Source: a virus
Reading direction: 5' to 3' (one strand)
Length of the DNA stretch: 37,474 nucleotides
Virus record (IMG/VR): IMGVR_UViG_3300017971_000152
Of the stretch, positions 1 through 37,474 are shown in pieces (the first letter of the stretch is position 1; the number at the start of each line of letters is the position of its first letter). Under the pieces are notes generated by a model. The model had not been told where the DNA came from and did not search any database. It was given only the letters and a program-made list of their open reading frames with translations. The position numbers and the translations under genes are program-made.

Positions 1-123
1 GCTGACGCATGAGGTGACAACATGAGAGTGCCGCACAACAACCGCCACACATACTGCCCACACAGCCTGAGGGTGCTGTTTCTGACGCTGACCCTTGGCC
101 TGACCCTGTTGTGCGGCACCTCA
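1..123. repeat. Left copy of an exact 123-bp terminal direct repeat (identical to 37352..37474). This is a contig-end overlap implying a circular, circularly permuted or terminally redundant genome of 37,351 bp.
   Basis: Read directly: gctgacgcatgaggtgacaacatgagagtg...ttgtgcggcacctca occurs at both ends. The stop of ORF 35870..37363 and the start of ORF 22..816 are both duplicated. Confidence 0.9.
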
Positions 124-816
124 CAGGCTGACGTGGCCACAGTGTACGTTGCCGCCAGTGGTGACGACGGGTACACATATTGTCAAGGCACTGAGTTCTT
201 ACCTTTTTACACGTGGTGGCACATTTGCTCAGGCACGTGGGGGTCAAAAAACGCCAACACATCGTTTGGGACCATACCAGTTGGCGCAAGGTACACAGCG
301 GCTCAAACCGATTTTGTTTTTTGGCGTGGCCGCGTGAGGTTTGACCTCAGTGGACTCAAGGGTACTGTGACCACGGCAGAGCTCAGAGTGTTTATATGGC
401 GCAACAGTGAGACTCTTGGGTCAATAACAGTCAAACGCATTGCTGACGACTGGCCTATTGACTCGAGTGACTACGGCACCGGCGGTGTCTTTATTGGCAG
501 CAAGGCGTTTCCAGTCAGCGTGGGTCAATACAACCACATTGCGGTCAACGCTGACACCGTCACCGCGCACATGGGTACTGGCGCGTACCTGTGCTTGGGA
601 GTTGGCACCACCAGGATTGAGTCATGTGCTGGCCCACAACCAACAGGCAACCACTTTTTCGACTTTTACACATATGACTTTGGGTCAAACCAACCGTACC
701 TATACATTGAGTACACACCGCCGGCTGTGCCGCCAAGTGGCCGCCGGCAACCAGTGGTATGCGTCACAGGCAACGTGGCTGACGCCGGCTCGTATTATAT
801 GGGGGGTGTGAAATGA
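22..816 (+). CDS. Secreted or exported protein of the tail-fibre module, with an N-terminal signal peptide and a possible DNRLRE/CBM-like beta-sandwich
   Basis: ATG is preceded by GAGGTGA. The N-terminus LRVLFLTLTLGLTLLCGTSQA/DV looks like a signal peptide with an AXA-type site. The motif RVRFDLSGLKGTVTTAELRVFIW resembles the FDLS...A.L.ly signature of DNRLRE-type domains. ATGA overlap with the next gene. Confidence 0.75.
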   Translation: MRVPHNNRHTYCPHSLRVLFLTLTLGLTLLCGTSQADVATVYVAASGDDGYTYCQGTEFLPFYTWWHICSGTWGSKNANTSFGTIPVGARYTAAQTDFVFWRGRVRFDLSGLKGTVTTAELRVFIWRNSETLGSITVKRIADDWPIDSSDYGTGGVFIGSKAFPVSVGQYNHIAVNADTVTAHMGTGAYLCLGVGTTRIESCAGPQPTGNHFFDFYTYDFGSNQPYLYIEYTPPAVPPSGRRQPVVCVTGNVADAGSYYMGGVK

Positions 817-1868
817 CACGCTCACAGAGGTTGTGTGTTGCCGTCATGGCAGTGCTCTTGGCTCTCGTCGTCAACCAGTGCGTGCTCACGGTGGCCGTGG
901 CTCAGCACATACACGTACCTGGCACCAAACACCTCGTGCCGGTTGTGCCGGCTGACTCACTGGGCAACGCATACGAGTTGTACGAGGCTGAAATTGACAG
1001 TGTCGTCATGCGCACGTACCTAGTGGTCAACGGTGTGGCCACGCTGTGGCGGGTTGACTACGGTGACAGTTTGGGGCCAGGACTGTGGGGCAAGGTCATT
1101 GACGCTGACAGCGCCGGCGTACAAGGTGACTATGTGTGCCGGTCAGTCATATACACCGTACAAGGGCGCACGCCACCCTCTGTGGACCGTTGGCAAGTCA
1201 GTGACGACTTTGACATATTTGGCAATGTGCCGGTCACCATTGTCTGTGTGGACACGTCACAAACACCTGACGCGGCTGTGCCGGCGGCCACTGTGACCGT
1301 GCGCTCGAGTGACGGTTGGGTTGTTGCTCATGGCCGTGCCAACAGCGCCGGCGTTTTCAGTTTCACGTACCCTGAGCCCGACAACCCTGACACCCTCTTG
1401 GTTGGCGGTGAAACTGTGCCTGGTGGCGTGCAGTTTCCCGCGGCTGAAAGCCTCTTTGTGTACCAAACGGCTGTCACTGACAGCCTCTTGGGGTATGAGT
1501 TTGACCCTGGTGACCCAGTCAACCCCATGAGAGTCATGGCCGTTGGGTACTTGCAAGAGGGTACCGGCCAGGGTGTGCCCAACGTGACCATTGAGTGTGA
1601 GCTTGTAGTGCCGCCAGGGTACACCAACATACCCACAGTCACCTCAACGGGCGCGTTTGTTATGAGCCCATTTGACACCACCACTGCCGCTGACGGCACG
1701 TTTGTATTTGAGTTGTACCGCAACTCTGACATAACACCCGCCAACACCCAGTGGCGGGTCACCACCAAATACACTGACTACCTCAGCCGCCGGCGTTACA
1801 AGCAACAGACTTTCAGCATTGGTGCGGCTGACTCGAGCCCATATAACATTGGCAAACTGGGGGGTTGA
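813..1868 (+). CDS. Secreted protein with two carboxypeptidase-regulatory-like (Ig-like) beta-sandwich segments; probable tail-fibre accessory or adhesin
   Basis: Signal-peptide-like N-terminus CVAVMAVLLALVVNQCVLTVAVA/QH. ATVTVRSSDGWVVAHGRANSAGVFSF and TTAADGTFVFELY match the V.V.d.G....td..G.f.f pattern. SD is GGGGGG. Confidence 0.75.
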   Translation: MTRSQRLCVAVMAVLLALVVNQCVLTVAVAQHIHVPGTKHLVPVVPADSLGNAYELYEAEIDSVVMRTYLVVNGVATLWRVDYGDSLGPGLWGKVIDADSAGVQGDYVCRSVIYTVQGRTPPSVDRWQVSDDFDIFGNVPVTIVCVDTSQTPDAAVPAATVTVRSSDGWVVAHGRANSAGVFSFTYPEPDNPDTLLVGGETVPGGVQFPAAESLFVYQTAVTDSLLGYEFDPGDPVNPMRVMAVGYLQEGTGQGVPNVTIECELVVPPGYTNIPTVTSTGAFVMSPFDTTTAADGTFVFELYRNSDITPANTQWRVTTKYTDYLSRRRYKQQTFSIGAADSSPYNIGKLGG

Positions 1869-1871
1869 CCA

Positions 1872-2222
1872 TTGGACACGGCAGAGCTCGTCAAACTGGG
1901 TGCCGCGGTTGGTGTTCCCCTTGGTGGTACGGTTGCCGTGGGGGTGTGGTTTGCTCTTGGGCGCACTGTTGGCTCACTCAATGGCAGTGTCACCAAGCTC
2001 AAGGCATTGCTCGAGGTTGAGGTGAAACAGCGTGAACAACTCAAGGCTGACCTTGAGGGTGACCGGCGTGAGCTCAAAAAGGACATGACAACGGCACTCG
2101 AAAAGTGTGCGGCAATGCACACACGAGAGCATGAAACTATTTTCAGCCGGCTCAACCGTCATGGTGAGAGCATTGCGGCACTCAAGGCTCAAGAGGTCAA
2201 GGCAAAGAGAGGTGCGTCATGA
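1872..2222 (+). CDS. Membrane-anchored coiled-coil protein (holin, antiholin or spanin-like candidate)
   Basis: TTG start 7 nt after GGGGGG. One N-terminal TM segment (GAAVGVPLGGTVAVGVWFALG) followed by a charged coiled coil. Sits upstream of the endolysin. Confidence 0.6.
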   Translation: MDTAELVKLGAAVGVPLGGTVAVGVWFALGRTVGSLNGSVTKLKALLEVEVKQREQLKADLEGDRRELKKDMTTALEKCAAMHTREHETIFSRLNRHGESIAALKAQEVKAKRGAS

Positions 2223-2422
2223 AAGTACCGCCATACATGAAAATGCCGCCACACGTCGAGGTCAGCGGCCTCAAAGTGAGTACAGGCATGAGCATTGTGG
2301 CCGTCATACTCGTTGGGGGGTATGTGGCACTGTGCGTCAAAAACGGCAACCTCGAGGCTCTCAGCGCACCCATGTGGTTTGCGTTGGGTTGGTTTCAGCG
2401 TGGGCGCACTCAAAAGGTATGA
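2219..2422 (+). CDS. Small two-TM membrane protein (class II holin candidate)
   Basis: 67 aa with TM segments MSIVAVILVGGYVALCV and LSAPMWFALGWF. ATGA overlaps at both ends. Confidence 0.6.
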   Translation: MKVPPYMKMPPHVEVSGLKVSTGMSIVAVILVGGYVALCVKNGNLEALSAPMWFALGWFQRGRTQKV

Positions 2423-2925
2423 CTATGGGGCAAGAGGCACTCATTGGCGTTGACGGTGGCCCAACGCCAGGGTGGTGCGTCACCAACGTGGTGGCAACCA
2501 GGGTGTTGGCATGGGGTACGGCTGACAGCGTACTTGACCTCAGGCTCAACCTGAGGCCATTTCTGCAAACGTACCGCGTGCGTGGCGTTGCCATTGAGCA
2601 ACCCATACACAGAGCTCAAGGTAAGTATGTCAAGGCCGGTGGCGCACCCAACTGGGTGACATATGGCTTGTTGTTGTGCCTCACGGCTGACTTTGACCTC
2701 GAGCTCAAAGAGGTCAACCCCGCGACGGCGGCCAGGGTGGCAAGTGGTGGTATTGTGTCAGCCACCAAGGCTGACATGAAACGAGGCATTGAGAGTGAGT
2801 TTGAGAGCTTGCCTCACTGGTTGGGGCCGGCTACAACTGACGCCAGGCAAAAGAGAGAGTTGAAACAACATGCGTACGACGCTGTGGCAGTGGTTTTAGG
2901 CGCACGAGCCAAGGGGGTTTTCTAA
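2419..2925 (+). CDS. RuvC-like Holliday-junction resolvase
   Basis: LIGVDGGPTPGW (first catalytic Asp), VAIEQP (Glu) and HAYDAVAVVLGA (C-terminal Asp) match the RuvC fold motifs. I use the internal ATG at 2419 (ATGA overlap with the upstream stop) rather than the ORF-track start at 2107. Confidence 0.7.
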   Translation: MTMGQEALIGVDGGPTPGWCVTNVVATRVLAWGTADSVLDLRLNLRPFLQTYRVRGVAIEQPIHRAQGKYVKAGGAPNWVTYGLLLCLTADFDLELKEVNPATAARVASGGIVSATKADMKRGIESEFESLPHWLGPATTDARQKRELKQHAYDAVAVVLGARAKGVF

Positions 2926-3389
2926 TGAGTACAGTGAGCATTGACAAAAAGGCGCTCGAGCAAGTCATTGCGTACATAAGTACGGCAGTTGACCTCGACA
3001 AGCTCAAGAGCACCTGGCGCAAACTGGTGGCTCTCATAAGGGGCAACCCGTTTGACAGTCTGACAGAGCTCAAACAAACGGGTGAGGCACTGGCCACGCT
3101 CGTCATTGGCCTCATGGCCGCGGCTGAGGTTGCGGTGGCCGCTATCAAAGAGGCCAACCCTGACACTCAGGCCGGCCAACTCAAGCTCGAGGCCGTCACC
3201 CGCGTGCTCGACGACGTCATTGACATTGGTGGCCCATTTGGCGTCATTGCAGAGCGTTTCGACGACGACGCCATACGGGTGGCGCTCACACTCTTGGTTG
3301 GTATGCTCAACAAGCTCGTGGCCAAGGGTGAGAGTTGGGTTGACCTGTTGCCTGAGGACATGAAACCTCAGCCGGCACCTGGCCACTAA
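2925..3389 (+). CDS. Hypothetical protein, possibly related to LL-H-type holins or lysis accessory proteins
   Basis: TAATG overlap with the resolvase gene. Hydrophobic central helix LATLVIGLMAAAEVAVAAI. The C-terminal FDDDAIRVALTLLV resembles the aIEaaV tail of LL-H holins, but the match is weak. Confidence 0.6.
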   Translation: MSTVSIDKKALEQVIAYISTAVDLDKLKSTWRKLVALIRGNPFDSLTELKQTGEALATLVIGLMAAAEVAVAAIKEANPDTQAGQLKLEAVTRVLDDVIDIGGPFGVIAERFDDDAIRVALTLLVGMLNKLVAKGESWVDLLPEDMKPQPAPGH

Positions 3390-3406
3390 CATACAGGTGC
3401 ATGTGC

Positions 3407-3436
3407 AACCAACCAACCAACCGGCCTCGTGGCCGG
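3407..3436 (+). other. (AACC)x4 microsatellite running into a 6-bp GC hairpin (ccggcc tcgt ggccgg) just upstream of the endolysin RBS
   Basis: Read directly. No T-run follows, so this is not a classic terminator. Confidence 0.4.
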
Positions 3437-3449
3437 CTGAGGTACTAAC

Positions 3450-3899
3450 ATGCAACTCAGGTTTGGTGAGCTCGACGACACACCGGCCAGGCGCCAAGAG
3501 TTGCGCCGGCAGTTTGACGAGTTACGCAGTCGCACACCACGGCTGACTCAAATGGTGTACGAGGCCGCCGGTTTTGTCCTTGACCAGTTTGGCTCAGCGG
3601 TGTGCGTCACGTCAGTGTACCGGCCTGACAACCCACGCTCAGTACATGCGTGGTGGCGTGGTGTGGACATTGGCCGCAACTCGACTGGGCTGACCCGCGC
3701 ACAAATGGGTGACCTGGCCTTGTACCTCAACCAACTGTGGGTGTATGCCACCGGCGGCAACCTGTGGGCATGTGTGTACGGTGAGCTCGACAAGTACCGC
3801 CGGCACTGGGACCACTGCCACTTGCAGTGCCACCCTGACACCCATTTGAGGCCACGGCCACTCAGCCTGGCCAGACTGCCGTGTGTGCCGGCTGTTTGA
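3450..3899 (+). CDS. Zinc peptidase M15-like endolysin (VanY or L-Ala-D-Glu peptidase type)
   Basis: SVHAWWRGVD is an H-x6-D motif, and WDHCH is a D-H-x-H motif. Together they form the M15 zinc-ligand pattern. SD is GAGG, 7 nt upstream. Confidence 0.65.
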   Translation: MQLRFGELDDTPARRQELRRQFDELRSRTPRLTQMVYEAAGFVLDQFGSAVCVTSVYRPDNPRSVHAWWRGVDIGRNSTGLTRAQMGDLALYLNQLWVYATGGNLWACVYGELDKYRRHWDHCHLQCHPDTHLRPRPLSLARLPCVPAV

Positions 3900-3983
3900 G
3901 GGGGTCACTGGCCACAGGCGCCAGGCGCCACCAGGCTCAAGAGAGGCCACCAGGTGAAACAGTGAGGGGCCACCTGAGAAAAT

Positions 3984-4003
3984 GCCTCTGAGAGCCTCTG
4001 AGA
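3984..4003. repeat. Tandem 10-bp direct repeat gcctctgaga x2, inside a cluster of GAGGCCA[CT] boxes (3943, 3964 variant, 4006, 4039)
   Basis: Read directly in the large non-coding region. Confidence 0.7.
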
Positions 4004-4154
4004 GAGAGGCCACAAACAGGCCGTTTTAGGCCGGTTGTGAGGCCATACAGCCACTCATGGCTCAAGGCAAGGGTGGCCGCTGTCCAAACTGGGCTCACGG
4101 TGCGCCTGGCATGGGCCACAGTGCGGTTTCACCACTACCGCCGGCGGCCACCAT

Positions 4155-4214
4155 AACTGACACCAACTGACACCAACTGACACCAACTGACACCAACTGA
4201 CACCAACTGACACC
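4155..4214. repeat. Six perfect tandem copies of the 10-bp unit AACTGACACC
   Basis: Read directly. Degenerate copies flank the array and the period is one helical turn. The region is non-coding and the array abuts the terminator at 4222. Confidence 0.95.
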
Positions 4215-4221
4215 ACCGCAA

Positions 4222-4264
4222 GGGGGTGGCCAATAATTGGCCACCCTCTTTTGTCTGTTTTTCC
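4222..4264 (+). terminator. Rho-independent terminator ending the late/lysis transcription unit
   Basis: The 10-bp GC-rich stem gggggtggcc/ggccaccctc has one G.U pair and a 7-nt loop aataatt. The tail ttttgtctgttttt follows. Confidence 0.7.
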
Positions 4265-4377
4265 TCTTGACACCTGAGCACCAGTGGGCCACCCTGTGCC
4301 ACATGGGGGTACCGGCTCAAGCTCACCTGGCCGGTTGACGACAACTGAGGCGAGAGCTCTTGACTGTGAGGGGGAAT

Positions 4378-4575
4378 ATGGGCAAGCCACTATACAAAGT
4401 CGTACGTGTGAAATGTCGCAACGAGGCACGCACAGAGTTGACCAGGTTGGCCGGCAAACTGCAAGGCCGCAAGGGCAACGACAAACCCAAACACACCGCT
4501 GACGTCATTGACGTGCTCTTGGGTCATGTACCCAAGTGTAAGTCATTGCGCAGTGCTCTTGGCATTGAGTCATAA
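4378..4575 (+). CDS. Small DNA-binding protein, possibly a ribbon-helix-helix regulator; first early gene
   Basis: ATG follows GAGGGGGAAT. PLYKVVRVKCRNEARTELTRLA looks like a beta-strand plus helix, and HTADVIDVLL like a second helix. Confidence 0.5.
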   Translation: MGKPLYKVVRVKCRNEARTELTRLAGKLQGRKGNDKPKHTADVIDVLLGHVPKCKSLRSALGIES

Positions 4576-4577
4576 GG

Positions 4578-4850
4578 ATGGCAACCATACTGGCGTTGTA
4601 TAACTCTGACGGTTGTGTTGGCCGTTGTGACGCTAAGTGCCACGAGGCAAAAGGTACTGAGTGCCGCTGTATATGTGGCGGCAAATACCACGGCAGAGGG
4701 GGGGCACGTCACTCTGAGTTGTTGACACTTGACCCGCGTGAGCTCGAGGGGGTGAAACAGCACGCTCACGAGGACGGGTTGCACCTGGTGGTGGCCGGCG
4801 TTTCTCTAGTGGACCTAAGAAAACGGCCACGGCAGTGTGAGTTGTTTTGA
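4578..4850 (+). CDS. Cys-rich putative zinc-binding protein
   Basis: GRCDAKCHEAKGTECRCICGGKYHGRG cysteine cluster. SD is AAGG. Confidence 0.6.
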   Translation: MATILALYNSDGCVGRCDAKCHEAKGTECRCICGGKYHGRGGARHSELLTLDPRELEGVKQHAHEDGLHLVVAGVSLVDLRKRPRQCELF

Positions 4851-4966
4851 CGTGGTGAGGGTGTGCCGTGCCGGCTGAGTAGTTAGTTGTGCGTCAGAAA
4901 CTACCCACTGGTACGCATGTTGTGAAAGCCGGCGGCACCCTCACCACACCTCAAGGGGGTTGCGAC

Positions 4967-5242
4967 ATGGCACATGTCTGTGACATTTGTGACAGCCAAG
5001 CGAAACACGTTGACGAGGTCAAGAGGTACCACGTGCTCTTGGTGCCTGAGGTTGAGGTGCTCAACCCTCAGCGCACACGGGCTGACCTCTTGCGGCACAG
5101 CGTCAGGGTTGTTGACCTCTGCCAAGGTGACACCACATGCCCGGCATTTGTCATCAATGGCATAGTCAAGGGGTTGACGCACGCCAAGGTCAGCGCATGT
5201 GGTGAGCGTGGTGCCGACAAGCCTGTTGGCTCAGTGAGGTGA
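4967..5242 (+). CDS. Small Cys-rich protein (zinc-ribbon-like)
   Basis: ATG follows AAGGGGGTTGCGAC. CDIC ... CQGDTTC motifs. The ORF-track GTG at 4889 lacks an RBS. Confidence 0.55.
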   Translation: MAHVCDICDSQAKHVDEVKRYHVLLVPEVEVLNPQRTRADLLRHSVRVVDLCQGDTTCPAFVINGIVKGLTHAKVSACGERGADKPVGSVR

Positions 5243-5245
5243 GGC

Positions 5246-5464
5246 ATGGCCGAAACACGCAAATGCCCACTGTTTGAACACGCTGACCGCACCCAACCTG
5301 ACAGGCCGCAACGAGCTCATGAGACTTGGCGGCAATGCCTTGGTACTGACTGTCAGTGGTACGAGAGCAAGTGGGGTGACTGTACTGTCAAGGTGCTCAC
5401 CGCGGTTGTTGTTGACCTCTGTGAGCATACGCGCCGGCTCATTGAGAAAACACTGAGCCATTGA
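5246..5464 (+). CDS. Small Cys-containing hypothetical protein
   Basis: SD is GAGGTGAGG; 72 aa. Confidence 0.55.
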   Translation: MAETRKCPLFEHADRTQPDRPQRAHETWRQCLGTDCQWYESKWGDCTVKVLTAVVVDLCEHTRRLIEKTLSH

Positions 5465-5518
5465 CCTGTGGCCAGGTGGTGACATGCCGCCTGGCCACGT
5501 AACTGAGAGGGGTGTTGT

Positions 5519-6439
5519 ATGGCTGAAAAAGACAAGGCGGCTGAGCCTGAGGTTGAGGTATTGCCGCCACGAGAGCCTGAAACTGAGGCCGCGTTTGTGC
5601 CTGACAAACTGTGGTCACCTGAGCACATGGCCGCGTTGGTGCGGCTTGACCCCGCCAAAACCGTGCAAATGATTGAGAAAATGGTTGAGCTCTTGCGTAT
5701 GCTCAAGCCGGCTCTCATAAAGGCCACGTACGCCGGTGACTGGGTTGGACACAAGGCCGCCGGCGGCAAAATGGTGTACCACCTCGAGGAAAAGGGTTGT
5801 CAGCGCATTGCGCCGTTGCTTGGCCTCGTCGTCATTGAGCCTCAGGTACAGCGCATAAACAACCCTGACGGCTCGTACACGTACGTGTACCGTGCCGGCG
5901 CATACTCACGCACACTGGGTGTGCAACTGCCACTCATAACTGGGGCACGCACCTCGAGTGACGAGTTTTTTGCCAACCAAAAGGGTGTGCTCGACGAGTG
6001 GGACGTGGCCAAGGCCGCGGAAACCAACTGGTACTCGAGAGCGGTGCCACGGTTGGCCGGCTTGCAAGGCATGACCATCGAGGACTTGAAAGCCGGCGGC
6101 CTCGACGGCGCCAAGGTGAGCAACATTGAGTACAAGGGCAAGAAACAAAAAGAGGCCGCACAGGCGCCACCACCCAACGGTGAGGCTGACACACGCACCA
6201 TTTCAGGACCACAGGCAAATAGGTTTTGGGCCATTGCATATGCCGCTGGCCGTGCCGTTGGTATGGCCAGTGAGGACGTGCAAGCGTGGGTACATGACTG
6301 GTTGCCCAGTCAGTTTCAGGTGGCCGGTGTTTCTGACATACCGCGCAGTATGTACGACGAGGCTGTTGACAAGCTCGTCGAGTTAGGGGGTGAGGACTTT
6401 GCCGCAGAGCAACGAGCCAAGTTTGCAGAGCGTGAGTGA
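5519..6439 (+). CDS. Putative single-strand annealing / recombination protein
   Basis: Lies immediately upstream of, and overlaps, a PD-(D/E)xK exonuclease, as in exo/bet-type modules. The C-terminal ISGPQANRFWAIAYAAG...IPRSMYDEAVDKL resembles the helical tail seen in phage annealing proteins. I did not recognise a diagnostic family motif. Confidence 0.45.
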   Translation: MAEKDKAAEPEVEVLPPREPETEAAFVPDKLWSPEHMAALVRLDPAKTVQMIEKMVELLRMLKPALIKATYAGDWVGHKAAGGKMVYHLEEKGCQRIAPLLGLVVIEPQVQRINNPDGSYTYVYRAGAYSRTLGVQLPLITGARTSSDEFFANQKGVLDEWDVAKAAETNWYSRAVPRLAGLQGMTIEDLKAGGLDGAKVSNIEYKGKKQKEAAQAPPPNGEADTRTISGPQANRFWAIAYAAGRAVGMASEDVQAWVHDWLPSQFQVAGVSDIPRSMYDEAVDKLVELGGEDFAAEQRAKFAERE

Positions 6440-7460
6440 GAGGCCAAGCCTGGCCGCGGCCATACTCGAGGCACGTGAGGCATATTGGCGCCGGTTGGCC
6501 CAAGAGGACGCCGGCAAGTGGCACAAGCGCAACCCAACACTGGGTACGCTTGACAAGTGTTTGCGTGCTGAGGTGCTCAGCATAACTCACTGGGATGCCA
6601 GGCCGCCGGTGTCACCTGACCTCAAGGCCAGGTTTGCCATTGGCAACGAGCGTGAGCGTGTCATTGGCCGGTTGCTCGAGGACATTGGTTTTGAGCTCGT
6701 CGAGGGTCAGAGGCCGTTTGAGCTCAATGGCCGTGACGGCACCCTCGTGGCCACTGGGCGCATTGACGGGCGCCTGAGGTGGCACGGCGCCAAGCCTGTG
6801 TATGAGTGCAAGAGTATGCACCCCAATTTCTTTGCACAGGTGCGGTGCCTCGAGGACTTGCACACGTGGCCGTGGACTGAGCGGTACCTGTGGCAAATAC
6901 AAGGGTACCTCTTGGCCGCTGATGAGAGTGAGGGGCTCATTGTCCTTGACAACCTCTTGGGTGGCCTCAAGGTGTTTGACGTCACTCTTGACCTCGAGGT
7001 GGCTGAGTGGGTGCTGAGCCACTGTGAAAAGGTTGTTGAGTACCTCAAGCGTGACGAGGTGCCGCCATTTCACTCTGACCCGTCACATTGCCGGCGTTGT
7101 GAGTGGCGTGGCCGGCAGTGCAACCCTGAGCTTGACCACGGACCTGGCATTGTCATGCTGAGTGACCCTGAGTTGGCCGCTGAGCTCGTCGAGCGTGAGA
7201 AACTCGACGAGGCACGCAAGAGGTATGACGAGCTCGACAAACACGCCAAGGCCGCTGTCAAGGCCACGTTGCCGGCCAGGTTTGAGGTTGGTGACATACA
7301 CCGTGTCATTGTTGGTGACTTTATGGCCACCGCCAAGGGCACTAAGTACACCTCGTATGACATACCGGCAGACGTCAAGGCCAAGTATGCAACGCCTGGC
7401 ATACAGGTGCGCACGTCGTTTGACAGGCTCATTGAGCCAACCTCTGAGAGTGAGGGGTAA
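6390..7460 (+). CDS. Cas4/RecB-like PD-(D/E)xK exonuclease with a C-terminal Cys cluster
   Basis: Motifs GRIDG, YECK (E-x-K), QIQGY (QxxxY) and HCRRCEWRGRQC. The start is uncertain: GTG 6390, TTG 6399 or GTG 6432. Confidence 0.7.
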   Translation: MRTLPQSNEPSLQSVSERPSLAAAILEAREAYWRRLAQEDAGKWHKRNPTLGTLDKCLRAEVLSITHWDARPPVSPDLKARFAIGNERERVIGRLLEDIGFELVEGQRPFELNGRDGTLVATGRIDGRLRWHGAKPVYECKSMHPNFFAQVRCLEDLHTWPWTERYLWQIQGYLLAADESEGLIVLDNLLGGLKVFDVTLDLEVAEWVLSHCEKVVEYLKRDEVPPFHSDPSHCRRCEWRGRQCNPELDHGPGIVMLSDPELAAELVEREKLDEARKRYDELDKHAKAAVKATLPARFEVGDIHRVIVGDFMATAKGTKYTSYDIPADVKAKYATPGIQVRTSFDRLIEPTSESEG

Positions 7461-7528
7461 GAGACACAACCAGGGTGGCCGTTTGAGGTGTGGTGCCGGA
7501 GAGGCCGCAACACATTTGTTTTTTCTCA

Positions 7529-7753
7529 ATGGCCGCACTGGCATTGCAAGAGGGTGGTGGTCAGGGTGCCACCATACCTCTGTGCGTTGGTGTTGGGTGT
7601 CCCGCGTGGGCCATGCGCCGTGACGGTGGCGGTGTTTGTGCGTTTGTGGCCGCGGCACATGCGCTCATTGGACTCAACCAGGCCGCACGTCAGGTGCCAA
7701 TGCCCATTGACCCCAACATACTCAAGGGGCCATTTGGGTTGGGCCAGTCATGA
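7529..7753 (+). CDS. Hypothetical protein
   Basis: This frame is chosen because its stop overlaps the next start (ATGA at 7750). The start could instead be 7490. Confidence 0.4.
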   Translation: MAALALQEGGGQGATIPLCVGVGCPAWAMRRDGGGVCAFVAAAHALIGLNQAARQVPMPIDPNILKGPFGLGQS

Positions 7754-8043
7754 CCAAGGCTGACGGTTGGGGTGAGAAACTGACGCGGTGCCGGCGTTGC
7801 AACGCTGAGGTCATACTGAGCACGTCACGCAAGGGCAACGTTATTGTGTTGGACCGTGCCACACGACAGTTGCATTTCAAAACGTGCAAGTACGCTGAGC
7901 AATTCAAGCGTGAGTACGCTGACCGTCAACTCAACCGCAAGTGGCAAGAGAAACACGAGAGAGAGCTTGAGAAACTCAGGCGGTGGAATAAGGCGGCAGA
8001 GGACACCAAGAGAGGGGGTTGCAATGGCCCAAGTACAGCGTGA
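7750..8043 (+). CDS. Small zinc-finger-like protein with a basic coiled-coil tail
   Basis: CRRC ... HFKTC motifs; ATGA coupling. Confidence 0.55.
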   Translation: MTKADGWGEKLTRCRRCNAEVILSTSRKGNVIVLDRATRQLHFKTCKYAEQFKREYADRQLNRKWQEKHERELEKLRRWNKAAEDTKRGGCNGPSTA

Positions 8044-8407
8044 GGACATACGCATTGAGGGTGGTGCTCTCGTCATTTCACCTCGAGAGAGCACGTTTGA
8101 CCCGATTGAGGCACTGTTACAGGTTGGCCTCAAACACTACCGTGAGCAAGAGGGACGCTCACCCAGTGACGTGTGCATTGAGGTACCGCGGGTGCTCTGT
8201 GGGCAACGTGTCAGGTACATACGGCCTGACGGACCTGAGGGTATTGGTGAGCTCATGACTGAGTTGGTGGCTCAGGTACTCAATGCCAACCAACAGTTGG
8301 GTGGCGGCATACCTGACAAACTGACGCCGTTTACGCTCACGTTTGAGCGTGTCACAGAGTTGGCCTTGGCTCTCAACCGTGAGCCCGAGGCCGCACGCTC
8401 GAGGTGA
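8024..8407 (+). CDS. Hypothetical protein
   Basis: ATG follows AGAGGGGGTTGCA, internal to ORF 7844..8407. Confidence 0.55.
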   Translation: MAQVQREDIRIEGGALVISPRESTFDPIEALLQVGLKHYREQEGRSPSDVCIEVPRVLCGQRVRYIRPDGPEGIGELMTELVAQVLNANQQLGGGIPDKLTPFTLTFERVTELALALNREPEAARSR

Positions 8408-8411
8408 GGTC

Positions 8412-8738
8412 ATGGCCGTCAACAAGTGGCTTGGGACATTTGACAAGCCTGTGACTCTCGAGGCCGGCACCGTCACGCTCGAGCTCGACGGGTTTGTTGC
8501 GTTTGACCGCCGCCAGGCACACCTCATGTTTGCTCTGTGGGTGCCTGACGGCGACGAGCACAGGCAAGAGCTCAAGGCACTGTTTGAGCACATATGCTCT
8601 GAGGGGTTTGAGCTCAAGGTGCCCACACCAACTCGAGGACCGCTGAAACGCAAGGCCGTACCCTCGAGGGACCAGGCGCCGGCAACCATACCTGGCCGGC
8701 CAAACAAACGAAACCTGAAAATACACAGGGGGTTGTGA
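8412..8738 (+). CDS. Hypothetical protein
   Basis: ATG follows GAGGTGAGGTC, internal to ORF 8343..8738. Confidence 0.55.
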   Translation: MAVNKWLGTFDKPVTLEAGTVTLELDGFVAFDRRQAHLMFALWVPDGDEHRQELKALFEHICSEGFELKVPTPTRGPLKRKAVPSRDQAPATIPGRPNKRNLKIHRGL

Positions 8739-8739
8739 C

Positions 8740-9063
8740 GTGAAAGTGACAGTCAGTTGTGTTGACCACCCTGACAGGCCGGCGGTGGCGTTTTGTGGTC
8801 ATGTGTTTCAGTACACCAAAAACGCGGCTGTCATTGCGGGTTGGTGCGCTGAGTGTGTCAAGGCTTTCAAGGCCGGTACAAGTCAGCGCCGGCACCGCAA
8901 TGGTTGTTGGGGGGGGTGGTCACTCGAGCATGGTGAGCGTGAGGTCAGTTGGTGGTCAATGCACCGGCACCCAACCTCGAGCTTGTACCTCAAACTCATG
9001 AGAGCCACCAAAATACTCGAGGCACCGGCTGAGCTCATGACCAGGCAAGGGGGTGCATTGTGA
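8740..9063 (+). CDS. Cys-rich hypothetical protein
   Basis: GTG follows AGGGGGTTGTGAC. CVDH...C.H...CAEC motifs. Confidence 0.5.
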   Translation: MKVTVSCVDHPDRPAVAFCGHVFQYTKNAAVIAGWCAECVKAFKAGTSQRRHRNGCWGGWSLEHGEREVSWWSMHRHPTSSLYLKLMRATKILEAPAELMTRQGGAL

Positions 9064-9242
9064 CAGGGTTGTTGAAACACGCATTGCTCAAGGCCATGCG
9101 TGAAACGCCGTTGTGGCCGGCCACACACCCTGAGCTCGAGAGGCTTAGACGGCTCGAGCCACATACACGCCGGCAAGCCGGCATGACGTACCTGACGAGG
9201 ACGTGGTCAACGGTGACCCTGAGGCTGAGCCTCAGGACGTGA
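9060..9242 (+). CDS. Small hypothetical protein
   Basis: GTGA overlap; SD is AAGGGGGTG. Confidence 0.4.
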   Translation: MTGLLKHALLKAMRETPLWPATHPELERLRRLEPHTRRQAGMTYLTRTWSTVTLRLSLRT

Positions 9243-9290
9243 CACCATAAACCAGGGTGACGAGCTCACCCGCAACACAAGGGGGTTGCA

Positions 9291-9713
9291 GTGAAAAGTA
9301 CCAAACACGTCGTCGAAACTCTCACGGTCAGCGGCCTTGAGGGTGCCATGTCGGACATGCACACGGCACTCAAACTGGCCGGTTGGCACGCTGTGGGCAA
9401 ACTCACCATTGGCCAAATGGGACCGGCGCCGGCGCCGGCATTGGTCACTGAGGTTTTCACGCGAGAGCGCAAGGTTGAGGTGCTCAGCGGCAAGGTTGTT
9501 GAGGTCAGTGAGGTGGCTGAGCAACCGGCCACGCCGGCACCCGCCACACCAACGAGGGGGTATGGTGAGCCTGGTGGTCAGCCTGAGACTGAGGCCGGTG
9601 ACGAGGCTGACGTAAAGGGCATGGCGCCTGGTGTGCCTGAGGTACCGCGGCCATTTCACGTACATGAGCAAGTGCGGCCTCATGCAACTGCACTGGGTGA
9701 CGAGCATGAGTGA
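9291..9713 (+). CDS. Hypothetical protein with an acidic, Pro/Ala-rich C-terminal half
   Basis: GTG follows AAGGGGGTTGCA. Confidence 0.5.
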   Translation: MKSTKHVVETLTVSGLEGAMSDMHTALKLAGWHAVGKLTIGQMGPAPAPALVTEVFTRERKVEVLSGKVVEVSEVAEQPATPAPATPTRGYGEPGGQPETEAGDEADVKGMAPGVPEVPRPFHVHEQVRPHATALGDEHE

Positions 9714-10119
9714 GCCTCAGGTCACCATACTGGGCCATTGCACTGTGCCTGACATGGCCAAGAGGCCGGCGCTCAAGTACCCATACGCATATGTGCCGGC
9801 TGGCACTCAGGGTGTGCAAGTCATTGACGTGAGCACGCCAGTGAGGCCGCGTTTGGTTGACGGTGCCGCCTGGTTGCCACCAGGTCACCCCAAGTGCGCT
9901 CAATGTGAGGCCGTTGACTGGTACCAAACGTGGCTCATGGTTGCTGTTGGGTCACAAATATACCGGCTCAACTGTTTGCCTCGAGGCCGGCTGTTGTGGG
10001 ACCGGCAGAGTGTCATTGACCTTGACCAGTATGTGTTTGGCATGACTGTTGAAAAGGTCACCGGCGTCATGTGGGTTGGCACTGGGTACGGCGTGACTGT
10101 TATGAGTGTGAGGTGGTGA
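9706..10119 (+). CDS. Hypothetical protein with one LVIVD-like beta-propeller blade motif
   Basis: YAYVPAGTQGVQVIDVSTPVRPRLV resembles an LVIVD repeat. The ATG overlaps the upstream stop. Confidence 0.5.
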   Translation: MSEPQVTILGHCTVPDMAKRPALKYPYAYVPAGTQGVQVIDVSTPVRPRLVDGAAWLPPGHPKCAQCEAVDWYQTWLMVAVGSQIYRLNCLPRGRLLWDRQSVIDLDQYVFGMTVEKVTGVMWVGTGYGVTVMSVRW

Positions 10120-10120
10120 C

Positions 10121-10576
10121 ATGGGCATACCCACGTGGTTGTACTGGTCAGTCATTGCCGCCGGCCTGGTGCTCATACACCTGGTACACTACCGCCGGCG
10201 GGTGCTGTTGTGGGTAGTATGGCACGTACCTCTTGGGCCACTGGCGCCGTGGGTGTTGGGGTTGGCTCTTGGGCGCTGGCCACGGCGGCCTGAGAAACCG
10301 CGGCTCACTCATATTGTTGGCGTTGACCTGGCCTCGAGTTTGAGCATGACGAGCCTGGCCGTGTACGACGACGGTGACCAGGTGAGCCTGAGACTCGTGC
10401 ATGAGTTTGACTGGGTTGGTGAGCCTCAGCCACTCGAGCTCACATGGGGTCAATACTATGACAGAGACTTGGGGCATGTGGCGTTTGTGCGCCGGCTCAA
10501 GGCCATATGGCACAGGCCGGCGTACACGGCTGAGTTGGCTGAGCGCATTGACGAGCTTATATGGGGTGACGAGTGA
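10121..10576 (+). CDS. Membrane protein with N-terminal TM helices
   Basis: WLYWSVIAAGLVLIHLV and VPLGPLAPWVLGLALG segments; SD is GAGGTGGTG. Confidence 0.6.
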   Translation: MGIPTWLYWSVIAAGLVLIHLVHYRRRVLLWVVWHVPLGPLAPWVLGLALGRWPRRPEKPRLTHIVGVDLASSLSMTSLAVYDDGDQVSLRLVHEFDWVGEPQPLELTWGQYYDRDLGHVAFVRRLKAIWHRPAYTAELAERIDELIWGDE

Positions 10577-10583
10577 AACTGAA

Positions 10584-10730
10584 ATGCCGGCTGACAGAGT
10601 GGTTGGTCAGAGCGCACGCAACATATGGCCTTGCACGCCAGGCGCCAACGGTCATTGCACCGTCAACACGCCGGCAAGGGCTGAGGTTGTCGTGCCCTGG
10701 CCACCCTCTGTGGCCGGCTTTTGCAAGTGA
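10584..10730 (+). CDS. Possible 48-aa ORF
   Basis: The codon style matches the native genome, but the RBS is weak. It ends at the hairpin ggccac-cctct-gtggcc plus a T-run (10699..10722). Confidence 0.25.
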   Translation: MPADRVVGQSARNIWPCTPGANGHCTVNTPARAEVVVPWPPSVAGFCK

Positions 10731-10738
10731 GGGTATCA

Positions 10739-11599
10739 ATGAAAATCTCGAAACTAAAGTCAATATTAGATGCTCATACTAGATGGCTGATGGGCGATAA
10801 TACAGGCACACGCGCGGACCTCAGCAACGCGGACCTCCGCAACGCGGACCTCCGCAACGCGGACCTCCGCAACGCGGTCCTCCGCAACGCGGACCTCCGC
10901 AACGCGGTCCTCAGCAACGCGGACCTCAGCAACGCGGACCTCAGCTACGCGGAGCTTAGCAACGCGGACCTCCGCTACGCGGTCCTCCGCAACGCGGTCC
11001 TCCGCAACGCGGACCTCAGCTACGCGGACCTCAGCAACGCGGTCCTCAGCAACGCGGACCTCAGCTACGCGGACCTCAGCAACGCGGACCTCAGCAACGC
11101 GGACCTCAGCAACGCGGACCTCAGCAACGCGGACCTCAGCAACGCGGACCTCTGCAACGCGGTCCTCCGCAACGCGGACCTCAGCTACGCGGACCTCCGC
11201 AACGCGAAAGATTTACTGAAACCTATGGGAGTTGAACAGGGCAACTGTTACTGGAAACGCTTGAACGCGGGGCTCTGCAACAACGGCTACCAGTACCATG
11301 TCGGACACAACCGGCTGCGTGATGGCGAGATATTCGCTGCCGACGAACGGGTCTTGTGTTCATATCCAGGCTTTCATTTCGGCTCGCGGTCGTGGTGTGC
11401 GGTCAACTTTCCAGAGAGGCCGCTTGAGGCGCGGGTGCGGATACCTGACGGGGCGCAGATAAACGAGCCCTGGGCGACTGACGGTAAGGCGAGCGCGGAC
11501 ATGATTGAGATATTACAGGTTTTCGAGGTTGCGACTGGCAAGGACATGACAGACACATATAGGAGCACGGACCATGAGAAAACAGAGCCAAATGCCTGA
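10739..11599 (+). CDS. Pentapeptide-repeat protein: about 27 [NY]A[DV]L[SR] repeats plus a roughly 130-aa Cys-containing C-terminal domain
   Basis: The N-terminus KSILDAHTRWLMGDNTGTRADLSNADL is typical of pentapeptide-repeat proteins, followed by the repeats. SD is GAGGG. Word and codon usage is clearly foreign to the rest of the genome. Confidence 0.9.
   Translation: MKISKLKSILDAHTRWLMGDNTGTRADLSNADLRNADLRNADLRNAVLRNADLRNAVLSNADLSNADLSYAELSNADLRYAVLRNAVLRNADLSYADLSNAVLSNADLSYADLSNADLSNADLSNADLSNADLSNADLCNAVLRNADLSYADLRNAKDLLKPMGVEQGNCYWKRLNAGLCNNGYQYHVGHNRLRDGEIFAADERVLCSYPGFHFGSRSWCAVNFPERPLEARVRIPDGAQINEPWATDGKASADMIEILQVFEVATGKDMTDTYRSTDHEKTEPNA
10811..11215. repeat. About 27 tandem 15-bp DNA repeats (aacgcggacctcagc and close variants) encoding the pentapeptide repeats
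   Basis: Read directly. Synonymous positions are nearly invariant between units. Confidence 0.95.
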
Positions 11600-11819
11600 C
11601 TGGGTGTATGTACCTGGCGAGGGTGACGAGCCTATTGTTGAGTGGTGTTGCCGGCATGTGTCACGAGGTGACGCCGGCAAGGACCACCCGCGGCAGTGCC
11701 GGCGCTCAGCACAACGAGGTTTCAAGGTCAAGGTGTGTGGTCAAACGCTGTACGTATGTTGGCAACACTACGACGCCATTGAGAGGTACACCACGCCACC
11801 TCTGAGGTACCAGTCATGA
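11574..11819 (+). CDS. Small Cys-rich hypothetical protein
   Basis: ATG 11574 follows a canonical AGGAG that lies inside the foreign segment. An alternative ATG is at 11592. CC...C...C...C pattern. Confidence 0.5.
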   Translation: MRKQSQMPDWVYVPGEGDEPIVEWCCRHVSRGDAGKDHPRQCRRSAQRGFKVKVCGQTLYVCWQHYDAIERYTTPPLRYQS

Positions 11820-12265
11820 GAGCTCAAGTGGCGCTCAAGAGGTGCCGGCCTCTCATACGTATGCCGTACACCATGCTCGTGTACTACCGTGGCATGGTGC
11901 CTGAAAACGTCAACACGAGGCTTGCTGAGCTCGAGTGCCAGGGTTGGTTTGTGGCCTCGTTTTGGGCCATGTTCGAGCGTTGGGTGGCTCAGGGTCACAA
12001 CCCGTACCTGTCGGCTCTCGTGTACCATGACCAGGTCACATTTCTGCCACACCCCGCGTATGCTCGAGCTCGTGACAACACTGACCTGGCATACCTGGCG
12101 GTGGCTGAGGCCACTGGGGCAATACACCCATTTGCACCCTCATTTGTGGCCTCTTTTTGGCTCGAGCCAACTGACTATGTACCATACAGGCGGCCTCGAC
12201 GCCGGCGCCGGTACCGTTTCACCAGGTTGTGGTCAAGGCAAGAGGGTTTGGCACATGCCGGCTGA
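11816..12265 (+). CDS. Hypothetical protein with an Arg-rich tail
   Basis: ATGA coupling; 149 aa. Confidence 0.55.
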   Translation: MRAQVALKRCRPLIRMPYTMLVYYRGMVPENVNTRLAELECQGWFVASFWAMFERWVAQGHNPYLSALVYHDQVTFLPHPAYARARDNTDLAYLAVAEATGAIHPFAPSFVASFWLEPTDYVPYRRPRRRRRYRFTRLWSRQEGLAHAG

Positions 12266-12668
12266 CGACACACATGAGGTACCCACGCCACCCTGGTTGT
12301 GGGCACCTCTCAATGCTGACGAGGGTGACAAGGGGTACTGTGACTTTGAGGTCACACCACCGGGCCGGCGTGAGTTGCCACGGCAGTGTGGCCACTTGGG
12401 CACTCATGAGCTCTGTGGGCACTGGTTTTGTGGCCACCACCACAGGCGCATTTGGGACCGGCACAACGAGTGGGTCACGGCGCACATTGAGGCTGAGCGT
12501 GAGGCTTTCAACGACTGGGACGCTTTCACGCCGGTATCTCTTGACGAGCAATACCACCCTGACCCTCAGTACGAGCTCAAGGGGTTGCTCTTTGACGACT
12601 ATGAGGACGACTTGACTGACCAGGACGACTTACCTGAGGGTATTGACCTGGTGAGGTGGTGGCCATGA
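12255..12668 (+). CDS. Cys/His-rich hypothetical protein with an acidic tail
   Basis: ATG follows AAGAGGG. The motif is CGHLGTHELCGHWFCGHHH. Internal to ORF 11889..12668. Confidence 0.55.
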   Translation: MPADDTHEVPTPPWLWAPLNADEGDKGYCDFEVTPPGRRELPRQCGHLGTHELCGHWFCGHHHRRIWDRHNEWVTAHIEAEREAFNDWDAFTPVSLDEQYHPDPQYELKGLLFDDYEDDLTDQDDLPEGIDLVRWWP

Positions 12669-12967
12669 GTGACGTGTACGGTGAGGTGGTCAACGAGAGA
12701 GAGCGCCAAGAGGCCAAGTGGGGTCAACAGGACCACCACCCCGCCTGCTGGCTTGTCATACTGACTGAGGAAACCGGCGAGGCTTGCAAGGCCGTGCTCG
12801 AGCGTGACCTGTTGCAGTACCGTGCTGAGCTCGTGCAAGTGGCCGCTGTGGCTGTGGCCGGTATTGAGGCTCTTGACCGCGCTCTCAAGGGTCAGGCCGT
12901 CATGGCTGACGTTGAGGCCGGCAGACAACGCAAGGGGGTTGCACATGGGACAACCGGCAAGGTTTGA
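12665..12967 (+). CDS. MazG-like all-alpha nucleoside triphosphate pyrophosphohydrolase
   Basis: ERERQEAKWG...W..ILTEETGEACKA...ELVQVAAVAVAGIEAL matches the phage MazG-like pattern. ATGA overlap. Confidence 0.6.
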   Translation: MSDVYGEVVNERERQEAKWGQQDHHPACWLVILTEETGEACKAVLERDLLQYRAELVQVAAVAVAGIEALDRALKGQAVMADVEAGRQRKGVAHGTTGKV

Positions 12968-13358
12968 CATTATGTCACGAGAGAGCTCACCTGAGAGGCT
13001 TGTCATACGTGACTTGGGACCGTGGACCGTACACTTTACGGTGACCAACGACGCTGAGGGTGTGGTTGAGCGCCTGGTTGCCGCCGGTGAGTTGCCGCCA
13101 GGCCGGCGCCTATTCTGTTATGACTCAGACGGCGCTCTTGACGAGCTCGAGGTGGTCAACGGCCAGTTTGCGGGTTTCAGGCCAGGACCGTACCGCAAGG
13201 CTCACCAAGGACCGCTCGAGCCTGACCAACTCGAGGTCAACAACGCTCTTGACCCGTACGAGTTTACTGAGAGCCCACAAGGGCACCGCGCACGAGAGCG
13301 TTGGGCACGCCGGTATGACGAGCTCAACGGTGCGCCTGAGGGTGACTGGGACCGTTGA
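12945..13358 (+). CDS. Hypothetical protein
   Basis: ATG follows AAGGGGGTTGCAC, internal to ORF 12804..13358. Confidence 0.55.
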   Translation: MGQPARFDIMSRESSPERLVIRDLGPWTVHFTVTNDAEGVVERLVAAGELPPGRRLFCYDSDGALDELEVVNGQFAGFRPGPYRKAHQGPLEPDQLEVNNALDPYEFTESPQGHRARERWARRYDELNGAPEGDWDR

Positions 13359-13378
13359 CGACAGAGGGGGGTGAGAAA

Positions 13379-14383
13379 TTGTCGCACCGCACGTGGCACA
13401 AGGTTTTTGCTGACCAGGTACTCAGAGGGGCACTGAGAGGCCGTGAGCCTGAGGGACGTGACCCCACACCCAAAGAGCGTATGTTTATGGCCTTGACGCC
13501 ACTGAAATGTGCGGCCATGAGAGGCATTTGGGGTGACATATTGTGCCTCGTGACTGACGGTGCGTACAGTGACGACGGGCTCATACAACCGGCACGAGGT
13601 GTTGGGTACACTGATTTACAACTGCGAACAACCCTCAATTTGACACCATATTTGTGGGCTGAGGCCAAGGCTCTTTTTGCCAAGGCCGGCATGATACAGG
13701 TCAGAGCTAACAACGTCATAAGTGTGCCAAACTACAGAAAATACAACAGTGAGTACCGCCGGCAAAAGAGGTACCGTGAGGCTCAAAAGTTACAACCTGA
13801 CGTTACAACCGGCGGGTGTAACTCTGATTCGTCACCTGACGTTACAACCCAAGGTGACAACCAAGAGTTACTCACAGAGGGAGAGAGAGAGGGAGAGAGA
13901 GAGAGAGACTACGTAAAAAAAAGCGCACCGCCGGCTCAGGGTGCCTCTGACCAACCCTCACCTCAGTTGGGGTCATGTGACTCAGAGGAAACCACAGAGG
14001 CCGCGGTGCGCAGTCTCTCAACACTTTCAAAAACTGACCGTGACGAGCTCACAACACTAGCAAGGCCGTTTGAGCCTTGCGCACCCAGTTTCAGGGTGTA
14101 CTCGTGGCTCACCAACATACTCAAACTCAGCCAAGAGCGCAAGGTACCTCTCGACGTGGCCGTTGAGGCTCTCAAACGTACCCTGACCTCTGTGACACCC
14201 AAACTCACCAAGGTGCCTGACACCCGCAACCTGTATGCTGTTTGCACGAGAGAGTTTAGACACCAGGCCAACCTCGTACAGCATGAACACAACAAGCGTG
14301 ACGAGCATGAGTTTACACGCTCAGGCAAGGGCCGGCTCTTGCTCGAGGCATTTAGTCTTGAGGCCAAACCCATGCCTGAGTGA
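13379..14383 (+). CDS. Replisome-organizer-like protein (similar to Phage_rep_org_N) with an internal repeat / low-complexity linker
   Basis: WHKVFADQVL...ALTPLKCAAMRGIWGDILCLV...GYTDLQL...AKALFAKAGMIQV..NNVISVPNYRKYN follows the replisome-organizer N-terminal pattern. TTG 13379 follows GAGGGGGGTGAGAAA; an alternative TTG is at 13355. Confidence 0.55.
   Translation: MSHRTWHKVFADQVLRGALRGREPEGRDPTPKERMFMALTPLKCAAMRGIWGDILCLVTDGAYSDDGLIQPARGVGYTDLQLRTTLNLTPYLWAEAKALFAKAGMIQVRANNVISVPNYRKYNSEYRRQKRYREAQKLQPDVTTGGCNSDSSPDVTTQGDNQELLTEGEREGERERDYVKKSAPPAQGASDQPSPQLGSCDSEETTEAAVRSLSTLSKTDRDELTTLARPFEPCAPSFRVYSWLTNILKLSQERKVPLDVAVEALKRTLTSVTPKLTKVPDTRNLYAVCTREFRHQANLVQHEHNKRDEHEFTRSGKGRLLLEAFSLEAKPMPE
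13789..13850. repeat. Iteron-like direct repeats inside the organizer gene: GTTACAACC x3 (13789, 13802, 13841) and ACCTGACGTTACAACC x2 (13795, 13834)
   Basis: Read directly. Confidence 0.8.
13876..13922. repeat. 33-nt all-purine (GA)n tract followed by an A8 run
   Basis: agagggagagagagagggagagagagagagaga is followed by ctacgt and then aaaaaaaa. It encodes EGEREGERERDYVKK. Confidence 0.9.
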
Positions 14384-14405
14384 ACACTGCAAACCGTTGT
14401 CAAAA

Positions 14406-14493
14406 AACAGCCGGCTCACTGGTGCGTCAACTCTCACGAGTATTGACGACAGCGCAACCCCGCGCAACCCCGCACCTGGTGAGGCCGGCTGTT
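14406..14493. repeat. Long-range inverted repeat (aacagccggctcac / gtgaggccggctgtt) enclosing the tandem repeat gcgcaacccc x2.5 (14452..14476)
   Basis: Read directly in the intergenic region upstream of terS. A-tracts flank it at 14402..14407 and 14503..14509. Confidence 0.7.
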
Positions 14494-14533
14494 TCTCGTT
14501 GGAAAAAAACCTGTTGACACTGGCACGACGTTT

Positions 14534-15196
14534 GTGTCATTTGGTGAGTTGGTTGCACGCGCCTGTGTATTTCAGGGGTGGTGTCAGCCAGTGCCTCGTC
14601 AAACCCAACGAAAAGCGCCACACACATTGCCTGAGGACGTCAACGAGTTTGAGGGCAAACACCTCGAGTTTATTGCGTTACGTGGTGCCGGTCACTTGTC
14701 TCAGGCGGCCATTGCACGCCGGTTGAGAGTCTGTGAGGACACTGTCAGACGTTGGGACCGTCACCCGCCATTTGCCAAACACATACGTGACCAGTGGGCC
14801 ACCCACGCCAAACACAACGTGACCTTGGCCGGTGAGTTGCTCAACCGTGCTCTCATCAAGCTCGAGAGGTGGCTGAGGCTCGAGCTCGAGGTCAAGGCAC
14901 GCAAACGTGGGCATGAAAACGTGCTGACCGTGGGTGAGCTCATGCGTGTGGTCACCTTGCTCAAGGACATTGCGCCGGTACCTGGTCAAGCCGGCAAGGG
15001 GGTGCCTGGTGACAACGGCCACCTCAGCGAGCTCACAGTGGCAGAGCTACAGGTTGAGCTTGCAAGAGAGCGTGACGCGGCTGAGAGACTCACGGCGCTG
15101 TTTGATAAAGGCGGCAGTCAAGGACGTGTCGTCAGTGAGGTCGAGAGTCATTGGCCGTTGCGTGGTGCAAAGTCTTTTAGGCCGTCAGACTCATGA
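14534..15196 (+). CDS. terS: Terminase small subunit (HTH DNA-binding)
   Basis: HTH is LSQAAIARRLRVCEDTVRRW, followed by a coiled coil. It sits directly upstream of terL. The start is uncertain: GTG 14534, or GTG 14591 after AGGGGTGG. Confidence 0.6.
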   Translation: MSFGELVARACVFQGWCQPVPRQTQRKAPHTLPEDVNEFEGKHLEFIALRGAGHLSQAAIARRLRVCEDTVRRWDRHPPFAKHIRDQWATHAKHNVTLAGELLNRALIKLERWLRLELEVKARKRGHENVLTVGELMRVVTLLKDIAPVPGQAGKGVPGDNGHLSELTVAELQVELARERDAAERLTALFDKGGSQGRVVSEVESHWPLRGAKSFRPSDS

Positions 15197-15209
15197 CCTA
15201 CACCTGGCC

Positions 15210-16574
15210 ATGTTCACGTTTCAAGAAATGCGCCGTGGCCTGTGGTCACTGTTGCTGACGGCACCAGGACACACCAAGACAACCACGTGCATACTCAACG
15301 GTATTGTGTATGACGTGCTCATTGACCCCAACACTCGAGAGGGGCTCATTTCTCGTGTTGACGGTGTGTCAGAGCGCATTGGCCAGGCGGCACGTGACAG
15401 CCTCGAAACTGAAGAAATTGACTGGGTGTTTGGGCCACAACGTGGCTCTGAGGACTGGGGCAAAGAGAGTTGGACCGTACGAGGCCGCACACGCATTTTC
15501 AAAGAGCCCACATTTGCGGCACTGAGTCTCAAGGGTCAGGTGCTCAGTGGGCACTATAAGCGTTTGTACCTCGACGACATATACCAACCTGAGGACCAAC
15601 GCACGCACAGTCAGCGTGAAACAGTCAAGGGCCATTTCTACCAAAAGGCCAGTACCAGGTTGGCAGACGACGAGCCTGACCCAACCCTGTTTTGGGTTGG
15701 TGTGAGGGTCAATCCGTACGACTTGGCCGGTGAGGTTGAGGCCAATGACCCTCACTTTAGAGGTAACGTCATGGTGTTGCCGGCACTACCTGACAAGGGG
15801 TCATGGGCACGCAAGGTGTTTGGGCCAGTGCTATGGCACGAGGTACGCACCGCACTTGACCTCATACAACAGCGTCAGGCAATGGGGCCGGCGCCATTCA
15901 ACGCACAGTACCAGTGTGACCCCAAAGAAATGACTGGCCGGCTCATACAGCGCCGGTGGCTCAGGCCATACGAGCTCAGAGCCATTGACCTGAGTGACCT
16001 CACCGTGTTTGTGGGAGTGGACCTGGCCGCGGCACTCGACGACACCATTGAGTACGAGGGTGACGCTGAGGGTGAGGTGCCCAACGACGCTGAGAGCTCT
16101 AAGTTTGCAACTGCCACCATTGGCATTGCCCACTTTCACAGGCCGGCCACTGAGTGGCGCACGTTTCTGTTGGACTGTTACACGGCCAGGCTCACGCTCG
16201 ACGAGCAAGTTGACGCCATACGCCGTGCCAATGACCGTTTCCTCAACCGCCGGCGCACGTTTGTTGAGTCAAATGGGTACCAACTCGTCATGGCACAGCA
16301 CGCACGCTCGAGGGGTGTCACGAGGGTCATGCCAATACACACCACTCAAGGCAAGCCTCGAGGCAAGGGTAAAACCGCCACCATTGCCGGCGCACCATAC
16401 CAGGACTTGGCCGCCAGGTGTCAGCGTGGTGAGTTTTTTGTTCGGCCTGAGCTCGAGGTGGCCATACAACAGTTGTGTGACTTCCCTGACGAGCCCAACG
16501 ACATTGTTGACGCCATTGTCATTGCACTGAGAGGTGCGCTGAGAGAGCCAAGGCCAGTGACGGTGCCGGCATGA
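15210..16574 (+). CDS. terL: Terminase large subunit
   Basis: Walker A-like APGHTKTT, Walker B YKRLYLDDIY, and nuclease acidic motifs VFVGVDLA, ESNGY and NDIVDAIVIAL. I chose ATG 15210, just after the terS stop. The ORF-track start at 14934 overlaps terS. Confidence 0.85.
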   Translation: MFTFQEMRRGLWSLLLTAPGHTKTTTCILNGIVYDVLIDPNTREGLISRVDGVSERIGQAARDSLETEEIDWVFGPQRGSEDWGKESWTVRGRTRIFKEPTFAALSLKGQVLSGHYKRLYLDDIYQPEDQRTHSQRETVKGHFYQKASTRLADDEPDPTLFWVGVRVNPYDLAGEVEANDPHFRGNVMVLPALPDKGSWARKVFGPVLWHEVRTALDLIQQRQAMGPAPFNAQYQCDPKEMTGRLIQRRWLRPYELRAIDLSDLTVFVGVDLAAALDDTIEYEGDAEGEVPNDAESSKFATATIGIAHFHRPATEWRTFLLDCYTARLTLDEQVDAIRRANDRFLNRRRTFVESNGYQLVMAQHARSRGVTRVMPIHTTQGKPRGKGKTATIAGAPYQDLAARCQRGEFFVRPELEVAIQQLCDFPDEPNDIVDAIVIALRGALREPRPVTVPA

Positions 16575-16598
16575 GGCCGCTGAGAGAGGTGAGAGGCA

Positions 16599-18050
16599 TT
16601 GACCATACCATTGTTTGAGTCAAGAGCGGGTGAGGTGGTCAAACAGAGCGTGCGTGGCATACTCACTGGTGACGAGGTGAGGTTTGCAGAGCAATGCCAA
16701 CGCAACTGGGACTTTTACCGCGGTGAGACTGACCTGTATTTTCAGCGCAACGAGCGTGAGACAAAAACAGAGTTTGACACCAAACACAAACACACCCTCA
16801 ACGTCACCGCACCAATAGTTGACGCATACGTTGACAACATATACGGCCTTGGCGTTGACCGCAAGTTTTCAGGCGCCGGCTTTGAGGCTCAACAGAAATT
16901 ACTCGAGAGCCTGGTCAAATGGGCCGGTGGCAAGCTCTTTTGGACTGAGAAAGTGCAACTCATAACAGAGGTCAGCGGCACGTGTGCGGTGGTGCCGCGT
17001 TTCAACCCAAAGACACGCCGGCTCAGGTTTCAACCATATAGTGCTGAGTACGTGACACCTTGGCCGGCAGAGGGTGACCATGAAACCCTCATTGGTTTTG
17101 ACGTGGCGTTTCCTCAGGCACGCATGGTTGACGGCAGACTGCAAGAGAGAGTGTACCTCGAGCGTTGGACCGACAAGGGCACGTATGAGGTGTTTTGGGG
17201 CCGTGACCGTATTGACGCCGGCCTCAACCCGTACTGGCCCACGTTGCCCATTGTGCCGTTTCGCGCACGATTTGACCCCGCCAGTTGGTACGGTATGACG
17301 CCAATTTCAGACGTGAGCAAGGGCAACCGCACGCTCAACGAGTACCTCACCAAGTTTGCCCAGTTGGTCAACAAACAAGGGTTTGCTCAACTGGTCATAA
17401 CAGGTGGTGTGGCCGGTGAGCTCGAGGTTGGACCTGGCCGCGCACTGCAAATACCAGGTGAGGGGGTTGACGCCAAATACTTGAGGCCAGGCGCACCGTT
17501 GGGTGAGCTCTTGCAGTTTTTTGACTGGTGGCTGACGTGGGTGAGCAACCAGGCCAGGGTGCCGGTCAAACTCGTCAATGTGAGCGCCGGTGAAACTGAG
17601 AGTGGGTATGCCTTGAGCCTCAGGTGGCGGCCATTTCTCACGGCACTGACACGCAAGCGTGAGTTGTACCGGCAGAGTGAGCTTGACCTGTGGCGCCTGG
17701 CGTTTGAAATGCTCACGGTACACAACAACGCCAAGGGTGGTATTGACCACACCACGGTGCCTGACGTCAACGCCATTGACGAGCTCGTTGTTGACTTTGA
17801 CACACAGGTCATACCAACTGACCCTCGAGAAAAACGCTCAGAGCAAGAGTGGCTGTTGGCTCAAGGTGCCATTTCACAAATTGACATATACCTCGAGTAC
17901 AACCCTGACGTGCCACGTGACAAGGCACGTGCCAACCTCGAGGACAACCTGAAAGTGCGTGACGAGTTGTCTGCAATGGGCGCCAAGGCACAGGCTGACG
18001 TGCTCAACAGGCCAACGGGTGGCCCACTACCTAGTGACGAGGCTGAGTGA
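16599..18050 (+). CDS. Portal protein
   Basis: 483 aa, directly after terL and before a gp7/Mu-F-like gene. TTG start after GAGAGGTGAGAGG. Confidence 0.8.
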   Translation: MTIPLFESRAGEVVKQSVRGILTGDEVRFAEQCQRNWDFYRGETDLYFQRNERETKTEFDTKHKHTLNVTAPIVDAYVDNIYGLGVDRKFSGAGFEAQQKLLESLVKWAGGKLFWTEKVQLITEVSGTCAVVPRFNPKTRRLRFQPYSAEYVTPWPAEGDHETLIGFDVAFPQARMVDGRLQERVYLERWTDKGTYEVFWGRDRIDAGLNPYWPTLPIVPFRARFDPASWYGMTPISDVSKGNRTLNEYLTKFAQLVNKQGFAQLVITGGVAGELEVGPGRALQIPGEGVDAKYLRPGAPLGELLQFFDWWLTWVSNQARVPVKLVNVSAGETESGYALSLRWRPFLTALTRKRELYRQSELDLWRLAFEMLTVHNNAKGGIDHTTVPDVNAIDELVVDFDTQVIPTDPREKRSEQEWLLAQGAISQIDIYLEYNPDVPRDKARANLEDNLKVRDELSAMGAKAQADVLNRPTGGPLPSDEAE

Positions 18051-18051
18051 C

Positions 18052-18966
18052 ATGTTGCCGGCGGGTGTGACAGGCAAGGACTTGACAGAGGCCAGGCAAG
18101 TCTTTTTTGGTGAGCTCGACGACATTGAGAGTGGCGTGCTCGACGGCATTGGTGCCTCTGAAAAGGTACTTGTGGCCAAAATACAGCGTGCGTTTGACCG
18201 TTTCCTTGACAAGCTCGAGTTGAGCAAGGCCGGCACCATACTCGACACGGCACAAAACCGTGAGCTCTTGGCCTCGTTGCGCCGGCTCTGTGAGAGTGAG
18301 TTGAGGTTGCACCTCTTGGCTAAGGGGTCAACGCTGACTCAAAAAGCCTTGAGTGAGGCATACATGGCGGCCAAAACACGAGCCTCAGTTGGGCTCGACG
18401 GCGTCATACTCGACATACGAGCCACTGACGCCAGGTACCTCACGGCGTACAACCGGCTCAGCCACCAGTACCTCAGTGCCTTGACCAGTCAGACGGCCAA
18501 CCACATACGCTCAGTGTTGACGCAAGGGCACATGGTTGGACTGACACCACGCAAGGTTGCCAACCTCATTGTCGAGGGTGGTCACCTCAAGGCCGGCAAG
18601 GTACACACAGTCATGACACGTGCTGAGTTATGGGCACGCACAGAGCCCATGAGGGTGGCTCAAGAGCAAATGTTGAGAGAACACGAGGCCGCCACTGGTG
18701 AGGACAACCCACATGGCCAATGGGTGGCTTTCAAGGACGCACGCACAGGTGGTGACTCGTTGCGCCGGCACGGCGTGGTATTGACGAGAGCTCAGTGGCT
18801 CACCCGCCGGTTTGCCGGTGACAAGTTTGTGGGGTTGCCACCCATACGGCCAAACGACAGGTGTGACGTCGAGTGGCTTGACCCTCGTGACTACACAGAA
18901 AACCAGTGGGCACGGCTGTTGGCCTCGACGCCGGCCAGGCCGGCTCTGTGGTACAACATGCTCTGA
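18052..18966 (+). CDS. Head morphogenesis / minor capsid protein (SPP1 gp7 / Mu F family)
   Basis: RAELWARTEPMRVAQEQ and PPIRPNDRCDV match the RTE and PP.HPNCRC signatures. Confidence 0.8.
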   Translation: MLPAGVTGKDLTEARQVFFGELDDIESGVLDGIGASEKVLVAKIQRAFDRFLDKLELSKAGTILDTAQNRELLASLRRLCESELRLHLLAKGSTLTQKALSEAYMAAKTRASVGLDGVILDIRATDARYLTAYNRLSHQYLSALTSQTANHIRSVLTQGHMVGLTPRKVANLIVEGGHLKAGKVHTVMTRAELWARTEPMRVAQEQMLREHEAATGEDNPHGQWVAFKDARTGGDSLRRHGVVLTRAQWLTRRFAGDKFVGLPPIRPNDRCDVEWLDPRDYTENQWARLLASTPARPALWYNML

Positions 18967-18981
18967 GAGGGGTGAGAGCAT

Positions 18982-19137
18982 ATGGCACGGCGCAAGTTTT
19001 CAAAGACTGAAAGCGCACGTATTGGCCGCAAGGTCAGTGGGTGCCGCAAGAGGTGGTCACAGAAACAAAAAGTGGCAGTGGCCATACACACAGTGGCGCC
19101 GGCCAAGGCACGCACGAGCAAACGACGCAAGAGGTGA
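18982..19137 (+). CDS. Possible 51-aa extremely basic protein
   Basis: ATG follows GAGAGGGGTGAGAGCAT. The sequence is MARRKFSKTESARIGRKVSGCRKRWSQKQK...TSKRRKR. It falls below the ORF-track length cut-off. Confidence 0.4.
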   Translation: MARRKFSKTESARIGRKVSGCRKRWSQKQKVAVAIHTVAPAKARTSKRRKR

Positions 19138-19169
19138 CGAGAGACACAGGCACGAGAGGGGGTGAAACC

Positions 19170-19334
19170 ATGCCAAAGTACCAAGGTACGCCAACCCCGC
19201 CAACGGGACGGGACACGGCACAAAACCTGGCCATACTCAAAAACAAGGCCACAACCACGCCAGTGACCGGCGCCGGCAAGACTCAGTACGACGCTGAGAC
19301 TACGGCCAAGCCACCGGCCAAAGAGGGTACGTAA
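19170..19334 (+). CDS. Possible 54-aa Thr/Pro-rich protein
   Basis: ATG follows AGAGGGGGTGAAACC. A longer form from GTG 19041 is also possible. Confidence 0.4.
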   Translation: MPKYQGTPTPPTGRDTAQNLAILKNKATTTPVTGAGKTQYDAETTAKPPAKEGT

Positions 19335-19337
19335 GAC

Positions 19338-20045
19338 ATGGCGTTTACAGGGTACGCACTCGAGGCTGACGTACAGCGCATTGACCGGCAGACGCTTGAG
19401 CGGTTTGACGGTGACACTGGGGTGTTGTCCAACCAAATACTGGCAGACGCCAAGAGGGTCAACGAGTTGCTTGACCCCAAACTGCCGGTACCTGTGCCAC
19501 GCAACCCTGACGGCACGTATGACGCGGCACTCGTCGAGGCCAACGCATACCTCACGGTTGCCGCCGGCAACTACCGCGTCAACCGCAACGAGGCCGGTGA
19601 CAGAGCTCGTGACTGGGCTCTCGAGGTCATACGTGACATAAACACCGGCGTGAGAGCGTTGCAGTACATGGTCACGCTCGACGAGTTGGGCATTGGTGCG
19701 GCTGTGCCTGGTGAGAGCAACACCGGCTCAGGCCGTTTCGAGCTCGACACGTTGACAGGCCGTTTCACAGGTCAATACCGCGTTGACTACGTTGTCGAGG
19801 TCACCAAGGCCGGCGCCAGTGGCACGGCTGAGTACAAGGTGACCAAGGACGCCACAGAGTTGAGCACCGGCAACGTCACAACTGACACGTGGGCCACCAT
19901 TGAGCTTGGGGTCAAGTGCCGGTTTGTTGGCGGCCTTGCCGGCTCGTTTGCCGTGGGTGACACCTGGTCATTTGTCTGTTTGCCACGCCGGCAAGGAACA
20001 ACGGCGGGTGAGCTCACGAGTGTGCCTGTGCGCTCAACCTGGTGA
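19338..20045 (+). CDS. Hypothetical virion-module protein whose N-terminus is reminiscent of DUF1320 / Mu gp36
   Basis: Lies between the head-morphogenesis and scaffold genes. The similarity is weak: YALEADVQRI...LADAKRVNELL... Confidence 0.55.
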   Translation: MAFTGYALEADVQRIDRQTLERFDGDTGVLSNQILADAKRVNELLDPKLPVPVPRNPDGTYDAALVEANAYLTVAAGNYRVNRNEAGDRARDWALEVIRDINTGVRALQYMVTLDELGIGAAVPGESNTGSGRFELDTLTGRFTGQYRVDYVVEVTKAGASGTAEYKVTKDATELSTGNVTTDTWATIELGVKCRFVGGLAGSFAVGDTWSFVCLPRRQGTTAGELTSVPVRSTW

Positions 20046-20174
20046 GCTCGAGCGGGTGACTCTTTTTTGAGGGGGGTGCGCCACCGCACAGTGCGCACGG
20101 TAGCATGGCGGCCACAGCGTATGTGGCGGTAGTTTGCAAACTGGCCGGCGTAAAGGGCCAACGAGGTATATGAC

Positions 20175-20903
20175 ATGTTTGGACTGAAACGAGAGCAAGG
20201 CGGCACAGGCGGTGCCAGTCAGGCTCAGAGCAAGAGTGAGGGTGACAAGGTTGAGTTGACCAAGGCTGACCACGAGCACCTCTTGGCCGCACAGCGTGAC
20301 ATGGTCAAGTACAAGCGTGAGTGGAAAAAGGCCACTGACCAACTCAACGAGTTGACTGGTGACGGCGGTGAGCTCAGCCGGCTCAAGGCTGACCTCGAGA
20401 AACTCAAGGGCAAGGGCAAGCCCAAGGACGGTGACGGCGCTGTTGACGTCGAGGCCGTCAAGGGTGAGCTCAAACGTGAGCACGAGGGTGAGGTGGCAAG
20501 GCTCAAGCGTGAGCACACCAAGCTCGTCGAGGCTCTCAAAAGAGAGCACGCCATTGACCTGGCGCTCACGGTGGCGTTGCATGACGCTGACATACCTGGT
20601 GAGTTTGCAGTCAACGTGAAAACCGCCAACCCTGACCTCGAGCCTGAGGGTGTCGCACATGCTGTCAAGGTATTTGCAGACAAACACGAGGGTTTGAGAG
20701 CGAAAAAAGAGCCTGACCAACCCCGTACACCGGCGGGTGGCCAACCTGGCCTGAGGCCGCCGGCGCCTGGTGGTGAAACGCCGGCGCAAGGTGCTGAGGG
20801 TGAGCAGCAACGCGGTGTGGGCAAGCCACTCAGTGTGCGTGACGCCACGCAAAAGGTGTTTGGTGACATGGCCAAGAGTGGCAAACCGTGGCTTGGCTCG
20901 TGA
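20175..20903 (+). CDS. Scaffolding protein
   Basis: Charged coiled-coil sequence (ELSRLKADLEKLKGKGK...EVARLKREHTKLVEALKREH) immediately upstream of the capsid gene. Confidence 0.7.
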   Translation: MFGLKREQGGTGGASQAQSKSEGDKVELTKADHEHLLAAQRDMVKYKREWKKATDQLNELTGDGGELSRLKADLEKLKGKGKPKDGDGAVDVEAVKGELKREHEGEVARLKREHTKLVEALKREHAIDLALTVALHDADIPGEFAVNVKTANPDLEPEGVAHAVKVFADKHEGLRAKKEPDQPRTPAGGQPGLRPPAPGGETPAQGAEGEQQRGVGKPLSVRDATQKVFGDMAKSGKPWLGS

Positions 20904-20929
20904 GCTCTCGTGTATGAGGGGGGTTTCAC

Positions 20930-21874
20930 ATGGCGGCAAAATATGACGGTGGCTCAGGGTCAGTTGCAGACGTCCTTGAGACACATTACGACGCCGTGTT
21001 TGCTGACGCCATAGTGCGCACCTCTGACATACTCAGGTACATACCCATTGAGAGTGGCAGAGGCATACTGGGGTGGAAAGTGCGCTACCAAGGCAACACC
21101 TCAGTGGGCTCACAGGCTGAGGACACGACGGCACCAACCGCGGGTCACCAGAGTTTCAAGTCAGCCACATTGGCATGGGCACGCAACCAGGGTGTCATGC
21201 AAGTGTACGGGTTGGCTGAGGCAATGGCAGAAAACGAGGGGGCACTCATTGACCTCGTCACTGACGAGGCTGAGGGTGTCATAAACGACTTGTCTGACGC
21301 CATATGCACTCAGATTTGGACCGGCACCGGCGCCAATGACATTGTTGGGCTCATACAGGGTGTTGACGACGGCTCGACATATGCCACGTACGCCGGCATA
21401 AACCGGCTCACGTACACCTGGCACCAGTCATACCGTGACCACAACAACGGTACACCGCGGCCTGTTGACATACCCATGTTTTACCGCATGTACCGCATTA
21501 TGAGGAAACGTGGCGCTCGTATTTCGTTGGTCATTGGTGACCCTGACCAAACCACGGCGTACGAGCAACTGTTGACTCAGACGGTGCGGTACAACCCGCA
21601 AGGTGGCGGTGGCGCGGGTGAGGCCGTTGGCGTTGGCGGTGACGAGGTGCGTTTCAAGAAAATACCTGTTGTTGATGACCCCGCGGCGCCTGACAACAAG
21701 CTCTATTGGCTTGACACTCGTTGGGTCAAGTACCGTGAGCTCAGGCGTTTCAAGGTCAAAGAGCTTGGTGCCACTGACGACAGTGACCGTTTCCAGGTCA
21801 ACAACTACTCTCAGCTACAGGTCAAGGACTGCAAGAAACAAGGTGTGGTTGAGGACTTGGCGCCGGCGGCATAG
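20930..21874 (+). CDS. Major capsid protein (probable HK97 fold)
   Basis: 314 aa, after the scaffold gene, with a strong SD (GAGGGGGG). This is the only TAG stop seen. Called from synteny and size. Confidence 0.75.
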   Translation: MAAKYDGGSGSVADVLETHYDAVFADAIVRTSDILRYIPIESGRGILGWKVRYQGNTSVGSQAEDTTAPTAGHQSFKSATLAWARNQGVMQVYGLAEAMAENEGALIDLVTDEAEGVINDLSDAICTQIWTGTGANDIVGLIQGVDDGSTYATYAGINRLTYTWHQSYRDHNNGTPRPVDIPMFYRMYRIMRKRGARISLVIGDPDQTTAYEQLLTQTVRYNPQGGGGAGEAVGVGGDEVRFKKIPVVDDPAAPDNKLYWLDTRWVKYRELRRFKVKELGATDDSDRFQVNNYSQLQVKDCKKQGVVEDLAPAA

Positions 21875-21916
21875 TGCCGGCGTGAGCTCGAGAATATGAG
21901 TTGACGTGGTGAGGGT

Positions 21917-22480
21917 GTGACCAAGGCAACCAAACAAGGGGGTGCTGAGTTGAAACGCGCACTTGCAGTTTTAGTGGTTGGCCTGGCGCTGTTGGTGTCA
22001 GCGGCTTTTTCACCGCGGGACGGCAACAGTGCGGCCTACAGCATAACACAGTTGGGGGTGTACGCCGGCAGTGACAGCGCCAATGCGCTGACGTACAACC
22101 CTGACTATGCCGGCATTGAGAGCTTGTCAGTGTTTACGGGTGACCCACGAGCCACCACATACGCAATATATGTGGGCAACTGGCAAACGTGGGGCACCGC
22201 TGACACGCTGTTTCACCTCTATGTGGCGCCGGCAACTGGGTACTCGTGGCCCACAACCAACATGGACTCGTTGAAAGTGACGGTACAGTGGCTCATGGGC
22301 ACGGCGTCAACGGACACGCCGGTGTGGTCCCAAGTCATATACTACAACCCGAAACGTACGAGGCCGTTGGTACCCATTATTTCGTCAGGTATGCCGGCTT
22401 GTAGGGTTGACCTAACATGGGTTGACGGCAACAACCCTGGCGGCATACCACTGCGCACGTACATTTTCAGGCTTCAGTGA
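21917..22480 (+). CDS. Secreted or membrane-anchored protein inserted between the capsid and head-tail genes
   Basis: Signal-peptide-like KRALAVLVVGLALLVSAA/F. A more convincing start is TTG 21950, which follows AAGGGGGTG. Confidence 0.6.
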   Translation: MTKATKQGGAELKRALAVLVVGLALLVSAAFSPRDGNSAAYSITQLGVYAGSDSANALTYNPDYAGIESLSVFTGDPRATTYAIYVGNWQTWGTADTLFHLYVAPATGYSWPTTNMDSLKVTVQWLMGTASTDTPVWSQVIYYNPKRTRPLVPIISSGMPACRVDLTWVDGNNPGGIPLRTYIFRLQ

Positions 22481-22601
22481 GAGCCTGAGCACCGGCCAGG
22501 GGGGGCACGTCACCTGGTGGCGGGTGTGTTGTGTGTGAGCGTAACTGACCCTGGCACGCTCGACAGCACGCACGGCACCCGCCACGTCTGCAAGAGGGGG
22601 T

Positions 22602-23195
22602 ATGAGAGACATGGGCAAACCAGGCGCAGACTTACACAAAATACTGGCCTTGCCTGAGCCACACCGCACATGGGCACTCGACGAGTTGGGTGACTCAGCA
22701 CACGTCATGGTTGACGTCGAGCCAACTGAGGCCGGCCTGAAACTCACCGCCGGTGACGACAAGGCCGTACGTTTCAAGTGCTCAGGCCACGAGTATGTTA
22801 TTGGCAAACAAGGTGCCACCATTTCACTGGCCGCGGCCAGGTTTGCACTCGAGTGGACCGCACCAGGTGGCCGCACGGTGAGCATACTCAAGGTCAAGGG
22901 GTTGGTGAGCGTACCGCCGGCACCTGGTGTCATGGTGCCGCCTGAGGTTGACGAGGACGTGAAAAGTGACCTCGACGGTGGCAAGTCATATGACGCCAAG
23001 GACGTCAAGGCGTTGTGGGACGGCGGCAAGCAATACAACCTCATACAGAAACTCGAGGACGCTGACACGCCAGGGTGGCACTACGTTGACGCCGGCGGCC
23101 AGGTGTTTTTGGGTGTCAACGTGCCTGAGGCACAGGCCGCGTTGGCAGAGCGCCAGGACGTGTTACAGGCTCTCGACCGGCAAGTTGGTGAGTGA
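22602..23195 (+). CDS. Hypothetical head-tail module protein
   Basis: 197 aa. An alternative ATG at 22611 has better spacing from GAGGGGG. Confidence 0.6.
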   Translation: MRDMGKPGADLHKILALPEPHRTWALDELGDSAHVMVDVEPTEAGLKLTAGDDKAVRFKCSGHEYVIGKQGATISLAAARFALEWTAPGGRTVSILKVKGLVSVPPAPGVMVPPEVDEDVKSDLDGGKSYDAKDVKALWDGGKQYNLIQKLEDADTPGWHYVDAGGQVFLGVNVPEAQAALAERQDVLQALDRQVGE

Positions 23196-23197
23196 GC

Positions 23198-23434
23198 ATG
23201 GCAGAGCCACTCTCGAGGGACAAATACGTAAACGAGTGTGACCGTATGGGTGACGCTCACGAGCTCGTACAGCGTGGCCTCAAGTTTGGCGGCCTCGAGA
23301 ACACTGGGGCCGGCATATACTACCACGGCGTGTTGGTTGCACGCTCTGAGGCTGAGCTTGAGCAAATGGTACGTGACGGTGAGCCCATTGGTTTATCACT
23401 CAACACTGAGTACGGTGATGAGCCTGAGGACTGA
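23198..23434 (+). CDS. Hypothetical small acidic protein
   Basis: The ATG follows the upstream TGA almost immediately. Confidence 0.5.
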   Translation: MAEPLSRDKYVNECDRMGDAHELVQRGLKFGGLENTGAGIYYHGVLVARSEAELEQMVRDGEPIGLSLNTEYGDEPED

Positions 23435-23446
23435 GTGAGGTGAGGT

Positions 23447-23974
23447 ATGGCTTGGGTTGACCTTGAAATGCACCGTGCAAGGCGCCGTTTCAAAAAACTG
23501 TTGGCCAATGTCGAAAAGAGCAACCGGCGTGCCTTGTACGTGCGCATTGGCCGGTTTCTCACCCGCGTTTTCAGGTCCAACATACTCAACGAGGTGACGT
23601 ATGACGGCAAGTCATTTGCCGGCACGCTCTCACCTCGTACCCAAGAGGCCATACGTCAGCGTAAAACCTCACGCAAGAGAGGCCGCGCACGCAAGGGCAA
23701 GAAACTCAAAACGGTTGTGGGTGGTGCCCACATACGCCGTGGTGGTGGCCATGTGCTCGTTGACAAGGGGCATATGCTCAAACACGTGGGTACTGCCGCG
23801 GTGAGCTCACTCAAGCTCGAGGTTGGCATGAGGTCAGAGCGTGAGGCCAAAAAGGCACTGGGGCACCATGAAAACAAACCGTACAAGGGACCAAAGCGCC
23901 GGTTTATTGGCTTGTCAGCCAAGGTGTACCGGCACCTCGAGCGCATGGTGTTGCGTGCCATGCCGGCTCAGTGA
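23447..23974 (+). CDS. Virion morphogenesis / tail-completion-like protein
   Basis: RIGRFLTRVFRSNILNE...VLVDKGHMLKHV...PKRRFIGLS follows the Phage_tail_S / HK97 gp10-like pattern, and the position fits. The match is weak. Confidence 0.45.
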   Translation: MAWVDLEMHRARRRFKKLLANVEKSNRRALYVRIGRFLTRVFRSNILNEVTYDGKSFAGTLSPRTQEAIRQRKTSRKRGRARKGKKLKTVVGGAHIRRGGGHVLVDKGHMLKHVGTAAVSSLKLEVGMRSEREAKKALGHHENKPYKGPKRRFIGLSAKVYRHLERMVLRAMPAQ

Positions 23975-23988
23975 GAGAGGGGTTGAGC

Positions 23989-24453
23989 ATGTTTGAGACA
24001 CGGCCACGTCAGGCGCTCAGGTTGGCCTTGGCTGAGCTCATACGAGGGTACATGGTGCCCAGTGACACGCTGAGCCTGGTTGAGAGGCTCGAGCTCTCAC
24101 AAGTCAGTGAGGGTTTGCCGGCTGACGTGGTGCCGCCACAGGTGGCAGTCAGTTACGTTGGCCGCGTGGGTGGTGCTGAAAGTGCGGTTGAGCCAACAAC
24201 GCTCGTGCAAATGCGTGTGCTGTACTACAGGTCACCGTATGAGGCCGGCATTGAGGAAACCGCTTGTCTCGAGGCTCTTGACGCTCTTGACCAGTGCATA
24301 CACTCTGACCCAACCCTTGGCGGCCTCGTCATTGACCTCGACACGTACGACGAGGACGTTGGCGTACTCGAGGTTGAGGGTCAGGGTGACCTCAACGGCG
24401 CTCAGGTCACGTTGTTATACACAGCGCCGGCAGTGCTCTTTGGCCGGCAATAA
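23989..24453 (+). CDS. Head-tail joining / tail-terminator candidate
   Basis: ATG follows GAGAGGGGTTGAGC. Called from synteny only. Confidence 0.45.
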   Translation: MFETRPRQALRLALAELIRGYMVPSDTLSLVERLELSQVSEGLPADVVPPQVAVSYVGRVGGAESAVEPTTLVQMRVLYYRSPYEAGIEETACLEALDALDQCIHSDPTLGGLVIDLDTYDEDVGVLEVEGQGDLNGAQVTLLYTAPAVLFGRQ

Positions 24454-24475
24454 CACTTGCAGAGGGGGTGAGAAA

Positions 24476-24742
24476 ATGCCTGAGGACAAAACACCGTCAG
24501 CGCCGGCGCCTGAGACACCGGCACCCAAGCCGGCAGAGCTCAAAGAGGGTGAGTATGTCGAGCTCGTCAGAGGTGCCAATGTACGTTGTGGCTCTGAGCG
24601 TTGGCCTCACGGTGCTCTCGTGAAACTGACCGCGGCCAGGCTCGAGGTGGCGGCCAAGTTGCCGCCTGGCACCGTACGGGTGGTCAAGGCCGACAGAGTC
24701 AAAGAGGTCAAGGCCGCCGGCCAGTATGTGGTCATTGAGTGA
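24476..24742 (+). CDS. Small hypothetical protein upstream of the tail tube gene
   Basis: ATG follows AGAGGGGGTGAGAAA, internal to ORF 24080..24742. Confidence 0.5.
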   Translation: MPEDKTPSAPAPETPAPKPAELKEGEYVELVRGANVRCGSERWPHGALVKLTAARLEVAAKLPPGTVRVVKADRVKEVKAAGQYVVIE

Positions 24743-24801
24743 GCAAGTGGTGGCTGTGAGGCCAGGCGCAAGGTCAACACAGCACAGAGGGGGTGCAAAC
24801 T

Positions 24802-25557
24802 ATGGCTGACAACCCTTGGATTACACCAATGTTGGTAGGCAAGGGTATGTTTTTTGACGTCACCAACGACTTTCAATACCCTGAGTTTGTTGAGTTTCAA
24901 CTGACTTTTGGTATTGAAAACGTGGTGTTGCCACGCGGTGACATTGTCTCGAGCTTGCTCATACCCATGAGTCAACCCATAACAGGCCGGCTTGGTTTCC
25001 GTGCCTTGCACGGCACCATGTTGGCCTCGTTGACTGGTGGCACGTCTGCCGCCGGCACGGTCAAGTGGGTTGAGCGTGAGGCAATAACAGTGCCGTCAGG
25101 CGCACCGTACACCGTTACCCTTGCCAACACGCCGGCACGCACTGACGCCATGCAAGTCATTTCTCAGGACGGGCGCCTATTCCGTCAGGTGGTGGCTGTG
25201 GGCACCAACACTGGTGAGTACCAAATAAGTGGTACCACCATGACGTTTGTTGCGGGTGACGCCGGCAAGGCACTCGACGTGTCGTACTACAAAACCGTGG
25301 CAAGCGTGGGTGAAACCATAACTGTGGCGCCTGACGACTTGCCTGGTGCGTTTCAGTTGTACGGGTCACTCAGAGCGTATGACCCGTATGGCCGTGCGTA
25401 CTACACAGACGGCGTTGGGGTGAGCCTCAACAACTGCCGGCGCAATGGTGACTTTGGCGTTGGCGCCACCAACCCTGAGGTTGCACCAGTTGGTTTCGAC
25501 TTCCTGGTTGAAAACCTCGTGACAGGTGACGTGGTTGTTTACACGCCGTCAACGTAA
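24802..25557 (+). CDS. Major tail (tube) protein
   Basis: 251 aa, immediately upstream of the chaperone and tape-measure genes, and followed by a hairpin. Confidence 0.6.
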   Translation: MADNPWITPMLVGKGMFFDVTNDFQYPEFVEFQLTFGIENVVLPRGDIVSSLLIPMSQPITGRLGFRALHGTMLASLTGGTSAAGTVKWVEREAITVPSGAPYTVTLANTPARTDAMQVISQDGRLFRQVVAVGTNTGEYQISGTTMTFVAGDAGKALDVSYYKTVASVGETITVAPDDLPGAFQLYGSLRAYDPYGRAYYTDGVGVSLNNCRRNGDFGVGATNPEVAPVGFDFLVENLVTGDVVVYTPST

Positions 25558-25586
25558 GTGAGGGTACCTGACCACCGCAACCTCAC

Positions 25587-25622
25587 CACGGCCTCTTTGT
25601 GCCTGGCCGTGTGTGTTGTGTC
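25587..25622 (+). terminator. Possible leaky terminator after the major tail gene
   Basis: Stem cacggcc/ggccgtg with an 11-nt loop, followed by the T/G-rich tgtgttgtgtcg. A second GC hairpin lies at about 25643..25678. Confidence 0.3.
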
Positions 25623-25698
25623 GAGGTGAGTTGGCAACTGACAGCCTGGCGGCTGTGTGAGGCCGCCGGCCAGGCTCAAACCACACTGTGAGGGTCAC

Positions 25699-26343
25699 AT
25701 GAAAAAGACACCAGGCGCACCAACACGTGGCCATGCCAGGGTCACGAGAGGGACGCCGGCGGTGACGCCGGCACAAATGACCGGCTTGGCCGGCAAGGGC
25801 AAGGTTGCACCCTTGAGTGAGGCACCTGAGCATGTGCGCAACGCCATTTTGGGCGCGCAACAGGCATGGCGTGACCATGACGTGGCAGTCATTGAGCGCC
25901 AGGTGCCGTTTGTCGAGCTCACCGCTGACACCATAAAGGTTGGGCGCATTGAGTTGCCCATACCCACGTTGGCCGCGGTGCATGTCATACGCCGTGTGTG
26001 GCTCGACGACAATGACCAAATACGCATACCTGAGGGTGCTGAGGAAACAGAGCTTGGGGCCATATGGTGGTGCCTGGCGCACCAACGTGACGACAAGGGC
26101 AAGGTCATTGGCAAGTTTCTCACTGACCCAACGTGGCGGCCTGAGCCAACAGAGTTGCTCGAGTACCTCTGCCAGTTGGGTGTGGGTGCTGACTTGAGAG
26201 ACTTTGCACAGGCTCTCACGGCGTCACTCATGTTGCTCAGTGAGGACGGCCAAAAAAAAGTGACAGAGGCGGCAGTCAAGGGCCGGCTAAGGTTGCCGCT
26301 GTCCCACTTGGTGTCACCGAATGCGTTGTCTTTTGTTGCCTAA
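25699..26343 (+). CDS. Tail assembly chaperone (gpG-like, zero-frame product)
   Basis: Lies between the tube and tape-measure genes and carries an A8 slippery run near its 3' end. SD is GAGGG. Confidence 0.65.
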   Translation: MKKTPGAPTRGHARVTRGTPAVTPAQMTGLAGKGKVAPLSEAPEHVRNAILGAQQAWRDHDVAVIERQVPFVELTADTIKVGRIELPIPTLAAVHVIRRVWLDDNDQIRIPEGAEETELGAIWWCLAHQRDDKGKVIGKFLTDPTWRPEPTELLEYLCQLGVGADLRDFAQALTASLMLLSEDGQKKVTEAAVKGRLRLPLSHLVSPNALSFVA

Positions 26344-26456
26344 TGACAGGGTTGCCGCCTGAGTATTTTCACACAGAGCTCAACGTCAGGCAACTCAATG
26401 CGTTTGTCAGAGCTCTCAACAACCTCATGCCGGTCATGCCAAGGCGCATGTTTTGA
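25699..26456 (+). CDS. Putative gpGT-like frameshift fusion product (a -1 slip at 26252..26259)
   Basis: The -1 frame after the slip reads KKSDRGGSQGPAKVAAV...PPEYFHTELNVRQLNAFVRALNNLMPVMPRRMF. The alternative is an independent 37-aa ORF from ATG 26343 (TAATG overlap). Confidence 0.45.
26252..26259 (+). promoter_or_regulatory. Candidate -1 programmed ribosomal frameshift site A_AAA_AAA(G)
   Basis: The zero frame reads caa aaa aaa gtg. The -1 frame stays open for 68 codons, to the TGA at 26454..26456. Confidence 0.5.
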
Positions 26457-26468
26457 GGGGGCACTCAG

Positions 26469-26621
26469 GTGTTGCGTTGGCTGAAATGGTCACTGGTGAC
26501 GTTGTACTTGGCTGTCATTGCGTTTCTCATGTCTCTCGTGGCATGGCTGTTGACTGACATGTACTGCCGGCTCGTGACACTCGAGGCCGTCATTGAGTCA
26601 CATACAGACTGGTTGAGGTGA
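26469..26621 (+). CDS. 50-aa single-TM membrane protein
   Basis: GTG follows GAGGGGGCACTCAG. The sequence is MLRWLKWSLVTLYLAVIAFLMSLVAWLLTDMYCRL... It falls below the ORF-track cut-off. Confidence 0.4.
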   Translation: MLRWLKWSLVTLYLAVIAFLMSLVAWLLTDMYCRLVTLEAVIESHTDWLR

Positions 26622-26625
26622 CGCC

Positions 26626-29169
26626 GTGACCGCACAAAAGGACGTCAACATAACAATAACTCTTGACGCCAGTGGTGCCATTGCCGGCGTCAAACAGTTT
26701 ACGGGTGAGGTGGTCAAGGGGGTTGGCAAGGCCACAAAAGAGGTGAGTGGCCTTGAAAACGCCATTGGTGCGGTTGGTGGCGCTCTCATATTCCAGAAAC
26801 TCAAGGGCGCAATAAAGGGTGCCGCTGACCAGGCCGCGTTTGCCACTCAAAACCTCAGCGTGTTGCGTGACGTCGTCAACGCTCTTGGCAAGGACGGTGA
26901 GGCCGCTGTCAAGGCGGCTCGTGACTTGTCTGACGCAATGCTCAGTGAATATGACGCGGCTGAGGGGTTGCGCAACCTCATGGCCAGCGGGCTCGAGCTA
27001 CCCAAGGCCATTGAGCTCATGGAAACCCTCAAAAACAGCGCCGCGGCCAACAGACGTGCCAGTATGAGCCTGGCACAACAAATCATTTCAACCACTGAGG
27101 GTATAAGAAACAACCAGGCGGCTCTCACTGACAATTCAGGTATCACCAAAAACGCAAGTACCATACAACTCGAGTACGCACGCTCTGTGGGCAAAACCAT
27201 AAACCAGTTGAGCCAACAAGAGCTTGCACTGGCCACGGCCAATGGTTTCATCAAAGAGGGCGCCGTGTTCATGGGCACGTACGAGAAACAGTTGGGCGGG
27301 TACTTGGGTATGCAAGGCCGTGCCACCAAGGCCACTCGTGACCTGGCCATTGCATTTGGTGAGCAACTACAACCCGCCATGACCACCATGTACTCACTCA
27401 TTGCTCGAGGCACTGAGAGCTTGACCGGCCTGACGAGCACCGCGGGTGACCTCGTGCCTGTACTGGCCGCCGCGGCAATAGCATTTCCGGCTGTGGCCGC
27501 CGGCATAAAGGCTGTCACGTTTGCGTGGAATATACTCAAGGCGTCAGCGTTGCCGGCGCTCATTGCCAGTATTGTTGCCGGCCTTGTGGTGTGGCTGACA
27601 ACCACTGAGAGTGGCCGGCGTGCGTGGGCCACATTTGTCAACGCCATACAAGCCGGCGTGGTGGCGGCCAAGGCATACGTCGTCAACCTCGTCAGAGGTT
27701 TCACCACTCAGTTTCCGGTCATACTCGAGCTCTTTGAGCTCGTCAAGCGTGGCGCCGGCCTCATGTGGGGTGCGCTCAAGTTTGCCGCTGAGAAAATATG
27801 GGACGGCATAAAGTGGTTGGGTGACAACGTCAAGGCCGTGTTTGGGCGCATTGCAGACTGGGTTGGCGGCATAGTCAAGAGGGTTGCCAAGCTCTTTGGT
27901 ATTGACACCTCTGAGGGTGACGGCCTGGTCAATGACGTCAAGGACATATACGGCAACGCCGGCAAGGCCGCGGTGAGTGCGTTTGGTACTGAGTTTGACA
28001 AACGCATGGCTGAGTTTGAGGCCAACCAGGCCAACCGGAAACCCATAACAATACCAACCGCCGCGGCACCACCAACAACTGACGCCGGCGTGCCGGCACC
28101 CGACAAAAAGACTCTCGACGAGAAAAAGAGGTTGTATGCTGAGGCCGTCAAGGTGGCTGAGCAAGCCTTGTTTCAAGAAACAGAGCTCACCAAACGTGCC
28201 ATTGACGAGCGCATTGACGCACTACGCAAGGCCGGTATTGACGAGGTCACCATACGTGACGCCGGCTTGCGCACCACCCTCAATTTTGAGCGTGGGCACT
28301 TTCAGTGGCTCGAGGAACAGTACGACAAAACGTACACGTTGGCACAGTTGCGCCAGTTGCTCTTGACAGAGGTGACCAAGGCACAGACTGAGAAACGCAA
28401 ACAAATACATGAGGACGCGGCCAAAACCATTGCACAGACGTTTCAGAGTCAATGGGACCAAGAGCGCCAACGGGTGTATGACCAGGTCAAGGTGTGGGCT
28501 GACGCCGGCCTCGAGTATGTTGACGTGTGGACCTCAGCCGGCACCAAACGTGTCACCGTGGCTGAGTGGGTACACGCCAGGTTGGCAGAAATACGCAAGG
28601 CTCAACTCAAGCAAGAAAAAGAGGACGCTGAGAAACTCAAAGAGCTGTGGCAAGGGTTGGGCTCTGCCATTGACAACGGCTTGCAGAGCACGTTTGAGCA
28701 CATTGCGTTTGCGTCTGACGGCCTCAAGGTCAAGCTCGAGGACACCGCCAAGAGCATATATGCCGCCTGGTTGCGTGAGCTTTTCAACCCCATGAGAGAG
28801 CAAATGGCCAAAATGTTGGCTGAAATGACCAGGCGCTCAGGGTTTCTTGGTGGCCTGTTGGCCGGCGTTGGGGGGTTTTTTGCCGGTGGCCCACTGGGTG
28901 CCTTGGTTGGGCTCGTGGGTGGCATGTCCAACATGGCCTACAACAATATGGCCGGCACACCACAGAGCGCACAGTTTGGGTTGGGTGCTCAGGCCGCCGG
29001 CGCCGGCGCTCTGCCAGGTCCACTCGTGTATGCCAACAACCGTTTTGACCTGAGGGGTGCCGCCATTTTCTCACCAGGTGACGCCAGGCATGGGTTTGAG
29101 CGCATTGCACGAGAGTACATACTGCCGGCGCTCGACGTTGAAAACGAGAGGTATGAGCCAGGCAAATGA
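26626..29169 (+). CDS. Tape measure protein
   Basis: 847 aa with long helical regions, central hydrophobic segments and a Gly-rich C-terminus, in the canonical position. Confidence 0.85.
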   Translation: MTAQKDVNITITLDASGAIAGVKQFTGEVVKGVGKATKEVSGLENAIGAVGGALIFQKLKGAIKGAADQAAFATQNLSVLRDVVNALGKDGEAAVKAARDLSDAMLSEYDAAEGLRNLMASGLELPKAIELMETLKNSAAANRRASMSLAQQIISTTEGIRNNQAALTDNSGITKNASTIQLEYARSVGKTINQLSQQELALATANGFIKEGAVFMGTYEKQLGGYLGMQGRATKATRDLAIAFGEQLQPAMTTMYSLIARGTESLTGLTSTAGDLVPVLAAAAIAFPAVAAGIKAVTFAWNILKASALPALIASIVAGLVVWLTTTESGRRAWATFVNAIQAGVVAAKAYVVNLVRGFTTQFPVILELFELVKRGAGLMWGALKFAAEKIWDGIKWLGDNVKAVFGRIADWVGGIVKRVAKLFGIDTSEGDGLVNDVKDIYGNAGKAAVSAFGTEFDKRMAEFEANQANRKPITIPTAAAPPTTDAGVPAPDKKTLDEKKRLYAEAVKVAEQALFQETELTKRAIDERIDALRKAGIDEVTIRDAGLRTTLNFERGHFQWLEEQYDKTYTLAQLRQLLLTEVTKAQTEKRKQIHEDAAKTIAQTFQSQWDQERQRVYDQVKVWADAGLEYVDVWTSAGTKRVTVAEWVHARLAEIRKAQLKQEKEDAEKLKELWQGLGSAIDNGLQSTFEHIAFASDGLKVKLEDTAKSIYAAWLRELFNPMREQMAKMLAEMTRRSGFLGGLLAGVGGFFAGGPLGALVGLVGGMSNMAYNNMAGTPQSAQFGLGAQAAGAGALPGPLVYANNRFDLRGAAIFSPGDARHGFERIAREYILPALDVENERYEPGK

Positions 29170-32100
29170 GGACACTGACACAGGCTTTTCAGGACATACG
29201 CAACAAGAAACAAGGGTATGACCTCTTACGCCGGCTCTTGCTGTTGCCTCAGTACCAGGCGCCGGTGGCCAGTATTGTGACCGGCGGCAAGAGTGTGTAC
29301 GTTGACGGTCAAATGGCACCCATGTTTCCAAGCCAGGTGGCCGGCGCCGTTGGCTACGGTGACATGGTGTACGTGTCGAGCAAGAGGTATGACGGCCTGT
29401 TGCCATTGGTCAACTGTGGTGTCATTTCAAACGGGCGCACAGCCGTCAATTTTGACGTGCCTGACGACACTTTCACTGACGACGACATTGGTGCATACCT
29501 GGCGCCGGCATGGGACGTCACACACCTCATTGCAGACGGCGGCTTGAGCGTGCCTGACCTCAAGCTCGAGGGTGAGTCACTCAACAAGTTTGACTCAGGC
29601 CAAATGTCAGTGGTGCTCAATGACCCTAACAAGTGGCTGTACGACTCTGACAGCGAAAGTGGCCCACTATACATGCGTGGTGTCATGGGCACCGCCACCT
29701 CAAACCCAGTGGCCGTGGGCTCGTATTGTGCCAAAATAACTGACACCAACGCCAGTTTCACAGTTGACGGCCTGTTTCCTGGTGAGCTTGTCATGCTCAG
29801 TGGCGCGGCTCGAGGCAAACGCTACCACGTATATGACAACGACGCTGACGACATATACGTTAGGGGCCGGCTCGACACTGACGGCGTGGTTGCCGGTGAC
29901 CGTTTCATTGTCAACAGGTCACGTGTGGTGTACTTTCAGCTACACCTTGGCATTGAGGGTGCCACTGACCAGGTCATGGTCATGGGTGGCCTCATTGCAC
30001 CCAAGGCCATACAGTACAACGCACGAGAGCACACCCTGAGCATGACTGGGTATGGCATGTTGCGTGACCTCGAGCGTACACCGGCATACCTTGTGTCACA
30101 ACAAGGTGGCCTGTTGCCCAAAATGCGTGCGCTCAAGCCTCTCAGGTACGTCGAGCCACCCGCCGGCGCACCAGTATATGGGCCACGGCCTCTCAGGTAC
30201 CGTTTCGAGTCTGCCAAACTCACCGGCATTGACCTCAAGAGCATTGAGAGCGAAACGCACGACGGCGTGTACCGTTTGCAGTTTCGCCGGCCAACCTCGT
30301 GGCGTTGGGCAATGGGCGCGTGGACAATACCAAGTGGCGCGGGTGACAGTTTTGAGGACACACTACCGGCACACGCTGACGTTGGTGGTGGTGACCTCAC
30401 GGCTGAGTTTCAACCAGGCTCATACCCATTGGCTGACGACGAGGACATTGCCATTGTGACGACGAGGGGCACTCAGTACATTGTCAAGTGGCGTGAGCGT
30501 GTTTATGAGTACCCACGCGGTTGGCGGCCATACAAGTATGAGCGTGACACCTTGCGCACGCGCCGTGTTGTTGTTGAAATGGCCGGTGACCCTCTCAGGC
30601 CGTACGACGCCACGCACATTGGCCACCCAGTGGTCACGTTTGACAACGGACCTGACCTCGAGCTCAGGCCGGTGTTTGACGTGGTGTACTGGTACAAGGG
30701 CGGTTGGACTGACCGCACGGTTGAGGCTGAAACCCGCGGTGGCACGTCATTTTCTATTGCTGACGACACAACTGACTACCTGTACTTGGGCGCCAGGCGG
30801 CCATTTGGTGGTGCGTACTTTGTGCTCGACGACAGCACGGGTTGGACTGGTGCAGGCAACATGACCATGCAATACTGGGACGGCACCGCCTGGCAGACAC
30901 TCACTTTCACTGACCTCACTGACGACTTTGACCAGGACGGCCTCATATACTGGGACATACCACTTGACTGGGCTCTCAAGGGTGAGCTCGACGGCTCGAG
31001 CTCTACACCACGGTACTACTATGTACGCATAGGCCGCACCATAAACAACGTCAACACCGCCAAGGCCAGGCAAATACTCAGGTACCAAGAGGCCACCGGC
31101 GCCAAGGCTGACAAACTGGGGTTTGTAACAGAGTTTGAGTACCTCACCATTGGTGACCTGAGTGACGACGTGGTCATTGTGGCTGATGCCAACGGTGACC
31201 CTGTGCCGGCCACATGGTACACCACCACGAGGCTGTATGACGTTGTCACCCGCGCACTCGACGCGGCCTTTTACGGCTCAACAAAACGAGAGTTGGCTGA
31301 CTGTGTGCTCACCTCGAGCGCCAAGTTTGTTGCGCCTTGGGGGCGCATACCGTACATGACGAGCAACCTCAAGGTCACCGCCAGTTGTTTTGACAAGGTG
31401 CGTGGTGAGTTTGTGGTTGGCCTTGAAAACGAGTTGTGGCTGTTGCCTCGAGAGGGTGAGCCTCAACTAATATGGCGGTTGCCGCCACGGTACGAGGTGG
31501 CCGGCCTGGCATACTCAGAGGGTGACGACAGCGTTTCAGGCATGGCCATACGGCGCGAGAAACCCACTGAGTCACGTGACCCCGCTGAGTACCCTGAGGG
31601 TCAGTACAGTCTCATGTTTGAGCTCACCAGTGACAACACGGCAGTGCTGTACTGGGGGTATGTCACTTTTGCCTTACATGAAATTGTTGACACGCGGTAC
31701 ATATACCGCACCGGCTGTGTGGTTGGGGCCAACCTGGTTGTGGGCCAGTTGACGGGCTCAAGTGAGAGTGAAAACGTCATTGTGCCGTTTCCTCAACTCG
31801 TCATACATGCTGACACCTTGGCTCAGTATGTCCAATTTGACCATGACGTAAACAGCCTCTTTGACGAGGTGGCAACCGGCGGTGACGGGCGGTTGCCTGA
31901 GTGGCTCGTGCCAGGCTTTTACGTCGTGTCAGCGTACAACACCGCGGCCACCAGGCTTGGCCTGAGAGTCAACTGGGGCACCCGCAAGGCGTTTGGTGTG
32001 GACTACCTCAACGCCGGCATGTTTCTTGAAAGCCGGCCACTGACGTTGCCCAACTGCAATGCACTGTACTTTTTCAGTGCGTCGTCAGGTGGTGTGACTG

Positions 32101-33770
32101 CAAGTCTCAAGGCTGTGCTCGAGGACCGTGACAGCCACTTTCAGGCCATGACCACTGGGCCGTTTCAGCGGCCAGGCTCAAGCGTGTACTGGCAATGTCA
32201 GTTTCTTGCATACACGTATTGGATTGACAACGGCTCACTGCCAGGCAACCACAGGTCACCCACGTTTATTGACATGTGGGTTGGCCAAGGGCTTGACGGC
32301 CACAAGCCCAAGCAAATTGTGTTGTACGACAACAGCGCATACACTGACGAAACTGACGCTGACCCCAAAACCATACCCAAGGACGTGGGCGACTACATTG
32401 CAGTGGGTTTCAAAACCAAGTGGTGTACGCCGACATGGGGCATAACAACCGGCTTGAGCGGCTCACCCAACGTGGTGGCGCAATACTGGGACGGCGCAGA
32501 CTGGGTCAACTGTACTGTACACCAGGACGACACCGCCGACATGAAAACCACTGGGTACAAAACGCACTGGTTTTCTGTGCCTTGGGACCGTGACTTGTTG
32601 AGCAACTGGGTGGCTGACCACCCGCCTGTTTTCCCTGGCAGTGACGACTTGTATTACATACGTTTCAGAATACAAACCGCCGGCGGTGCTGAGGGTGAGT
32701 ACACTGACGTCAGAGCGGCACGGCTGACCGTATGGGAAAGTGGCGATAGTGGCGCATGGTGGCCTGTTGACATGTGTTACAACCCCAACCAAGAGAGACT
32801 GTACGTCACGTTTCTTGACCGTGGCTTGTTGCAGTATAGGCTTGGGGTCATAAACCTCGACTTGAGCTCTGAGTACCCAACCAGGTCAAATGACCCGCCA
32901 ATATACACAACCCTGGCGAATTTCGACAACGAGCACGCCATACAAGGCATGGTGTACCACTCCGCTGACCACTACGTGTACGCATGTGAGACTGACGCCA
33001 GGCACAACGAGGTGCCGGCCAGGCTCGTGAAAATAAGCTCAAGTGGTGGCGTGCCAATAGTCAACGAGGTGGCCGGTGAAATAATGGCTGGTGAGTGCCA
33101 TTTGCCGGTCAACCTCATGAGTGACGGCGCTAATGACCGGCTATATGGTTTCACGGCCGACGTCGAGTGGCTCTTTTGGCAGTATGCCACTGAGTTTGAC
33201 GTGAGGCTCATGCAAGCCTCTTTTGGTGAGTCAGACACAGTGCGCACCGTGGTTGAGGCCGTGGCTGAAATAATGGCCATGCTCTGCCACATGAAACCAA
33301 CTGGTGACCTCGTACTCAAGCCTCGAGCTCATGACGACGCGGCCACCTCAGTTTTGGCGGCCACGGTACAAGCCGTATATGGGCCAAGTCAGTGGCCGCA
33401 CAGTGCTGACGCGGTGGCCGTCAACTGGCGTGATCACAGAGGCCGCACAGGCACAGAGGTGTACGGTGACACTGGTTTTGGCCGGCGGGTGCTGACCATT
33501 GACAACCCGTTTGTGCAAACACCGCACATGGCACGTGTGGTGGCTGAAAACCTGTGGTATTTCTTGGCCAACTACCGGCGCATGACCCTGGCCATGTTTG
33601 ACCTGTGGCTTGAGGGTGAAATAACTGACGCCATAAGTGTTGACGTGCCGGCTGAGCTCACGCAAATTGACCTCAGCGGCCTCGAGTGGCTTGTCATTGG
33701 ACTGCAACCCAACCCACTTGACGGCAGTGTGGGTGTCATGTTGCTCGAGCGCATACTGCCGGCCACGTGA
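29166..33770 (+). CDS. Very large tail tip / baseplate-hub protein (1534 aa), probably fusing distal-tail, hub and central-fibre functions
   Basis: ATGA coupling to the tape-measure gene. No separate Dit or Tal genes are present. Confidence 0.7.
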   Translation: MRTLTQAFQDIRNKKQGYDLLRRLLLLPQYQAPVASIVTGGKSVYVDGQMAPMFPSQVAGAVGYGDMVYVSSKRYDGLLPLVNCGVISNGRTAVNFDVPDDTFTDDDIGAYLAPAWDVTHLIADGGLSVPDLKLEGESLNKFDSGQMSVVLNDPNKWLYDSDSESGPLYMRGVMGTATSNPVAVGSYCAKITDTNASFTVDGLFPGELVMLSGAARGKRYHVYDNDADDIYVRGRLDTDGVVAGDRFIVNRSRVVYFQLHLGIEGATDQVMVMGGLIAPKAIQYNAREHTLSMTGYGMLRDLERTPAYLVSQQGGLLPKMRALKPLRYVEPPAGAPVYGPRPLRYRFESAKLTGIDLKSIESETHDGVYRLQFRRPTSWRWAMGAWTIPSGAGDSFEDTLPAHADVGGGDLTAEFQPGSYPLADDEDIAIVTTRGTQYIVKWRERVYEYPRGWRPYKYERDTLRTRRVVVEMAGDPLRPYDATHIGHPVVTFDNGPDLELRPVFDVVYWYKGGWTDRTVEAETRGGTSFSIADDTTDYLYLGARRPFGGAYFVLDDSTGWTGAGNMTMQYWDGTAWQTLTFTDLTDDFDQDGLIYWDIPLDWALKGELDGSSSTPRYYYVRIGRTINNVNTAKARQILRYQEATGAKADKLGFVTEFEYLTIGDLSDDVVIVADANGDPVPATWYTTTRLYDVVTRALDAAFYGSTKRELADCVLTSSAKFVAPWGRIPYMTSNLKVTASCFDKVRGEFVVGLENELWLLPREGEPQLIWRLPPRYEVAGLAYSEGDDSVSGMAIRREKPTESRDPAEYPEGQYSLMFELTSDNTAVLYWGYVTFALHEIVDTRYIYRTGCVVGANLVVGQLTGSSESENVIVPFPQLVIHADTLAQYVQFDHDVNSLFDEVATGGDGRLPEWLVPGFYVVSAYNTAATRLGLRVNWGTRKAFGVDYLNAGMFLESRPLTLPNCNALYFFSASSGGVTASLKAVLEDRDSHFQAMTTGPFQRPGSSVYWQCQFLAYTYWIDNGSLPGNHRSPTFIDMWVGQGLDGHKPKQIVLYDNSAYTDETDADPKTIPKDVGDYIAVGFKTKWCTPTWGITTGLSGSPNVVAQYWDGADWVNCTVHQDDTADMKTTGYKTHWFSVPWDRDLLSNWVADHPPVFPGSDDLYYIRFRIQTAGGAEGEYTDVRAARLTVWESGDSGAWWPVDMCYNPNQERLYVTFLDRGLLQYRLGVINLDLSSEYPTRSNDPPIYTTLANFDNEHAIQGMVYHSADHYVYACETDARHNEVPARLVKISSSGGVPIVNEVAGEIMAGECHLPVNLMSDGANDRLYGFTADVEWLFWQYATEFDVRLMQASFGESDTVRTVVEAVAEIMAMLCHMKPTGDLVLKPRAHDDAATSVLAATVQAVYGPSQWPHSADAVAVNWRDHRGRTGTEVYGDTGFGRRVLTIDNPFVQTPHMARVVAENLWYFLANYRRMTLAMFDLWLEGEITDAISVDVPAELTQIDLSGLEWLVIGLQPNPLDGSVGVMLLERILPAT

Positions 33771-33779
33771 GGTGAGAAC

Positions 33780-34718
33780 ATGGGCATTGGTCAGTCATAC
33801 ATACTTGGTGGTGTGAGCGCACCACAGTTTGTGCTCTTGGGTGAGCAACTGTGCCCAAACGGTGACTTTGAAAACGACGCCACTGGTTGGGCCGGTTGTG
33901 ACGGCGGCACCATTGCTCGAGTGGCTGACCCATACAGCATATGGTCAGGGTACAGCCTCGAGGTTGAGGACAACAGCGCCGTGGCATATGAGGGTGCTGA
34001 GTGTGACGTTGAGCTCGTCAGGGGTGCCAGGTACTACGTGAGCGTATGGGTGCGCCGGCACGCACTCAACAACAGCCTGGCATGGGTTGACCTGTACGAC
34101 ATCAATGACAACGACATTGGCGCGGCCTGGTGGTCACAAGCCACATTTTCAGCGTTGGGTGACGAGCAATACAGCCTGTTGACGTTTCTCTCGAACACAT
34201 GCAACAACGCCGGCACCGGCCACATGAGAGTGTGGCCGGCCTCTCATGCACTGGCCGGTACAGGCAAGGCGTATTTCTGCCACGCACGGCTGTGGCGGGT
34301 GCGAGAGGTGTTGACTCTGACCTCATACGTGGCCTCGAGTCAGGTTGGGGTGGCACAGCGCACGGCTCAGGTTGAGCAATACTTTGACCCCATTGCAACG
34401 TACTCTCACAACAACCTCAGCGGCAAGTTGACCCGTCAGGTGCGCCGGTGGCGGTATGGGGCCAACGTGCTGTGGCCTCTCGTGCGTGGCCTTGACAATG
34501 TGCTGTTGCGCCGGCTGAGCTCTGAGCGTGCGTTTGTCTTTTGGCCTCATTATGAGCCCGCAAACAAGGTTTTTTTCTCAGTGCTCGTCAGGTCAGCCGG
34601 TCCAACATTTGGGGGGTACCCACAGAGCGGTGGTGGTGACAGGTACGGTGGCCACGTGGTGCCGTTTGCCATGCGTGGGGTCGAGCCATTGGCAAGTATG
34701 CCGTTTGAGAGGGTGTGA
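33780..34718 (+). CDS. Tail fibre / receptor-binding protein with an N-terminal CBM4/9-like carbohydrate-binding domain
   Basis: CPNGDFENDATGWAG is the hallmark NGDFE..GW start of CBM_4_9-type domains. Confidence 0.65.
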   Translation: MGIGQSYILGGVSAPQFVLLGEQLCPNGDFENDATGWAGCDGGTIARVADPYSIWSGYSLEVEDNSAVAYEGAECDVELVRGARYYVSVWVRRHALNNSLAWVDLYDINDNDIGAAWWSQATFSALGDEQYSLLTFLSNTCNNAGTGHMRVWPASHALAGTGKAYFCHARLWRVREVLTLTSYVASSQVGVAQRTAQVEQYFDPIATYSHNNLSGKLTRQVRRWRYGANVLWPLVRGLDNVLLRRLSSERAFVFWPHYEPANKVFFSVLVRSAGPTFGGYPQSGGGDRYGGHVVPFAMRGVEPLASMPFERV

Positions 34719-34721
34719 GGT

Positions 34722-35240
34722 ATGGGCAAGCTCTTTGGCTCAATAGGTGGCACCTCAAACCCCAAGCTCGTTTTCAACGTGTGGGGTGAGCTCGTCGAGG
34801 CTGACACGGTGGCCAGGCCGCAACAACTGTTGTGGGCATGGGACCGTGACAGTGAGCTCAAGAGCTTGGTGGATTACACAGAGCTCGAGGTCAACCTGAG
34901 GCACCGGCTCAACCTGACGTTTGTGTACCGTTGGCTCAGCCGTGACGACGAGCTCACATGGCAACTGGCGGCACAGGCTGACGAGGTGTTGGTGTGGCCA
35001 CACAAGGACTGTGAGAGGTACTGGCCCATGAGGGTTGAGGGACCGTGGCGCCGGCAATGGTCAGCCGGCAGAGCCACCGGCCACCAAAATGAGGTGCGCC
35101 TGGTGGCGCTCAACCTCGAGAGGGTCACGTACGACTTGGGCAACCTGTTTGCATTTGGCGTGGCGGGTGGCGGTTTTGGGGCCAGTTGGCCGCCGGCCAT
35201 GCCGTATGTTGGGGGTGGCACCAGTGGCCGGTACCCATGA
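34722..35240 (+). CDS. Hypothetical tail-module protein
   Basis: 172 aa; SD is GAGG. Confidence 0.6.
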   Translation: MGKLFGSIGGTSNPKLVFNVWGELVEADTVARPQQLLWAWDRDSELKSLVDYTELEVNLRHRLNLTFVYRWLSRDDELTWQLAAQADEVLVWPHKDCERYWPMRVEGPWRRQWSAGRATGHQNEVRLVALNLERVTYDLGNLFAFGVAGGGFGASWPPAMPYVGGGTSGRYP

Positions 35241-35253
35241 CGTGACACCTAAT

Positions 35254-35886
35254 ATGAGGCCAATGCCTGAGTACGGCTCACGCAACCCCGCGGTGCGTTG
35301 GCTGTTTCGCCGGCGGCTCGAGGTGGCCGGCCAGTTTGTGGCTGAGCTCGAGCCTGAGAGCCTCATTGACGTTGGGTGCGGCAAGGGTGAGTTTGTCAGT
35401 GCTGTGGCTCATATGCCGTGGCGACCACGCCGGCTCAAGGGGGTTGACCTACACGGTGAGGTGTACTTGCTCAATGGTCATGTGCCAGGTGTTGAGTTTG
35501 ACACTCAGGACGTGCGCCGGCTCAACGAGCTCGAATTGGGGTGGCATATGGTGACGTGCCTTGACACTCTCGAGCATGTACCTGAGTTGCAACGTGCCGT
35601 GCTCGAGCTCAACCGTGTGCTCTGTGAGGGGGGCCATTTGCTGACCTGTCAACCAACTGAAACCTGGTGGTACAAGGTACTCAGGCTAATTGCCAAGGGT
35701 AAATGGTCAGCCGTGACGGCGCCGGCGTCAGGCCGGCACTACCATACGGCGGCAGAGGTACACCACAGAGTTACGAGGTGCGGTTTCAACCTGGTGAGCT
35801 CGAGGAAACTGCCAAGGCCGCCGGCTGACCTATTCCACATAAACCTGTACGTCAAAGAGGTGAGCTCACATGTCTTTTTGCATTGA
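35254..35886 (+). CDS. Class I SAM-dependent methyltransferase (Methyltransf_11/23-like, not a DNA methyltransferase type)
   Basis: Motif I is LIDVGCGKGEF, with an acidic residue in KGVDL. The post-I/III region is GWHMVTCLDTLEHVP...LNRVLCEGGHL. No DPPY/NPPY or PCQ/ENV motifs. An alternative GTG start is at 35242. Confidence 0.75.
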   Translation: MRPMPEYGSRNPAVRWLFRRRLEVAGQFVAELEPESLIDVGCGKGEFVSAVAHMPWRPRRLKGVDLHGEVYLLNGHVPGVEFDTQDVRRLNELELGWHMVTCLDTLEHVPELQRAVLELNRVLCEGGHLLTCQPTETWWYKVLRLIAKGKWSAVTAPASGRHYHTAAEVHHRVTRCGFNLVSSRKLPRPPADLFHINLYVKEVSSHVFLH

Positions 35887-37363
35887 CATACCTGACAACG
35901 CCAACGTCGAGTACGTGAAAATAGCACGGCGCACATGTCAAGACTTTGTCGGGTGGCCACTCGTACAGCGGGTGACTGGCTTCTTGTACCAGGGTGCCGT
36001 GTACTTTGACAAGAGCCTCAAGGTGAGCGCCAATTTCACAGCCAAGGCGTGGTCACTGTACTACCACAACGAGCTCACAGGCCACAACTCGAGGTATGTG
36101 CCCATTGGTGAGGTGTGCCTGGTGGTGGTGTACGAGGACTCAGGTACTTACTACGTACGAGGTGTGGCTGAAATGACGACACCCATGTTGGCTGAGGGTG
36201 CATACGAGCACGACTGTGACTTGGCTGTTGAGGCCGGTGACTTTATTGGTTTGTGGGTGGCTGAGGGGTCCAATTTCACGGTGTACGCTGACAACTACGA
36301 CGACAACCCGCCATGTGACTTGTATTATTTCAACGATGCTGACGTGAAACCGTACGCCACGCAAGCCTTGGGCACGAGCCCAAGTGACGTGTACGCCACG
36401 CGCATGTTGAGCATTGCCGTGCGCTCTGACGTCGAGGGTACACCCGCGTACGAGACAAACAACTACCGTTGCGTTGGCGCTGACCGTGGGCCGTTTCTGT
36501 TTGAGCTTGGTGTCAATGCGTGGGCTGATGGCAACGTGGTTGACGCGGCCAATGCTCTCAACGACAACAGCGGCAACTACGCATACGTGGCTGACGGTAA
36601 CACTGGGTACATATATTGTCAACTGGCCAGTGGCGTCAACAACCGTATGCTCGAGCGCATAAGACTGCAAACGAAACAGTACGGCGCCGGCGTGGTCACC
36701 GTGTATTGCACGGGCACTGACGCTGTGGGTAGTTTGGCCGGCGCTGAGGGCATTGCAGAGGGTGACTGGCAAGAAATTGTGACCATACCAGGTGACTTTG
36801 ACGACGACACGAGCGTGTTTGAGTGGTGCATACACGTGGGCATACCAACCATGAGGTGGTACCGTATCAAGATTGAGGCCAGTGGCGCCAACCAACGTGT
36901 GTACCAGTTTGCCTCGTTTCACATGGGGTCAATCACTGACGACACCATTGACCTGACACCTCATGACGGCCTCTTGCACCGTATATGGGTAACGTCTGAC
37001 CTGGTGACCCTCAAGCTCACGGCGGCTGTTGGCTCAGGTGACTCAGAGGCTCAGGTTGACGAGGCCACAGTAACAGAGCTTGGGTACTTTGACCCTGGTG
37101 AGTATGTTTATTTGAGGCACGCCAACAACCAGTACAAACGGCTCGTGCTCGACAACCCCGCAACTGAGACTGGGCCACCCAAGAAACTCAAGTTTACAAC
37201 CACGGTTGGTGAGGCTTTCAACCTTGGTGAGAGTGCTGACCAACAACTGGGGGTGTTTCAGGTTGAGGCATATGACGCCAACGACAACCTGGTGAGCACC
37301 TCACCGTGGCTCTGCAACTATGGCGCATTTGACGTCAGGCTTGGTGAGTACGCTGACGCATGA
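35870..37363 (+). CDS. Tail fibre / receptor-binding protein with a discoidin or galactose-binding-like domain
   Basis: 497 aa. RMLERIRLQTKQYGAGVVTVYCTG...WQEI...RWYRIKIEASGANQRVYQFASFHM resembles an F5/8-type-C / CBM fold. Overlaps the methyltransferase gene by 17 nt. Confidence 0.65.
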   Translation: MSFCIDIPDNANVEYVKIARRTCQDFVGWPLVQRVTGFLYQGAVYFDKSLKVSANFTAKAWSLYYHNELTGHNSRYVPIGEVCLVVVYEDSGTYYVRGVAEMTTPMLAEGAYEHDCDLAVEAGDFIGLWVAEGSNFTVYADNYDDNPPCDLYYFNDADVKPYATQALGTSPSDVYATRMLSIAVRSDVEGTPAYETNNYRCVGADRGPFLFELGVNAWADGNVVDAANALNDNSGNYAYVADGNTGYIYCQLASGVNNRMLERIRLQTKQYGAGVVTVYCTGTDAVGSLAGAEGIAEGDWQEIVTIPGDFDDDTSVFEWCIHVGIPTMRWYRIKIEASGANQRVYQFASFHMGSITDDTIDLTPHDGLLHRIWVTSDLVTLKLTAAVGSGDSEAQVDEATVTELGYFDPGEYVYLRHANNQYKRLVLDNPATETGPPKKLKFTTTVGEAFNLGESADQQLGVFQVEAYDANDNLVSTSPWLCNYGAFDVRLGEYADA

Positions 37364-37474
37364 GGTGACAACATGAGAGTGCCGCACAACAACCGCCACA
37401 CATACTGCCCACACAGCCTGAGGGTGCTGTTTCTGACGCTGACCCTTGGCCTGACCCTGTTGTGCGGCACCTCA
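37352..37474. repeat. Right copy of the 123-bp terminal direct repeat
   Basis: Identical to 1..123. Confidence 0.9.

What the first reader, a model, noticed from the sequence alone, without database searches (positions are those of the whole stretch)
1..37474. Context-dependent codon choice almost removes GAT/ATC and GGAG/CTCC from both strands; only one GATC seen
By eye I find a single GATC (33432..33435, inside TGATCA). I count only about 30 GAT and under 20 ATC, about 5 GGAG outside the pentapeptide gene and essentially one CTCC outside it (about 32960). Base composition alone would predict on the order of 100 or more for each 4-mer and several hundred for each 3-mer. This is not simple codon bias, because the codon used depends on its neighbour. 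Glu is normally GAG but becomes GAA before Ile or Met, for example gaa att at 15414 and gct gaa atg at 28819, which avoids G-AT. Glu also becomes GAA after a G-ending codon, for example ctc gag gaa cag at 28309 and atg gaa at 27019, which avoids GGAG. Lys is AAG by default but AAA before Glu, Ile or Met (aaa gag at 24542, aaa atg at 28810). Gln is CAA before Glu (caa gag at 8147). Leu before Glu is CTC or CTT, never CTG or TTG. Ser after Trp is always TCN, never AGY (tgg tca at 15243 and at least 10 other cases). Ile is ATT or ATA, almost never ATC, although C-ending codons are preferred for Asp, Asn, Tyr and His. Several of the remaining GATs are unavoidable Trp-Ile or Met-Ile junctions. Depletion of the reverse complements (ATC, CTCC) on the coding strand shows a DNA-level constraint rather than a translational one. 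One side effect is that CTCGAG (Leu-Glu) and GAGCTC (Glu-Leu) appear dozens of times, the opposite of normal palindrome avoidance. This looks like the footprint of one or more host DNA-targeting systems with very short or nested recognition words, such as the GATC family plus a GGAG-containing asymmetric site. I cannot tell from the sequence which system.
Basis: seen in the sequence. Interest (0 to 1): 0.85.

Follow-up and report, generated by a model that had tools for sequence, protein, structure and literature searches.

The report
Phage genome purged of dozens of short words
This is a complete 37-kb phage genome that has removed about 45 short DNA words (3 to 6 bases) from both strands, by choosing each codon according to its neighbours and sometimes by changing the protein, which is far more extreme than ordinary restriction-site avoidance and points to host DNA-targeting defences, some of an unknown kind.

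Summary
Exact counts are GATC 1, GAT 35, ATC 18, GGAG 8 and CTCC 11. A codon shuffle that keeps the proteins and codon usage expects 196 GAT, 95 ATC, 199 GGAG and 115 CTCC.

Depletion is the same on both strands, in all three codon phases and in non-coding DNA. It also reaches dipeptides that force a word. It is therefore a constraint on double-stranded DNA, not a translational one.

GAT/ATC and GGAG/CTCC are only the tip. About 40 to 50 word classes are purged:
- **3-mers:** GAT, GGA, CTA and TAA.
- **4-mers:** GAAG, GAAC, GAAT, GCGA and CCGA.
- **5-mers:** several.
- **6-mers:** many palindromes; 46 of 64 have 0 or 1 copy.

A model with 39 word penalties reproduces the odd codon usage and the "enriched" words (TGAC, CTCGAG, GAGCTC), which are by-products. 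GATC has no signal beyond GAT/ATC.

The two nearest relatives have normal word usage. A recently acquired pentapeptide-repeat gene is not purged.

The most likely cause is cumulative evasion of many restriction-like defences. The asymmetric 3- and 4-mers match no known system. The host is unknown.

The parts
1..37351 (.). Complete phage genome, assembled as a circle, carrying the genome-wide purge of short words. About 55 genes, all on the + strand, 96% coding, GC 57.6%.
   Evidence: The first 123 nt recur at 37352-37474.
37352..37474 (.). Assembly overlap that repeats bases 1-123 exactly (circular or terminally redundant assembly).
10731..11575 (+). Compositional island that is not purged. 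It is a Qnr/MfpA-like pentapeptide-repeat gene (ATG at 10739, stop at 11599) with 26 copies of a 15-nt tandem unit. It holds 11 of the 35 GAT and 10 of the 11 CTCC. I infer a recent horizontal acquisition.
   Evidence: Forbidden-word density is 9.1 per 100 nt here against about 1.3 elsewhere. Pfam Pentapeptide hit at 1e-49. NCBIfam Qnr and MfpA hits. Tandem repeat. The family is widespread in other siphophage contigs at up to 78% identity.
33432..33435 (.). The only GATC in the genome, inside TGATCA. It spans the codons GAT-CAC (Asp-His).
32960..32963 (+). The only CTCC outside the island (CAC-TCC, His-Ser).
15210..16574 (+). Terminase large subunit.
   Evidence: PHROG 38 at 3e-36. Nearest relative in 1.8e9 representative proteins is 42% identical.
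16599..18050 (+). Portal protein.
   Evidence: PHROG 64
20930..21874 (+). Major capsid protein.
   Evidence: Pfam SU10_MCP. NCBIfam major capsid protein at 2e-39.
26626..29169 (+). Tape measure protein, which marks the phage as siphovirus-like.
   Evidence: PHROG 167
35215..35886 (+). The only methyltransferase. It is a class I SAM enzyme of the UbiG/BioC type, located among tail genes. It lacks the [DNS]PP[YFW] and PCQ motifs, so it is probably not a DNA methyltransferase.
13789..13862 (+). Four GTTACAACC-type iterons inside the replisome-organiser-like gene (13355-14383). This is a likely replication origin. The local density of otherwise avoided words is moderately raised.

Best explanation
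The window is the complete genome (about 37.35 kb) of a novel siphovirus-like phage. Selection acting on double-stranded DNA has purged about 40 to 50 short words and their reverse complements.

The purged words are:
- **3-mers:** GAT/ATC, GGA/TCC, CTA/TAG and TAA/TTA.
- **4-mers:** GAAG, GAAC, GAAT, GGAG, GCGA, CCGA, AGAC and GCAG.
- **5-mers:** CAGCT, GCTGG, CCCGG, TCTGG, GGTCG, GCAGG, GGTCT and GCAGC.
- **6-mers:** many, half of them palindromes (CGGCCG, AGGCCT, ACCGGT, CCATGG, TGTACA, ACGCGT, GTGCAC).

The purge is achieved in three ways.
1. Synonymous codons are chosen according to the flanking bases.
2. Shine-Dalgarno sites are written as GAGG, not GGAG.
3. Dipeptides that would force a word are avoided.

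The unusual codon table follows from the avoidance: ATA is 48% of Ile, GAC 98% of Asp and TTT 79% of Phe. So does the excess of TGAC, TGAG, CTCGAG, GAGCTC and GCCGGC.

The most likely selective agent (inferred, not shown) is a large and probably changing repertoire of sequence-specific host nucleases of the restriction-modification type. Each remaining site carries a moderate cost. The fitted penalties are 1 to 6 natural-log units per occurrence, which is selection-drift balance and not lethality. This explains why about 40 GAT/ATC persist and why a newly acquired, unpurged gene is tolerated.
For: **Shown directly.**
- Depletion holds against a codon-shuffle null, with z between -10 and -22.
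- Depletion is strand-symmetric, r = 0.88, with almost no words depleted in one orientation only.
- Depletion is independent of codon phase.
- Non-coding DNA is depleted as well: the 12 main words together occur 31 times against 258 expected.
- Dipeptides that force a word are rare. Those forcing GAT occur 4 times against 21.6 expected. Those forcing GGA occur 38 times against 99. Those forcing GAA occur 48 times against 82.
- A greedy maximum-entropy model needed 39 word classes, and each of the last ones added still gave 18 nats or more.
- That model reproduces the codon usage and the enriched words.
- It predicts each codon at -0.835 bit, against -1.484 bit for a codon-usage table.
- Palindromes are 4 of the 7 six-mers depleted beyond their sub-words, although only 3% of 6-mer classes are palindromes. 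Three more appear among the residuals. This is the classical signature of Type II restriction avoidance.
- Of 488 REBASE sites with enough expected copies, 151 are below 0.2 of expectation.
- The purge is specific to this lineage.
  - The closest terminase relative (L002, 42% identical, same GC) has a GAT observed/expected ratio of 1.20.
  - The syntenic relative L007 has a ratio of 1.31.
  - 4-mer classes below 0.1 of expectation number 16 in the window and 0 in each of three controls: L002, L004 (another siphophage from the same study) and the reference Pseudomonas phage D3112.
- No DNA methyltransferase was recognised in the genome, which fits a passive evasion strategy.

**From the literature.**
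Against: - The strongest signals are asymmetric 3- and 4-mers (GAT, GGA, GAAB, SCGA, where B = C/G/T and S = C/G). No known bacterial restriction system recognises so few bases.
- Published surveys find essentially no avoidance of Type I, IIG or III sites (PMC6286503).
- Most 4-bp palindromes, which are the commonest Type II specificities, are not avoided: GGCC 442, CCGG 291, GCGC 221 and TCGA 179 copies.
- All 16 NGATN contexts are depleted 5-fold or more. A union of 5- and 6-bp sites that contain GAT cannot therefore explain the 3-mer depletion.
- The unpurged island carries 13 GGAG/CTCC and 14 GAT/ATC, so these words are not lethal at present.
- The host and its restriction repertoire are unknown.
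- About 45 independent specificities is many more than has been documented for any phage.
Confidence: 0.55

Rival explanations
1. A few nucleases or nickases of very low specificity, with 3-4 bp asymmetric recognition such as GAT, GGAR, GAAB, SCGA and YTA (R = A/G, B = C/G/T, S = C/G, Y = C/T), produce the main signal. Ordinary Type II avoidance adds the 5- and 6-mers. The enzymes could belong to an undescribed host defence. Alternatively the phage could encode them to degrade host DNA, in which case its own genome must lack the sites. The chlorella-virus nickases that recognise CCD and RAG are a precedent for 3-bp recognition (from my own knowledge).
For: - GAT/ATC is depleted about 20-fold in every flanking context and every codon phase.
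- GAA is tolerated only as GAAA: 282 copies, against 17, 5 and 17 for GAAC, GAAG and GAAT.
- These words give the largest likelihood gains, 643, 465, 324, 326 and 300 nats.
- Most early genes have no recognisable function.
Against: - No bacterial system with such specificity is known.
- No nuclease was found in the genome other than a Cas4-like exonuclease and a RuvC-like resolvase.
- The island carries many of these words and is tolerated.
- The residual sites are not confined to unavoidable positions.
Confidence: 0.2
2. CRISPR PAM purge. Repeated escape from CRISPR-Cas interference has removed short protospacer-adjacent motifs from both strands.
For: - PAMs are the best-known asymmetric 2-4 nt motifs read on double-stranded DNA in either orientation.
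- TTC/GAA, TAA and TAG are PAMs of some type I-B and I-C systems (my own knowledge).
- PAM depletion in phages has been reported (PMC4246573, listed).
Against: - TTTC, which contains the TTC PAM, is enriched (GAAA/TTTC 292 observed against 95 by Markov expectation), while VTTC (V = A/C/G) is depleted.
- GAT/ATC, GGA/TCC, GCGA and CCGA are not PAMs that I know of.
- PAM loss cannot explain the missing 6-bp palindromes.
- Reducing the number of PAMs gives only a proportional benefit, so selection on each site would be weak.
Confidence: 0.05
3. Avoidance of the target motifs of a mutagenic DNA-modifying defence, such as a cytosine deaminase that prefers WTC or YCC (W = A/T, Y = C/T). This would be analogous to APOBEC3 footprints in animal viruses.
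For: Many purged words, read on one strand, end in TC or CC after A, T or C: ATC, VTTC, TCC, CCC, CTCC and CTTC.
Against: - The replacements show no consistent mutational direction: GAT to GAC, ATC to ATA or ATT, GAA to GAG, GGA to GGC or GGT.
- The expected products TCT and AAT are themselves depleted.
- It does not explain CTA/TAG, TAA/TTA, SCGA or the palindromes.
Confidence: 0.05
4. Selection on translation or on mRNA: codon-pair bias, avoidance of internal Shine-Dalgarno-like GGAG, or avoidance of RNase or toxin cleavage motifs.
For: All genes lie on one strand, and codon choice depends on the neighbouring codon.
Against: - Reverse complements are equally depleted on the coding strand, r = 0.88.
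- Non-coding DNA is equally or more strongly depleted.
- CTCC is as rare as GGAG.
- All codon phases are affected.
Confidence: 0.02
5. Artefact: an assembly or sequencing artefact, or a synthetic recoded genome.
For: The restricted vocabulary looks designed.
Against: - The same genome was assembled independently in ENA, Logan and JGI data.
- The ORFs are intact and have distant phage homologues in conserved gene order.
- Dipeptide-level avoidance and an unpurged, horizontally acquired island are natural evolutionary signatures.
Confidence: 0.02

Closest known systems
Restriction-site avoidance in dsDNA phages (Sharp 1986, Karlin, and Rocha 2001 from my own knowledge; Rusinov et al. 2018, PMC6286503)
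   Same: Strand-symmetric under-representation of short words in a phage genome. Many 6-bp palindromes are eliminated completely. The genome is probably non-temperate and has no recognisable DNA methyltransferase.
   Different: - The scale is about 45 word classes, not one to a few.
- The strongest words are asymmetric 3- and 4-mers that match no known restriction specificity.
- The commonest 4-bp palindromes are not avoided.
- The avoidance dictates the whole codon table and reaches amino-acid sequence.
- The host is unknown, so no word can be matched to an enzyme.
GATC (Dam, MboI, DpnII) avoidance in enterobacterial and other phages, such as T7 and Staphylococcus phage K (my own knowledge)
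   Same: GATC is nearly absent: 1 copy against 139 expected from composition.
   Different: Here GATC is fully explained by depletion of the 3-mer GAT/ATC in all contexts (0.45 to 0.6 expected, 1 observed). GATC itself is therefore not the unit of selection.
PAM depletion in phages of CRISPR-bearing hosts (Kupczok and Bollback 2014, PMC4246573)
   Same: Very short asymmetric motifs are depleted on both strands.
   Different: The reported PAM depletions are modest and concern known PAMs. Here depletion is 5- to 100-fold, the words are not known PAMs, and TTTC is enriched.
Dinucleotide or short-motif evasion of innate immunity in animal viruses: CpG and ZAP, TC and APOBEC3 (my own knowledge)
   Same: Synonymous recoding of a whole viral genome to remove a very short motif that a host factor reads.
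   Different: These are eukaryotic systems acting on RNA or single-stranded DNA, with one motif each. This is a dsDNA phage with dozens of motifs.
Codon-pair (codon-context) bias
   Same: The codon used depends strongly on the adjacent codon.
   Different: Here the dependence comes from DNA words read on either strand, and it is also present in non-coding DNA. It is not a translational effect.

Membership tests
Restriction-site avoidance (orthodox Type II) | Words are significantly under-represented relative to a composition- and codon-aware expectation | tested here: met
   Codon-shuffle null. Max-order Markov model with Bonferroni correction. Maximum-entropy model.
Restriction-site avoidance (orthodox Type II) | Avoided words are enriched in short palindromes | tested here: inconclusive
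   - Met at 6-mers: 4 of 7 primary 6-mers are palindromes, and 46 of 64 palindromes have 0 or 1 copy.
- Not met at 3-5-mers: the largest effects are asymmetric, and 10 of the 16 four-bp palindromes are at or above expectation.
Restriction-site avoidance (orthodox Type II) | Avoided words equal the recognition sites of restriction systems carried by the host | not testable with these tools
   The host is unknown. There are no tRNAs. Cultured phage relatives are 25% identical or less. There are no close relatives among 5.8e9 proteins.
Restriction-site avoidance (orthodox Type II) | Depletion is independent of strand, reading frame and coding status | tested here: met
GATC (Dam or MboI family) avoidance | GATC is depleted beyond what its sub-words predict | tested here: not met
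   The expectation from GAT x ATC / AT is 0.6. The maximum-entropy model, with no GATC term, expects 0.45. One copy is observed.
   6 observed against 47.5 expected once GGA/TCC and the other words are in the model, a gain of 29 nats. This ranks only 26th among the words added.
CRISPR PAM depletion | Every occurrence of the PAM is depleted, whatever its flank | tested here: not met
   For TTC/GAA, GAAA/TTTC is enriched 3-fold while GAAB (B = C/G/T) is depleted. For GAT the feature is met, but GAT is not a known PAM.
Translational codon-pair bias or internal Shine-Dalgarno avoidance | The effect is confined to the mRNA strand and to coding sequence | tested here: not met
   Reverse complements and non-coding DNA are equally depleted.

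The most novel reading that the evidence does not exclude
The genome is a negative imprint of an undescribed kind of DNA-targeting activity that reads asymmetric words of only 3-4 bp on either strand: GAT, GGAR, GAAB, SCGA and YTA (R = A/G, B = C/G/T, S = C/G, Y = C/T). The activity could be a new class of host defence. It could also be phage-encoded nucleases used against host DNA, which the phage survives by lacking the sites. In either case the phage's codon usage, and part of its protein sequence, are set by immune evasion and not by translation.
Probability: 0.3. Interest if true: 0.9.

Novelty: new variant of a known kind. Interest (0 to 1): 0.75.

Why it matters
- **Scale of the effect.** If this is correct, defence evasion alone can determine almost the entire synonymous structure of a phage genome. 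Word avoidance predicts each codon at 0.84 bit, against 1.48 bit for a codon-usage table. It also alters protein sequence. That is an order of magnitude beyond documented restriction-site avoidance.
- **A testable list of targets.** The purged words give about 45 candidate recognition sequences. The strongest (GAT, GGAR, GAAB, SCGA) match no known system, so the genome could guide the discovery of new specificities or of a new type of defence.
- **Practical consequences.**
  - Host prediction from k-mer or codon usage will fail for such phages.
  - The genome is a natural template for designing phages or vectors that resist restriction.

Tried and rejected
**Searches for relatives and for the host**
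- DNA search against 50,697 cultured phage records found no match.
- Terminase, capsid and 1534-aa tail protein scans of IMG/VR found no relative.
- A protein search of 5.8e9 sequences found only the same genome for the terminase.
- An alignment of terminase homologues was too divergent to seed a locus scan.
- No tRNA or Rfam family was found that could hint at the host.
- All assemblies of the phage are identical except for one 15-nt repeat unit, so there is no polymorphism to analyse.

**Ideas tested and dropped**
- Positive selection for TGAC, TGAG, CTCGAG or GCCGGC. A penalties-only model reproduces their counts.
- GATC as the unit of selection.
- Type III-style bias towards one orientation. 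There are almost no words depleted in one orientation only.
- A phage DNA methyltransferase. The only methyltransferase is UbiG/BioC-like and lacks DNA-methyltransferase motifs.
- Clade-wide codon usage as the cause. The relatives L002 and L007 have normal word usage.
- A union of 5-6 bp restriction sites containing GAT as the cause of the 3-mer depletion. All flanking contexts are depleted.
- Primase trinucleotide sites, transposon target sites (TTAA, CTAG), DarT motifs (TNTC; TTTC is enriched) and phosphorothioate motifs (GAAC/GTTC, GATC). Each could cover only one or two words, so they remain unproven minor contributors. These rest on my own knowledge of the motifs.

Full report
**What the window is**

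The first 123 nt recur at the end, so the window is a circular assembly of a genome of about 37,351 bp. It has GC 57.6%, is 96% coding, and carries about 55 genes, all on the + strand.

It encodes these recognisable proteins:

| Protein | Coordinates |
|---|---|
| RuvC-like resolvase | 2425-2925 |
| Cas4-like exonuclease | 6432-7460 |
| Replisome-organiser-like protein | 13355-14383 |
| Terminase large subunit | 15210-16574 |
| Portal | 16599-18050 |
| SU10-type major capsid protein | 20930-21874 |
| Tape measure protein | 26626-29169 |

It is a siphovirus-like phage. The same genome occurs in ENA, Logan and JGI assemblies. These are identical except for one 15-nt repeat unit.

It has no close relatives. 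The terminase finds only itself among 5.8e9 proteins. Its best hit among 1.8e9 representative proteins is 42% identical. Cultured phages are 25% identical or less. There are no tRNAs and no Rfam hits. The host is unknown.

**Checking the observation**

GATC occurs once (33432), GAT 35 times, ATC 18 times, GGAG 8 times (5 outside the island) and CTCC 11 times (1 outside the island, at 32960). CTCGAG occurs 102 times and GAGCTC 87 times.

Against 300 synonymous-codon shuffles that keep the proteins and the global codon usage, GAT is 35 against 196 +/- 10 expected. ATC is 18 against 95, GGAG is 8 against 199 and CTCC is 11 against 115.

The codon table is itself distorted. GAT is 2% of Asp codons, ATC 3% of Ile (ATA 48%), TCC 1% of Ser, GGA 3% of Gly and TTC 21% of Phe.

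I also used a neutral baseline in which codons are drawn only according to third-base composition. Under it, GAT/ATC is 39 against 800 expected outside the island.

The neighbour-dependent switches are dramatic.
- Ile is ATA in 102 of 102 cases before C, and ATT in 163 of 173 cases before G.
- Leu before GA is CTC 108, CTT 41, CTG 0 and TTG 2.
- Glu before AT is GAA 15 and GAG 2.
- Ser after GG is TCN 36 and AGY 1.
- Val is mostly GTC before A (208) and often GTT before G (172, beside GTG 156).

**The constraint acts on DNA**

- The log(observed/expected) of a word and of its reverse complement on the coding strand correlate at r = 0.88 for 4-mers and 0.78 for 5-mers.
- Hardly any word is depleted in one orientation only.
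- The three codon phases are depleted equally. The ratios for GAT are 0.05, 0.02 and 0.05, and for ATC 0.04, 0.01 and 0.07.
- The 1563 non-coding bases contain GAT/ATC 0 times against 35 expected, GGA/TCC 4 against 59, and GGAG/CTCC 0 against 19. The 12 main words together occur 31 times against 258 expected.
- Ribosome-binding sites read GAGGTG or GAGGGGGT, not GGAG.
- Protein sequence is affected.
  - Dipeptides that force GAT (MI, MM, WI, WM) occur 4 times against 21.6 expected.
  - Those that force GGA occur 38 times against 99.
  - Those that force GAA occur 48 times against 82.

**The effect is much broader than reported**

- Sixteen of the 136 strand-symmetric 4-mer classes are below 0.1 of neutral expectation, and 24 are below 0.2.
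- A quarter of all testable 6-mer classes (those with at least 8 copies expected) are below 0.2 of expectation.
- Of 488 REBASE sites with enough expected copies, 151 are below 0.2.
- Six-base palindromes are bimodal.
  - Forty-six of 64 have 0 or 1 copy. Examples are GTCGAC (0 against 14.7 expected), ACCGGT, AGGCCT, CAGCTG, GGGCCC, CCCGGG and CTGCAG.
  - The other eighteen are at or above expectation: GCCGGC 177, CTCGAG 102, GAGCTC 87.

A max-order Markov analysis with Bonferroni correction gives these primary words:
- **k = 3:** GGA/TCC and GAT/ATC.
- **k = 4:** CCGA, GCGA, CTCC, GAAC and CTTC.
- **k = 5:** CAGCT, GCTGG, CCCGG, TCTGG, GGTCG, GCAGG and GGTCT.
- **k = 6:** CGGCCG, AGGCCT, GCGGCG, TGTACA, GGTGGG, CCATGG and CCTGGG.

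**A word-avoidance model**

I fitted a greedy maximum-entropy model. It samples synonymous codons under penalties on strand-symmetric words.

- It added 39 word classes, and each of the last ones still gave 18 nats or more. About 11 further words remained significant, including the palindromes AGGCCT, ACGCGT and GTGCAC.
- Using penalties only, it reproduces the codon table and the "enriched" words.

| Word | Observed | Model |
|---|---|---|
| TGAC/GTCA | 959 | 980 |
| TGAG/CTCA | 877 | 830 |
| CTCGAG | 102 | 71 |
| GAGCTC | 87 | 69 |

- It predicts each codon at -0.835 bit. A 41-parameter codon table gives -1.484 bit and the neutral baseline gives -1.701 bit.
- The over-represented words are therefore by-products.
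- GATC needs no term of its own (0.45 expected, 1 observed).
- TTAA has a slight signal of its own (6.8 expected, 0 observed).
- GGAG/CTCC is about 8-fold depleted beyond GGA/TCC.
- The context tables show sharp rules.
  - GA is tolerated mainly as TGAS, WCGAG or AGAG (S = C/G, W = A/T).
  - GAA is tolerated only as GAAA, with 282 copies against 17, 5 and 17 for GAAC, GAAG and GAAT.
  - GAT is rare (15 copies or fewer) in every flanking context.

**The purge is specific to this lineage and was gradual**

The closest terminase relative (L002, same GC) has a GAT observed/expected ratio of 1.20 and a GATC ratio of 1.53. A syntenic 41-kb relative (L007) has ratios of 1.31 and 1.58. L004 (another siphophage from the same study) and the reference Pseudomonas phage D3112 are also normal. 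The number of 4-mer classes below 0.1 of expectation is 16 in the window and 0 in L002, L004 and D3112. The 6-mer entropy deficit is 0.99 bit in the window, against 0.21 to 0.36 bit in those three.

Within the genome, the pentapeptide-repeat gene (about 10731-11575) is an unpurged island. It has 9.1 forbidden words per 100 nt against about 1.3 elsewhere. It holds 11 of the 35 GAT and 10 of the 11 CTCC. Its family is common in other siphophage contigs, at up to 78% identity. I infer a recent acquisition.

Two observations indicate moderate selection on each site, not lethality. The island is tolerated. About 24 GAT remain elsewhere, of which 19 could be removed synonymously. The fitted penalties of 1 to 6 natural-log units per occurrence fit a balance between mutation, selection and drift.

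**Interpretation**

What is shown is a selective purge of about 45 word classes at the level of double-stranded DNA.

What is inferred is the agent. The best candidate is a large repertoire of restriction-type nucleases. Three things fit this: the complete loss of many 6-bp palindromes, the lack of a DNA methyltransferase in the phage, and the known use of site avoidance by dsDNA phages (PMC6286503).

However, that survey reports avoidance almost only for orthodox Type II sites. Here the strongest signals are asymmetric 3- and 4-mers that match no known system. The commonest 4-bp palindromes (GGCC, CCGG, GCGC, TCGA) are not avoided. A 3-mer that is depleted in every flanking context cannot be a union of longer sites. 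This part remains unexplained. It is the basis of the more novel reading: an unknown activity of very low specificity, encoded either by the host or by the phage.

PAM purge, avoidance of deaminase targets, translational selection and artefact were considered and are unlikely, or refuted, for the reasons given under the rival explanations.

**Verdict**

The constraint is on DNA and is probably driven by defence. It is not explained by GATC plus GGAG.
- It is an extreme new variant of restriction-site avoidance.
- Interest is high because of the scale, the 3-4-mer words, the effect on protein sequence, and the concrete list of candidate recognition words it gives.

Noticed in passing
window 10739-11599: A Qnr/MfpA-like pentapeptide-repeat protein with a conserved C-terminal domain of about 130 aa. 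Its family has 528 homologues, up to 78% identical, many of them on siphophage contigs of about 36-44 kb next to early genes. It may be a mobile DNA-mimic anti-defence gene. Here it is the only part of the genome that has not been purged of the avoided words.
   Followed up: partly
window 10813-11206: A 15-nt tandem repeat (CGCGGACCTCAGCAA, 26 copies) encodes the pentapeptide repeats. The ENA assembly (L001) has one unit fewer, so the copy number varies between samples.
   Followed up: partly
window 4155-4215: Six perfect tandem copies of the 10-nt unit AACTGACACC, in the longest non-coding region (3900-4377). The period is one helical turn. This may be an operator array, an origin, or a packaging or regulatory site.
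   Followed up: no
window 13789-13862: Four GTTACAACC-type iterons, with start-to-start spacings of 13, 26 and 13 nt, plus an (AG)n / AGAGGGAGAGAG repeat at 13876-13908. Both lie inside the replisome-organiser-like gene. This is a likely replication origin, and avoided words are locally more frequent (3.1 per 100 nt).
   Followed up: partly
whole window (gene starts): Shine-Dalgarno sites are written GAGGTG or GAGGGGGT, never GGAG. TGA is the stop codon in 45 of 55 genes and TAG in only one.
   Followed up: partly
whole window: One of the few strand asymmetries: CCCCC occurs 0 times on the + strand (19 expected), while GGGGG occurs 60 times (63.5 expected).
   Followed up: no
window 35215-35886: A class I SAM methyltransferase of the UbiG/BioC type sits among the tail genes, next to proteins with carbohydrate-binding modules. 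It may modify a virion or a glycan. It lacks DNA-methyltransferase motifs.
   Followed up: partly
L004 (ENA ERZ27247358 k141_2474411), whole locus: Another siphophage from the same study has normal 3-4-mer usage. It nevertheless lacks 24 of the 56 six-base palindromes that have 3 or more expected copies, including CTCGAG and GAGCTC, which are abundant in the window. Its restriction pressure, and probably its host, therefore differ.
   Followed up: no

Follow-up and report, generated by a model that had tools for sequence, protein, structure and literature searches.

A perfect ten-base tandem array ahead of a terminator-like hairpin at the late/early junction of a circularly assembled phage genome

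Short direct repeats are key elements of several described systems that differ in function. Phased arrays such as the Cox boxes of phage P2, the Apl sites of phage 186 and the Xis sites of phage lambda, together with members of the same class of phased direct-repeat arrays, the ParR-parC arrays of R1 and pSK41 and the omega heptads of pSM19035, have a period of about one helical turn. Their repeats are degenerate, and each system also includes a recognizable small wHTH or RHH protein as well as an integrase or a partition NTPase. Iteron origins, exemplified by the lambda ori in O and by the G38P-bound oriL and oriR of SPP1, contain multiple direct repeats and operate with an organizer-like protein, and SPP1 shows that a second binding region can lie at a distance. 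Organizer-type phage origins are usually located inside the initiator gene. In T7-like phages, short repeat arrays border the terminal repeats. Rho comprises six subunits and has a footprint of about 57 nt. The rut sites of Rho-dependent terminators have been characterized as 60-80 nt of single-stranded RNA in which Rho covers 57 ± 2 nt and linkers of 9-13 nt lie between YC dimers (a biophysical estimate of the linker is 9 ± 0.4), and AAC, ACA and CAC are among the best descriptors separating such terminators (PMC6144790). In Borg elements, perfect and fast-changing intergenic tandem repeats have been documented (PMC9879509).

The locus described here is an array of at least six perfect tandem copies of AACTGACACC (positions 4155-4214, plus strand) in the window, that is, the whole stretch of 37,474 nucleotides of phage DNA that was analyzed. 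Like the Borg repeats (PMC9879509), the array consists of perfect head-to-tail copies of a unit that is not a multiple of three and lies in intergenic DNA at a gene end; the unit appears locally derived, the array is absent from relatives, and the copy number may vary within the population. Unlike the Borg repeats, it is the only such array of its 37-kb phage and not one of many per genome, its unit is C/A-rich rather than strongly A-rich, the flanking partial repeats are weak, and the copy-number variation is putative. With the known phased arrays it shares six or more direct repeats, a period of about one helical turn, a position in a switch region and an adjacent small early gene; in contrast to them, its units are perfect, contiguous and spacer-free, and no partner protein of the expected kind was found among the proteins scanned. 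With iteron origins it shares multiple direct repeats and an organizer-like protein encoded by the same phage, whereas it has no AT-rich region and its contiguous 10-bp units are unlike the phage's own GTTACAACC iterons. Its resemblance to rut sites (PMC6144790) comprises ~60 nt of untranslated RNA predicted to be unpaired, C in large excess over G, regular YC dimers, richness in AAC, ACA and CAC, and location at the end of a long operon. Natural rut sites, however, are not perfect repeats, and here just 5 nt separate the array from a strong intrinsic terminator.

The genome is a 37.35-kb circular assembly, the ends of the window sharing a 123-bp overlap. All genes are co-oriented and transcription is one-directional genome-wide. 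The junction (3900-4377, 478 bp, no strand assigned) separates the last late gene from the first early gene, as the initial annotation had proposed, and its description as non-coding also holds: public contigs L001 and L002, which are independent of each other, have no gene call there, and its mechanical ORFs, on both strands, are without a Pfam match. No tRNA or Rfam family was found in the gap. A search with Rfam 15 at the gathering score returned 0 matches over the whole window, and only chance-level matches (E ≥ 0.6) were obtained over 3800-4450. As the ORF, Pfam, Rfam and tRNA checks were all empty, a hidden gene or known RNA inside the gap was rejected. The GC content of 3501-4500 is 0.60, among the highest of the genome, and a repeat search showed that direct and inverted repeats are dense across the gap.

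Both flanking genes are orphans in a search of 5.8 billion proteins, and no informative homologue was found for any gene of the region. The last late gene (3450-3899, plus strand) encodes a 149-residue protein with a possible M15-type peptidase motif recognized by eye (TSvYR...SvHawwRGVD...HcH). This protein has no Pfam or PHROG match, no homologue beyond itself and no PDB relative, and its alignment with a Peptidase_M15_3 protein of the distant relative L005 is motif-level and non-significant. The label "endolysin" given to it previously derives entirely from the motif, and no homology search supports it. The first early gene (4378-4575, plus strand) encodes 65 amino acids from an ATG with GAGGGGG 4 nt upstream; gene callers start it at TTG 4360, which yields 71 amino acids. 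Searches of 5.8 and 1.84 billion sequences gave no informative homologue of the 65-residue protein, the match to a chitin-binding repeat protein among the 1.84 billion representatives being judged spurious. A single-sequence AlphaFold2 model of low confidence (pLDDT 67.7) exhibits two long helices and a short third helix. The "RHH-like" character attributed to this orphan product has no support from any homology search or from this low-confidence, all-helical model, which has no strand.

TRF analysis of the array gave a period of 10 with 6.1 copies and 100% matches (4155-4215, score 122), confirming the six perfect 10-bp tandem repeats originally noticed at 4155-4214. No decay is seen at any position across the six units, and a chance origin of six perfect tandem decamers is impossible. 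With at most one mismatch, AACTGACACC occurs 20 times in the genome versus 4.6 expected; 14 of these copies lie outside the array, scattered through coding DNA. TGACACC, CTGACA and TTGACA are frequent genomic words that are accounted for by their sub-words. The array starts 256 nt past the last stop codon, carries a TGA stop in all three forward frames, and ends 5 nt ahead of a hairpin. The earlier statement that all six sites occupy one face of the helix applies roughly but not exactly, given a drift of ~17 degrees per unit at 10.5 bp per turn. Repeat and pattern searches revealed a degenerate copy of 1.3 units, TGACGACAACTGA, at 4336-4348 (plus strand), 11 of its 13 bases matching the array; it adjoins the first early gene. 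In inverted orientation, the array 13-mer recurs with one mismatch at 13963-13975, beside a candidate origin described below. By a wedge model the curvature of the array ranks at the 98th percentile; controls with permuted units range from 5 to 121 degrees, and intrinsic curvature was discarded as uninformative.

The hairpin with its T-run (4220-4264, plus strand; stem 4220-4250, loop AAT) comprises 14 pairs, 8 of them G-C, and a loop of 3, followed by TTTTGTCTGTTTTT. It is the top-ranked and only strong terminator-like site genome-wide and is located downstream of the last late gene, which bears out the strong terminator hairpin of the initial annotation. Judged from these features, the G+C-rich stem-loop, the U-run and the placement at the end of a transcription unit, 4220-4264 would be an intrinsic (Rho-independent) terminator. 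The 17-nt T-run is the only AT-rich piece of the gap. A sequence search located TTGACACC, a -35-like seventh TGACACC box, at 4267-4274 (plus strand), exactly 60 bp past the last array box (4208 to 4268), and verified the recurrence of TTGACAC at 14514. No -10 partner was found for any TTGAC box. Specifically, TTGACACC at 4267 is without a -10 hexamer at 16-18 nt, a scan of 3400-5000 for sigma-70-type promoters (-35 and -10 at 16-18 nt) returned 0 sites, and the count of such promoters over the whole genome was not above that of shuffles.

The smaller boxes upstream of the array, like the other repeat elements, the hairpin and the TTGACAC copies, were found where they had been placed before. 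TRF detected 2.3 copies of CAGGCGC at 3915-3930 (plus strand) and 2.1 copies of GCCTCTGAGA at 3984-4004. Across 3940-4013 (plus strand), two copies of AGAGAGGCCAC (3940 and 4003) are arranged around the two copies of GCCTCTGAGA at 3984-4003 (repeat families D6 and D9), and the GCCTCT/AGAGGC pair within this stretch is predicted to fold as a small hairpin. GAGGCCAC is present at 3943 and 4006, with the variants GAGGGGCCAC at 3964 and GAGGCCAT at 4039. Oriented GGCCAC boxes are denser in the gap than anywhere else in the genome, with 10 copies in 478 bp (8 forward, 2 reverse) versus ~1.6 expected. Outside the gap, the 53 and 69 copies match the 54 and 76 expected by a maximal-order Markov model; GGCCAC was accordingly rejected as a genome-wide special motif, and only its local clustering and orientation are unexplained. 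The G-rich segment 3980-4156 (plus strand), composed mostly of GGCCAC/GTGGCC words, has a strong predicted secondary structure (MFE -84.2 kcal/mol, z = -3.87, 0 of 200 shuffles equally stable). The minus strand gives z = -2.92, and the fold signal is therefore that of DNA-symmetric inverted repeats (I7-I10). The suggestion that the array itself is a structured or processed RNA is not borne out, as the array is predicted to be fully unpaired and the structure sits upstream, in 3980-4156.

Comparison of independent assemblies showed that the array is their sole difference over 12.4 kb, the remainder being 100.000% identical. L001 has 3 units and L002 has 6, the lower count being that of the ENA contig and the higher that of the window and the JGI contig. 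At k ≤ 32 a genome with 6 units could yield the 3-unit contig without k-mer conflict, and at k ≤ 62 the 6-unit contig fits an array of any greater length. Both counts match de Bruijn collapse; the discrepancy may be an assembly artefact, and "six" may itself be a lower bound set by the assembler. Logan contigs (k = 31) break inside the array because of k-mer limits.

Searches of 50,697 phage records for DNA relatives, in both near and distant modes, gave no match, and the capsid protein has none either; the large terminase shows only 23-29% identity to cultured phages. In IMG/VR, no relative was found for three flanking proteins, and no exact copy of the array. Three genomes (L004, L005 and L006) are syntenic but very distant relatives, with 30-37% identity in the anchor protein, and have in common the order of lysis genes, junction, small gene, ~305-aa protein and Cas4-like exonuclease. 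Neither a tandem array nor the boxes are present at their junctions. With the gene order kept and the repeats and boxes absent in 3 of 3, the regulatory or origin reading is weakened, but only mildly because the protein identity is just 30-37%. Sigma-70-type promoters are seen at the junctions of L005 (10/12) and L006 (11/12). A TTGACA box was noted by eye at the L004 junction, and the L006 junction carries an integrase and tRNA-Val but no array.

Tandem TGACACC arrays with a 10-bp period are common in public data, at least 120 matches being listed in each of the metagenome and genome collections. They were found by searching for this pattern, and only their promoter context constitutes independent information. 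One of them (L114) is a 22-unit minisatellite of the array unit in eukaryote-like DNA. In Patescibacteria, three TGACACC boxes at 10-bp spacing lie over the -35/-10 of the gene for a conserved 81-aa protein, which by eye has an excisionase-type helix-turn-helix look. An unrelated low-GC phage (L255-L257 and L028) carries seven or four copies of TGACACCGRA; this array begins right at the stop codon that closes a sigma-70-region-4-like gene, and 8 bp separate its end from a TTGACA-N17-TATTCT promoter. Because TGACACC arrays sit on promoters elsewhere, the idea of a regulator or sigma sink stays alive.

A protein that could bind the array was sought in the phage itself. The scan covered proteins outside the central head/tail genes (~22-33 kb), and among these no HTH_17, Cox or integrase was found; Xis/Cox/Apl-type systems combine a small winged-helix excisionase/Cox-family protein with an integrase and attP. 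None of the early proteins showed an HTH, RHH or sigma signature, and when the window was searched by tblastn with the sigma-4-like protein of L255 and the HTH proteins of Patescibacteria, no match was significant. A weak binder match at 12483-12608 was rejected, having no Pfam or PDB confirmation, and no candidate array-binding protein was identified among the phage proteins scanned. The partition-like reading likewise found no support: the short direct-repeat array of a partition centromere is present, but the adjacent ParA/ParM NTPase and small RHH genes are not, no ParA/ParM-like or RHH protein occurring among the proteins scanned with Pfam or PHROGs.

Two readings assign the array to DNA replication or packaging. 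The array may be a second, distant organizer-protein region (like SPP1 oriR) or even the primary origin, but this is very unlikely. Domain searches showed that the phage encodes a weak replisome-organizer/DnaD-like protein (13355-14383), and several lactococcal phage origins are repeat-dense non-coding hubs. CTGAC and CAAC occur both in the array unit and in the GTTACAACC-TGAC iterons, and one register aligns 8 of 10 bases by eye; CTGAC is nevertheless a generic word in this genome. The one-mismatch inverted array 13-mer at 13963-13975 adjoins the candidate origin. That candidate is a classical iteron cluster inside the organizer-like gene (13789-13920): four copies of GTTACAACC and one in inverted orientation are followed by (AG)n and A8, where GC is lowest in the genome and the skew shows a local dip. 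It is a better origin candidate than the gap, and the origin likely moves to the organizer-like gene. The array differs from the GTTACAACC iterons, which occupy the usual place of organizer-phage origins, in both period and sequence, and lies 9 kb from the organizer-like gene; at a GC content of 0.60 the gap offers no adjacent AT-rich unwinding region. The origin once proposed for the gap is disfavored on these grounds. The suggested skew analysis cannot locate an origin because all genes are co-oriented and cumulative skew climbs monotonically; local dips occur at 3.5-4.5, 10.5-11.5 and 13.5-15 kb. The least probable reading places the virion ends (cos or T7-like short terminal repeats) or an injection signal in the gap and makes the array a terminase or end-processing site. 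It draws on the usual location of termini at the late/early junction in fixed-end, one-directional phages, on the dense direct and inverted repeats of the gap and on the HTH of the small terminase. Yet both terminase genes, small and large, lie 10 kb from the array, and the gap upstream of them has repeats of its own (GCGCAACCCC x2 and an 11-bp perfect inverted repeat). Also counting against it, the distant relatives carry Terminase_2 small subunits, a family that includes SPP1-type headful (pac) packaging terminases, and the three assemblies are circular permutations with arbitrary breakpoints, namely the 123-bp overlap of the window, window position 29642 for the JGI contig and a 15-bp coding repeat for the ENA contig; the only breaks in the gap are those of the k = 31 Logan contigs.

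Two further readings treat the array as a binding platform. It is possible, though unlikely, that the phased TGACACC row is bound cooperatively by a phage or host protein of the HTH, sigma-region-4-like or RHH type and, lying ~50-110 bp upstream of TTGACACC, acts as an operator, roadblock or titration sink that controls the boundary between late and early genes or the early promoter. Direct repeats at a 10-bp period, the seventh box in register 60 bp downstream, the degenerate unit at 4336 beside the first early gene and the density of oriented GGCCAC boxes in the surrounding gap are consistent with such binding. So are the Patescibacteria boxes over the promoter of an HTH-looking protein gene and the L255-L257/L028 array between a sigma-70-region-4-like gene and a promoter, but other arrays are to be expected when the search uses this very pattern, and the present phage has no homologue of the proteins concerned. 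No binder was found, the promoter is putative since no -10 follows TTGACACC, known operator and iteron sets are degenerate where the array units are perfect, and the predicted curvature does not stand apart from that of permuted-unit controls. Neither an origin nor a regulator role is established. A wider proposal, which we regard as improbable, is that phased TGACACC rows form a recurrent regulatory device that has yet to be described, serving sigma-region-4/HTH-type proteins as landing pads or sinks whose dosage can be tuned; its three independent settings may be the late/early boundary of this phage, the stretch directly after the sigma-4-like late regulator gene of the unrelated low-GC phage, and the promoters of the excisionase-like HTH gene in Patescibacteria. 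At the RNA level, it is doubtful that the array provides a 60-nt single-stranded C-rich tract that loads Rho or another oligomeric RNA-binding factor, backs up the terminator and keeps late read-through on circular or concatemeric DNA out of the early genes. As plus-strand RNA, the array is unpaired in both MFE and centroid folds; on the transcribed strand it is the 78-nt window with the strongest C>G excess (0.308, ~4 sd over the mean), and no other 60 nt of the genome are as poor in G. Starting 256 nt past the last stop with TGA in three frames, it would be ribosome-free. Its length and six-fold periodicity are close to the published rut requirements (PMC6144790): the predicted unpaired, untranslated RNA with C>G is there, whereas the one CC per 10-nt unit gives an 8-nt linker, just below 9-13 nt and close to the biophysical estimate. 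All of this comes with the repetition of a single C-rich decamer and is not independent evidence. Moreover, rut function needs no perfect repeats, Rho would have little left to do with a strong intrinsic terminator only 5 nt downstream, and the host may lack Rho.

The best reading, adopted tentatively, is that the gap is the late-to-early transcription boundary of a one-directional, circularly assembled phage, and that the array is a recent minisatellite made there by slippage. The terminator and boundary role is assigned because of the hairpin evidence and the gene order. Late transcripts would run ~320 nt past the last stop codon, via the G-rich structured segment, and end at the sole strong terminator, and early transcription would restart within 110 bp after it. 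The array, presumably generated by replication slippage or unequal recombination, would sit in the untranslated tail immediately ahead of the terminator and would not be a long-conserved set of iterons or operators; it most resembles a young and unstable repeat within the untranslated tail of an RNA. It probably has no sequence-specific role, and its effects would be incidental or merely modulatory: spacing, a stop in every frame, or an unpaired C-rich tract that frees the terminator stem or aids factor loading. The repeat is read as young because its head-to-tail units are perfect (6.1 copies, 100%), are built from frequent genomic words and form the only difference between assemblies; because the array is not kept in the syntenic relatives (L004, L005 and L006, at 30-37% identity) although the flanking order is, and no candidate binder was found; and because ten-base arrays of the same 7-mer are common publicly, including the eukaryote-like L114 minisatellite.

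Several observations argue against a minisatellite. Phage genomes are compact, yet the array is positioned precisely, 5 nt ahead of the terminator. The seventh box 60 bp downstream and the degenerate unit at 4336 hint that the sites form a dispersed family and are not just one product of slippage. Selection for an RNA property would be in keeping with a stretch that is so extreme in C>G, G-poor and unpaired, and TGACACC arrays elsewhere lie on promoters. A possible assembly artefact in the copy number removes the main direct sign of instability, and the available relatives are all too distant to judge conservation.

The array breaks or collapses short-read assemblies, the counts of 3 and 6 matching k-mer minima. 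If it is only a young minisatellite, its value is chiefly practical, and it could mark strains of the phage. If instead it is a platform for a protein or RNA factor, it would represent an unusually clean natural case of six identical sites, maybe variable in number, set against a terminator, and a simple system for how site number tunes a transcription boundary. Were the recurrent-device proposal true, the row would set the regulator or sigma supply to the TTGACACC box, and its copy number would tune early/late timing.

The non-coding late/early junction at 3900-4377, flanked by genes for a 149-aa (3450-3899) and a 65-aa protein (4378-4575), is best read as a late/early transcription boundary. 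Along this boundary, a long untranslated structured tail would lead into the tandem array, then the terminator and a putative early promoter. Every element that the initial annotation had placed in the gap was recovered at its position. The array of 10-bp units AACTGACACC spans 4155-4215 (6.1 copies, 100% matches), CAGGCGC and GCCTCTGAGA are each present twice, and GAGGCCAC occurs at 3943 and 4006, while its variants lie at 3964 and 4039. The core box of the array, TGACACC, appears once more as TTGACACC at 4267, exactly 60 bp past the last unit, and a degenerate 13-mer, TGACGACAACTGA, lies at 4336. A 14-bp hairpin at 4220-4250, followed by a T-run, is the sole strong terminator-like site genome-wide; the other candidates have stems of 5-9 bp and are as frequent as in shuffled sequences. 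The TTGAC boxes of the gap all lack a -10 partner, and across the genome sigma-70-type promoters are no more frequent than by chance. Gene calls on two independent public contigs leave the gap empty, its mechanical ORFs have no Pfam match, and no tRNA or Rfam family was found there.

The words GGCCAC, TGACACC, CTGACA and TTGACA are common in this genome, with counts that fit the maximal-order Markov expectation. GGCCAC is unusual only by local clustering, with 10 copies in the 478-bp gap vs ~1.6 expected, eight of them forward. The density of GGCCAC/GTGGCC peaks genome-wide at 3650-4300 (11 per 450 bp vs a mean of 1.6), where the copies show a strong orientation bias (10 forward, 2 reverse); the cluster continues into the last late gene, at its 3' end. 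Part of this cluster makes up the structure predicted at 3980-4156.

The window begins and ends with the same 123 bases and thus represents a closed assembly of a ~37,351-bp genome. All credible genes lie on the + strand, in the order small early genes (from 4378), a ~306-aa protein and a Cas4/RecE-like exonuclease, a pentapeptide-repeat protein (10721-11599), a weak replisome-organiser/DnaD-like protein (13355-14383), an HTH-bearing small terminase and the large terminase, a probable portal, a Mu-F-like head protein, an SU10-type capsid protein and tail genes, and a short series of small late genes ending at 3899. The products flanking the gap are orphans: the designation "endolysin" for the 149-aa protein is unsupported, its M15-like motif being apparent by eye only, and so is "RHH-like" for the 65-aa protein, for which a low-confidence model is all-helical. 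The phage lacks close relatives: no DNA match was obtained among 50,697 phage records, nothing related was found in IMG/VR, and the large terminase shares only 23-29% identity with those of cultured phages. The pentapeptide-repeat gene contains 26 copies of a 15-bp unit, CGCGGACCTCAGCAA (10813-11206, 91% matches). For a phage, the genome is extremely rich in palindromic hexamers (GCCGGC 176, CTCGAG 102 and GAGCTC 86 in 37 kb), contrary to what restriction-site avoidance would give; possible causes are a bias in codons or dinucleotides, DNA modification and a host signal.

Near-identical copies of the phage are present in several public assemblies. Over the 12.4 kb compared, these match the window at 100.000% identity outside the array, which has three units in an ENA MEGAHIT contig and six in a JGI contig; Logan contigs (k=31) start or stop within it. 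The difference resembles a copy-number polymorphism but is not safe evidence of one. For k<=32, all k-mers of the three-unit contig are present in a six-unit genome, and for k<=62, all k-mers of the six-unit contig are present in any longer array. Thus, a minimal de Bruijn solution could account for each of the two counts, and six units may be a lower bound. Our leading reading, tentative and a little short of an even chance, is that slippage produced the array recently and that any effect it has is no more than modulatory.

Distant relatives were found via the exonuclease, whose best non-self matches have 30-42% identity. Three long contigs (L004, L005 and L006) keep the order of late/lysis genes, junction, small gene, ~305-aa protein and exonuclease, and no tandem array is present at the junction in any of the three. 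The L005 and L006 junctions carry good sigma-70-type promoters, and that of L004 has a TTGACA box by eye that failed the promoter scan. By the criterion of the initial annotation, gene order kept without the array weakens a conserved regulatory or origin role, although at such distance the test is a weak one. In L006, a tyrosine integrase and a tRNA-Val (7115-8393) lie exactly at the late/early junction, which makes this junction the integration module in temperate relatives; no integrase was found among the window proteins scanned, which lie outside the central head and tail genes (~22-33 kb). The ~305-aa protein of unknown family always precedes the exonuclease (5519-7460 in the window, and in the three relatives). 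The pair, the only early module common to the window and the distant relatives, is probably a recombination pair of annealing protein and exonuclease.

Two large collections were scanned for TGACACC boxes in rows of three with a spacing of 10 bp. Most of the matches listed are unrelated minisatellites, but three settings are informative. In six Patescibacteria genomes, three such boxes overlie the -35 region and lie 5-8 bp before a TATAAT box, upstream of a conserved 81-83-aa protein with an excisionase-type HTH look by eye (M.EIKPNEVYTT.EA.ELLKVSNSTMKRLL...); this row has the appearance of a conserved operator array for autoregulation. Seven TGACACCGRA units are present in an unrelated 44%-GC phage (L255, 8380-8446, and two further contigs), and four in another contig (L028). 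The stop codon of a sigma-70-region-4-like 156-aa gene marks the start of the L255 array, which ends 8 bp before a TTGACA-N17-TATTCT promoter, followed by a hairpin. A Gemmatales MAG (JBBROG01) holds at least four copies of a ~90-bp intergenic element, in which an 11-bp palindrome, GGGGGTGTCAC...GTGACACCCCC, precedes 4-5 boxes at 10-bp spacing; a mobile element end, a regulator array or an RNA are candidates.

These settings indicate that phased TGACACC rows can be protein sites, and the array at 4155-4214 could likewise be a phased DNA-binding platform, a possibility that we consider unlikely though not slight. No sigma-like, HTH_17 or RHH protein was found among the phage proteins scanned, and the predicted curvature of the array does not differ from that of permuted controls. 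At the RNA level, no part of the array is predicted to pair on the + strand, and the G-rich segment upstream (3980-4156) is predicted to be strongly structured (z = -3.87), a signal that also appears on the opposite strand and hence reflects DNA-symmetric inverted repeats. On the entire + strand, no window shows a stronger C>G bias and no 60-nt stretch is poorer in G than the array, which has TGA in all three frames and lies 256 nt downstream of the last stop codon. These features are typical of a Rho loading site, which needs 60-80 nt of single-stranded RNA (footprint 57 +/- 2 nt, six YC clefts), and AAC, ACA and CAC are among the best sequence descriptors separating Rho-dependent terminators (PMC6144790). 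However, the YC linker in the array is 8 nt vs the published 9-13, repetition of one C-rich decamer gives all such properties automatically, and the strong intrinsic terminator follows only 5 nt downstream. An RNA factor-loading tract appears improbable. The minus strand at 4140-4262, if transcribed, could self-fold through (GGUGUCAGUU)n, giving a long hairpin rich in G-U pairs (MFE -42.4 kcal/mol, z = -2.2) that is impossible for + strand RNA.

An origin at the array, also raised initially, fits poorly with a gap that has a GC content of 0.60 and no AT-rich stretch. A better candidate lies at 13789-13920 within the organiser-like gene, where GTTACAACC occurs at 13789, 13802 and 13841, an inverted copy at 13814 and GTGACAACC at 13854, together with a 20-nt inverted repeat (13818/13852), an (AG)n tract (13876-13908) and an A8 run. 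No other window of the genome has a GC content as low (0.536) as the one with these features, and a local GC-skew dip coincides with them. Such an arrangement is classical for an origin located in its initiator gene, and it makes the array unlikely as the primary origin; that it is a second organiser-binding site is highly improbable. A packaging or terminus element is the least probable reading, as the terminase genes lie 10 kb off with their own repeat-bearing upstream gap, and the assemblies are circularly permuted, with breakpoints at arbitrary places. In the ENA contig the break falls within the 15-bp coding repeat, with window positions 10957-11083 missing, and in the JGI contig at window position 29642; there is thus far no hint of termini at the array. 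The second gap (14384-14533), directly upstream of the small terminase gene, contains GCGCAACCCC x2.2 (14452-14473), TTGACAC at 14514 and a perfect 11-nt inverted repeat, AAACAGCCGGC/GCCGGCTGTTT (14405/14484), and may be a late promoter or pac region.

Fast-changing perfect intergenic tandem repeats are already known from other mobile elements (PMC9879509). As a young slippage product, the array at the late/early boundary of this phage would thus be one more of a kind already known.

Follow-up and report, generated by a model that had tools for sequence, protein, structure and literature searches.

A gene that pairs pentapeptide repeats with a putatively rIIB-like C-terminal domain forms an apparently imported island in an orphan phage genome

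The window, a stretch of 37,474 nucleotides (IMG/VR record IMGVR_UViG_3300017971_000152), represents a complete tailed-phage genome of 37,351 bp. An open reading frame (ORF) on its plus strand starts at an ATG at position 10739, stops at 11597-11599 and is here referred to as the island ORF; the ORF listing also gives a TTG start at 10721, upstream of this ATG. The ATG is located behind the Shine-Dalgarno (SD) sequence TGAGGG, and its position agrees with the N-termini of related proteins and with an independent gene call in another assembly (L030). The features of the locus are as follows:

10727..10732, plus strand: native-style SD sequence TGAGGG, now serving the imported gene
10734..11571, plus strand: compositional island, interpreted as an imported cassette, which begins 5 nt 5' of the ATG and ends at a donor-type SD sequence
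10739..11599, plus strand: island ORF of 286 aa, with a predicted N-terminal helix, a predicted pentapeptide-repeat beta-helix and a putative rIIB-C-like (divergent DUF7666) domain
10739..10810, plus strand: first 24 aa (MKISKLKSILDAHTRWLMGDNTGT), for which a helix is predicted; an AT-rich segment with the lowest native-likeness score of any part (-1.01)
10811..11206, plus strand: 26 pentapeptide repeats in a 15-nt tandem array (consensus AACGCGGACCTCAGC), by TRF and Pfam PF00805
11207..11563, plus strand: conserved C-terminal domain, aa 157-275, with the motifs YWKR, CSYPGFHFGSRSWC, NEPWATDGKASA and DMTDTYR
11560..11565, plus strand: SD sequence TAGGAG of donor type, now used by the native gene that follows; both TAG and GGAG within it are taboo words
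11564..11599, plus strand: read-through tail STDHEKTEPNA plus stop; loss of the donor stop has extended the ORF into the native gene that follows
11574..11819, plus strand: native downstream ORF (81 aa, Cys-rich), the start of which lies within the 3' end of the island gene

The surrounding genome is characterized by an extreme avoidance of particular short words, which is strand-symmetric and frame-independent. In the window, ATC occurs 18 times against 451 expected, GAT 35 against 517, TAG 41 against 517 and TCC 54 against 545, while among the four-letter words the corresponding figures are 1 and 139 for GATC, 8 and 242 for GGAG, 11 and 146 for CTCC, and 0 and 75 for TTAA; GGAGG is absent altogether. 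As this taboo holds in all three reading frames, it represents a constraint at the DNA level. When the taboo set was defined without the island ORF, this ORF displayed the highest density of taboo 4-mers in the genome (49 per 300 bp, as compared to a median of 2, a mean of 2.6 and a next-highest value of 8 outside), and it harbors 28% of all taboo positions within 2.3% of the sequence. The non-repetitive C-terminal half of the ORF also contains 27-31 taboo 4-mers per 300 bp, and amplification of the repeats is therefore not the whole cause of the enrichment. The native-likeness score of the island (-0.43) lies between that of native sequence (+0.46 +/- 0.07) and that of its homologous family (-0.84 +/- 0.18). 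Codon usage is similarly divergent, with GAT used for 4 of 30 Asp residues and TTA for 3 of 37 Leu residues (each 2% in native genes), while GCG specifies 35 of 39 Ala residues as compared to 17% in native genes.

The initial annotation had described this gene as a compositional island in which otherwise forbidden words are common and in which codons that are rare elsewhere are used. Comparison of the k-mer and codon profiles of the ORF with those of the genome showed them to be sharply distinct, in agreement with that description, and the codon counts bear out the rare use of GAT and TTA elsewhere. Several individual placements required adjustment: ATC is indeed present, at 10735 and 10745 (each one position from where it had been placed, 10734 and 10746) and a third time at 11364; GAT, reported as occurring several times between 10771 and 11510, was found eleven times from 10769 to 11509; GGAG is located at 10951 and 11562 as reported, while the occurrence placed at 11233 is at 11228; and CTCC, thought to appear in every repeat unit, occurs ten times and is confined to the Arg-type units (...GACCTCCGC / ...GTCCTCCGC). 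The number of pentapeptides is 26 and not about 27, whereas the C-terminal domain of roughly 130 aa and its quoted motifs are present as described. Native style resumes earlier than the proposed position of about 11592, the last taboo word being at 11568 and native style returning from about 11571.

The borders of the island are correspondingly sharp, with the first taboo word at 10734, the last at 11568 and clean flanks on both sides. The upstream regions of 23 native starts indicate that native genes employ the SD sequences TGAGG or AGAGG and never GGAG, while genes of the homologous family end in ...YR-stop-AAGGAG-ATG, at which place the window reads TATAGGAGcacggaccATG. It would appear that insertion of the cassette separated a native ribosome-binding site from the ATG formerly served by that site, and that the cassette carried its own ATG together with a 3' donor-type GGAG site on which the next native gene now relies. 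Recombination through the short GAGG/GAG homology shared by SD sequences is a probable insertion route. The empty site before insertion would read ...CAAGTGAGG followed directly by GCACGGACCATGAGAAAA.... The native downstream ORF is absent from the other phage contexts in which the family occurs. Scans of the 9.8-12.4 kb interval for promoters and terminators returned none. In its organization the island resembles the so-called morons, or mosaic cassettes, which arise in phages by illegitimate recombination at gene boundaries, in that a single accessory gene of foreign composition lies between two native genes with its junctions at ribosome-binding sites. Unlike these, it arrived with neither a promoter nor a terminator, and its contrast with the host genome is far above the usual GC or codon shift, a strength that stems from the unusual nature of the recipient genome.

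That the island is an assembly chimera, i.e., a piece of a different phage fused to the contig at a repeat, might be suggested by the two short-read contigs that break within the tandem array, yet this explanation has a negligible probability. Three other assemblies from two projects and different samples (L006, L031 and L030, from ENA and JGI) contain the junctions at 100% identity: L031 covers the 5' junction, L006 the 3' junction and L030 both, the last of these spanning the whole island gene. Furthermore, all k-mers of at least 99 nt are unique across the array, and the island gene shares its SD sequence and stop region with native genes.

The repeat array comprises 26 units in register, in which A and L are invariant (TRF: 15 nt x 26.3 copies, 91% matches, 10813-11206), and it belongs to Pfam family PF00805 (E 7.9e-50, 166 bits versus a cut-off of 20.2). 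It was also considered whether the 15-nt repeats are iterons of a replication origin, which was rejected in view of the in-frame array, the PF00805 match (E 8e-50) and conservation at the protein level across the family. AlphaFold2 (AF2) predicts a right-handed quadrilateral beta-helix with one strand per five residues at residues 60-156 (pLDDT 80-95; pLDDT of the models 79 and 77), and Foldseek matched this helix to 2j8k, 3n90 and 2o6w at an rmsd of 0.8-1.4 A, its best matches being generic cyanobacterial or designed pentapeptide proteins. The array of the window has a net charge of -9, a pI of 4.2 and about 6.5 coils, and its charge is confined to units 14-26, which constitute an amplified and polymorphic NADLS run; the copy number of the array is itself polymorphic, L030 possessing 24 units as compared to 26 in the window. 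Among 117 family members the median is nine units (about two coils) and the median charge -1, with 41% being neutral or positive. The arrays of the family are homogenised at the DNA level, and the array in situ amplifies the taboo words CGGA, CTCC, TCCG and GTCC. A 15-nt tandem array of this type is prone to slippage, and within the family both array length and surface residues change quickly.

In contrast to the repeats, it is the C-terminal domain in which the invariant columns of the family alignment fall, and the two modules are paired in 23 of 27 cluster representatives. The window protein reaches no Pfam threshold for this domain and does not match DUF7666 (PF24703) even at E 10, while among its relatives the DUF7666 and DUF5758 cut-offs are reached; a close relative, P0101, scores 28.6 bits against the DUF7666 cut-off of 27, and others (14-25 bits) are below it. 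Judged by these profile matches, the domain is a divergent DUF7666 subfamily; DUF7666 is mentioned in none of the papers found. Fold searches in BFVD returned DUF7666, DUF5758 and giant-virus domains with a query-normalised TM-score of 0.55-0.64, an rmsd of 2-3 A and a probability of 1.0. In giant-virus proteins, e.g., mimivirus L26, this small beta fold likewise lies behind a repeat scaffold, which consists of ankyrin or DUF4116 repeats; they differ from the window protein in that its scaffold consists of pentapeptide repeats and in that they are from viruses of eukaryotes. Neither sequence nor fold searches of the PDB with this domain gave a significant result, the ADP-ribosyltransferase 5zj4 being a weak fold match (E 0.35, probability 0.51, TM-score 0.45). 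Cereblon/Lon-N was also among the hits. Some short family members (113-124 aa) lack pentapeptide repeats, at least one of which (P0101/L004) is cut by a contig end, and these members were accordingly left out of the evidence for a stand-alone form of the domain; the distant P0166 (127 aa) may represent such a form. A further comparison is offered by the type III effectors NleL and SopA (fold match of the helix, E about 3e-5), in which a pentapeptide helix is similarly the N-terminal module of a two-part effector and, in SopA, binds the target protein. The C-terminal domain of the window protein does not represent a HECT-like ligase, and the parallel is one of design only.

A more distant relationship links this domain to the C-terminal domain of T4 rIIB. 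In a Foldseek comparison with rIIB-annotated proteins the domain obtained E-values of 3-5e-3 and a query-normalised TM-score of about 0.55, and an hhalign comparison of the family with 12 rIIB C-termini gave a probability of 83.3% and an E-value of 8.7e-6 over 94 columns at 23% identity. The score of 43.2 compares to a maximum of 22.8 in 120 column shuffles (z 12.4) and to 11.2 in a reversed control, while the profile of the window protein's own subfamily reached a probability of only 39% against rIIB. No Pfam model joins the two families. The family and rIIB share the terminal tail DVT[DE]Q[FY][KR], and the shared motifs are WK, D...CSxG[LF]H[VF]xSxS[YW] and a terminal DVTxQ[FY][KR]. The domain of about 100 aa thus appears to be a remote homolog of the rIIB C-terminal domain, although this is not certain. 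Like rIIB, the window gene is, by its position in the early/replication region, an early non-structural phage gene. It differs in that the N-terminal two-thirds of rIIB (an HTH-like and a middle region) are replaced here by the pentapeptide beta-helix and in the apparent lack of an rIIA partner, a scan of 30 native ORFs of the window having returned neither rIIA nor a GHKL-ATPase-type Pfam match; the family phages, moreover, are siphovirus-like and not T4-like. Given that the full-length rIIB architecture is absent and that no rIIA was detected among these ORFs, the window protein is a domain relative only and not an rIIB orthologue.

Homologs of the C-terminal domain number 424, at identities of 55-79%, and are carried by phages that are unrelated to the window phage and share with it no gene other than that of the island. 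These are siphovirus-like phages whose genomes measure 20-60 kb, and 27 family loci were found in phages of 29-63% GC with a normal density of taboo words (about 42 per 300 bp) and no conserved neighbor gene across their contexts; among 185,579 species genomes only four matches were obtained, all on contigs of metagenome-assembled genomes. The recipient is an otherwise orphan phage genome. The closest relative of its native terminase and capsid has at most 28% identity, searches with the upstream ORF, terminase, downstream ORF and capsid returned only identical copies and one capsid of 28% identity, and a megablast of the 9-14 kb region against INPHARED phages gave no match. PADLOC likewise returned no matches, while those to PHROGs were driven by the repeats alone, to families without assigned function. 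The proposal in the initial annotation that the gene is a recent acquisition is well supported by homologs in ordinary phages, which would constitute the donor pool, by the absence of shared flanks and of native relatives, and by the sharp borders. The island gene is present in all seven sampled assemblies and is apparently fixed, so 'recent' is to be measured against the time that the purge of taboo words requires and not against the sampled population. Searches for the empty-site and native-flank patterns gave zero matches for both in metagenome_contigs and viral_contigs, collections that do not include the window phage.

It is conceivable that the gene is instead a long-standing resident, in which foreign words are retained by selection or by exemption from the purge, e.g., because the repeats play a part at the DNA level or because co-infecting phages repeatedly convert the gene. 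Its presence in all sampled assemblies would fit this explanation, as would its taboo-word density of 26.7 per 300 bp, the lowest in the family (minimum otherwise 31.4), which could reflect a long and stalled amelioration; the five strongest taboo words do not occur in the island, and TTAA, GATC, GAAG and CTTC are entirely absent from it. Under GC control and a leave-one-out null, however, this depletion proved no more than marginal (z -2.3, rho 0.22, reached by 1 of 28 members), representing a suggestive and at most weak amelioration (p about 0.07). Every taboo word of the gene could be removed by synonymous recoding (minimum 0 of 102), and the function of the protein does not therefore require them, while the genome contains no second copy or template of the gene, its borders match the gene and SD sequence to within a few bases, and the in-situ array amplifies taboo words. 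Long residence is consequently unlikely, and the persistence of foreign word usage would instead reflect too little time for the genome's purge to act. The repeat variation itself might be ascribed to hypermutation by a diversity-generating retroelement, given that the four adenines within the 15-nt unit account for 24 of the 26 unit differences, all of them non-synonymous. This is largely refuted and exceedingly improbable, since no template repeat is present anywhere in the genome and no reverse transcriptase among 30 ORFs scanned; about five to seven independent changes would suffice if unequal recombination had shuffled the variants (an estimate, binomial p about 0.02), and the variable sites are outward-facing residues, which are expected to vary in any pentapeptide helix.

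The initial annotation had further proposed that the product is a DNA mimic of the Qnr/MfpA/AlbG type, a beta-helix that imitates B-DNA and might titrate a host DNA-binding enzyme, e.g., a restriction complex or gyrase. The window protein does resemble these proteins in its predicted right-handed pentapeptide beta-helix, its copy of the array is long and acidic, and weak, generic similarity to Qnr and MfpA is detectable. Nevertheless, its scores are far below the curated NCBIfam cut-offs (Qnr 52.1 versus 240, MfpA 44.3 versus 360, QnrB 46.7 versus 460 bits), and its best fold matches are the generic proteins mentioned above. Qnr and MfpA possess a C-terminal dimerisation helix, whereas the window protein lacks such a helix and carries an additional globular domain in its place. 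Nor does the family conserve an electronegative rod of a length suited to mimicking duplex DNA: arrays are short and charge varies, and only the window copy is both long and acidic, its acidity deriving only from the amplified NADLS run. It is also the C-terminal domain that defines the family, and its fold pairs with ankyrin and DUF4116 scaffolds as well. The accompanying argument, that the product accounts for the gene's licence to carry taboo words, would be weak, since exposure of the DNA precedes synthesis of any product and the taboo is still kept elsewhere in the genome. The literature yielded no pentapeptide protein of a phage for which a DNA-mimic or anti-defence role has been demonstrated. 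DNA mimicry is very unlikely to explain this gene.

The explanation that we consider likely as a whole is that of an imported single-gene cassette encoding a pentapeptide scaffold and an rIIB-like C-terminal domain. The product would be a modular early protein, in which the repeat helix would serve as an exchangeable, fast-evolving scaffold or recognition surface rather than as a DNA mimic, joined to a conserved domain of ~120 aa. It has been reported that rIIB is an anti-defence protein against RexAB, by an unclear mechanism (PMC10312443), and that Tmn senses rIIB (PMC13001434); by alignment count, rIIB residue 219, which was tested in the latter study, falls within the homologous region. The rIIB-like domain would engage the same conserved target as rIIB and would protect infection against abortive-infection or exclusion systems of a Rex-like kind. 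Such an anti-exclusion action, with the repeat helix as a scaffold, is the most likely single mode of action, albeit one that we advance only tentatively. The counter-defence role suggested in the initial annotation is therefore plausible because of the homology to the rIIB C-terminal domain, and would operate through that domain and not through DNA mimicry. The same fold is also found in giant viruses, whose hosts are eukaryotes, in which Rex-like systems are not known, so that the activity common to these proteins may extend beyond counter-defence. A broader reading, in which phages and giant viruses alike display the rIIB C-terminal domain, as a pan-viral effector module, on interchangeable and fast-evolving repeat scaffolds (pentapeptide, ankyrin, DUF4116) and in which the island is a recent capture of such an anti-abortive-infection module by an orphan phage that otherwise depends on extreme word avoidance, is rather doubtful at present.

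The island provides an internal control for the taboo, with normal and purged sequence on one molecule and in several assemblies, which shows the taboo to be genuine biology as opposed to an artefact of sequencing or assembly; nor is it an instantaneous, per-site lethal filter. The locus thus constitutes a natural amelioration experiment, in which the order of word loss could identify the agents of the purge. If the pan-viral reading were true, this order, in which TTAA, GATC, GAAG and CTTC are already gone, would reveal the words that are truly lethal in the host. Furthermore, the putative homology links a widespread, unannotated phage family and the terminal domains of many giant-virus repeat proteins to the C-terminal domain of T4 rIIB. 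A small, separately folding and highly conserved domain that occurs on varied scaffolds would offer a handle on the action of rIIB, and versions of this domain may equally bear on what Tmn and the gasdermin/CARD defence sensors recognise.

The genome that carries the island strongly avoids a set of short words. Compared with expectation from base composition, the window holds 18 copies of ATC (451 expected), 35 of GAT (517), 41 of TAG (517) and 54 of TCC (545), while TTAA is absent (75), GATC and GAAG each occur once (139 and 175, respectively) and GGAG occurs eight times (242). These taboo words form reverse-complement pairs and are avoided in every reading frame (ATC 8/2/1, GAT 12/1/9), and the avoidance is therefore a constraint on DNA rather than a codon preference. 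In the native genome, i.e., outside positions 10734-11571, it is also layered: certain 3-mers are rarer than dinucleotides predict (observed/predicted: GGA 161/611, TCC 36/305, GAT 24/278), certain 4-mers rarer than 3-mers predict (CCGA 14/116, TCGG 4/76, GGAG 5/77, GAAG 1/44) and certain 5-mers rarer than 4-mers predict (AGCTG 1/44, CAGCT 2/28, GCTGG 6/51, CCAGC 1/25, CCCGG 1/23, AACTT 0/18), and only 2772 of the 4096 6-mers are in use. Multi-system restriction avoidance and PAM avoidance are our guesses as to the cause. At approximately 23 native gene starts the ribosome-binding sites read TGAGG, AGAGG or GAGGG, and never GGAG or GGAGG, the latter having a count of zero in the genome; the Shine-Dalgarno (SD) sequence itself has apparently been reshaped by the taboo. 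Of the 64 6-mer palindromes, 42 are missing from the genome and a few are hugely over-used (GCCGGC 177 times, CTCGAG 102, GAGCTC 87, TGGCCA 50, GGCGCC 45), while TGAC occurs 615 times in the window, 4.4-fold over expectation.

The 123 bp at the start of the window recur unchanged at its end (37352-37474), and the window is therefore a complete circular or terminally redundant genome with a unit length of 37,351 bp, encoding a terminase, a portal, an SU10-type capsid protein and a replisome organiser. In searches of 5.8 billion proteins, the terminase (14934-16574) matched only itself and the capsid protein (20930-21874) matched itself and one protein at 28% identity, while most native ORFs lack a Pfam or PHROG match; by these searches, the native genes, and the phage lineage with them, are orphans. 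An identical capsid gene was found in seven assemblies, where the contigs bearing it all measure 20-50 kb. A class-I SAM-dependent methyltransferase (Methyltransf_23, E 1.9e-13) lies amid tail-region genes at 35035-35886, and no DNA methyltransferase was recognised among the window ORFs scanned.

With the taboo set defined from the genome minus the candidate ORF, this ORF was found to contain 49 taboo 4-mers per 300 bp, the highest density in the genome and far beyond chance, as compared to a median of 2 and no more than 8 elsewhere, and although it represents 2.3% of the sequence it holds 28% of all taboo positions. The initial annotation had described the gene as a compositional island, which these values bear out, and the coordinates it gave are accurate to one or a few bases. 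Taboo words run from 10734 to 11568, between nearly clean flanks. Enrichment extends to the C-terminal, non-repetitive half (27-31 per 300 bp), and the island is therefore not solely one repeat unit copied many times. The features of the locus are as follows.

Features at the island locus
10727-10732, native-style SD TGAGGG, 5 nt before the island gene
10734-11571 (+), island
10739-11599 (+), island gene, 286 aa
11560-11565, donor-type SD TAGGAG, now serving the native downstream gene
11574-11819, native downstream ORF, 81 aa, Cys-rich (CC..H...C...C..C), which may be a zinc-ribbon protein

In ordinary phages, genes of this family usually end in Tyr-Arg followed by a stop, AAGGAG and the ATG of the next gene. 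The 3' end in the window instead reads TAT AGGAG cacggacc ATG, the donor stop having been lost, and the island ORF continues for 11 codons into the native gene that follows. Each junction falls at a GAGG/GAG core, from which we infer that the gene would have been inserted between a native SD and its ATG through short-homology recombination. No imported promoter or terminator was found at the island. For the downstream ORF, a single weak relative was found (53% identity over 28 aa), located on the IMG/VR contig L005.

The junctions are supported by three other assemblies from two projects, being 100% identical to the window at the 3' junction in L006 (ERZ27256783), at the 5' junction in L031 (ERZ27256798) and at both in L030 (JGI 3300028840). 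The array interior breaks two contigs, as is usual for short-read assemblies at tandem repeats, while every array k-mer of at least 99 nt is unique. Over 6.4 kb, L030 differs from the window solely by 30 bp in the array (24 versus 26 units; window 11067-11160, L030 3619-4449), where an NADLC unit is replaced, with no mismatches in the remainder. The island is not an assembly artefact. A 24-nt native flank returned zero matches in metagenome_contigs and viral_contigs, though the JGI contig 3300028840 carries it, and this result cannot be read as absence.

The C-terminal 131 residues matched 424 proteins at roughly 55-79% identity, and an exhaustive profile search delineated a compact family of 50 cluster representatives. 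Twenty-seven family loci were retrieved, all on phage contigs whose GC contents span 29% to 63% and whose word usage is normal (~42 taboo 4-mers per 300 bp in gene and flanks alike). The island gene is the only gene that they have in common with the window, and no conserved neighbour was found, any flanking gene being common to at most 4 of the 27 loci. Among 185,579 species-representative genomes the family is nearly absent, with four matches, all on MAG contigs of unrelated phyla. The family is a phage-borne cargo gene, and the recent acquisition proposed for the island is well supported, although the searches found no relative of this phage for comparison.

Synonymous recoding can eliminate every one of the gene's 102 taboo 4-mers (dynamic-programming minimum 0), which are therefore not kept by protein constraint. 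Native genes lie close to their own synonymous minimum. The C-terminal coding region of the island gene contains 26.7 taboo words per 300 bp, below all 26-28 family members (mean 42.7, minimum 31.4), and lacks TTAA, GATC, GAAG, CTTC and CTAG (family mean 7.1, minimum 3). Its 4-mer native-likeness score is -0.43, as compared to -0.84 +/- 0.18 for the family and +0.46 +/- 0.07 for native DNA. Since the GC-controlled residual is z = -2.3, and an all-256 4-mer test (rho 0.22 versus a leave-one-out null of 0.01 +/- 0.11) gave a value reached by 1 of 28 members, partial amelioration is graded as suggestive only (p about 0.07), and the gene is taken as essentially un-ameliorated.

Residues 25-156 comprise 26 pentapeptides (NADLS, NADLR, NAVLR and others; PF00805, E 7.9e-50) rather than the approximately 27 initially reported, and CTCC occurs in the Arg-type units only, not in every unit. 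AlphaFold, with a 47-sequence alignment, predicts a confident beta-helix at residues 60-156; a low-confidence helix at 30-58, which coincides with an alignment gap, is probably an artefact. The array DNA is a 15-nt tandem repeat (91% matches), and such homogeneity is typical of the family, in which lag-15 identity reaches 0.98; the arrays evidently expand, contract and homogenise quickly. Among the 26 units (10811-11206), 24 changes fall at 104 A sites versus 2 at 286 others; the variable positions are almost exclusively the four adenines of the unit, and all changes are non-synonymous, altering outward-facing residues. A diversity-generating retroelement (DGR) origin of this variation was rejected because neither a template repeat nor a reverse transcriptase is present in the genome and ORFs scanned.

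The array had also been proposed to act as a DNA mimic in the manner of Qnr and MfpA, a reading that the data leave unsupported. The best structural matches of the modelled helix are generic pentapeptide proteins, with QnrB1, MfpA and AlbG matching weakly, and the curated Qnr and MfpA models fail widely (52 bits against a cut-off of 240, and 44 against 360). In 117 members of the family, the median length of the in-register array is 9 units and its median net charge -1 (range -10 to +4), with 41% neutral or positive. The window copy has a net charge of -9, units 1-13 contributing 0 and the amplified, polymorphic NADLS run of units 14-26 contributing all of it. With such short arrays and unconserved charge, the conserved family function cannot rest on a long acidic rod, although the single expanded copy in the window might conceivably have gained that property itself.

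The C-terminal ~120 residues, by comparison, retain at least 35 invariant columns across phages of very different composition, including the motifs YWKR, CSYPGFHFxSRSWC, NEPWATDGKAS and DVTDQYR. No Pfam model is reached by the window copy, but a close relative (P0101) passes DUF7666 (28.6 bits, cut-off 27), and distant members pass DUF5758 or pair DUF7666 with DUF4116 repeats. Modelled separately (pLDDT 77, pTM 0.74), the domain returned nothing significant from the PDB, while in a viral structure library it matched the terminal domain of numerous 'ankyrin repeat' and DUF4116 proteins from giant viruses, along with mimivirus L26 (probability 1.0, query-normalised TM-score 0.55-0.64, rmsd 2-3 A) and, more weakly, several rIIB-annotated proteins of T4-like phages (E 3-5e-3). 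The possible link to rIIB was then examined by profile comparison, step by step.

Profile comparisons of the C-terminal domain with rIIB
Subfamily profile (A3) against T4 rIIB: probability 1.4%, E 0.036, 21 columns, signature motif only
Diverse family profile (A4) against T4 rIIB: probability 19%, E 1.2e-3, 37 columns
A4 against an alignment of 12 rIIB C-termini (A5): probability 83.3%, E 8.7e-6, 94 columns

A5 was drawn from T4-like phages, Felixounavirus, Kuttervirus, Seunavirus, Schitoviridae and Streptomyces phages. The 94 columns span the whole domain, including the terminal tail (DVTDQYR in the family, EDVTEQFK in T4), and the A4-A5 score of 43.2 compares with a maximum of 22.8 among 120 column-shuffled controls (z 12.4) and 11.2 for a reversed control. 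We conclude that remote homology likely links the domain to the C-terminal domain of rIIB, a region (about residues 210-312) for which Pfam has no model; no paper was found in the literature searched that makes this link or names DUF7666. The island protein is no orthologue of rIIB: the two differ throughout the N-terminal two-thirds of T4 rIIB, and an rIIA partner was not seen among the window ORFs scanned. The N-terminus of T4 rIIB (2466-3404 in its record, L038) gave weak HTH matches (HTH_7, E 5.6e-5). Such rIIB-like C-termini were found in 2,828 phage records, among them those of Streptomyces phages and Schitoviridae, in which they form part of much longer proteins.

The rIIB protein is described as an anti-defence protein needed against RexAB through an unclear mechanism, and itself triggers bacterial gasdermin/CARD systems (PMC10312443). 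Tmn is also triggered by rIIB, residue 219 being the sole T2/T4 difference examined for Tmn (PMC13001434). Counted from A5, this residue closely follows the WK motif and falls within the region homologous to the island domain. The island gene combines features of known kinds: it is mosaic cargo of a phage, encodes a pentapeptide protein and is related to rIIB by one domain. Its product is most likely a modular early protein, in which the rIIB-like domain would perform the conserved job and the repeat helix would serve as a scaffold or recognition surface that evolves fast and can be exchanged. Counter-defence, as originally suggested, is plausible by way of the rIIB-like domain and not by way of DNA mimicry, and the best guess at a specific role, albeit a tentative one, is action against Rex-like exclusion; the presence of this fold in giant-virus proteins warns that the activity in common may be broader. 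The island provides both an internal control and a clock for the genome-wide word purge, and a handle on the rIIB domain.
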